This document shows positions 1 to 23,159 of a DNA stretch of 23,159 bases, one piece after another (positions within the stretch are counted from its first letter, which is position 1; each line of letters begins with the position of its first letter). A program made the position numbers and the translations under genes. The notes under the pieces were generated by a model that searched no databases, was not told the DNA's origin, and was given only the letters and a program-made list of their open reading frames with translations. The DNA comes from a virus. The stretch is taken from IMG/VR virus record IMGVR_UViG_3300013000_000010, positions 1 to 23,159 of that record. The stretch is one strand, 5' to 3'.

Positions 1-14
1 CCTGAAAAGGCGAA

Positions 15-33
15 AGGCCGCATATAGCGGCCT
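15..33 (-). terminator. Probable intrinsic terminator downstream of ref
   Basis: AGGCCGC-ATATA-GCGGCCT hairpin, followed on the minus strand by TTCGCCTTTT. Confidence 0.45.
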
Positions 34-176
34 CTCTGGCTTTTAACGTTCCCAACCGCGCGTTGCAGATTAGGTAAGTTGTCAAAAATTCCATCAGGGA
101 ACCGCTAACAGCTTGGGGCGACTGTAAGCGGTTTGTACTTTGCGTAGTTACGGGTCAAGCGAAAAATAAAAATTAT

Positions 177-836
177 TTACTGGGCCGGTAGTAAGTGCGT
201 TATGCCCGCAAGCGCATAGGCTTTGATCATCAATTCCTGTTCAGTGCCATTGTGTCGGGAGAACTCAGCCTTGCCGCCGGTATTGCCGTCCGCATGTACA
301 GGCACCAGCCAGGGGAAATCTGCGCGGATCGTTGCCGGTGCAGCGTGCTGGTGGTGCGGATCGCAAAGTGGGAGCTGTAACAGATGTGCGCCGGATTTCG
401 TCCGCCCCTCGATGTGATGCAGGCTGATTAGCGGCGATTCTTTCCCGTGTTGAAGGCAGGCAATGCAGGGCAGTTTTCCCAGTGCATCCATTACTACGCG
501 CTCGGCTGCGGTCGGGGGGCGTCCTTTAAGGCCTCTGCCTGACGCGCTGGCGCGTGTTTGCCGTTTCGCTGCTACAGGTGCTGGTTTTTTCTCTTTCAGG
601 CGCTCAGAGGCGCTTACAGCGCGTTTCACTGCTTTGGCTCTTTGCTCTGCGATCCATTCAGGAGATTTACGCTTTTCAATCTGCTTGGCAATCATCCTGC
701 TGCTGGTGGCCTTCTGCTTTGCATACTGCTGCTGCCGAAACTCCGGGTCTGCCAGTTTTGCTGCGTGTTTTTCACGCTGACGCTGCTGTGCTTTGGCCTG
801 CTTATCCCGTGCGGCCTGAAAATCTGCCTTTTCCAT
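177..836 (-). CDS. ref: Ref-like recombination enhancement function nuclease (RecA-dependent HNH/Zn endonuclease)
   Basis: Long basic, low-complexity N-terminus, then CIAC...LHHIEGRTK..AH...LPLC..HHQ...PVH zinc/HNH motifs typical of phage P1 Ref. Confidence 0.85.
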   Translation of the reverse strand: MEKADFQAARDKQAKAQQRQREKHAAKLADPEFRQQQYAKQKATSSRMIAKQIEKRKSPEWIAEQRAKAVKRAVSASERLKEKKPAPVAAKRQTRASASGRGLKGRPPTAAERVVMDALGKLPCIACLQHGKESPLISLHHIEGRTKSGAHLLQLPLCDPHHQHAAPATIRADFPWLVPVHADGNTGGKAEFSRHNGTEQELMIKAYALAGITHLLPAQ

Positions 837-944
837 GATCTAACCAAATCTAAATTATTTTTTAGATTGTTGATCACCTTTGCCGCGCTGTAAAGCAATA
901 TGGAATTGACCACTGGAGAAATCGAATATTCGAAAAATACATAA

Positions 945-980
945 CATACGTGTTGTATTTAGTAACGTGTGTGTTAATAT
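945..980 (+). promoter_or_regulatory. Putative hicAB promoter/operator
   Basis: TTGTAT (953-958) and extended -10 TG-T-TAATAT (972-980). An imperfect inverted repeat ACATACGT...ACGTGTGT overlaps it. RBS AAGGAG precedes the ATG at 1020. Confidence 0.5.
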
Positions 981-1019
981 TCTTTTCGTGGCGCACAGCC
1001 ACAGAAAGCAAGGAGCGAA

Positions 1020-1202
1020 ATGAAGTACAGCGAGTTTCGCAGGTGGTTACTCAGCATGGGGGTAGAGTTAACGAAATCCCCTGGTGGAAGCAGCCACTTT
1101 AAAGCGAGGTACAATGGCCGTATAAGCATTGTTCCTTTCCACGGGGCGAAGGAGATACCAGAGCCTCTACGGAAGAAAATAATTAAGGATTTGGGGCTTT
1201 AG
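1020..1202 (+). CDS. hicA: HicA-family mRNA interferase toxin
   Basis: 60 aa, basic, with the MKYSEFRRWL...GSSH.K...VPFHG.KEI...IIKDLGL HicA signature including the catalytic His. Lies upstream of a HicB. Confidence 0.9.
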   Translation: MKYSEFRRWLLSMGVELTKSPGGSSHFKARYNGRISIVPFHGAKEIPEPLRKKIIKDLGL

Positions 1203-1238
1203 GCCCCACCTTTTTCGTATCTGCTGCAGGAGAAAACC

Positions 1239-1688
1239 ATGTTTGTATACCCGGTACAGTTGGAGCACGACAAACCAACCGGCTCTTATGTTGTTTCATG
1301 TCGTGATCTGCCATTACTGAACTCAGTAGGCGATACGGTAGAGGATGCGCTGCTAAACGCGGCTGAAGCTGTTGTTCTGGCAATCTCTATCGAAATGGAC
1401 GAGCGCCGTATGGTGCCGCTGGCCAGTAAGGCGAAGAAGGGCGAATATCTGGTAGGCGTGCCGGTGCTGGTGGCCATGAAGGCTGTTTTACACAATTCGA
1501 TGATCGAGACCGGCACACGAAAAGCAGACCTGGCGCGCAGTATGAACCTGAAAGGCCCGCAGGTTGACCGGCTGCTTGATGTGCATCATCCCTCAAAGGT
1601 GGAATCAGTAGAGCATGCGATCCACCAGCTCGGACGTGCAGTAAGGTTGGGAACGGTTGAGGCGTTTGCTCCAAATAAGCCCGTATGA
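1239..1688 (+). CDS. hicB: HicB-family antitoxin with C-terminal HTH
   Basis: YPV.LE...Y.VS.RDLP...S.GDT.EDAL..A.EA N-domain, plus C-terminal RKADLAR...QVDRLLD..H.SK HTH. Confidence 0.88.
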   Translation: MFVYPVQLEHDKPTGSYVVSCRDLPLLNSVGDTVEDALLNAAEAVVLAISIEMDERRMVPLASKAKKGEYLVGVPVLVAMKAVLHNSMIETGTRKADLARSMNLKGPQVDRLLDVHHPSKVESVEHAIHQLGRAVRLGTVEAFAPNKPV

Positions 1689-1698
1689 CTTTCGGGGA

Positions 1699-1797
1699 TG
1701 TGGATAACTGCGTTGCACAATCAGTTATCCACTTATCCACCGGATAGATCATATAAATCGATCATATAGAGATCATAAATAGATCCTAATAGATCAC
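1699..1797. promoter_or_regulatory. Replication origin core: DnaA boxes and five GATC repeats (P1 oriR-like)
   Basis: TGTGGATAA at 1699-1707, TTATCCACT at 1725-1733 and TTATCCACC at 1733-1741. GATC at 1747, 1760, 1771, 1782 and 1792, within (A/C)GATC(A/C)(T/C) heptamers in AT-rich DNA. Confidence 0.88.
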
Positions 1798-1841
1798 CCT
1801 ACTTTCAACTTGCTGAATTAAATGGGAAAAAGTAGGTTTTA

Positions 1842-1945
1842 CATTAGTCTATTCATGGTAAAAGTTAGTCTATTCATGTTAGATGTTAGTCTGTTCATGG
1901 TAATTGTTAGTTTATTCATGGTAGGGTGTTAGTCTATTCATGGCG
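1842..1945 (+). repeat. Five origin iterons (incC-like), consensus TGTTAGTCTATTCATGGTA
   Basis: TTAG cores at 1844, 1865, 1886, 1907 and 1929 (21-22 bp period, two helical turns), immediately upstream of repA. Confidence 0.93.
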
Positions 1946-1986
1946 GCGGTCATAAATATTCACATCACTACAATCAGGCGATATCA

Positions 1987-2871
1987 ATGGAAAATGGTAA
2001 TCAAATCAAAACAATAAGTGATGCCTTGTCATTTGTTGGTGGTGAAGAAGGGAAGACTTATACACTGACACCAACGGCTAATAGAACTGTCCAGCCAATA
2101 GCATTGATGCGCCTGGGAGTCTTTGTTCCATCGGCTAAAAATAAGCCCACTACAGGACGTGGTAACTCTACTATTGATGCTTCAGAAGACTTGCGCGAGC
2201 TTGAGATAGCAAAAGCAGAGGGTTACACAAATATCACTATTCGTGGCAGTCGCCTCGATATGAGTACGGATTTCAAGACTTGGATAGGCGCTATCCGGGC
2301 GTTCTCTAAGTATGGCGATCACTCCAACAGGATAGAGTTGCCTTTCACTGAATTTGCCAAACTTACCGGGATTGCCGTAGACGATATCAATCAACGCTCA
2401 CGCGATCGTTTTTTTGCGTCTCTTAATCGCATCGCATCCATAGTTGTTTCCTTCAAAAATAAAGATGGCAGTAAAGCCACTATCACTCACTTACTTCAAA
2501 GCGCAACGTTCGACATTGAGAAAGACATTATCTCGCTCGAGGGCGACTCCAGGCTATGGGAGCTGTACGCATTCGATCATAAAGTCTTATTGCAGCTAAA
2601 AGCCATACAGGCACTACCACGCAAGGAATCAGCCCAGGCGCTCTATGTATATATTGAGAGTATGCCTAATGGATTCATACAGATATCGCTGGAGCGACTG
2701 CGGGAGCGACTTAATCTGACGTCCAGCGTTAGTGCTCAAAATTTAGCGGTAAGAAACGCTATGAAGGAGTTGGAGAAGATAGGCTATCTGGCTTACTCAG
2801 AAGTGAAGAAAGATGGTGCAGTGTACTTCCAGATCCACTCGCGGCGACCGGAGCTGTTACCAGCCGAATGA
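1987..2871 (+). CDS. repA: Plasmid replication initiator, P1 RepA/RepFIB family
   Basis: TVQPIALMRLGVFVP, AEGY..I.I.G.RLDM.TDFKTWIG and LPRKESAQALY.YIES motifs. Flanked by iterons. Confidence 0.92.
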   Translation: MENGNQIKTISDALSFVGGEEGKTYTLTPTANRTVQPIALMRLGVFVPSAKNKPTTGRGNSTIDASEDLRELEIAKAEGYTNITIRGSRLDMSTDFKTWIGAIRAFSKYGDHSNRIELPFTEFAKLTGIAVDDINQRSRDRFFASLNRIASIVVSFKNKDGSKATITHLLQSATFDIEKDIISLEGDSRLWELYAFDHKVLLQLKAIQALPRKESAQALYVYIESMPNGFIQISLERLRERLNLTSSVSAQNLAVRNAMKELEKIGYLAYSEVKKDGAVYFQIHSRRPELLPAE

Positions 2872-3097
2872 CGTTAGGTGATTCATGGCGAACGTTAGGT
2901 GAAAACCGGTAACTCACGCATAACGTTAGGCGATTCATGCACGGCATTAGTCTATTCATGGCAAATGTTAGAAAATAGCTGCATTTTTAGGCGTCATGCG
3001 GACAAAACGCCCAGCACACCATGAATAGACTAACGTTTAACGCTTCAGGGTAATAAACACCATGAATAGACTAACGCTTACCATGAATAGACTAATG
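2872..3097. repeat. Downstream copy-control iterons (incA-like) in both orientations
   Basis: Forward copies at 2872-2890, 2924-2942 and 2945-2963 (plus a partial at 2893). Reverse copies (ACCATGAATAGACTAA) at 3017-3035, 3058-3076 and 3079-3097. Confidence 0.9.
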
Positions 3098-3186
3098 TCC
3101 ATGCCATATCAGGTTTGATGTAACTGCTACTGCCCGTCACGAAACCAGCAACGTTTACCGTGCACTGTTATCCCGATTACCAGAAT

Positions 3187-3210
3187 AAAAAAAGCCGCCC
3201 GAAGGCGGCT
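3187..3210 (-). terminator. Intrinsic terminator of the small-peptide mRNA
   Basis: Minus strand reads AGCCGCC-TTCG-GGCGGC followed by T7, starting 4 nt after the TAA of the 45-aa ORF. Confidence 0.85.
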
Positions 3211-3214
3211 AGCT

Positions 3215-3352
3215 TTATTTGCCGTGATTAACAGTAATTTGGGTAGTTATGTTGGTCGTTACAGACCAGCCAGTGCTACCAGAAGCTGCAACCACTCCTG
3301 CAAGTGTCAAAAGTGCTGACACTGACAGGGAGACGATTTTTAATCGACTCAT
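3215..3352 (-). CDS. 45-aa small hydrophobic peptide, candidate type I toxin (MSRLKIVSLSVSALLTLAGVVAASGSTGWSVTTNITTQITVNHGK)
   Basis: Below the ORF-track cutoff and translated by hand. Purine-rich RBS (GCAGAGGAAAGG) before the ATG, basic N-terminus followed by a hydrophobic helix, its own terminator and a long structured leader. Confidence 0.7.
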   Translation of the reverse strand: MSRLKIVSLSVSALLTLAGVVAASGSTGWSVTTNITTQITVNHGK

Positions 3353-3667
3353 AAGGCCTTTCCTCTGCATTTCCGCTGATGAAGAGCGCCACCGGCGACG
3401 TTCTTACATCAGACCCGCAGATAAACTTTGAGCAAAGTAATCGCCTGCGAGCTTTACGGAATTTTAGTGGCCACGCCATTCGTTCACCGGTGCCAGGTGT
3501 GGAGTGCCTGGTGACGTGGAACTAATACATGATTACCCACAAATGCAATGTTACCAACCTGTATATTTGCTTTTCAGATATAAAAATCGCTTGCCGCATG
3601 GCAATAAATCATCTAGTCCAGGGCTGTATATTGTTGTTAAGGCACCCTACACCCCAAGATGTAGTGT

Positions 3668-3676
3668 TTATCCACA
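3668..3676 (+). promoter_or_regulatory. Perfect DnaA box between the divergent peptide and sRNA units
   Basis: Exact TTATCCACA consensus. Function here is unknown. Confidence 0.4.
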
Positions 3677-3754
3677 ACATTACTCACAGTGGGTGCGGCA
3701 GTAGTGTCTATCCCATTTGACACACGTGACGTGTATCTTATTTTGTTGCGGACC

Positions 3755-3782
3755 TTGTTATCGTAACCCCTATGCGTATACT
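3755..3782 (+). promoter_or_regulatory. Sigma70 promoter of candidate antitoxin sRNA
   Basis: TTGTTA (3755-3760), 16-nt spacer, TATACT (3777-3782). The predicted start at ~3788-3790 coincides with the start of the antisense segment. Confidence 0.6.
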
Positions 3783-3787
3783 GAGCC

Positions 3788-3899
3788 TGAGCAAAGTAAT
3801 CGCCTGCGGGATAGAAAAAATTTCGCCGGTGAGCAGAAAGAAGGGTGGAGCCTTCTGACTGAGTTACTTTCAAAAAAGCCGCCTTTGGGCGGTTTTTTT
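3788..3899 (+). ncRNA. Candidate ~110-nt antitoxin sRNA
   Basis: Promoter upstream, terminator at 3872-3899 and no credible ORF. Its first 21 nt (TGAGCAAAGTAATCGCCTGCG) are identical to 3429-3449 and are therefore perfectly antisense to the leader of the minus-strand peptide mRNA. Confidence 0.68.
3872..3899 (+). terminator. Intrinsic (bidirectional) terminator
   Basis: A6-GCCGCC-TTTG-GGCGG-T7. Confidence 0.85.
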
Positions 3900-4162
3900 G
3901 TGCCTGTAGCAACGGTTTTTGGAACATCATAACTTTATTTTTTTAGCTTTCAACTCCATACCATGCTTAGCTTTGCACCTCACGCGCGCCACTCATACTG
4001 TGCATAGACAAAATCATAAATGCAGCTGTTCTTCTCGATCAAGCCCACCAGATATAGGGTTTTGCAAAACGCACATAACTGAGGGAAGTCAGTTAGCAAC
4101 GCTATGAGATTGCCATGAAACCAGCAACATTAGTCTCATGGGACGACTCTGGCCGCCAGCAT

Positions 4163-4188
4163 AAAAAAAGCCGCTTCGAAGCGGCTTT
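4163..4188 (-). terminator. Intrinsic terminator of the 71-aa ORF
   Basis: AAAGCCGCTTCGAAGCGGCTTT palindrome with an A7 run on the left (U-tract on the minus strand). Confidence 0.8.
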
Positions 4189-4195
4189 AAGTTGA

Positions 4196-4411
4196 TCATA
4201 TATTATTTTTTAGCAAAGCATAAAGCATTGCTCTGCTGTCAATCGTGTTCCCATTCAGGTCTTTGCACACCCAGTTTTTTCGCTGAAACGTGATGTAGCA
4301 GTCGGTGCGGTTGATGCGCAGGGGTTCGGTTCTGCCTGCTTCTACAAACCCTTTTGCCTTCCAGATGCCGCGCATCTTATCCAGTTCGATCTGCTTTAAG
4401 CCTAAATTCAT
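4196..4411 (-). CDS. Hypothetical small basic protein, divergent from umuD
   Basis: 71-aa ORF directly followed by a terminator. No family recognised. Confidence 0.55.
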   Translation of the reverse strand: MNLGLKQIELDKMRGIWKAKGFVEAGRTEPLRINRTDCYITFQRKNWVCKDLNGNTIDSRAMLYALLKNNI

Positions 4412-4493
4412 AGTGAGTAAATTCTTAAAATTTTAGAATGTACTTATTCTTATATGAAATCGCCCACTGGTCAATTCCATATCCTTAATCTTA

Positions 4494-4513
4494 TACTGTA
4501 TTTTTATACAGTT
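4494..4513. promoter_or_regulatory. LexA (SOS) box overlapping the -10 of umuDC
   Basis: TA-CTG-TATTTTTATA-CAG-TT (CTG-N10-CAG at 4496-4511). TATACT -10 at 4492-4497. Confidence 0.92.
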
Positions 4514-4529
4514 AAAAGGGGGGGTAATT

Positions 4530-4970
4530 ATGCGCTTAGAGATAATAGCAATACCTGACGAAGCCGCGCCCAGACAGGCTTTCAGGCAGTTTATTGAAAT
4601 GGTAGCAGCGGGTTTTCCGTCTCCTGCCATCGGGTACGAAGACACTCCGCTGGACCTGAACGAGTATTGCGTCAGGGCTAAAACGGCCACTTATTTTGTG
4701 CGCTGCGAGGGTGAGTCGATGATCGGGGCCGGTATTTTTGACGGCGATCTGCTGGTGGTGGATAAATCGAAGGCGGCGGCAGACGGCCAGATCGTGATTG
4801 CCTCTGTGGACGGGGAGTTTACGGTAAAAAAGCTGCAGCTGAGGCCGGTGCCGATGCTGCTGGCCATGAACCCGCGCTATAAGCCGATCCCTGTCGAGCC
4901 TGATGGTCTGGAAATATGGGGGGTGGTGACATACGTCATCCACCGTACTGACAATGTTCCTGCACAGTGA
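4530..4970 (+). CDS. umuD: DNA polymerase V subunit UmuD (self-cleaving, S24 family)
   Basis: AAG/FPSPA cleavage site, catalytic Ser (GESM) and Lys (TVKKL). Confidence 0.93.
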   Translation: MRLEIIAIPDEAAPRQAFRQFIEMVAAGFPSPAIGYEDTPLDLNEYCVRAKTATYFVRCEGESMIGAGIFDGDLLVVDKSKAAADGQIVIASVDGEFTVKKLQLRPVPMLLAMNPRYKPIPVEPDGLEIWGVVTYVIHRTDNVPAQ

Positions 4971-6219
4971 TGTTAACGCCTTCTACGTGTCGGCCGAGCT
5001 GGCATTCAGGCCGGACCTGTACGGGCGTCCCGTCGTGGTGGCGACCAACAATGACGGCTGTATTGCGGCGCTGAACCGCGAGGCGAAAAACGTAGGCCTG
5101 AAGCGGGGCGATCCGCTATTTAAAATCCGCGATACGATACGGCGCTACGGCGTGGTGGTGTTCAGCAGCAACTACACGCTTTATGACGCATTCAGTAAGC
5201 GTTTCCATACGATAGTGGGCGAGTATGTCCCGAACCTAGAAGCGTACTCGATCGACGAAGTGTTTGGCTCTCTGGACGGCATGGAAAAGCTGGTGGACTT
5301 CCAGACATTCGGAGAAGAGATCCGGCGCACCGTTATCCAGCACACCACGATGAAGTGTGGCATAGGAATAGCCGAGACGAAGACGCTCTGTAAGGTAGCC
5401 ACGCACGCAGCAAAGACCTGGCCTAAAACAGGCGGTGTGGTGGTGCTGACCGACCCGAAACGGCGCGACAAGCTGCTATCACTGCTCGACGTCTCCGAGA
5501 CATGGGGTGTTGGCAGAAAGATAGGGGCCAGGCTGCAGCTGATGAACATCAAGACGATGCTCGACCTGGCCCGCGCTGACACAACCATGATCCGCAAAAA
5601 TTTCAATGTGATGCTGGAGCGCACCGTACGGGAGCTGCGCGGCGAACGCTGCTTCGAGCTCGAAGAGAACCCGGCGACCAAGCAGCAGCTGGTGGTAAGC
5701 CGTTCGTTCGGCAAACGCCTCACCAGCCTGGATGAAGTGAGTAACGCCGTGTGCTTCTTTGCCACCAGCGCCGGTGAAAAGCTGCGGCGTGAAAAGCAGT
5801 ACTGCCGAAATATCACGGTATTCATCCAGACCAGCAAACACGATCCGCGCCGCCCGTATTATTCACGCGGCGCCAGCCATTCGTTTACGACGGCCACACA
5901 GGATACCCGCGATCTGATTGATGCCGCCGTGCACGGCCTCAGAGCTATCTGGCGGGACGGCTATGAGTATGCGAAGGCTGGAGTGATGCTTGGGGAGTTC
6001 TGCGGCTCAGAGCAGCAACTGAACCTTTTTGACGAGTCACCGCCGCGCCCCGGCAGCGATAAGCTGATGGCCGTGATGGACAAGCTGAATAGCTACCAGC
6101 GCGGCACACTGTTTATTGCCGGTCAGGGCGTCAATCCGGCTTACCAGATGAAGAGGGAAATGCTATCTCCGCGCTATTTGACGCGCTGGGAAGAGCTACC
6201 CATCGTAAAAATGAAGTAA
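4954..6219 (+). CDS. umuC: DNA polymerase V catalytic subunit UmuC (Y family)
   Basis: D.NAFY.S.E..FRPDL, NNDGC, SSNY.LY, YSIDE and C-terminal MKREMLSPRY.TRW. Overlaps umuD. Confidence 0.95.
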   Translation: MFLHSDVNAFYVSAELAFRPDLYGRPVVVATNNDGCIAALNREAKNVGLKRGDPLFKIRDTIRRYGVVVFSSNYTLYDAFSKRFHTIVGEYVPNLEAYSIDEVFGSLDGMEKLVDFQTFGEEIRRTVIQHTTMKCGIGIAETKTLCKVATHAAKTWPKTGGVVVLTDPKRRDKLLSLLDVSETWGVGRKIGARLQLMNIKTMLDLARADTTMIRKNFNVMLERTVRELRGERCFELEENPATKQQLVVSRSFGKRLTSLDEVSNAVCFFATSAGEKLRREKQYCRNITVFIQTSKHDPRRPYYSRGASHSFTTATQDTRDLIDAAVHGLRAIWRDGYEYAKAGVMLGEFCGSEQQLNLFDESPPRPGSDKLMAVMDKLNSYQRGTLFIAGQGVNPAYQMKREMLSPRYLTRWEELPIVKMK

Positions 6220-6409
6220 TTTGAGATAAGTAGATATTTATCAGTAATTTAACTTAAGTGTAATTTCAGAGTGATTAGTGCCACTACTTTTAGTAGTAGC
6301 GCTGATCACTTCTTGATCGCTTCTTAGAGTGTGCATACAATCAGAAAAAACCGAAAGCGCATAAATTAATGAAATGCGTTAACTTTTTCTGGCTTGGAGT
6401 TGTACGGAT

Positions 6410-6556
6410 ATGACTGACACAGCAAACTTTGCTTTTGTTTTAATGACGCTTTTCTTTGCATTACTGGCGCTGGCAACTGTCGCAACCTTGTGCGGATTGC
6501 CAGCGATGTTGCGCGCGTTTGACGCCTACATAGCCAAATCGAATACCCTAAGCTGA
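6410..6556 (+). CDS. 48-aa small membrane peptide (MTDTANFAFVLMTLFFALLALATVATLCGLPAMLRAFDAYIAKSNTLS)
   Basis: Hand-translated. TGGAG about 10 nt upstream and one long hydrophobic segment. Not in the ORF track. Confidence 0.5.
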   Translation: MTDTANFAFVLMTLFFALLALATVATLCGLPAMLRAFDAYIAKSNTLS

Positions 6557-6698
6557 TCCCCCGATACATCCCGTTTTAAATTTTTGCTTATCTGATGCCC
6601 TGCTGGCTGCAGTTCAAGCCAGCGGGTCTTAGTTTTGCCTGTCAAAATGAAGGTTAACATTAAATTTAAATAATCTTTAGAATGTAATAAACTGATGG

Positions 6699-6902
6699 TT
6701 GAAATTAACCACTGGAATATTACACATGACCGGCACTGCTAAATCCCTCAATCTGAGCCAGCCGTTACTCATCAGTGCTTTACTCGCTGAAATAGCAAGA
6801 CTCCATCCCGGTACCAGCGTCAATAAGGCGCAGTTTGCTGCCGTTGTGGAGGCTGTAAACCATGTAGTAATTGCTTTTAGCCGTGAAAGTGGTGATGCCT
6901 GA
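6699..6902 (+). CDS. Hypothetical protein (true start may be ATG 6727)
   Basis: The stop overlaps the next start (TGATG), which suggests translational coupling. Confidence 0.55.
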   Translation: MKLTTGILHMTGTAKSLNLSQPLLISALLAEIARLHPGTSVNKAQFAAVVEAVNHVVIAFSRESGDA

Positions 6903-7546
6903 TGACTGACCGCTTTTACATGATCTGTACCAGAGATACGGTAGGCAGTAATGCTTCTTTCTGGTGCCAGGATGGTCACGGCTACAACACCAATATCGAA
7001 AAAGCACACGTCTATACCCTGGCAGAAGCACAGAGCCGCTGGAATACAGGCCGGACTATCGATCAACCCGTTTGCGCTGACAGCGTGGATGCACTGGCCG
7101 TCATTCACGTTGACCACCAGCATGTACCAGGTCAGTCGATCATTACCCCTGACTGCAGCCGGTATGTTGCCTTTCAGAAAGGGCGCTGGGATGGCAATGA
7201 CCTGTACTGGCTCCGCAACGGCGGTCTGCCGACGACCGACTTCACACAAGCGACCATTTTCGATAGACCGGGCGATACGGCCGAGCTGGTTTGGCTACCG
7301 TTCGCCACGGCTGACGCAGTAAAGCGCCGCACGTTCCCCATTGCCATGCTGGATCATCGCCGCATGGTGCAGGGTGCTGGTCTGCGAGTACCAGCGCACA
7401 TCAGCCGCGCCCGCCGCCGCAAGCCAGGCACAGGAAAGACGCGCCTCAACTGCCCGGACTGTGGGCGCATTCACTGGCAACTCAATCCGTATGTCTTTGA
7501 AGGCTGCGCTGACTGGCAGTGTGCGGGAGCGCGTACGCATGGATAA
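6902..7546 (+). CDS. Hypothetical phage protein with internal repeat and C-terminal Cys cluster
   Basis: Two similar segments (GSNASFW...GYNTNIEKA and GNDLYW...LPTTDFTQA) and CPDCGR...C..WQC. Coupled to its neighbours. Confidence 0.7.
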   Translation: MTDRFYMICTRDTVGSNASFWCQDGHGYNTNIEKAHVYTLAEAQSRWNTGRTIDQPVCADSVDALAVIHVDHQHVPGQSIITPDCSRYVAFQKGRWDGNDLYWLRNGGLPTTDFTQATIFDRPGDTAELVWLPFATADAVKRRTFPIAMLDHRRMVQGAGLRVPAHISRARRRKPGTGKTRLNCPDCGRIHWQLNPYVFEGCADWQCAGARTHG

Positions 7547-8018
7547 GGCCGTATTAGACATGTGCTGTGGCCCGCGCATGATGTGGTTCGATAAAGCCGA
7601 TCCCCGCGTGCTGTATTCCGATATCCGGGAAGAGACCCACCAGCTGCCCGACCGGGAGCTTGTCATTAGCCCGGACGTGATTGCCGACTTCCGATCCTTG
7701 CCATTCCCGGATAACTCTTTTTACGTGATTGCCTTTGACCCGCCGCACCTGGAGCGGGCAGGCGAAAAGGGGTGGCAACGGCTCAAGTATGGAGTGCTCA
7801 ATCGCGGGACCTGGCGCAATGATCTGCGTGCCGGTTTTACTGAGGCCTTCCGCGTGCTGCGCCCGAACGGCCTGCTGATTTTTAAATGGAATGAAACGCA
7901 GATCCGGGCGCGGGACATTCTGGCGCTGACTGACCAGAAACCCCTGTTTGGCCACATCAGCGGGAAGCGTGGTTTAACGCACTGGTTCACTTTTATGAAG
8001 GATGGGAATAAGCAGTGA
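7539..8018 (+). CDS. Small phage class I SAM-dependent methyltransferase (amino-MTase-like)
   Basis: Start re-assigned to ATG 7539 (MDKAVLDMCCG). Motif I LDMCCG, DFR.LPF.D.SF, motif IV-like FDPPH, and EAFRVLRPNG.LIFKWNE. Confidence 0.85.
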   Translation: MDKAVLDMCCGPRMMWFDKADPRVLYSDIREETHQLPDRELVISPDVIADFRSLPFPDNSFYVIAFDPPHLERAGEKGWQRLKYGVLNRGTWRNDLRAGFTEAFRVLRPNGLLIFKWNETQIRARDILALTDQKPLFGHISGKRGLTHWFTFMKDGNKQ

Positions 8019-8662
8019 AACAACGGCCAATTTTCTTCAATGGCGACATGGTTCGCGCCGTTATAGACGGCAGAAAGACGCAGACACGACGGATTATGCG
8101 GGTACAGCCAGAGTCAGCTGAGTTTGAACCTCGCTTTATTATTGATTCAACGAAGCGCAGCGAAATTGATAATTGGTGCTGGGCCGAGCCGGGTGTGTTC
8201 GTCAATCCCCGTCGCTCTGCGTTGTTTCCTTGCCCATTCGGAGTGGTAGGTGATCGCTTATGGGTGCGTGAGACGCATTCAATCCGGGTTGAGCCATCGG
8301 AACATACACCTGGAGTTGCCTGGTATCGCGAAAGTGACATTGGGCGTCGCTGGGAAGGTCAACTTCGTTGGCGTCCATCAATCCACATGCCGCGCTGGGC
8401 TTCCCGCATAACGCTGGAGATTACCGGCGTTCGTGTGGAGCGGCTGCAGGCTATCAGTGAAGAGGATGCAAAGGCTGAGGGCGTTCCACCAGCTGGCGGT
8501 TTACTACCTGATTACCCTGGCACTTACCTGACGCCAAAAGGCGATTTCGCTACCGCTGAGGTGGCATTCCAGCGACTGTGGCAATCCATTTACGGCACTG
8601 ACAGCTGGCTGGCTAACCCGTGGGTGTGGGTAATTGAGTTTAAGCGCGTGGTAGAGGATTGA
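8015..8662 (+). CDS. Conserved phage protein, ASCH/PUA-like
   Basis: RPIFFN..MVRAV.DGRKTQTRR, CPFG..GDRLWVRET, WRPSIHMPRWASRI.LEIT.VRVERLQ.I and NPWVWVIEF. Confidence 0.75.
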   Translation: MKQRPIFFNGDMVRAVIDGRKTQTRRIMRVQPESAEFEPRFIIDSTKRSEIDNWCWAEPGVFVNPRRSALFPCPFGVVGDRLWVRETHSIRVEPSEHTPGVAWYRESDIGRRWEGQLRWRPSIHMPRWASRITLEITGVRVERLQAISEEDAKAEGVPPAGGLLPDYPGTYLTPKGDFATAEVAFQRLWQSIYGTDSWLANPWVWVIEFKRVVED

Positions 8663-8860
8663 ATGGCAATTTTTGGTGAGATCGTTTTGTTCTGTTTCGG
8701 GCTATTTCTATTAGTTTTGAGCGTCGGTAACTTTTGGGTAGCCATTTCTTTTAGTGGACGAACCTCATATTTAAGCATTGTAGCTGCTGGCTGTAGCTCT
8801 CTTATTCTCTGGCTTGCTATCCACTACGGGCCTATCTCAGTCTCAGTCAATGCAGGGTGA
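8663..8860 (+). CDS. Small membrane protein with two transmembrane segments
   Basis: 65 aa with two hydrophobic stretches. AT-rich, with RBS GAGGA, abutting the previous stop. Confidence 0.6.
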   Translation: MAIFGEIVLFCFGLFLLVLSVGNFWVAISFSGRTSYLSIVAAGCSSLILWLAIHYGPISVSVNAG

Positions 8861-8864
8861 TTAA

Positions 8865-9209
8865 GTGAGCAAACTAAACCTGTCGGTTTTGCTGAAAGTC
8901 AGCGTTAGCGCGGACGACGTGATCAAAGCCATTGCTGGTAAAAGCGATGACGTTCATCCGGATAACAGCACAGCCATTTGTCGCCTTTATGACGACCTGA
9001 ATGATCGCCATGCTCCACCAGCCATCGTCAAGGCTATGGCTGACGAGTTAATCAATTTGCGGCAGCTAAACCGCATACGTCAGGCGCAACGTATTATCGA
9101 CCGCCGCCGCTTTGTGGATTCAGCAGATACCTCGCAAATAACGTTGGAGCATAAAACAGCGCCGTCGCAACCACCGCTCACAAAGGAGAAGAGTCATGGA
9201 CCTGCGTAA
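8865..9209 (+). CDS. Hypothetical phage protein (Ead/Ea22-like segment)
   Basis: PPAIVKAMADELINLR resembles the P..V..L.DEL helix of Ead/Ea22-like proteins. In operon. Confidence 0.55.
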   Translation: MSKLNLSVLLKVSVSADDVIKAIAGKSDDVHPDNSTAICRLYDDLNDRHAPPAIVKAMADELINLRQLNRIRQAQRIIDRRRFVDSADTSQITLEHKTAPSQPPLTKEKSHGPA

Positions 9210-9549
9210 ATTCTTTCGCCTCAAAGCGCCCTGCGCTAACTGTCCATTCCTGAAAGCTGGTGGTATCAAGCTGAATCCCGGACGCCTTGAGGGCATCAAA
9301 GCGCACTTGCTGCGAGACGACTACTCATCGTTCTACTGCCACAAAACGACGCACCATACTGGCGAGGAAGAGGACGAAGACGGCGGGGTTTACAGCCCGT
9401 CCGGGAAAGAAGCGCACTGCGCCGGCGCTGTGGCGTTTTTGCTGTCCCGCGGCCGTCATAACATCGCTATGCGCCTGGCATTCATAGAAGGGCATACCGT
9501 GCCTGCAGACTTTGAGCCCGCAATAAACATGATCGCCACTGAGAGCTGA
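9196..9549 (+). CDS. Hypothetical Cys/His-rich (probable metal-binding) protein
   Basis: PCANCPF...FYCHKT...HCAGA motifs. RBS AAGGAG. Confidence 0.7.
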   Translation: MDLRKFFRLKAPCANCPFLKAGGIKLNPGRLEGIKAHLLRDDYSSFYCHKTTHHTGEEEDEDGGVYSPSGKEAHCAGAVAFLLSRGRHNIAMRLAFIEGHTVPADFEPAINMIATES

Positions 9550-9559
9550 GGAAAGCGCA

Positions 9560-9859
9560 ATGATCAACGATCGCGTGACGGATAAAGAGCTGGAAATGTT
9601 CGCCGCTGAACCGCAGAACAACCTGGTATTTGCGCCCAATCATGCGCTGGCGCAGATGATGGCCAGAGAGCTGCTGGCGCTACGCCGCTCCGGTTCGGAG
9701 CTGGTGGAGGTGGCAATGGCAGGGCTGGAGTATATCGACGCAATCCCGACTGATATCGCTGGTGCATTTGACACTATGCCGGGTTTCGATCGTGACTGGG
9801 CCGAAGAGACGATTAGTGAGGTGAAACAGCTGGTGCTGACTGGTAAACCGCGAGAGTGA
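9560..9859 (+). CDS. Hypothetical phage protein (Eaa-like N-terminus)
   Basis: VTDKELE...MARELLALR and MPGFDRDWAE motifs. RBS GAGGA. Confidence 0.65.
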   Translation: MINDRVTDKELEMFAAEPQNNLVFAPNHALAQMMARELLALRRSGSELVEVAMAGLEYIDAIPTDIAGAFDTMPGFDRDWAEETISEVKQLVLTGKPRE

Positions 9860-9860
9860 T

Positions 9861-9909
9861 AGCAAATTAATTTGCTTGTATTGACAAGCAAAATCACCAC
9901 CTGTATATT
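9861..9909 (+). promoter_or_regulatory. Strong sigma70 promoter with palindromic operator(s)
   Basis: TTGACA (9881-9886), 17-nt spacer, TATATT (9904-9909). Perfect inverted repeat TTTGCTTGT-ATTG-ACAAGCAAA (9871-9892) over the -35, and palindrome AGCAAATTAATTTGCT (9861-9876). Confidence 0.85.
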
Positions 9910-9974
9910 TCACCTCATGGCGCTGCTTTAGCGCCACCGCCCTGGCGGCTCCAGGCAATAAGGACCTCCCCACA

Positions 9975-10931
9975 ATGAAACCGATGCTGAAAGCGACCTT
10001 TTTCTCTCTCGTTAATGATCTGCTGGCCCGTGATATCCAACCTTCACTGAATACCTCTACTTTGACCAGCTACGGCTCAATCACATGGACCGATGGCGAC
10101 AGAATCCATGTTGAAGAGCTGTATTCGGTGCGTGATTGTAGCCCTCTTACCGCCAGCGTATTTCGTAAGCGCTTTAAGGCATGGTTTGAAGAAATTGTGA
10201 GCAAACACAAAGAGCAGACCACAGCTGCACCGCAATCTGTTGCTTCCGCCCCAGCCCATAGCGAAATGACTGCGACCGCTGCGCTTCAGCACATGTCTTA
10301 CACCCTGACCGGTGCAATCAAACAGAGCCAGCAGCCTGGCTTTATCACGGCGGAAGCCTATGCGGATATCAAAACCAATTACGAGCTGGTGGCCACCAGC
10401 TGCACCGACCTGGCGACCGTTGTCTGGCTGCGTAATCACCTCTGTTTTGGCTACAGTGGCGATGAACACACGTTTGAAGAGATTAACCTGGGCTACCGCG
10501 ATCACATCGACTTCATCCTTAAATCAGGCTGGCGTCCGGGTACTGCACCGTCGCACCGGATGGTGCTCAGCAATATGTTTGAGCTGGACTGGTGGGACCC
10601 TCAGCAGATCGTGATCACATCACATACTGCGGATACCGTTACCGGCACGGCCACCATGACAGACACCGAAGGCGAATATCAGTTCGCGTTTGAGTGGAAC
10701 ATGGTCATGGGCGAAAAGGCCGAACAGTATAACCTGCCGTTTATGGTGTACATCACGGCGGCCCGGTTTACCCTGCCGTATGAGTTCTCACTGTTTGAAT
10801 ATGATGGAAGCCCGCTTGATGCGCTGACGGCGTTACAGGAAATGGATTGCACGCTGGGATTCTGTAATGAGTATTTCACTGACGTCTATCAACAATACAC
10901 CCCGACAGAAGGGGTAACTAATCGAGGCTAA
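9975..10931 (+). CDS. Hypothetical multi-domain protein with acidic C-terminal part
   Basis: 318-aa ORF with RBS TAAGGA and an Ala/Pro/Thr linker near residues 80-100. No family recognised. Confidence 0.75.
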   Translation: MKPMLKATFFSLVNDLLARDIQPSLNTSTLTSYGSITWTDGDRIHVEELYSVRDCSPLTASVFRKRFKAWFEEIVSKHKEQTTAAPQSVASAPAHSEMTATAALQHMSYTLTGAIKQSQQPGFITAEAYADIKTNYELVATSCTDLATVVWLRNHLCFGYSGDEHTFEEINLGYRDHIDFILKSGWRPGTAPSHRMVLSNMFELDWWDPQQIVITSHTADTVTGTATMTDTEGEYQFAFEWNMVMGEKAEQYNLPFMVYITAARFTLPYEFSLFEYDGSPLDALTALQEMDCTLGFCNEYFTDVYQQYTPTEGVTNRG

Positions 10932-10933
10932 TC

Positions 10934-11158
10934 ATGACCGATAAAGCACGCGATCCACGGGCTTTAAATTCAGTTAAGGGAGCCGCCCCAGCGACGGCTC
11001 AGATTCAGATGCGCGTCAGTCCCGAAGTTAAGAACCGGTACGTCGCGCAGGCGCAGCGGGAAGGGATGAAGCTGTCAGAATGGATACAGCATCACCTCGA
11101 CGCTGTATGCCTGTCGGCGGACGAAGCAAAGCAACAGGATAAGAACACCAGTGATTAA
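10934..11158 (+). CDS. Ribbon-helix-helix DNA-binding protein (probable autorepressor)
   Basis: AQIQMRVSPEVKNRYVAQAQREGMKLSEWIQHHLD matches the RHH pattern (alternating beta strand, helix, G.+LSEWI helix). Confidence 0.75.
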   Translation: MTDKARDPRALNSVKGAAPATAQIQMRVSPEVKNRYVAQAQREGMKLSEWIQHHLDAVCLSADEAKQQDKNTSD

Positions 11159-11459
11159 ACAGGAAATCAGGGCGCTGTTTCTGGCGCACGGCTTCAAAAT
11201 GGAGCAGCAGCCTGATGGCAGTACCGATTTAAACCCTGCCTGCTACAGCGTAGCCCAGGCGCTTGCAGAGCAGTTTGGCGAAATTTATGGACAACCGGCT
11301 GGGAATGTTGAAATCGCCGCTTGTGGTGGCGCAGAGGCGCGCACTATGGCGCTGTTTCACGATAAGGCGGCAAGCATTGAGTTTCCGACCTACATCATGC
11401 GCAAGCCGTCGAAAACCCCCGTGCTGGCCACCAGCAAAAATCCGGCATCTGGGCGCTGA
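11151..11459 (+). CDS. Hypothetical phage protein
   Basis: IRALFLAHGFK..QQPDGS.DLNP..Y motif. Overlaps its neighbours. Confidence 0.65.
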   Translation: MIKQEIRALFLAHGFKMEQQPDGSTDLNPACYSVAQALAEQFGEIYGQPAGNVEIAACGGAEARTMALFHDKAASIEFPTYIMRKPSKTPVLATSKNPASGR

Positions 11460-11821
11460 TGGACGACAGGCTAAGTAAATACGGCTGGCTCTCATTCGAT
11501 GGCTGGCCGGACAGTGAGGTTCACGACTATCTCACCACGAAATGCGGCATCATCCATGCCCGCAAATTGCCGGACGGCAGCTGGACAGGACTTCTGCGTC
11601 TTCTGTATACGCTCAGCGTCTGCATGGGGATCACGCCAACGGACGTGTATCAGTATCGCTGGTGCTTCGAAGACCCGGAAGAGGCGGTGTATCTCTACAA
11701 AAACGCCGTGGAAGTAGACGAGATACCGGAGCGCCGGGAGTCGCTGGTGGGCCACCGGCACACGACCGGGATCCCGCTCTATGTTGAGTTCGACCAGCTG
11801 GGCCTGCCAAAGTGGCGTTAA
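11459..11821 (+). CDS. Hypothetical phage protein
   Basis: 120 aa, TGATG-coupled, with a YQYRWCFE motif. Confidence 0.65.
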   Translation: MDDRLSKYGWLSFDGWPDSEVHDYLTTKCGIIHARKLPDGSWTGLLRLLYTLSVCMGITPTDVYQYRWCFEDPEEAVYLYKNAVEVDEIPERRESLVGHRHTTGIPLYVEFDQLGLPKWR

Positions 11822-11896
11822 CACTTCTCACTGACTGACCACCAGCTATCCGGTTGGTGGCCGGTTATCATTTCAAGCAATTCAGAACGGCAGAAA

Positions 11897-12340
11897 ATGG
11901 AAATCAGGATTAAATGCCCGCACTGCGGATCGGGAAGCGTCAAGAGCAGTAGGGCGGTCTATGAGCAGGGAACCTCAAACACGCGCAGCGTCAGCCATAC
12001 GGGATGGATATCAAATCGCGGTTCGGGCGGCAGCAGGCGGCAGGGCAAATCAACACGTCAGTCGGTTGCTGCTTCGCGTAATGCGCCAGTCGGCCGAAAA
12101 CTGGAGGTGCTTACGTTTGTTGCCACGTTCCCCCTGTCTGCCTGGCTGATACTCAATATACCGGCGACTACAGTACTGGGATCGGTAATTGCTGGAGCAA
12201 TCGTCGCATTGCTGATAACCGCGCTGGTGGCTCACCTCAACCGGCATAACCGCCGCAGGGCGCGTGAGAACTACAACAGGCAGTGGTATTGCAGTAAATG
12301 CGGCGACACGTTTTTACGCGATAACGTTGCCAGCGCTTAA
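11897..12340 (+). CDS. Membrane protein with two transmembrane segments and a split zinc ribbon
   Basis: N-terminal CPHCGS and C-terminal WYCSKCG flank two hydrophobic helices. Confidence 0.7.
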   Translation: MEIRIKCPHCGSGSVKSSRAVYEQGTSNTRSVSHTGWISNRGSGGSRRQGKSTRQSVAASRNAPVGRKLEVLTFVATFPLSAWLILNIPATTVLGSVIAGAIVALLITALVAHLNRHNRRRARENYNRQWYCSKCGDTFLRDNVASA

Positions 12341-12518
12341 TCTGACGCGGCTGGTGGATAAGCTGGTAATTTCGGACAGTACCGGGGCCACCAGCCCGGA
12401 GGAATAACAGATCCAGTTAAAGCAGACGTTCACCGCGCCTGCCTGGTGGTTGCCCTCAGCTGCCAGCATCCCTAGAATGCGCCTCTTTACAATATCTTGA
12501 CGATTTTAAAACGGACTT

Positions 12519-13595
12519 ATGACACAACAACTCAAATCTATTCAGGCGCTGCGTGGGCTTGCCTGCCTCGCCGTCGTTACCTTTCATTTCCGCTACCAGA
12601 TACAGGAGCAGTACCCGGCATTAGCCAATCTGCTTTCAACCGGTGTTGTTGGTGTGGATCTGTTTTTCATCCTCAGTGGCTTTGTTATCACACTCTCTGT
12701 ATCGCGCATGGGTACTGGATTCGCTGCAGCAGGCGACTTTCTGAAGCGCCGTGCGCTACGCCTGCTGCCCGCCTACTTCATTCTGCTGCTGATCAACTTT
12801 TTCTTGAGCGGTGGAATGGCGACGTTTCACTATGCTGAAAAGACGCAGGCGGTGATTAGTGCGGCGACGCTATCCGTTTATCTGCCGCAGCACGCGCCGT
12901 TTTACGTGGACGACTACGGGTTTATGGGCGTGCGTTGGACGCTTAATTACGAGTTTCTGTTTTACCTGATGATGGCTGTCTGCCTGCTGGTGCGCGCACG
13001 CTGGCTGGCGCTGGCCGCAATGCTGGGCGCGGTGCTGGTGGCAGTGCCGATGGCAGCAGGCCACCATCCGACGCTGCAGGTGAGCGGATATGATATGGGT
13101 TACGCCTACCTGAACCTAATGACGAACCCGATTATCTGGCAGTTCGCTGCAGGCGTGCTGATTGGTCTGGTTTACCCGCACATGGCGCGTCTGCCGGTTG
13201 CCATGCGGGTGCCGTTCCTGCTGGCTGCAGTTGCCCTGTTTGTGCAGCACATTATCAGCCACCAGAATATAGGGCATGGCATGATGGCGTCCGGTACCGT
13301 ACTGGCACTGCTGCTGGCCGCTGTGGCATTCAACGACAGCTGGTTAGGGCGCATCACGCCGCGCTGGCTGGTATTCCTGGGAGATATTTCATTCTCTGTG
13401 TATCTGATCCATATCGTGACCAAAGCGCGGTTAGCCAAAGCATTCACGGACCAGGGCATGACGTTCTTCGTGTGTAACGTCCTGCTGGCGCTGCTGCTGG
13501 GCTGGCTCAGCTACCGCTATATTGAGCCAATCGGACAGAAGATTGCGCGCCGACGCAGAGAGAAAGCGCTCCGTACCGCAGGCAACGACGCATAG
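12519..13595 (+). CDS. Acyltransferase family 3 (OafA/YrhL-like membrane O-acyltransferase)
   Basis: IQALRGLA...V..FH, GVDLFFILSGFVI, RR.LRLLPAY, WTL.YEFLFY, LGDISFSVYLIH and SYRYIE. About 10 hydrophobic segments. Confidence 0.92.
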   Translation: MTQQLKSIQALRGLACLAVVTFHFRYQIQEQYPALANLLSTGVVGVDLFFILSGFVITLSVSRMGTGFAAAGDFLKRRALRLLPAYFILLLINFFLSGGMATFHYAEKTQAVISAATLSVYLPQHAPFYVDDYGFMGVRWTLNYEFLFYLMMAVCLLVRARWLALAAMLGAVLVAVPMAAGHHPTLQVSGYDMGYAYLNLMTNPIIWQFAAGVLIGLVYPHMARLPVAMRVPFLLAAVALFVQHIISHQNIGHGMMASGTVLALLLAAVAFNDSWLGRITPRWLVFLGDISFSVYLIHIVTKARLAKAFTDQGMTFFVCNVLLALLLGWLSYRYIEPIGQKIARRRREKALRTAGNDA

Positions 13596-13609
13596 CCCGC
13601 AATACTAAC

Positions 13610-13631
13610 AGCCCGCATCACGCGGGCTTTT
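13610..13631 (+). terminator. Intrinsic terminator
   Basis: AGCCCGC-ATCAC-GCGGGCT-TTT after the acyltransferase stop. Confidence 0.7.
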
Positions 13632-13695
13632 AATTGCCTTTCCAATATCACAAACCGTTTATCCTGGCCGTCACACTGACTCAGAGGCCACCAGC

Positions 13696-14154
13696 ATGAC
13701 CACACCAACCGACTTAAACAGCATTGCCAACGATGCGGCCGCATTGCCCGACACGTTCAACGCCGGCGAATTAACATTAATCGCCGGCGCAGCAATTTCT
13801 CTGCCGATCGCCCCGATGCCGCTGGTGGTAACTTTCTGCGCAACAGACGGCACGCGGGCGCAGCTTACAGTGAATAAGGGCAGGGTGACGTTTGAAGGCG
13901 ATCCCGACGCTGCAGCGGAAATGTTTATCGAGGCGGTGACGCGAAAGCACGCGCAGCAGTGGAGCGCGCAGCAGGCGCAGCTGGAGGAAGCGGAAGCCCA
14001 GCTGACGGCGTACTCACACCACAATGGTCTGATGATGCTCTCACAGCGGCTGGTGGACGCGGAGAAGGAGCGCGACACATTGCAAATGGAGGTTGATCGG
14101 CTGCGGGAAAGCGGAGGCGTTCACTGTAATCAGTGCTTAAACTGTAGTAATTAA
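13696..14154 (+). CDS. Hypothetical protein with C-terminal coiled coil and Cys motif
   Basis: 152 aa, RBS GAGG, heptad-rich Q/E/L tail ending CNQCLNC. Confidence 0.65.
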   Translation: MTTPTDLNSIANDAAALPDTFNAGELTLIAGAAISLPIAPMPLVVTFCATDGTRAQLTVNKGRVTFEGDPDAAAEMFIEAVTRKHAQQWSAQQAQLEEAEAQLTAYSHHNGLMMLSQRLVDAEKERDTLQMEVDRLRESGGVHCNQCLNCSN

Positions 14155-14173
14155 CAGGCGGCTACTGACAGAC

Positions 14174-14203
14174 ATAATAAACCCGCCGAAGCGGGTTTAT
14201 TAT
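14174..14203. terminator. Bidirectional terminator between convergent genes
   Basis: Perfect 13-bp stem ATAATAAACCCGC-CGAA-GCGGGTTTATTAT. Confidence 0.85.
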
Positions 14204-14928
14204 CGTGATACTACTAAAACTATATGGCTGCAGCTTCTTATCTCAAATTTATATCGCACCCAGCGCGTCAATTGGAATTGATGCGGCTGGACTGCATTTA
14301 GATCCCACGGAATAAAACCGTTAACGCCAATACCCTTGTCGCCAAGTTCCTGAATGTACTGCTGCCTGGCACAATCATAAATGTCTACCCTACCTACTAC
14401 GTTCCGAATCGTTCCAGCCCACAAAGCAGCACCATACTCAGTCTGAGCATTATCGCAGACCAGAAGCCCATGAATCAGAACCAACTGGCGATAGATTTGG
14501 CCTGCTAAACCGGCACCCGCTCTCTGAGGTGCTACATAAGCGCCGCGGATCTGTATGCCTGATACCGGCTGCTGGTTTGGGTCCAGTATTTGGATAGGGT
14601 CATACGCGAATCGTGCAACCACAACGTGTGGTTGTACAACTTCCATTTCAAGTTGGATGATCTGGCGTACTACTTCTTCTTCACTTTCATCATTCTCACG
14701 TAACCTATCAATTTCATATTCGATAAAGTCCGGCGAGTGAAATGCAAGTTGATGTACTTCCGCAACGTAGCCGTACTCTGCACCTACATAAGCCTTCTCA
14801 ACAATACGATAAATAGTCGTATCATCAGGAATAATGAAATCATGAGTTATACAATGAGAAACCCCGTCAAATGACGGGGCTTTAGATAAATCCTTAGCGT
14901 AGTTTCCGCTATTTACAGTAGGTGCCAT
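14200..14928 (-). CDS. Putative GNAT-fold acetyltransferase-like protein
   Basis: IRGAYVAPQRAGAGLAGQIYRQL matches the GNAT motif A (V.P..R/Q..G.A), followed by QT..GAALW. AT-rich. Confidence 0.65.
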   Translation of the reverse strand: MAPTVNSGNYAKDLSKAPSFDGVSHCITHDFIIPDDTTIYRIVEKAYVGAEYGYVAEVHQLAFHSPDFIEYEIDRLRENDESEEEVVRQIIQLEMEVVQPHVVVARFAYDPIQILDPNQQPVSGIQIRGAYVAPQRAGAGLAGQIYRQLVLIHGLLVCDNAQTEYGAALWAGTIRNVVGRVDIYDCARQQYIQELGDKGIGVNGFIPWDLNAVQPHQFQLTRWVRYKFEIRSCSHIVLVVSR

Positions 14929-15332
14929 TCCTTTACGCCATCCCGATTCATATCAGTGCTAACGAGAACTTTGGTACTGAACTTATCTTTCATGAAGTGA
15001 GCAATTGACTTCTCAATCATGTGAAGTATTTCTTCGTTGATTCGCAGGTTTGGATACTGTTTTTTTGGCTTCACAGTAAAGCGAACCTTGTTGTCGCGAA
15101 TGGCCAGTTCAGCAAGAGGCTTAACTACCTCTGTGTCCTGAGCACGCATAACATCGCTTAACAGGGTTACGATGAAATGCTGAGATTCTTTGTGGGTACG
15201 GCTAAGCATGCTGCGCACCTGAACAGTGTCAGCCAGTAGTGAGCGTGATTCAATCGTGTCAAAAACACGAGTGTTATCATTAATTGTGTGAATTGAACGT
15301 TCGCTTTTCGCTCTTGCTTCGCTATGTAACAT
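14913..15332 (-). CDS. Hypothetical protein co-transcribed with the GNAT-like gene
   Basis: 139 aa, RBS AAGGTGGA, overlaps the downstream start by 16 nt. Confidence 0.7.
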   Translation of the reverse strand: MLHSEARAKSERSIHTINDNTRVFDTIESRSLLADTVQVRSMLSRTHKESQHFIVTLLSDVMRAQDTEVVKPLAELAIRDNKVRFTVKPKKQYPNLRINEEILHMIEKSIAHFMKDKFSTKVLVSTDMNRDGVKEWHLL

Positions 15333-15608
15333 TTTTCCACCTTAGCCGGGATACGTGTATCACCAGGCAGCTCGTTTATGTGAGCCAATCAAGTCGGTTG
15401 TCGACATTCGACAACGGTCCACTAAATCTACGTAACAGTAGTAGATTTGGCAAAGCTAAAAGTGCTAAATCCCCTTTAAACACTGGGAAAATACCGTTTT
15501 CGGACTGTTGCAAGTCACTGCTGAAAGTTGGTCATTGGTTGACCACCAGCAGAAAAAAAAGCTCTGATTAAGAGGGCTTCGTTGTCGTAATAACGACCAA
15601 AAATCATA

Positions 15609-16871
15609 CTACTTTATAGCTGGGATATCTTTTAATCGTGTGGTGTATCGAGGCGAGAGCATTTCACGTCTCATCTGCCATGCGCTGTCTTGCTCTCCCT
15701 GTCCCGCGAAGAATACCTTTCCCCTCCCGGAGCGATTGATAGCGTCCAGCGCGGCCATCAGAGCATCTGCATTTGCACGCGGCTGCTGCTCACTGAACAT
15801 GTCAAACTGCGCCACACCAGACTGGTAAAAATCCCCCAGCATTACGCCTGCTTTTGCGTACCGGTAGCCGTCGCGCCAGATAGTGCTCAGCCCGCGTAGC
15901 GCCGACTCAATAATGTCCCGCGTGTCGCTGGTGGGGTAGTCGCAGACGCATGAGGCGGTATTCGAATACTGAGGCTCATTTGCGTGCCTGGCGGTAGAGA
16001 TCGACACGCTGATATGTCGGCAACGCGAGTTCTGCTCTCTCAGCTTTTCACCGGCACGGGTGGCGTAGAGCGTGACGGCCTGCTTCATGTCGTCCAGCTC
16101 CGTGATCCTCTCACCAAATGAGCGCGAGTTAAGGATGTTCTGCTTTGGCGGCGGCGCGTCTTCCAGTGCGATGCAGGACTCACCATTGAGCTCGCGGGTG
16201 GTACGCTCAACGATGACGTCAAAGTTTTTCCGGATCATGCTGATATTGCTGTCCGCCAGCTGCAGAGCCGTGGTGATCCCCAGCTGGTGCATGCGCTTGG
16301 TAATGCGCGGGCCGATACCCCATATATCGCCGACGTCGGTCAGGTGAAGCAGCTTTCGCTGCCGGGTCCGGCTGGATAAATCGACCACGCCCTTTGTCTG
16401 CGTCCATTTTTTCGCAGCATGGTTAGCCAGCTTGGCCAGCGTCTTAGTTGGTCCGAACCCTACGCCAATTATCAGCCCGGTTTCCTTCCGGATACGCTCA
16501 CGCATCTGGTGTCCGAACGTCTCAAGCGGGATCACATTGCTGATGCCGGTGACGTCCAGAAATGACTCGTCGATAGAGTAAACCTCCTGTCCAGCAGCCA
16601 TCTCGCCCAGTATGGCCATCATCCGGGCCGACATATCGCCGTACAGCTCATAATTGGAACTGAACACATGCACGCCGTTCTGCCTGAAAAAACGCTCATT
16701 CAGAAACAGCGGCGCCGCCATTTTGATTCCCAGGCGCTTTGCCTCTGCCGAACGTGCGATCACGCAGCCGTCGTTGTTCGAAACGACGACAATCGGTTTA
16801 CCGCGCAGATCGGGCCTGAACACGGTTTCACAGGAGGCATAGAAGTTATTGGCATCGGCCAGCGCAAACAT
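15609..16871 (-). CDS. umuC: Second DNA polymerase V catalytic subunit UmuC
   Basis: MFALAD.NNFYASCE.VFRPDL, SNNDGC.IARS.EAK, SSNYELY, YSIDE and WQMRREMLSPRYTT. Confidence 0.95.
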   Translation of the reverse strand: MFALADANNFYASCETVFRPDLRGKPIVVVSNNDGCVIARSAEAKRLGIKMAAPLFLNERFFRQNGVHVFSSNYELYGDMSARMMAILGEMAAGQEVYSIDESFLDVTGISNVIPLETFGHQMRERIRKETGLIIGVGFGPTKTLAKLANHAAKKWTQTKGVVDLSSRTRQRKLLHLTDVGDIWGIGPRITKRMHQLGITTALQLADSNISMIRKNFDVIVERTTRELNGESCIALEDAPPPKQNILNSRSFGERITELDDMKQAVTLYATRAGEKLREQNSRCRHISVSISTARHANEPQYSNTASCVCDYPTSDTRDIIESALRGLSTIWRDGYRYAKAGVMLGDFYQSGVAQFDMFSEQQPRANADALMAALDAINRSGRGKVFFAGQGEQDSAWQMRREMLSPRYTTRLKDIPAIK

Positions 16872-16873
16872 GC

Positions 16874-17251
16874 TTAATCTCCTGCAGGCCCGTTAAAGCC
16901 GATCCCGGCCACATCGGTTAGGGCATAAGCCACCACACCCCATACAGGAAGCTCCTGGCTCACATCGAGCAGTGTTACTGTTTCGTCCGCGTCCAGCGCC
17001 TGGAGGGCGGGAACCGGATTGAGCAACAGCCGCCTCAGTGCCAGCTCGCCGTCGAACTCCGCCACGATAAGCTGCCTGTGCGCCGGCGTCAGGGCGCGAT
17101 CGATGGCCAGCACGGACCCTTTGACAATCCCGGCGCCGGGGCAGTCGGATTCGCTGCGCATCAGATAGGTTGAGAAGGGGGAAAGGGATACCAGATCGCC
17201 CAGGTTCAGGCGCGTTTCAGTGTAGTTCTGGGCGGGGCTCTGAAAGGCCAT
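16874..17251 (-). CDS. humD: HumD-like, pre-cleaved UmuD' homolog
   Basis: Begins MAFQSPA, at the position of the UmuD cleavage site. GESM is replaced by ESDC and TVKKL by ALRRL. The C-terminal VWGVV is kept. Confidence 0.8.
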   Translation of the reverse strand: MAFQSPAQNYTETRLNLGDLVSLSPFSTYLMRSESDCPGAGIVKGSVLAIDRALTPAHRQLIVAEFDGELALRRLLLNPVPALQALDADETVTLLDVSQELPVWGVVAYALTDVAGIGFNGPAGD

Positions 17252-17340
17252 TGCATTGCTCCATTCTGATCAACGTAATTCAACTCCTGATATGAGTATA
17301 AGACGCTATAAGAGACAATGCTCAGATGTGGAGATAAAGG

Positions 17341-17362
17341 TCCGCTTTGAGCGAGAAGCGGA
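17341..17362 (+). repeat. 22-bp palindromic repeat, left copy
   Basis: TCCGCT-TTGAGCGAGA-AGCGGA. 17/22 identical to 18366-18387. Confidence 0.75.
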
Positions 17363-17396
17363 AATTACATAAAATTAATTAGTTTCGATTTTATAA

Positions 17397-18284
17397 TTAA
17401 AGTTCTAATGCTTTCTCTCTGCTAATTGATCCTTCACCATTACAAATTTTGCAATCCAATTGTATACCTCTGCAATCAGGGCAAGTGAATGTTTCATAAT
17501 TAGAAAGATTTACCTTTGCAGCAATATGTTTTTTAACGGACCCCATTCTATTACAGATAGGACAATCTTCTCCTGCTAATCTGCCTCTTCCATTGCACAA
17601 AGGACAAGTTAAAGTAGGTGTTAATTCATTTTCATTTTCATTTTCATGAATAAAATTTTTGAATTGCTGAGCGTTGATTGTGCTTAGTTGAACTTTTTCG
17701 ATTTTTCTTATGTGATATTCAAAAAACTTTTTAATTGTTTTCTTAAGATCTTCCTTAGAGGATTTCCATAGTTCCGGTGAGATTCTAAGTAGTTGAAATC
17801 CTTCGTTTCTAGTTATTGCTGAATCACGTTTGTAAGTATCTTTAATCTTACTTTCCACATAATGAGATATATGACCATCATACTCGATGCCAATAGCAGC
17901 AATCTCAACCGAATCTTGACCAATCAATCTATTTAGTCGTAGAACAAGGTCTATTGCCCAAGGCTGGTTTTTTGGATTTATATTATCAACCTTATATTGA
18001 GGATCGATACAAACAGTATGTCCTTGTGTGAATTGGCCTTTCAGCGTTATTCTTCGTGGTGAATTTTGGAAAAAATCAATTTCCAATGGGCTAAACTGAG
18101 ATATAAGGCTGGCAATTACCTCTATCTCTGCCTGAGAGGTTCTTTCTACCCCTTGTAAACTAATAAGGCCTATAGCCACTTCTCGGTTAGTGGCTGGCTC
18201 AATCCTTTTAAAAAGTATCTTTTGATTATTACTGAAGTTATTTTTGATACCTTCAAGTGTTTTATCTAGTTCCATCTCGCGCAC
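17397..18284 (-). CDS. Vsr/DUF559-like PD-(D/E)XK nuclease domain fused to a DnaJ-type CxxCxGxG zinc finger
   Basis: PQYKV...IDLVL...IGIEYDGH..H...KRD......GFQLLRI, then CPLCNGRG, CPICNRMG, CPDCRG and CKICNGEG. Very AT-rich. Confidence 0.75.
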   Translation of the reverse strand: MREMELDKTLEGIKNNFSNNQKILFKRIEPATNREVAIGLISLQGVERTSQAEIEVIASLISQFSPLEIDFFQNSPRRITLKGQFTQGHTVCIDPQYKVDNINPKNQPWAIDLVLRLNRLIGQDSVEIAAIGIEYDGHISHYVESKIKDTYKRDSAITRNEGFQLLRISPELWKSSKEDLKKTIKKFFEYHIRKIEKVQLSTINAQQFKNFIHENENENELTPTLTCPLCNGRGRLAGEDCPICNRMGSVKKHIAAKVNLSNYETFTCPDCRGIQLDCKICNGEGSISREKALEL

Positions 18285-18365
18285 TCTATTGATTGATTAT
18301 CCATACAAACTACATGACCATTTAAACTGCTCAACCTAGATTAACATAGCACGATGCGAACAGTA

Positions 18366-18387
18366 TCCGCTCTAGGCAAAAAGCGGA
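18366..18387 (+). repeat. 22-bp palindromic repeat, right copy
   Basis: TCCGCT-CTAGGCAAAA-AGCGGA, same orientation as the left copy. Confidence 0.75.
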
Positions 18388-18401
18388 CATCAGTAGAAAA
18401 T

Positions 18402-18426
18402 AAAAAAGCCCCGATTAAGGGGCTTT
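18402..18426 (-). terminator. Intrinsic terminator
   Basis: Minus strand reads AAAGCCCC-TTAATC-GGGGC-TTTTTT. Confidence 0.8.
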
Positions 18427-18563
18427 GAAGAGCAAAGGCTAATGGCAACATCAATCAAGAAACATCTGATTAATAAATTACCAAACCCTTAGATTTATAC
18501 AAGCTATTTCATTGCCAGCCTGAAGCATCGTTACCTGCTAATTCTGGCAGGTACTAACGCCTT

Positions 18564-19358
18564 TTATTCCGCTTTTTGCGGTTCAGCCGCTGCCGCTGCG
18601 GCCACCAGCTCCGGCTGAGGCTGTGGGGCGTCGGTTTTCGCCTTTGCCAGCAGGATAGTGCGCTGCAGTTGCGCCTTTTCGATGGCCTCTTTCACCATAT
18701 CAGCATCCAGTCCGACAACCGCAAATTTGTCCAGGCCTTCCATGCGGAAAAGGTTCGTTTCAGGTGCCATTTCCTTCAGGGCTTTCTCGTTCTGAACTGT
18801 GATGTAGATCAGCTGTGGCTCGGCCTCTGCGCCGTCCGGGATATACACGTAAGCATGCTGGCCAACGCCTAATGCCTGGAGGAACAGGACGCAGACAGCC
18901 AGTGGCAGAGAGGTATGCACTACGCTGACATGCTGCAGCCTGCCAGTGAGAACGCCGTGCAGCTGCGCATTATGAGGCATGTATGGGCTGACCGTCTCCA
19001 CGCGCCACGCCCCGGTAAGCGAACCGTCCACAAACGCCTCGCCGGTGATGTTCATCGACATCTGACGCATGAGCAGCTGCGCAAAGCTCTTATCCATTGT
19101 CGGAGCCAGGGGCAGCGCGCCGGTCTTCTCATTGATTGCGTCTACCGCTTCCTGACGTTTAGCGGCATCCTCCGGCAATTCCTGGCTGTGGAGCAGCCAG
19201 TAGCGCTCATCTTTGTTAACCCACACAGTGACGTCTTCAACTTCCTGTGGCTCAAAGCCCAGTGCGGCCACCAGCGCAATCTCAAGATTTGCCGGGCCGA
19301 TCTCGTTCTTCTCATTGACCTCAATGGCCGTGGTCTTGCTGATAATGTACTGAGTCAT
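18564..19358 (-). CDS. Hypothetical protein
   Basis: 264 aa with backbone-like codon usage, 9 nt downstream of dut. Confidence 0.75.
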   Translation of the reverse strand: MTQYIISKTTAIEVNEKNEIGPANLEIALVAALGFEPQEVEDVTVWVNKDERYWLLHSQELPEDAAKRQEAVDAINEKTGALPLAPTMDKSFAQLLMRQMSMNITGEAFVDGSLTGAWRVETVSPYMPHNAQLHGVLTGRLQHVSVVHTSLPLAVCVLFLQALGVGQHAYVYIPDGAEAEPQLIYITVQNEKALKEMAPETNLFRMEGLDKFAVVGLDADMVKEAIEKAQLQRTILLAKAKTDAPQPQPELVAAAAAAEPQKAE

Positions 19359-19367
19359 GATCGCGCC

Positions 19368-19955
19368 TTATTTGCTGGTGGTCTTAGTGCTGGTGCTGGT
19401 GGTTTCGTTCACCGCTGACTCTTCAACCTGAGTGGGTTCCTGCGAGTCGGCCGCGGTCGTGCTGGTATCGTCTTCGACAGGCGTCGGGTTGGTCTGTACC
19501 GGCGTAGTAGACCCAAAGCCGCCATCGCCACGGGCAGTTTCTGACAGCTGATCGACTTCTTTCCAGGTGACTGACTCAACTTTCTCGATCGTTGCCTGCG
19601 CGATGACCATGCCAGCCTTCGGCTCAATGAACTGACCGCCTTCATCGGCAATCATGCGCAGTTTGATCTCGCCACGGTAATCGCTGTCGATGATGGCCAC
19701 GTTGTTCGCCAGGCGCAGGAAGTTGTTCACAGCCAGCCCGGAACGAGGATAAATCTTCATGCAGTATCCAGATGGGATCTCCACGGCCAGTCCGGTCGTG
19801 ACCCACCACGCACGCGGCTGACGGGTTGCGCCCTGAGTCAGTACGACGTTATTTTTCACGTCCAGCGCGGTGATATCCCACGCTGCAGCGCCGTCCGAAC
19901 CACGGAACGGCAGTTTGGCGTCTGGTGTGAGACGTTTGATCTTAATTTGAGGCAT
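19368..19955 (-). CDS. dut: Trimeric dUTPase with C-terminal Thr/Ser/Glu-rich tail
   Basis: All five motifs are present: AAAWDI, PRSGLA, IIDSDYRGEI, IAQ and RGDGGFGST. Confidence 0.93.
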   Translation of the reverse strand: MPQIKIKRLTPDAKLPFRGSDGAAAWDITALDVKNNVVLTQGATRQPRAWWVTTGLAVEIPSGYCMKIYPRSGLAVNNFLRLANNVAIIDSDYRGEIKLRMIADEGGQFIEPKAGMVIAQATIEKVESVTWKEVDQLSETARGDGGFGSTTPVQTNPTPVEDDTSTTAADSQEPTQVEESAVNETTSTSTKTTSK

Positions 19956-20433
19956 GGCTTAACTCCGGTGATTTAAAGGTGTAATGGCGGCGCTTGCGGA
20001 CAGAGTTCTCATAGAGAGGGACGTCTGTGTACTCCACCAGCCCGCGTGCAATCAGTTTCTTCACGGACTGCAGGAAGAGGGAATGGCTTACATCAAACTC
20101 CTGGCGCACCTGTCTGGCGGTGATGTACCGGTTCTGATCGAGCAGAATCAGAATGTACTCTTCGGTCTTCCCCATTTTCAGGGGCGTCAGTCTGGCGGCA
20201 TACGCGGGCGTCACCGCCAGGCTGTACTCGTTATCAATGGATCGCGTGATCAGTCCATTTTTAAGGAGGTCCAACAGCGTTCCCCGGATGACATGCGTTG
20301 ACGTGTCCGGCAGGGCGCGGGTAAAGCGGCGGCGCGTGGCGATACGCTCATCCTTCAGCAGCATCAGCACAGCTGAGGCCGTTTCCGGATATCGGGCGCG
20401 AAAAACTTTAAGTTTTGGTAAAAGGCGCTTCAA
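19942..20433 (-). CDS. Putative tandem winged-helix DNA-binding protein
   Basis: Basic, with two repeats ending L..L.KNGLI...Y.L and VKKLIARGLVE...Y.F. Confidence 0.6.
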   Translation of the reverse strand: MKRLLPKLKVFRARYPETASAVLMLLKDERIATRRRFTRALPDTSTHVIRGTLLDLLKNGLITRSIDNEYSLAVTPAYAARLTPLKMGKTEEYILILLDQNRYITARQVRQEFDVSHSLFLQSVKKLIARGLVEYTDVPLYENSVRKRRHYTFKSPELSHASN

Positions 20434-20540
20434 TGTTCTGTTATCCTTGCCATTGGTTTATTTCGGATACCTACATCCAGTGGTTAACGTTTGAACCAGA
20501 ACGAACGGGATAAGGGAGCCAGCAATGGCTCCCTTTTTCT

Positions 20541-20999
20541 TTAGTCCTGCGTCCACTTCTCGCCCGTATCAACGCACACCACGCCGTGACACACGCGCCC
20601 CTGATCCAGCCTGAAGGCCATGCCGCCCAGCTTGCTGCGCCTGCGGCAGAACTGCGCTCCTGAAAGGTAGGCATGCGGCACGACAGACTCGATCGCGCCT
20701 TCCTCGGTACACTGGCCGTCCTCTGCGTCGGCGTAGCCACGCGCAAACTCGCTGAGCACTTCGCGCCGGTCTTCAAAGCGAATGACTTCGCCCTGGTCCG
20801 GGTCGCGGGCGTACTCGATCGCGCCGTATTTAGCAAGGGATGCGACGGTTTTGGGGTGCCTGAATATTTCCTCGCCCCAGTACTGCCCGGTGCAGGAATC
20901 AACGTAGGAACCGCTGGAATAGGAGCCGATAGGGTTAGAGACGTCGTGTGCCATTGCCACAGCCACGAAGAAGTTAACGACGTTGCCGGTAACAGACAT
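20541..20999 (-). CDS. Hypothetical protein
   Basis: 152 aa, TAATG-coupled to the upstream ORF. Confidence 0.65.
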   Translation of the reverse strand: MSVTGNVVNFFVAVAMAHDVSNPIGSYSSGSYVDSCTGQYWGEEIFRHPKTVASLAKYGAIEYARDPDQGEVIRFEDRREVLSEFARGYADAEDGQCTEEGAIESVVPHAYLSGAQFCRRRSKLGGMAFRLDQGRVCHGVVCVDTGEKWTQD

Positions 21000-21331
21000 T
21001 ATTTCCCCGTAAAGAGCCGTTCCCGGCTGCTTAAGGTGTTGGTTTCCTGCTGGGTGAAAGCGCGGTCCACCAGCCCGACAACTGCGGCAAATTCACTTCT
21101 GAAATACTCCAGTAGCTTATTTGCGGCGCGGTCGGTGATGTTTTCCACGTAGTAGCAGGCGCTGTATTGGTCGATCCTGGGTTTTTCGAGGGTCAGCAGT
21201 GGTGCGGCTTCTGACAGCGTAGACACGCCGTATTCCACCAGCGCCACTCCGCCGCGCTTGATGGCGGTAAAGGTCAGCTGGTGGCCGTCAATGGAGAACG
21301 TGCGCGTAAGTAAGATTTGTTGTCTGGCCAT
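20999..21331 (-). CDS. Hypothetical protein
   Basis: 110 aa, first gene after the AT-rich intergenic region downstream of cre. Confidence 0.65.
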   Translation of the reverse strand: MARQQILLTRTFSIDGHQLTFTAIKRGGVALVEYGVSTLSEAAPLLTLEKPRIDQYSACYYVENITDRAANKLLEYFRSEFAAVVGLVDRAFTQQETNTLSSRERLFTGK

Positions 21332-21424
21332 CGGTATTCGCAGGATGCGGGATGGCCCGAATTGTGGGGGATAAATGGTAACGTTACAATTATTATTTCT
21401 TTAGATTTCAATAAATCTAAATCT

Positions 21425-22456
21425 CTATTCTCCGTCCAGTATTCCCGACATTTTTCCTTTCTGACTTTCAGAGCGGCGGAGGTAGCGCATAACGGTTTTC
21501 GGATCCTGCCAGGTGCCTTCCTGCATGATCTGAGTAATCGTCGCGTCACGTTCGGCCATATCCATCGCGGCACCCACGCGGGCGCTGTGGCCGGACCATT
21601 TGGCGTAGCGGCCTTTGTTGTCCTGCACCGGCTCTTTCCCCAGCAGATCCCATGCGTCTTTGAAAATCTTCTCGGTCGCCGGCGCAGACATTGGCTTTTC
21701 CGACACGCCAGCCGTGTTGTTGTGGCGGACCGGGCCGAAAACCATCGCGTCCGGATGATGAATCAACCCGGACAGCTCCAGCCAGTGCATCAGATGACCG
21801 GCAGCGGCGCGGCTGAGGTGCTTGATCACGCCCGCGGCCGTCACCATCGTTTTAGTGTGTGACAGGTTGATCACCACATGGCCACTGTCGCTGATATCCA
21901 GGTCGCGCACCCGGATGCGGCTGAGTTCGGACATACGGCACAGGGTGTTGTAGGCCACAAACAGAAATGCCAGGTTGCGCTGATCGGTCAGCCGGTCGGA
22001 GCGGCCCATGAGGTGCGACAGCAGCTGCAGGTCCGGCAGACGGAACGGCACAGCCTGGCCGGTGCGTTCACCCTGCAGCACGGCCTCGCGGCGGATGCGT
22101 TTCATGGAGCGTTTCAGGTCCACGCTTCCCCGGAGATCCGGCAGGCCGCTTTCCCGGCACAGCATGTTCATCATGGCATAGTGCTTGTCGATCGTGCTCG
22201 ATGCCAGGCCGCTTTCTGCCATCTGCAGAAAGTACTCCCGCGCCAGTTCGGGGTCGATCGGCAGGTAGCCCACATCGCGCTCGTTACACCAGAAGGCCCA
22301 GCGCCGGATAACGGATAACAGGTCGCGGAAAGTATTCTCGGAATAAGCGGCCTTATCTGCGATGAATCTGCGCAAGTTATTTGCAATGTCTTCCGGCGTT
22401 AATTGCGTTAATTCTGCCGGGAGTGCGCCGGTCTTTATTTGAGCCAGATGTTTCAT
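21425..22456 (-). CDS. cre: Cre-family tyrosine recombinase (Panto/Dre-like)
   Basis: 343 aa with AYSENT.R.L and the catalytic set R (AYNTLCRMSEL), K (SHTKT), HSAR (WSGHSARVGAA.DMA), W (GTWQ) and Y (VMRYLR). Confidence 0.93.
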   Translation of the reverse strand: MKHLAQIKTGALPAELTQLTPEDIANNLRRFIADKAAYSENTFRDLLSVIRRWAFWCNERDVGYLPIDPELAREYFLQMAESGLASSTIDKHYAMMNMLCRESGLPDLRGSVDLKRSMKRIRREAVLQGERTGQAVPFRLPDLQLLSHLMGRSDRLTDQRNLAFLFVAYNTLCRMSELSRIRVRDLDISDSGHVVINLSHTKTMVTAAGVIKHLSRAAAGHLMHWLELSGLIHHPDAMVFGPVRHNNTAGVSEKPMSAPATEKIFKDAWDLLGKEPVQDNKGRYAKWSGHSARVGAAMDMAERDATITQIMQEGTWQDPKTVMRYLRRSESQKGKMSGILDGE

Positions 22457-22646
22457 TTATATATTTCATCCCTAATCAGAGAGACAACGCTACGCGAAAT
22501 CTACGAAAACAGCAGGGGTGTGATGCGTCAGATTTCACGTAGCGACGCCTGATGCAAAACCGCTCAGAAAGCATACATTTTGCCAGCGGCATTGCTAACC
22601 TGATCATTTGATCATCAACCACTGATCAAGCATACATGAATCAGGG

Positions 22647-22680
22647 GAAACTTTATATAAGACTTATTATTTAAAGTTTC
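22647..22680. other. 34-bp lox-type recombination site (pox-like)
   Basis: GAAACTTTATATA-AGACTTAT-TATTTAAAGTTTC: 13-bp arms with 1 mismatch around an asymmetric 8-bp spacer, 190 bp upstream of the recombinase start. Confidence 0.92.
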
Positions 22681-23067
22681 CTATTTTGACACTTTTTGTA
22701 CAGCGACTGCTTGCAAGAGTAGCCAAATCGAAAAATTTGCAAATTCGTTACGTTATTGTTCGTGATCGGCACCATGCCTTCATATATGATCATTTGGCAT
22801 GCAAATTAATTGCTAAAGGTAACTATTATCAGTCGGGACCATTGGCCCAGGCGCTTTGCAGCTGATACCTGTTACACGACCCTGAACACACAGTTTAGTT
22901 AATAAGCGTGTACAGCAGAAATATCTGACAGATGCACAATGCAGACTATTCTTATTATTGCAATTCTAAGGAGAGTTAATTTTACATGGCTACTGATTCT
23001 GTCTATATTCGCCTCCATTAAGTCCAGAGAGACTTGCACCGCTCATTAATTTTTTTGGAACACAATT

Positions 23068-23159
23068 ATGCCTAACTTCAGCGATGTAGAATTTGAGAAG
23101 CGCTATAAACATTTTCTACAGGTACAAAAAGAGTGGCTGACTCTCATCACGGACAACCA
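23068..23159 (+). CDS. Partial ORF running off the window (MPNFSDVEFEKRYKHFLQVQKEWLTLITDN...)
   Basis: ATG preceded by TGGAA, and the frame stays open to the window end. Confidence 0.45.
   Translation, partial: MPNFSDVEFEKRYKHFLQVQKEWLTLITDN

Follow-up and report, generated by a model that had tools for sequence, protein, structure and literature searches.

Chi Octamers Kept by Selection in a P1/D6-Like Phage-Plasmid of Pantoea and Their Probable Role in RecBCD-Dependent Circularisation

The virus record IMGVR_UViG_3300013000_000010 (IMG/VR) raises the question why its DNA is so rich in the recombination octamer Chi, and whether selection on the DNA itself or the codons of its genes are responsible. 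The stretch analysed (positions 1–23,159 of the record, here called the window) contains 36 Chi by exact count, 19 as GCTGGTGG (plus strand) and 17 as CCACCAGC (minus strand), against 0.73 ± 0.76, and never more than 3, in dinucleotide-preserving shuffles. A first-pass annotation, made from the letters alone, had listed at least 36 sites and estimated some 0.7 as expected; all of its 36 coordinates and strands are exact, and the shuffles reproduce its estimate. Chi richness extends beyond the window. In the replicon of 90,665 nt as a whole, Chi occurs 110 times (once per 824 bp; 43 plus, 67 minus) and is the top octamer (the next independent one occurs 45 times); the window, with 25.5% of the sequence, holds 36 of these 110 sites, barely more than its proportional share (one-sided binomial P = 0.055).

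The replicon is a complete P1/D6-like phage-plasmid of Pantoea, 90.7 kb long, and the window covers its first 23 kb. That the element is P1-like, as had been claimed earlier, is borne out by P1 homologs of 46 of the 110 predicted genes (tblastn) and by a P1-type gene order; pacA, pacB, a c1-like and a cre-like gene follow each other as in P1 and D6, and the gene set shared with P1 (RepA replicon, Ref, Lpa, Mat, DarB, Ddr, Dmt, and structural genes) was found. RepA and Ref were detected by PHROGs profile search, the latter as a Ref-like RecA-filament endonuclease (recombination enhancement function, as in P1) encoded at 177–836 on the minus strand (PHROG 2321, E = 2e-77); the annotation of a relative lists Lpa, Mat, DdrA, a Dam-type methylase, and a 2289-aa SNF2 protein. 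Beyond the window lie genes for homologs of the terminase proteins PacB (25034–26545) and PacA (26545–27819), and 150–240 nt into pacA there is a putative pac (27580–27668) with seven GATC, six of them as TGATCA and five at a 12-nt period; the layout of this cluster differs from P1 pac, where cleavage occurs 277 nt into pacA and the hexamers are arranged as 4 + 3. The position of pac, the direction of packaging, and the size of the terminal redundancy are assigned by analogy, and packaging from this P1-type pac would then cross the window 4.5–27.6 kb downstream. A Cre/Dre-type cyclisation recombinase of 343 aa (21425–22456, minus strand; 55% identical to D6 Dre, 42% to P1 Cre) may provide a second circularisation route, approximately 5 kb downstream of pac. 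A six-frame search for Gam (PF06064), Mu-Gam (PF07352), RecT (PF03837), and Erf (PF04404) gave no match.

The 36 sites are scattered over genes and intergenic DNA alike; their fate in the corresponding plasmid of a P. agglomerans relative is given with each site that was scored. The ref gene contains two antisense Chi on the plus strand (347–354 and 702–709), both changed in the relative; the first has a Chi at the homologous codon of P1 (P1 2475). A HicB-like ORF (1239–1688), in a region not alignable to the relative, carries one in sense (1466–1473, plus) and one in antisense (1622–1629, minus). The site at 4751–4758 (plus, sense) in a umuD-like gene (4530–4970) is conserved, and P1 humD has a Chi at the homologous codon (P1 87724); conserved as well are the three in umuC (4954–6219), two of them sense (5289–5296 and 5688–5695, plus) and one antisense (5762–5769, minus). 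Four antisense sites on the minus strand follow, conserved at 7114–7121 (ORF 6902–7546) and 7637–7644 (methyltransferase-like ORF 7539–8018), not alignable at 8486–8493 (ORF 8015–8662) and 9015–9022 (ORF 8865–9209). Two sense sites on the plus strand, 9256–9263 (ORF 9196–9549) and 9700–9707 (ORF 9560–9859), are conserved. The back-to-back pair noticed in the first pass at 10385–10400 is real: 10385–10392 (plus, sense) and 10393–10400 (minus), both conserved, form the core of an 18-bp palindrome (10384–10401) inside ORF 9975–10931. Next come 11428–11435 (minus, antisense in ORF 11151–11459) and 11743–11750 (plus, sense in ORF 11459–11821), both conserved, then 11839–11846 (minus, intergenic) and 12223–12230 (plus, sense in ORF 11897–12340), neither alignable. 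The intergenic sites 12350–12357 (plus) and 12388–12395 (minus) form an inverted Chi pair with arms of 9 bp and a loop of 30 nt, and 13034–13041 (plus) is sense in an acyltransferase ORF (12519–13595). Two further intergenic sites on the minus strand, 13688–13695 and 15543–15550, are conserved; the five sites called intergenic in the first pass (11839, 12350, 12388, 13688, and 15543) are indeed the five outside the gene model. Conserved are also 13821–13828 and 14049–14056 (plus, both sense in ORF 13696–14154) and 15927–15934 (plus, antisense in a second umuC, 15609–16871). ORF 18564–19358 has two sense Chi on the minus strand, 18602–18609 being conserved and 19268–19275 changed; the two antisense sites in dut (19368–19955), 19374–19381 and 19395–19402 (plus), are changed, too. 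The remaining four are conserved, namely 20034–20041 (minus, sense in an HTH ORF, 19942–20433) and, all within ORF 20999–21331, 21067–21074 and 21235–21242 (minus, sense) and 21277–21284 (plus, antisense).

The excess might be an artefact of translation, as has been argued for the E. coli chromosome, that is, a consequence of how often CTG (Leu) and GTG (Val) codons and Leu-Val dipeptides are used. Of the 99 coding Chi, 49 lie in the sense xxG-CTG-GTG-Gxx frame, CTG makes up 5.2% of all codons and 59% of the Leu codons, and a raw density twice that of P1 does follow from composition. The first-pass annotation had pointed out that similar counts after a codon-preserving shuffle would speak for such an artefact; when run on the replicon, shuffling of synonymous codons gives 26–28 ± 4, the dinucleotide-preserving version of that shuffle 43 ± 4, and permutation of codons 19 ± 3, vs 110 observed. 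The corresponding values for the window are 10.5 ± 1.8, 14.3 ± 2.2, and 7.1 ± 1.5 vs 36, and the highest count reached by any shuffle, with protein sequence, per-gene codon usage, and even dinucleotides kept, is 55–56 vs 110. Further, sense and antisense Chi are enriched alike (observed/expected 5.4–5.6 and 5.7–6.1, respectively), and non-coding DNA, which has nearly the density of coding DNA (1.02 vs 1.23 Chi per kb over the replicon), holds 11 Chi in 8.1 kb of the curated gene model, where 0.16–0.29 are expected, that is, ~40–70 times the expected number. A translation artefact is refuted already by the codon-preserving nulls, and it is equally at odds with the octamer-sized footprint of selection described below, which is seen at antisense and non-coding Chi as well.

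This footprint emerged from one pairwise comparison, with the 88%-identical P. agglomerans plasmid, plus a comparison with P1. Chi is intact in 73 of 94 aligned sites vs 38.2 ± 4.5 for neighbors in the same phase (none of 20,000 simulations reached this value), and divergence, 13.6% outside the octamer, falls to 3.9% within it, exactly at its edges. The same holds for antisense Chi (22 of 30 intact vs 11.9 expected), non-coding Chi (7 of 8 vs 2.9), Chi in the Leu-Val frame (36 of 43 vs 17.8), and Chi in the trough region 40–80 kb from pac (24 of 33 vs 14.3; P = 5e-4). In P1, the homologous codons carry Chi at 7 of 47 alignable sites (15% vs a baseline of 1.9%; P = 2.6e-5). The 36 octamers are therefore genuine Chi that owe their persistence to selection on the DNA as such; this purifying selection operates genome-wide, far from pac too, and the strong selection suspected in the first pass stands, as the excess survives all nulls and the octamer is conserved. 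All that follows from the footprint is the importance of the exact 8-mer, which would also fit a recognition site of some other phage or host factor (e.g., a regulator, methylase, or packaging factor) coinciding with Chi, but nothing specific points to one. The word under selection matches the enterobacterial Chi in every letter, is likewise the top octamer in P1, P7, D6, SJ46, and JK004, which have hosts of other genera, lacks an extended flanking consensus save for a weak C at +1, and is scattered over both strands of coding as well as non-coding DNA rather than placed at promoters; such a coincidence is highly improbable.

On the host side, P. conspicua encodes a full-length RecC in which 11 of 12 residues of the Chi channel are identical (T40 is replaced by P); these residues do not determine specificity, though, and P. 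syringae, which reads GCTGGCGC, has conserved them too (PMC5959072). Genomes of the host genus have one Chi per 3.3–5.5 kb, 3–4 times the frequency of the reversed control octamer, which is a normal background. All enteric species tested use this Chi, Pantoea not being among those named in the available text of that report (PMC12315714), and the selection described above suggests, if indirectly, that GCTGGTGG is the working Chi in Pantoea.

As to function, we consider it likely (probability roughly 0.7) that Chi serves the circularisation of terminally redundant phage DNA by RecBCD and RecA, probably in addition to repair or protection of the replicon. By analogy to P1, headful packaging starting with a cut at pac would yield virion DNA that enters the cell linear with terminal repeats, and host RecBCD would load on both ends; upon reaching a correctly oriented Chi within ~1–4 kb it would stop degrading and load RecA, whereupon the terminal repeats could recombine to the circle on which plasmid maintenance or lytic growth depends. 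The window, 4.5–27.6 kb past pac, is where the first few headfuls would be expected to end, which would account for both orientations being equally common there. RecBCD/RecA(/Ref)-assisted circularisation and repair, one of the functions considered in the first pass, is the published P1 model and fits the anatomy of the element, i.e., a window just downstream of pac, both orientations, a ref gene, and no detectable Rec module; the other, self-mimicry, is neither supported nor excluded. Downstream of the assigned pac there are 1.3–1.9 Chi per kb in the first 40 kb (61 of the 110 sites; P = 0.02) and 0.7 per kb at 40–60 kb, after which the density rises again upstream of pac; the shape of this profile is that of P1, but the gradient is shallow, ~2-fold from peak to trough vs more than 4-fold in P1. 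Counting against this model are the selection on trough Chi, which circularisation by itself would not predict unless the packaging series is long, the modest enrichment near pac (P = 0.02, and P = 0.055 for the window vs the rest), the divergent layout of the pac-like cluster, and the replacement of T40 in RecC.

It is conceivable, though rather unlikely, that circularisation is secondary and that Chi mainly offers general protection or self-mimicry, blunting RecBCD at any double-strand end, be it at restriction cuts, at collapsed forks of a low-copy plasmid prophage, or at rolling-circle tails formed without Gam, with fewer CRISPR spacers gained from the element as a by-product. Purifying selection throughout the genome, including 40–80 kb from pac, would fit, as would a trough density (0.7 per kb) still 2–4 times that of the host, Chi-free stretches in the window of at most 3.6 kb (plus strand) and 4.1 kb (minus strand), and the lack of a match to a RecBCD inhibitor in the six-frame search for Gam and Mu-Gam; in addition, as Levy et al. 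are said to have found in 2015, Chi limits RecBCD-dependent spacer acquisition. On the other hand, the density peaks downstream of pac, as in P1, and a long headful series would explain genome-wide selection with no second function needed. Self-mimicry as a general idea is disputed by Subramaniam and Smith (bioRxiv 10.1101/2021.07.08.451572). Circularisation and general protection are not mutually exclusive, and sequence alone cannot separate them. Since Chi far from pac is selected, it probably also serves RecBCD-dependent repair or protection of the replicon generally; and since selection is equally strong 40–80 kb from pac, for both orientations, and for non-coding sites, a role in the plasmid prophage may apply. 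That Chi has two distinct jobs in this lineage, maintenance of the plasmid prophage besides circularisation of injected DNA, is a tentative extension, which we think somewhat doubtful; maintenance may then consist of repair of a low-copy replicon, of guarding the unpackaged pac end and rolling-circle tails, or of suppressing CRISPR spacer acquisition fed by RecBCD. If true, Chi density in P1-like elements would be a trait tuned to anti-defence or maintenance, and these elements a natural system for it.

The phenomenon is the published Chi enrichment of the P1 family in a new Pantoea member and reveals no new mechanism. The first-pass remark that P1 is known to be Chi-enriched is correct, since Subramaniam and Smith and Zheng et al. 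(2025) have described it for P1, P7, D6, and NGUA22; Chi is the top octamer on both strands of these phages and denser near the packaging ends, and growth of P1 requires RecA and RecBCD (bioRxiv 10.1101/2021.07.08.451572). To our knowledge, site-level purifying selection, octamer-sized and genome-wide, is here added to the published P1 argument, providing a quantitative case in which Chi as a DNA signal is selected directly and which includes sites kept since the split from P1, seven P1 Chi being positionally homologous to Chi of the Pantoea element. The P1-family pattern is also extended to Pantoea-type and Cronobacter elements, seven of which have 89–110 Chi each. The density had been called extreme; it is high in raw terms (1 per 824 bp, 2.3 times the 1 per 1.9 kb of P1), but the ratio of observed to expected equals that of P1 (~4.2 vs 4.4 over codon-preserving nulls), and related elements carry 89–103 sites. 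The doubled raw density results from a background richer in GC (54% vs 47%) and in CTG (twice the usage of P1), i.e., fold enrichment is constant while raw density tracks genome composition. P1 and its relatives resemble the Pantoea element in having similar densities within and outside ORFs (here 1.2 and 1.0–1.4 per kb), no detectable RecBCD inhibitor, and denser Chi downstream of pac; in P1, 63% of coding Chi are sense (~65% here) and 41% are in the CTG|GTG frame (here about half), whereas its pac gradient is steep and that of the element, whose host is Pantoea (Erwiniaceae), much shallower.

Lambdoid phages devoid of a Rec module, e.g., LLS, likewise have many Chi and neither a recombinase nor a RecBCD inhibitor of their own, and Zheng, Casjens, Davidson, Amundsen and Smith (2025, PMC12315714) propose that their Chi recruit host RecBCD for recombination required in the life cycle; the Pantoea element lends support to the idea that phages lacking a recombination module of their own do so. 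The lambdoid phages have cos or pac ends, up to ~25–27 Chi (~1 per 1.9 kb, about half as dense as here), and nearly all of them in one active orientation, whereas orientations are mixed in the Pantoea element, which headful DNA with terminal redundancy and partial permutation would lead one to expect. The E. coli chromosome has the same octamer in the same commonest reading frame, but there its frequency is nearly explained by codon usage, which in the Pantoea element explains about a quarter to 40% of the count. In E. coli, Chi outside ORFs is rarer by a factor of 13, and it holds rank 21 among octamers; in the Pantoea element it is equally dense in coding and non-coding DNA and holds rank 1.

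An exact search of the 23,159 nt finds 36 copies of the Chi octamer GCTGGTGG, the recombination hotspot of RecBCD, with 19 on the plus and 17 on the minus strand, whereas dinucleotide-preserving shuffles of the window yield 0.73 ± 0.76 (maximum 3). The observation holds exactly and is far from random: every Chi coordinate listed in the first-pass annotation is correct, and the five sites described there as intergenic are exactly the five outside the gene model. Chi is about as frequent in one orientation as in the other, whichever strand the genes of a block are on, and no Chi-free interval is longer than 3.6 kb on the plus or 4.1 kb on the minus strand. The complete replicon contains 110 Chi (43 plus, 67 minus; one per 824 bp), which makes it by far the most frequent octamer (the next non-overlapping one occurs 45 times); as the window's share of these is only marginally above proportional (P = 0.055), Chi richness belongs to the replicon as a whole rather than to the window.

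The replicon is a P1/D6-like phage-plasmid of Pantoea, a single contig of 90,665 nt whose first 23 kb make up the window. It is rated complete in its IMG/VR virus record and has a terminal overlap of 88 bp that contains no Chi. Its closest database relatives are non-mobilisable plasmids of about 87–95 kb from Pantoea agglomerans, P. eucalypti and Pantoea sp. (80–88% identity), in which terminase, portal, capsid, tail and baseplate genes are annotated together with the P1 hallmarks Lpa, Mat, DdrA, a Dam-type methylase, RdgC, Ref and a 2289-aa SNF2 (DarB-like) protein. A P1 homologue exists for 46 of the 110 predicted genes, and a 343-aa recombinase is 55% identical to Dre of D6 and 42% to Cre of P1. 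The window encodes a Ref-like RecA-filament nuclease (177–836) and a RepA initiator (1987–2871), just upstream of which six GATC occur in 200 nt (1611–1810), similar to the five Dam sites in oriR of P1; likewise, five TGATCR between the cre-like and c1-like genes (approximately 22601–22800) resemble the Dam sites of the P1 cre regulatory region. Two separate umuD/umuC-type translesion polymerase operons (4530–6219, plus strand; 15609–17251, minus strand) are present in this one phage-plasmid, whereas P1 carries humD alone. A UmuC of P. conspicua LMG 24534 matches the second one at 97% identity; that strain was considered as the bearer and dismissed, because it has a related element, about 85% identical, and not this one. 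The two longest Chi-less stretches of the window (1630–4750 and 15935–18601) are both low-GC DNA, the former being the replicon and small-ORF region (approximately 46% GC), the latter extending from the second umuDC operon into an AT-rich single-gene block (17397–18284; GC3 0.25). The pattern fits modules that were acquired recently or are under other constraints, and in which Chi has not built up; swapped modules of this kind have been described (Zheng et al. 2025, PMC12315714).

That the density might be an artefact of CTG-GTG codon pairs had been proposed beforehand as the alternative to be judged by a codon-preserving shuffle, and about half of the coding sites do lie in the sense frame xxG-CTG-GTG-Gxx. 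With a gene model derived from codon-usage scores, in which gaps were filled and corrections taken over from a relative's annotation, the shuffles nevertheless fall well short of the 110 sites observed: 26–28 ± 4 are expected in the replicon when synonymous codons are permuted within each gene, 43 ± 4 (maximum 55–56) when every dinucleotide is preserved as well, and 19 ± 3 when codons are permuted freely; the corresponding expectations for the window are 10.5, 14.3 and 7.1 versus 36 observed. Sense and antisense sites are equally enriched (observed/expected 5.4–5.6 and 5.7–6.1, respectively), and 8.1 kb of non-coding DNA (45% GC) has 11 Chi where 0.16–0.29 are expected. The three codon-preserving nulls and the split by sense, antisense and non-coding DNA thus rule out the codon artefact. 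Markov nulls of high order (5–6; 49–92 sites expected) are dominated by Chi's own 7-mers and therefore invalid. A Chi-bearing repeat family was rejected, too, there being no flank consensus except a weak C at position +1.

The case is valuable mainly because it shows cleanly that Chi itself is selected. The replicon was aligned to NZ_CP134741.1 (88.3% identity over 86% of the length), which has 97 Chi, also as its top octamer. Of 94 aligned sites 73 are intact in this relative, whereas 38.2 ± 4.5 are predicted from 8-mers in the same phase lying no more than 120 nt away from each Chi, and none of 20,000 simulations reaches 73; 8-mers of the same composition are conserved in 42% of cases. The excess is found for antisense (22/30 conserved, 11.9 expected), non-coding (7/8 versus 2.9) and Leu-Val-frame sites (36/43 versus 17.8), and is not significant in the small class of other sense frames. 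Divergence is 2–5% at each of the eight Chi positions and 10–14% at the immediate flanks (means of 3.9% inside and 13.6% outside the octamer), and this step at its edges indicates that selection acts on precisely these eight bases. Selection on the Chi sites is direct. Even in P1, compared at a median protein identity of 43%, 7 of 47 alignable Chi occupy exactly homologous codons (15% versus a baseline of 1.9%; P = 2.6e-5); the other 40 are not common to P1, which shows that Chi sites also turn over.

Chi enrichment in the P1 family, to which the first-pass annotation had referred, is already published, and this element is a further instance. P1 was reported to carry 50 Chi in 94.8 kb (Subramaniam and Smith, bioRxiv 10.1101/2021.07.08.451572), a number reproduced by our recount (31 + 19). 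There, Chi is the top octamer and is found on either strand, with a density that rises towards the packaging ends and is similar inside and outside ORFs; 63% of the sites are in sense orientation and 41% in the CTG-GTG frame. P7, D6 and NGUA22 share these traits (10.1101/2021.07.08.451572). Our counts are 53 for D6, 51 for P7, 54 for SJ46, 103 for Cronobacter phage JK004 and 89, 89, 93, 97 and 103 for five Pantoea-type plasmids, so that this element, with 110, ranks highest among the elements counted. However, its observed/expected ratio by synonymous shuffle is 4.2, compared to 3.6 for the P. agglomerans plasmid and 4.4 for P1, and by an order-3 Markov model 8.0, compared to 7.9 and 7.0. Since GC content (54% versus 47%) and the share of CTG among codons (5.2% versus 2.7%) are higher than in P1 and the fold enrichment is unchanged, the doubled raw density is an effect of composition; stronger selection than in P1 was rejected on account of the equal ratios. 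Calling the density "extreme" was thus an overstatement, as the fold enrichment is that of P1 and the sister elements have 89–103 sites. A plasmid labelled Acinetobacter venetianus (CP060164.1) shows exactly the same Chi counts (34 and 55) as pPSP-26e of Pantoea sp. PSNIH1 (CP009882.1) and also has its replicon cluster, plus Tn3 and ISEc9; its host may have been mislabelled, or the element may have travelled far beyond Enterobacterales.

Homologues of PacA (26545–27819) and PacB (25034–26545) are encoded on the minus strand of the replicon. The 5′ part of pacA contains, outside the window, the densest GATC cluster of the replicon (27580–27668, or 4580–4668 of the later stretch L004), with seven GATC, six of them within TGATCA and five of these on a 12-nt period. 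This cluster is a candidate for the pac site. P1 DNA is cut at pac 277 nt into pacA, with Dam hexamers on the flanks; the layout here differs from the 4 + 3 hexamers flanking an IHF site in P1. The gene order pacA-pacB-c1-like-(rox)-cre-like is the same as in P1 and D6, and by analogy packaging would proceed towards descending coordinates, in agreement with the statement that D6 uses Chi to the "left" of its pac site (10.1101/2021.07.08.451572). With this direction, the window would lie 4.5–27.6 kb downstream of pac, and the ends of the first three or so headfuls would fall within it, if redundancy is about 10% as in P1. In 10-kb bins downstream of the putative pac, Chi density is 1.4, 1.9, 1.3, 1.5, 0.7, 0.7, 1.0, 1.0 and 1.4 per kb, while P1 has 0.9, 0.9, 0.8, 0.2, 0, 0.2, 0.2, 0.5 and 0.9; the profile has the same shape but is much shallower here. 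Of 14 Chi in the 10 kb immediately upstream of pac (27.6–37.6 kb; L004:4600–14600), 12 face a RecBCD that would enter at the unpackaged pac end and travel away from pac, the corresponding bias being 10/13 in P1 and 12/15 in D6; these are mostly sense sites, so the bias is confounded with gene strand.

Conservation extends through all zones: 37 of 48 aligned sites are conserved 0–40 kb downstream of pac (19.1 expected), 24 of 33 in the sparser 40–80 kb zone (14.3 expected; P = 5e-4) and 12 of 13 at 80–90.7 kb, the 10 kb just upstream of pac (5.0 expected). As judged from this alignment, Chi is under purifying selection everywhere in the replicon. Such genome-wide selection would imply either a long packaging series with ends all round the genome or a further role of Chi: it might help to repair the low-copy plasmid, protect rolling-circle tails or the pac end left unpackaged, or limit RecBCD-fed spacer acquisition.

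RecBCD responds to only some of the Chi sites that it meets. Even so, their spacing in the window would turn the enzyme before it has gone more than a few kb from either end, well inside a putative repeat of about 9 kb. In the published model, injected, terminally redundant DNA is circularised by RecA and RecBCD, and Chi secures productive recombination from either end (10.1101/2021.07.08.451572). The proposal of RecBCD/RecA/Ref-assisted circularisation and repair matches this family model and the anatomy described here. Searches in six frames detected no Gam, Mu-Gam, RecT/Red-beta or Erf. Like P1, the element does have Ref and an RdgC homologue. The rule "no Rec module, many Chi" has been taken to lambdoid phages, with up to about 25–27 sites (Zheng et al. 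2025, PMC12315714).

P. conspicua has 1303 Chi in 4.3 Mb (a count that includes a related element) and P. allii 923 in 5.1 Mb, which is 3–4 times the reversed control octamer, similar to the one per 4.6 kb of E. coli, and exceeded 4–7 times by the density of the element. The RecC of P. conspicua is full-length and identical to that of E. coli at 11 of 12 published Chi-channel residues; a proline replaces T40, which is among the residues reported to affect Chi recognition (PMC5959072). Since P. syringae RecC keeps all 12 and yet reads GCTGGCGC (PMC5959072), these residues are uninformative on host specificity. Chi is used by all enteric species tested (PMC12315714), and the octamer-exact footprint of selection is the best in silico indication that GCTGGTGG would be the active word in the host.

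Three inverted, hairpin-capable Chi pairs each place oppositely directed Chi at a single spot. The pair at 10384–10401, whose back-to-back octamers (10385–10400) had been noticed before and are confirmed as its core, is a perfect 18-bp palindrome within an ORF; the other two are intergenic with arms of 9–10 bp, one at 12349–12396 with a 30-nt loop and one at 35740–35772 of the replicon (L004:12740–12772) with a 13-nt loop. An excess of closely paired Chi was rejected, eight neighbour gaps of at most 60 nt comparing with about 7.7 under random placement, and the inverted pairs may accordingly have arisen by chance.

What the first reader, a model, noticed from the sequence alone, without database searches (positions are those of the whole stretch)
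3187..3899. Unannotated divergent type I toxin-antitoxin-like locus next to the replicon
Seen: a minus-strand 45-aa signal-peptide-like ORF (3352-3215) has an RBS, a UUCG terminator and room for a leader of at least ~140 nt. A divergent plus-strand unit has a promoter (3755-3782) and terminator (3872-3899) but no credible ORF. An exact 21-bp direct repeat (3429-3449 = 3788-3808) makes the 5' end of the sRNA perfectly antisense to the leader about 80-100 nt upstream of the ATG, extending to 23 nt with G-U pairing. Known: this layout matches tisB/istR-1, shoB/ohsC, zorO/orzO, dinQ/agrB and timP/timR. Inference: the peptide matches none of these by eye, so it may be a new or distant TimP-like family acting in addiction or defence on a phage-plasmid.
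Basis: partly seen in the sequence, partly recalled or inferred. Interest (0 to 1): 0.85.

Follow-up and report, generated by a model that had tools for sequence, protein, structure and literature searches.

The report
New antisense-controlled small-peptide plasmid module
Next to the replication origin of a Pantoea phage-plasmid lies an unannotated gene pair: a 45-residue exported-looking peptide and a divergent ~110-nt small RNA that pairs with the peptide's mRNA at two co-evolving sites, so it looks like a new family of RNA-controlled (type I) toxin-antitoxin modules, though toxicity is untested.

Summary
The 45-codon minus-strand ORF (3352-3215), its RBS and UUCG terminator are there. So are the plus-strand promoter and terminator unit and the exact 21-bp direct repeat (0 expected by chance).

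Comparison adds much more. I found the same module in 11 other loci: 3 metagenomic phage-plasmid alleles, 6 Pantoea plasmids that include IncF-type conjugative ones, and 2 genome contigs.

- **Seed pairing.** In all 12 loci the first 20-23 nt of the sRNA, starting just after a conserved TATACT -10, pair with the peptide leader 54-100 nt upstream of the ATG. The paired sequence differs between loci and changes on both sides together. No permutation out of 100,000 reached the cognate score.
- **Loop-loop contact.** A second contact was not in the finding. An sRNA hairpin loop is complementary to the loop of the mRNA's 5' hairpin. Four matched versions exist: GUGGAG/CUCCAC, CUGAGAA/UUCUCAG, CUGAUAA/UUAUCAG and CUGCGAA/UUCGCAG.
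- **Peptide.** The ORF is under purifying selection (dN/dS about 0.2). Its roughly 25 relatives are all unnamed. It matches no Pfam, NCBIfam, PHROG or Rfam family and does not match TimP.

Best reading (about 0.6): a new type I toxin-antitoxin family with the tisB/istR and timP/timR layout. Toxicity, transcripts and the addiction role are inferred, not shown. The scan had noted this same stretch once more (e1-5692184), but not on other DNA.

The parts
3186..3214 (-). Intrinsic terminator of the peptide mRNA. The stem is 3193-3210 with a UUCG loop, followed by a U run.
   Evidence: 7 pairs, 6 G-C. The same hairpin is conserved at the 3' end of the ORF in all 12 loci.
3215..3352 (-). 45-codon ORF plus stop. 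It has a basic N-terminus, a hydrophobic segment, a small-residue hinge (AASGSTG) and a polar tail with alternating hydrophobic residues that ends in TVNHGK.
   Evidence: dN/dS is 0.17-0.23 and most differences fall at third codon positions. AlphaFold2 gives a helix over residues 3-25 and a tail with no helix or strand assigned, at mean pLDDT 73.
3357..3365 (-). Shine-Dalgarno sequence GAGGAAAGG.
   Evidence: Read from the sequence. It is invariant in the four close alleles.
3376..3412 (-). Hairpin between the sRNA target and the RBS. Its apical part, UCGCCGGUG (3390-3398), can pair instead with CACCGGUGA near the 5' end.
   Evidence: The outer stem CUGAUG/CAUCAG becomes CUGACG/CGUCAG in L005, a compensatory change.
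3429..3451 (-). Target of the sRNA 5' end in the leader. It spans 23 nt, at -100 to -76 from the ATG.
   Evidence: Against the window, L005 has three positions changed on both sides plus one G-U. L009 has one double change and a 1-nt bulge. L001 has one G-U.
3484..3492 (-). CACCGGUGA. It is the candidate 5' partner of a long-range helix within the mRNA. It is also complementary to sRNA segment 3822-3831.
   Evidence: It is invariant in group A, so the support is by analogy with group B covariation only.
3493..3511 (-). 5'-terminal hairpin of the mRNA, CCAGG / 9-nt loop / CCUGG. The loop holds CUCCAC (3504-3499), the partner of the sRNA loop.
   Evidence: Matched loop variants occur in other loci.
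3529..3557 (-). Candidate weak promoter of the peptide mRNA: -35 TTGGTA (3557-3552) and -10 AATCAT (3534-3529). The start would be near 3522, where conservation begins.
   Evidence: The four group A alleles have otherwise diverged sequence here. All four still carry a -35/-10 pair at the same position, placing the start at -169 to -172. This is inferred, not shown.
3755..3782 (+). sRNA promoter, TTGTTA-16-TATACT.
   Evidence: The -10 TATACT is present at the same distance from the seed in all 12 loci.
3789..3899 (+). The sRNA, about 111 nt. It consists of a 5' seed, two hairpins and a terminator.
   Evidence: The fold z-score is -4.3. Relatives keep the same design, and in group B 10 of 40 stem pairs show compensatory changes. 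No Rfam family matches.
3788..3810 (+). Seed: the 5' end of the sRNA, complementary to 3429-3451.
3800..3832 (+). sRNA hairpin 1. Its 3' arm, UUCGCCGGUG (3822-3831), repeats the mRNA's own UCGCCGGUG. It is therefore complementary to CACCGGUGA at 3484-3492.
3839..3856 (+). sRNA hairpin 2, with the 6-nt loop GUGGAG (3845-3850).
   Evidence: L005 and L009 keep the loop on a different stem.
3872..3899 (+). sRNA terminator: an A run, a GCCGCC/GGCGG stem and U7.

Best explanation
This is a type I toxin-antitoxin-like module of a previously undescribed family.

A weakly promoted, highly structured mRNA of about 335 nt (about 3522 to 3187, minus strand) encodes a 45-aa peptide. The peptide has a Sec-signal-like or membrane-anchoring N-terminus. 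A divergent sRNA of about 111 nt (3789-3899) is made from a better promoter and blocks synthesis of the peptide.

Recognition uses two sites. An sRNA hairpin loop (GUGGAG) contacts the loop of the mRNA's 5'-terminal hairpin (CUCCAC). The free 5' end of the sRNA then forms a 23-bp duplex with the leader 76-100 nt upstream of the start codon.

That site is far from the RBS, so repression is probably indirect. It could work by blocking a ribosome standby site, or by breaking a long-range fold that translation needs (as in timP). RNase III cleavage of the duplex could add to either.

On plasmid loss the sRNA would decay first and the peptide would harm the cell, which would stabilise the plasmid.

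**Shown here:** the sequence features, the conservation, and the co-variation of both contacts.

**Inferred:** both transcripts and their ends, the order of binding, the mode of repression, toxicity and the addiction role.
For: 1. The repeat is exact and unique in the window and in the whole element.
2. Twelve loci share the design. In each, the sRNA's first 20-23 nt pair with its own leader at -54 to -100.
3. The pairing co-varies. L005 differs from the window at three positions changed on both sides, and L009, L029 and L038 show further changes.
4. Cognate duplexes score -32 to -44 kcal/mol, against -11 to -21 between the two groups. No permutation out of 100,000 reached the cognate sum.
5. 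The loop-loop contact has four matched versions. In L028 and L038 both sRNA loops and the mRNA loop changed together.
6. The sRNA stems co-vary: 10 of 40 pairs in group B. Both RNAs fold better than every shuffle, with z-scores of -3.4 and -4.3.
7. The ORF is under purifying selection. The peptide family aligns end to end across 21 sequences.
8. The module moves as a unit among unrelated plasmid backbones: Rep3 phage-plasmids, IncFII and IncFIC conjugative plasmids, and a leading region near psiB. This is typical of addiction modules.
9. The seed has diversified into several specificity classes. That fits selection against cross-protection between co-resident plasmids (inference).
10. The layout, sRNA length, UTR length and signal-like peptide parallel the tested timP/timR system (PMC7667032, PMC11228461).
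Against: - No transcript data could be obtained.
- Toxicity is untested.
- In the plasmid relatives the hydrophobic segment is only about 12 residues and is followed by P/G-rich GGEG. That looks more like a cleavable signal peptide than the membrane-spanning helix of classic type I toxins. The product may therefore be a short exported peptide, and harmfulness is not implied.
- The promoter for the peptide mRNA is weak and only inferred.
- RBS sequestration, common in type I toxin mRNAs, is not clearly predicted.
- There is no homology to any tested toxin.
Confidence: 0.6

Rival explanations
1. The RNA pair is real, but the peptide is not a toxin. The sRNA would tightly gate a small exported peptide with another job for the plasmid or phage. 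Possible jobs are exclusion of related elements, envelope remodelling, signalling or a bacteriocin-like activity.
For: The peptide has signal-peptide features: basic residues at the N-terminus, then a 12-20 residue hydrophobic run, then small residues before a polar tail. The most conserved part is the C-terminal tail. In TimP the N-terminal signal sequence is the more conserved part. Endogenous TimP itself is not lethal when timR is deleted (PMC7667032).
Against: From general knowledge, tight two-site antisense control by a neighbouring, divergent sRNA with private specificity classes is known almost only for toxic peptides. The module also keeps company with plasmid maintenance and leading-region genes on unrelated backbones.
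Confidence: 0.22
2. The sRNA mainly regulates something else, such as the replicon or host genes. Its match to the neighbouring leader would then be secondary.
For: The sRNA lies beside the iteron replicon. By general knowledge, many plasmid antisense RNAs control replication.
Against: The seed has no other site at up to 3 mismatches in the 90.7-kb element. RepA here is an iteron-type Rep3 initiator. The sRNA always travels with the peptide gene, also on IncF plasmids with other replicons. Both of its contact sites co-vary with the leader.
Confidence: 0.05
3. The repeats are leftovers of a local duplication, kept alike by gene conversion and with no RNA-level function.
For: The sRNA gene is co-linear with the leader's plus strand: seed, then CCGGTG segment, then GTGGAG. 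This suggests that it arose by duplication.
Against: Conversion would make the copies identical, yet in L001, L005 and L009 the copies differ at the same position in a way that keeps a G-U pair. Only short islands match, while the sequence between them has diverged. The promoter, terminator and hairpin stems are kept through compensatory changes.
Confidence: 0.03

Closest known systems
timP/timR (RyfA, Rfam RF00126) of enterobacterial chromosomes
   Same: The genes are divergent and non-overlapping. The sRNA is about 100 nt, and its 5' end pairs with the 5'UTR well upstream of the RBS: 18 nt in timPR, 20-23 nt here. The UTR is long and structured, 144-146 nt against about 170 nt here. The peptide is about 40 aa with a Sec-type signal-like N-terminus. 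Both have a candidate long-range contact within the leader that the sRNA could disturb (PMC7667032, PMC11228461).
   Different: There is no RNA or peptide homology: ryfA scores 10 bits against a cut-off of 80, BLASTP finds no alignment, and hhalign gives 0.2% probability. This module is borne on plasmids and phage-plasmids and is confined to Pantoea-like hosts. It has an added loop-loop contact and many private seed classes. Its conserved part is the C-terminal tail, not the signal region.
tisB/istR-1, shoB/ohsC, zorO/orzO and dinQ/agrB (E. coli chromosomal type I systems)
   Same: The gene arrangement is divergent. The sRNA pairs far upstream of the RBS, which is the standby-site logic described for tisB and zorO.
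   Different: No Rfam or Pfam match was found. By inspection there is no LexA box, unlike tisB and dinQ. Those toxins are 26-29 aa pure transmembrane helices, while this peptide has a polar tail of about 20 residues. Those systems are chromosomal.
hok/sok (also flm, srnB and pnd) of plasmids
   Same: It is a plasmid-borne, RNA-controlled small peptide used for post-segregational killing. By general knowledge, the free 5' tail of the antisense RNA attacks a structured target.
   Different: hok and sok overlap and act through the mok leader ORF. Here the genes do not overlap and there is no conserved leader ORF. No Hok_Gef Pfam match was found.
par (Fst RNA I / RNA II) of Enterococcus plasmid pAD1
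   Same: Complementarity comes from direct DNA repeats transcribed in opposite directions, plus a loop contact. So recognition is multi-site (general knowledge).
   Different: par is convergent with a shared terminator and is found in Gram-positive hosts. The Fst peptide is unrelated.
Kissing-loop antisense control of plasmid replication (CopA/CopT, RNA I/RNA II)
   Same: A 6-7-nt loop-loop contact precedes an extended duplex. Sequence classes define specificity, comparable to incompatibility groups.
   Different: Those systems control replication. Here the target is the mRNA of a small peptide.

Membership tests
Type I toxin-antitoxin system (class) | Small ORF that encodes a hydrophobic or membrane-targeted peptide | tested here: met
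   The conserved ORF is 45 aa and under purifying selection. It has an N-terminal hydrophobic helix.
Type I toxin-antitoxin system (class) | Adjacent antisense sRNA gene complementary to the toxin mRNA | tested here: met
   A 23-bp duplex with compensatory changes in 12 loci. No permutation out of 100,000 reached the cognate score.
Type I toxin-antitoxin system (class) | The peptide is toxic when expressed | not testable with these tools
   This needs induction in cells.
Type I toxin-antitoxin system (class) | The sRNA represses toxin synthesis and is less stable than the mRNA | not testable with these tools
   No RNA data were available. Only the structured mRNA (z -3.4) hints at stability.
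timP/timR (RyfA RF00126) | The mRNA matches the Rfam ryfA model | tested here: not met
   The score is 10 bits at E 9 against a gathering score of 80. There is no match in the whole element or in the related loci.
timP/timR (RyfA RF00126) | The peptide is homologous to TimP | tested here: not met
   BLASTP gives no alignment. hhalign of the 21-sequence profile against E. coli TimP gives 0.2% probability.
timP/timR (RyfA RF00126) | Divergent sRNA whose 5' end pairs with the 5'UTR | tested here: met
timP/timR (RyfA RF00126) | Long-range (pseudoknot) contact in the leader that translation needs and the sRNA disrupts | tested here: inconclusive
   A candidate 9-bp contact links 3484-3492 with 3390-3398. 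In group B the equivalent is UUCGGU with ACCGAA, with compensatory variants in L038 and L029. There is no variation within group A and no functional test.
tisB/istR-1, shoB/ohsC, zorO/orzO, dinQ/agrB | Sequence match to their RNA or peptide models | tested here: not met
   No Rfam hit at gathering score, and only chance-level hits below it. No Pfam or NCBIfam hit for any of 12 peptides.
hok/sok | Hok_Gef peptide, overlapping antisense RNA and a mok leader ORF | tested here: not met
   No Pfam match. The two transcription units are about 265 bp apart. By eye there is no conserved upstream ORF: the AUG-UAA at 3381-3376 is absent in L005.

The most novel reading that the evidence does not exclude
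The peptide is not a membrane-pore toxin. It would be exported through Sec and cleaved after the small-residue hinge (AAS/GS here, GEG/M in the plasmid relatives). This would release a 17-21-residue peptide with alternating hydrophobic residues (WSVTTNITTQITV here, MNINTYINVPVTVIH in relatives). That peptide would act in the periplasm or outer membrane as an added beta-strand on a beta-barrel or its assembly machinery. It would be the first RNA-controlled toxin-antitoxin system with a target beyond the inner membrane. It would also come with a natural set of orthogonal sRNA/leader pairs.
Probability: 0.15. Interest if true: 0.85.

Novelty: new variant of a known kind. Interest (0 to 1): 0.62.

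Why it matters
Type I toxin-antitoxin families are few, narrow in distribution and hard to find. Their peptides are below annotation cut-offs and their RNAs carry no protein signal.

This one sits beside the replicon of P1-like phage-plasmids and on conjugative plasmids of Pantoea, a plant-associated genus. It is either not annotated or called 'hypothetical protein'. It may help explain how these elements are kept in their hosts.

It is also a natural experiment in RNA recognition. One scaffold carries two separate contact sites, each with several matched natural variants. This gives ready-made compensatory mutants for testing how a loop-loop contact and a 5'-tail duplex cooperate. It also gives a small set of possibly orthogonal sRNA/leader pairs.

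The exported-looking peptide with a short hydrophobic segment is unusual for this class. It could point to a target outside the inner membrane.

Tried and rejected
The 96-kb contig that carries allele P0002 could not be fetched.
- **No RNA holder was listed** by the look-up of sequencing runs.
- **Read laying** on four DNA runs gave only near-identical contigs and no new variation in the seed or target.
- **Megablast of 3100-4000** against plasmids and phages found nothing. Sensitive blastn matched only the origin-side flank, but that hit led to pEuc3.
- **tblastn with the window peptide** against plasmids and phages found nothing even at E 10.
- **Exact 21-mer scans.** Two hits in unrelated MAGs (Planctomycetaceae, Acidobacteria) are taken as chance. 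Roughly 0.3 such hits are expected in that collection.
- **The 17-nt sRNA pattern** gave ten unrelated viral contigs.
- **The leader 22-mer** was absent from genome contigs.
- **The profile search of 1.84 billion representatives** found only the family's own cluster plus two spurious long proteins.
- **The ESM Atlas** gave no usable hit.
- **Rfam** gave nothing at gathering score in the window or in seven related loci. The weak RNAI, Trp_leader and STnc370 hits are all far below their cut-offs and lie on terminators, so I rejected them.
- **Relatives of the element** could not be drawn by the genome search, because it is a virus record.
- **A sigma-54 reading** of the conserved TGGCAT motif upstream of the plasmid-type mRNAs was rejected by eye, because the GG-N10-GC spacing is not met.
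- **A LexA box** near the peptide promoter was looked for by eye. Only CTG-N13-CAG was found, so SOS control is not supported.
- **RBS sequestration in the mRNA** could not be established from the folds.
- **No fold search** was run on the AlphaFold2 model, because a single helix plus an unstructured tail would give no meaningful matches.
Full report
**1. Observation**

- The minus-strand ORF 3352-3215 encodes 45 residues. It is preceded by GAGGAAAGG and followed by a G+C-rich hairpin with a UUCG loop and a U run (stem 3193-3210).
- On the plus strand, TTGTTA-16-TATACT (3755-3782) is followed about 90 nt later by an A6/stem/U7 terminator (3872-3899).
- The 21-mer at 3429-3449 recurs exactly at 3788-3808. 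It has no other site at up to 3 mismatches in the window, with 0 expected in 100 shuffles. It has no other site in the whole 90,665-bp element either.
- The two units are read in opposite directions, so the direct DNA repeat makes the two RNAs complementary. The duplex extends to 23 bp with one G-U and lies at -100 to -76 from the ATG.

**2. Setting**

- The window is the first 23 kb of a complete virus record with terminal repeats.
- It carries an iteron-flanked Rep3-type initiator (1987-2871), a Ref nuclease, umuDC, HicAB, a Cre-like recombinase and several phage-family genes.
- Its origin-side flank matches 90-95-kb Pantoea plasmids. One of these, pEuc3, also encodes tail and maturation proteins.
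The module sits between the right-hand iterons and umuDC.

**3. Close relatives (group A)**

- Exact-word and peptide searches found three further alleles in metagenomes: L001, L005 (the same as L007 and L008) and L009.
- Conservation covers the ORF, the leader up to 3523, and the sRNA unit with its -10. The roughly 265-bp spacer between the units is unrelated in the different alleles.
- The upstream in-frame ATG of the window is not conserved, so the 45-aa form is the gene.
- Pairwise dN/dS is 0.17-0.23, and 6-11 of the 9-17 differences fall at third positions. The ORF is therefore coding.
- Seed and target change together. Against the window, L005 has A-U to G-C, G-C to A-U and U-A to C-G, plus one G-C to G-U. 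L009 shares one double change, adds a 1-nt bulge and gains a pair. L001 has the G-U only. No allele has a disrupting mismatch.

**4. Distant relatives (group B)**

- In pEuc3 the same slot, between iterons and umuDC and flanked by conserved sequence, holds a module with no detectable DNA similarity apart from the terminators.
- That module has a 39-aa minus-strand ORF and a plus-strand unit behind TTGCAA-16-TATACT. An 18-nt direct repeat links the start of the unit to the leader (family D3).
- Using it as a query found the module on further Pantoea plasmids. Two are conjugative IncFII and IncFIC plasmids, where it lies next to an SOS-response peptidase gene.
- A remnant lies near psiB in a P. 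alhagi plasmid.
- Two genome contigs also carry it: Ca. Pantoea borealis and an isolate labelled Enterobacter sp..
- The peptides of both groups align end to end. L029 bridges them: it has the SG-GW hinge of group A and the INAPVTVI tail of group B.
- A profile search found 20 family proteins. None carries a functional name, and the two that are labelled are called hypothetical proteins of Pantoea.
- None of 12 peptides hits Pfam or NCBIfam, and the window peptide has no PHROG hit.
- Neither the window nor seven related loci hit any Rfam family at gathering score.

**5. First contact: the seed**

- In all 12 loci the sequence that starts 5 nt after TATACT pairs over 20-23 nt with its own leader at -54 to -100.
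- The paired sequence falls into at least six classes.
- Duplex energies of the 24-nt seed with its own leader are -32 to -44 kcal/mol. Between groups A and B they are -11 to -21. Between classes within group B they are mostly -15 to -30, because a common core, GCUUGUGUU, is shared.
- The cognate leader is the best target for 11 of 12 sRNAs. No permutation out of 100,000 reached the cognate sum.

**6. Second contact: loop-loop**

This was not part of the finding.
- In group B the sRNA has two hairpins, each with the 8-nt loop CCUGAGAA. Their stems vary through compensatory changes: 10 of 40 pairs.
- The mRNA begins with a hairpin whose outer stem also co-varies. Its apical part contains UUCUCAG.
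- In L028 both sRNA loops read CCUGAUAA and the mRNA reads UUAUCAG.
- In L038 both loops read CCUGCGAA and the mRNA reads UUCGCAG.
- In group A the single loop is GUGGAG (3845-3850). It is kept on different stems in the window and in L005/L009. The 9-nt loop of the mRNA's 5' hairpin contains CUCCAC (3504-3499).
- Four matched versions of a 6-7-bp loop-loop helix, two of them three-way changes, are hard to explain without an RNA-RNA contact.
- This also shows that the mRNA includes the hairpin, so the leader is at least 155 nt here.

**7. Ends of the peptide mRNA**

- No strong promoter is seen.
- In the four group A alleles, whose upstream sequences have otherwise diverged, a -35/-10 pair lies at the same place. 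It reads TTGGTA or TTGATC, then 16-18 nt, then AATCAT, GATCAT or AATGAT. It would start the RNA at -169 to -172, near 3522, exactly where conservation begins.
- Most group B loci show a TG-extended weak -10 that would place the start 10-15 nt before the loop hairpin.
- A weak toxin promoter against a good antitoxin promoter is the usual logic of such modules. The start sites remain inferred.
- Both RNAs fold better than all shuffles, with z-scores of -3.4 and -4.3.

**8. How repression may work**

- The duplex ends 76 nt (group A) or about 54 nt (group B) before the ATG, so the RBS is not covered.
- By general knowledge, the tested precedents for such distances are standby-site occlusion (tisB, zorO), leader-ORF coupling (hok) and disruption of a pseudoknot that translation needs (timP; PMC11228461).
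- By eye there is no conserved leader ORF.
- A long-range contact is possible. CACCGGUGA lies just 3' of the loop hairpin (3484-3492). UCGCCGGUG lies in the apex of the hairpin before the RBS (3390-3398). Together they give 9 bp.
- Group B has UUCGGU with ACCGAA at equivalent places. L038 has UUUUGGU with GCCAAAG and L029 has UCGGC with GCCGA, which are compensatory.
- In group A the sRNA's second segment, UUCGCCGGUG (3822-3831), repeats the downstream strand and so could displace it. This is what the scan's other note on this stretch proposed (e1-5692184). I could confirm the complementarity but found no variation within group A to test it.
- My working model is: loop-loop docking, then zippering of the 5' tail, then loss of a leader fold or standby site that initiation needs. 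I hold the last step at no more than even odds.

**9. The peptide**

- It has one or two basic residues at the N-terminus and a hydrophobic run. The run is about 20 residues here but only about 12 in group B.
- A hinge of small residues follows: AASGSTG here, and a proline or tyrosine followed by GGEG in most group B members.
- The tail is 17-21 polar residues in which every second residue is hydrophobic. It is the most conserved part.
- AlphaFold2 gives a helix for residues 3-25 and assigns no helix or strand to the tail, at mean pLDDT 73.
- By inspection this is the n/h/c pattern of a Sec signal peptide, with small residues at -3 and -1. No signal-peptide predictor was available.
- TimP also has such a signal, which is not cleaved, and it ends up in the inner membrane (PMC7667032).
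- Whether this peptide stays anchored or is released is open, and so is its toxicity.

**10. Comparison and novelty**

- The module works like the divergent class of type I systems. It comes closest to timP/timR in its dimensions and in the kind of peptide.
- It fails both sequence tests for membership of that family and the tests for every other modelled family.
- Full-text searches found no description of it. That is not proof of absence.
- I file it as a new family, a new variant of a known kind. Its distinctive points are two co-evolving contact sites with natural specificity classes, carriage on both phage-plasmids and conjugative plasmids of one genus, and a signal-peptide-like toxin candidate.

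**11. Verdict**

- The RNA-RNA relationship is about as well supported as comparative sequence analysis allows, at roughly 0.9.
- That the pair is a toxin-antitoxin module serving plasmid maintenance is an inference from architecture and context, at about 0.6.
- The main rival is an antisense-gated exported peptide with a non-toxic role, at about 0.2.

Noticed in passing
L028:1684-1860 (P. agglomerans plasmid pPA-MXU-90): An IS3-family element is inserted inside the terminator hairpin of the sRNA gene. The sRNA there lacks its own terminator, while the peptide gene is intact. It may be a natural test of what happens when the antitoxin RNA is altered.
   Followed up: partly
L030:1531-1641 (P. 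alhagi plasmid pPALTYR11Z): A 37-aa member of the peptide family, with its terminator, lies near psiB. It has no recognisable leader target, loop hairpin or sRNA gene, so it is probably a decayed copy.
   Followed up: partly
window 4010-4080: A non-coding block of about 70 nt (AAAATCATAAATGCAG ... CCCACCAGATATAG.GTTTTGCAAAACGCACATA) is conserved in the window, L001, L005/L007 and pEuc3 (L024:5560-5630). The sequence around it is not conserved. It lies between the module and umuDC, and its function is unknown.
   Followed up: no
window 3926-3953 (minus strand): A promoter-like site (TTGAAA-16-TATGAT, 10 of 12) points into the two-way terminator at 3879-3892, which would give a transcript of only about 40 nt. 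The sequence beyond the terminator differs in L001, so this is probably chance.
   Followed up: partly
window 1020-1688: A HicA/HicB-like pair (60 aa and 149 aa), identified by eye and not scanned here, lies on the other side of repA. The replicon may therefore be flanked by two different addiction-type modules.
   Followed up: no
window 1822-1932 and 2940-3100: Iterons with the core CCATGAATAGACTAA flank repA on both sides and in both orientations, as in the P1 incC/incA arrangement. The right-hand set ends about 80 bp before the peptide mRNA terminator.
   Followed up: no
L026 and L029 (conjugative IncFII and IncFIC Pantoea plasmids): In these plasmids the module lies between an SOS-response-associated peptidase gene and a DUF6685 gene. 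In the phage-plasmids it lies next to umuDC. Sitting beside DNA-damage genes in both settings may be more than chance.
   Followed up: no
window 3793-3800 and 3863-3870: In the window's sRNA, AAAGUAAU in the seed can pair with GUUACUUU just before the terminator. Relatives keep ACUUU. The seed may be partly masked in the free sRNA.
   Followed up: partly
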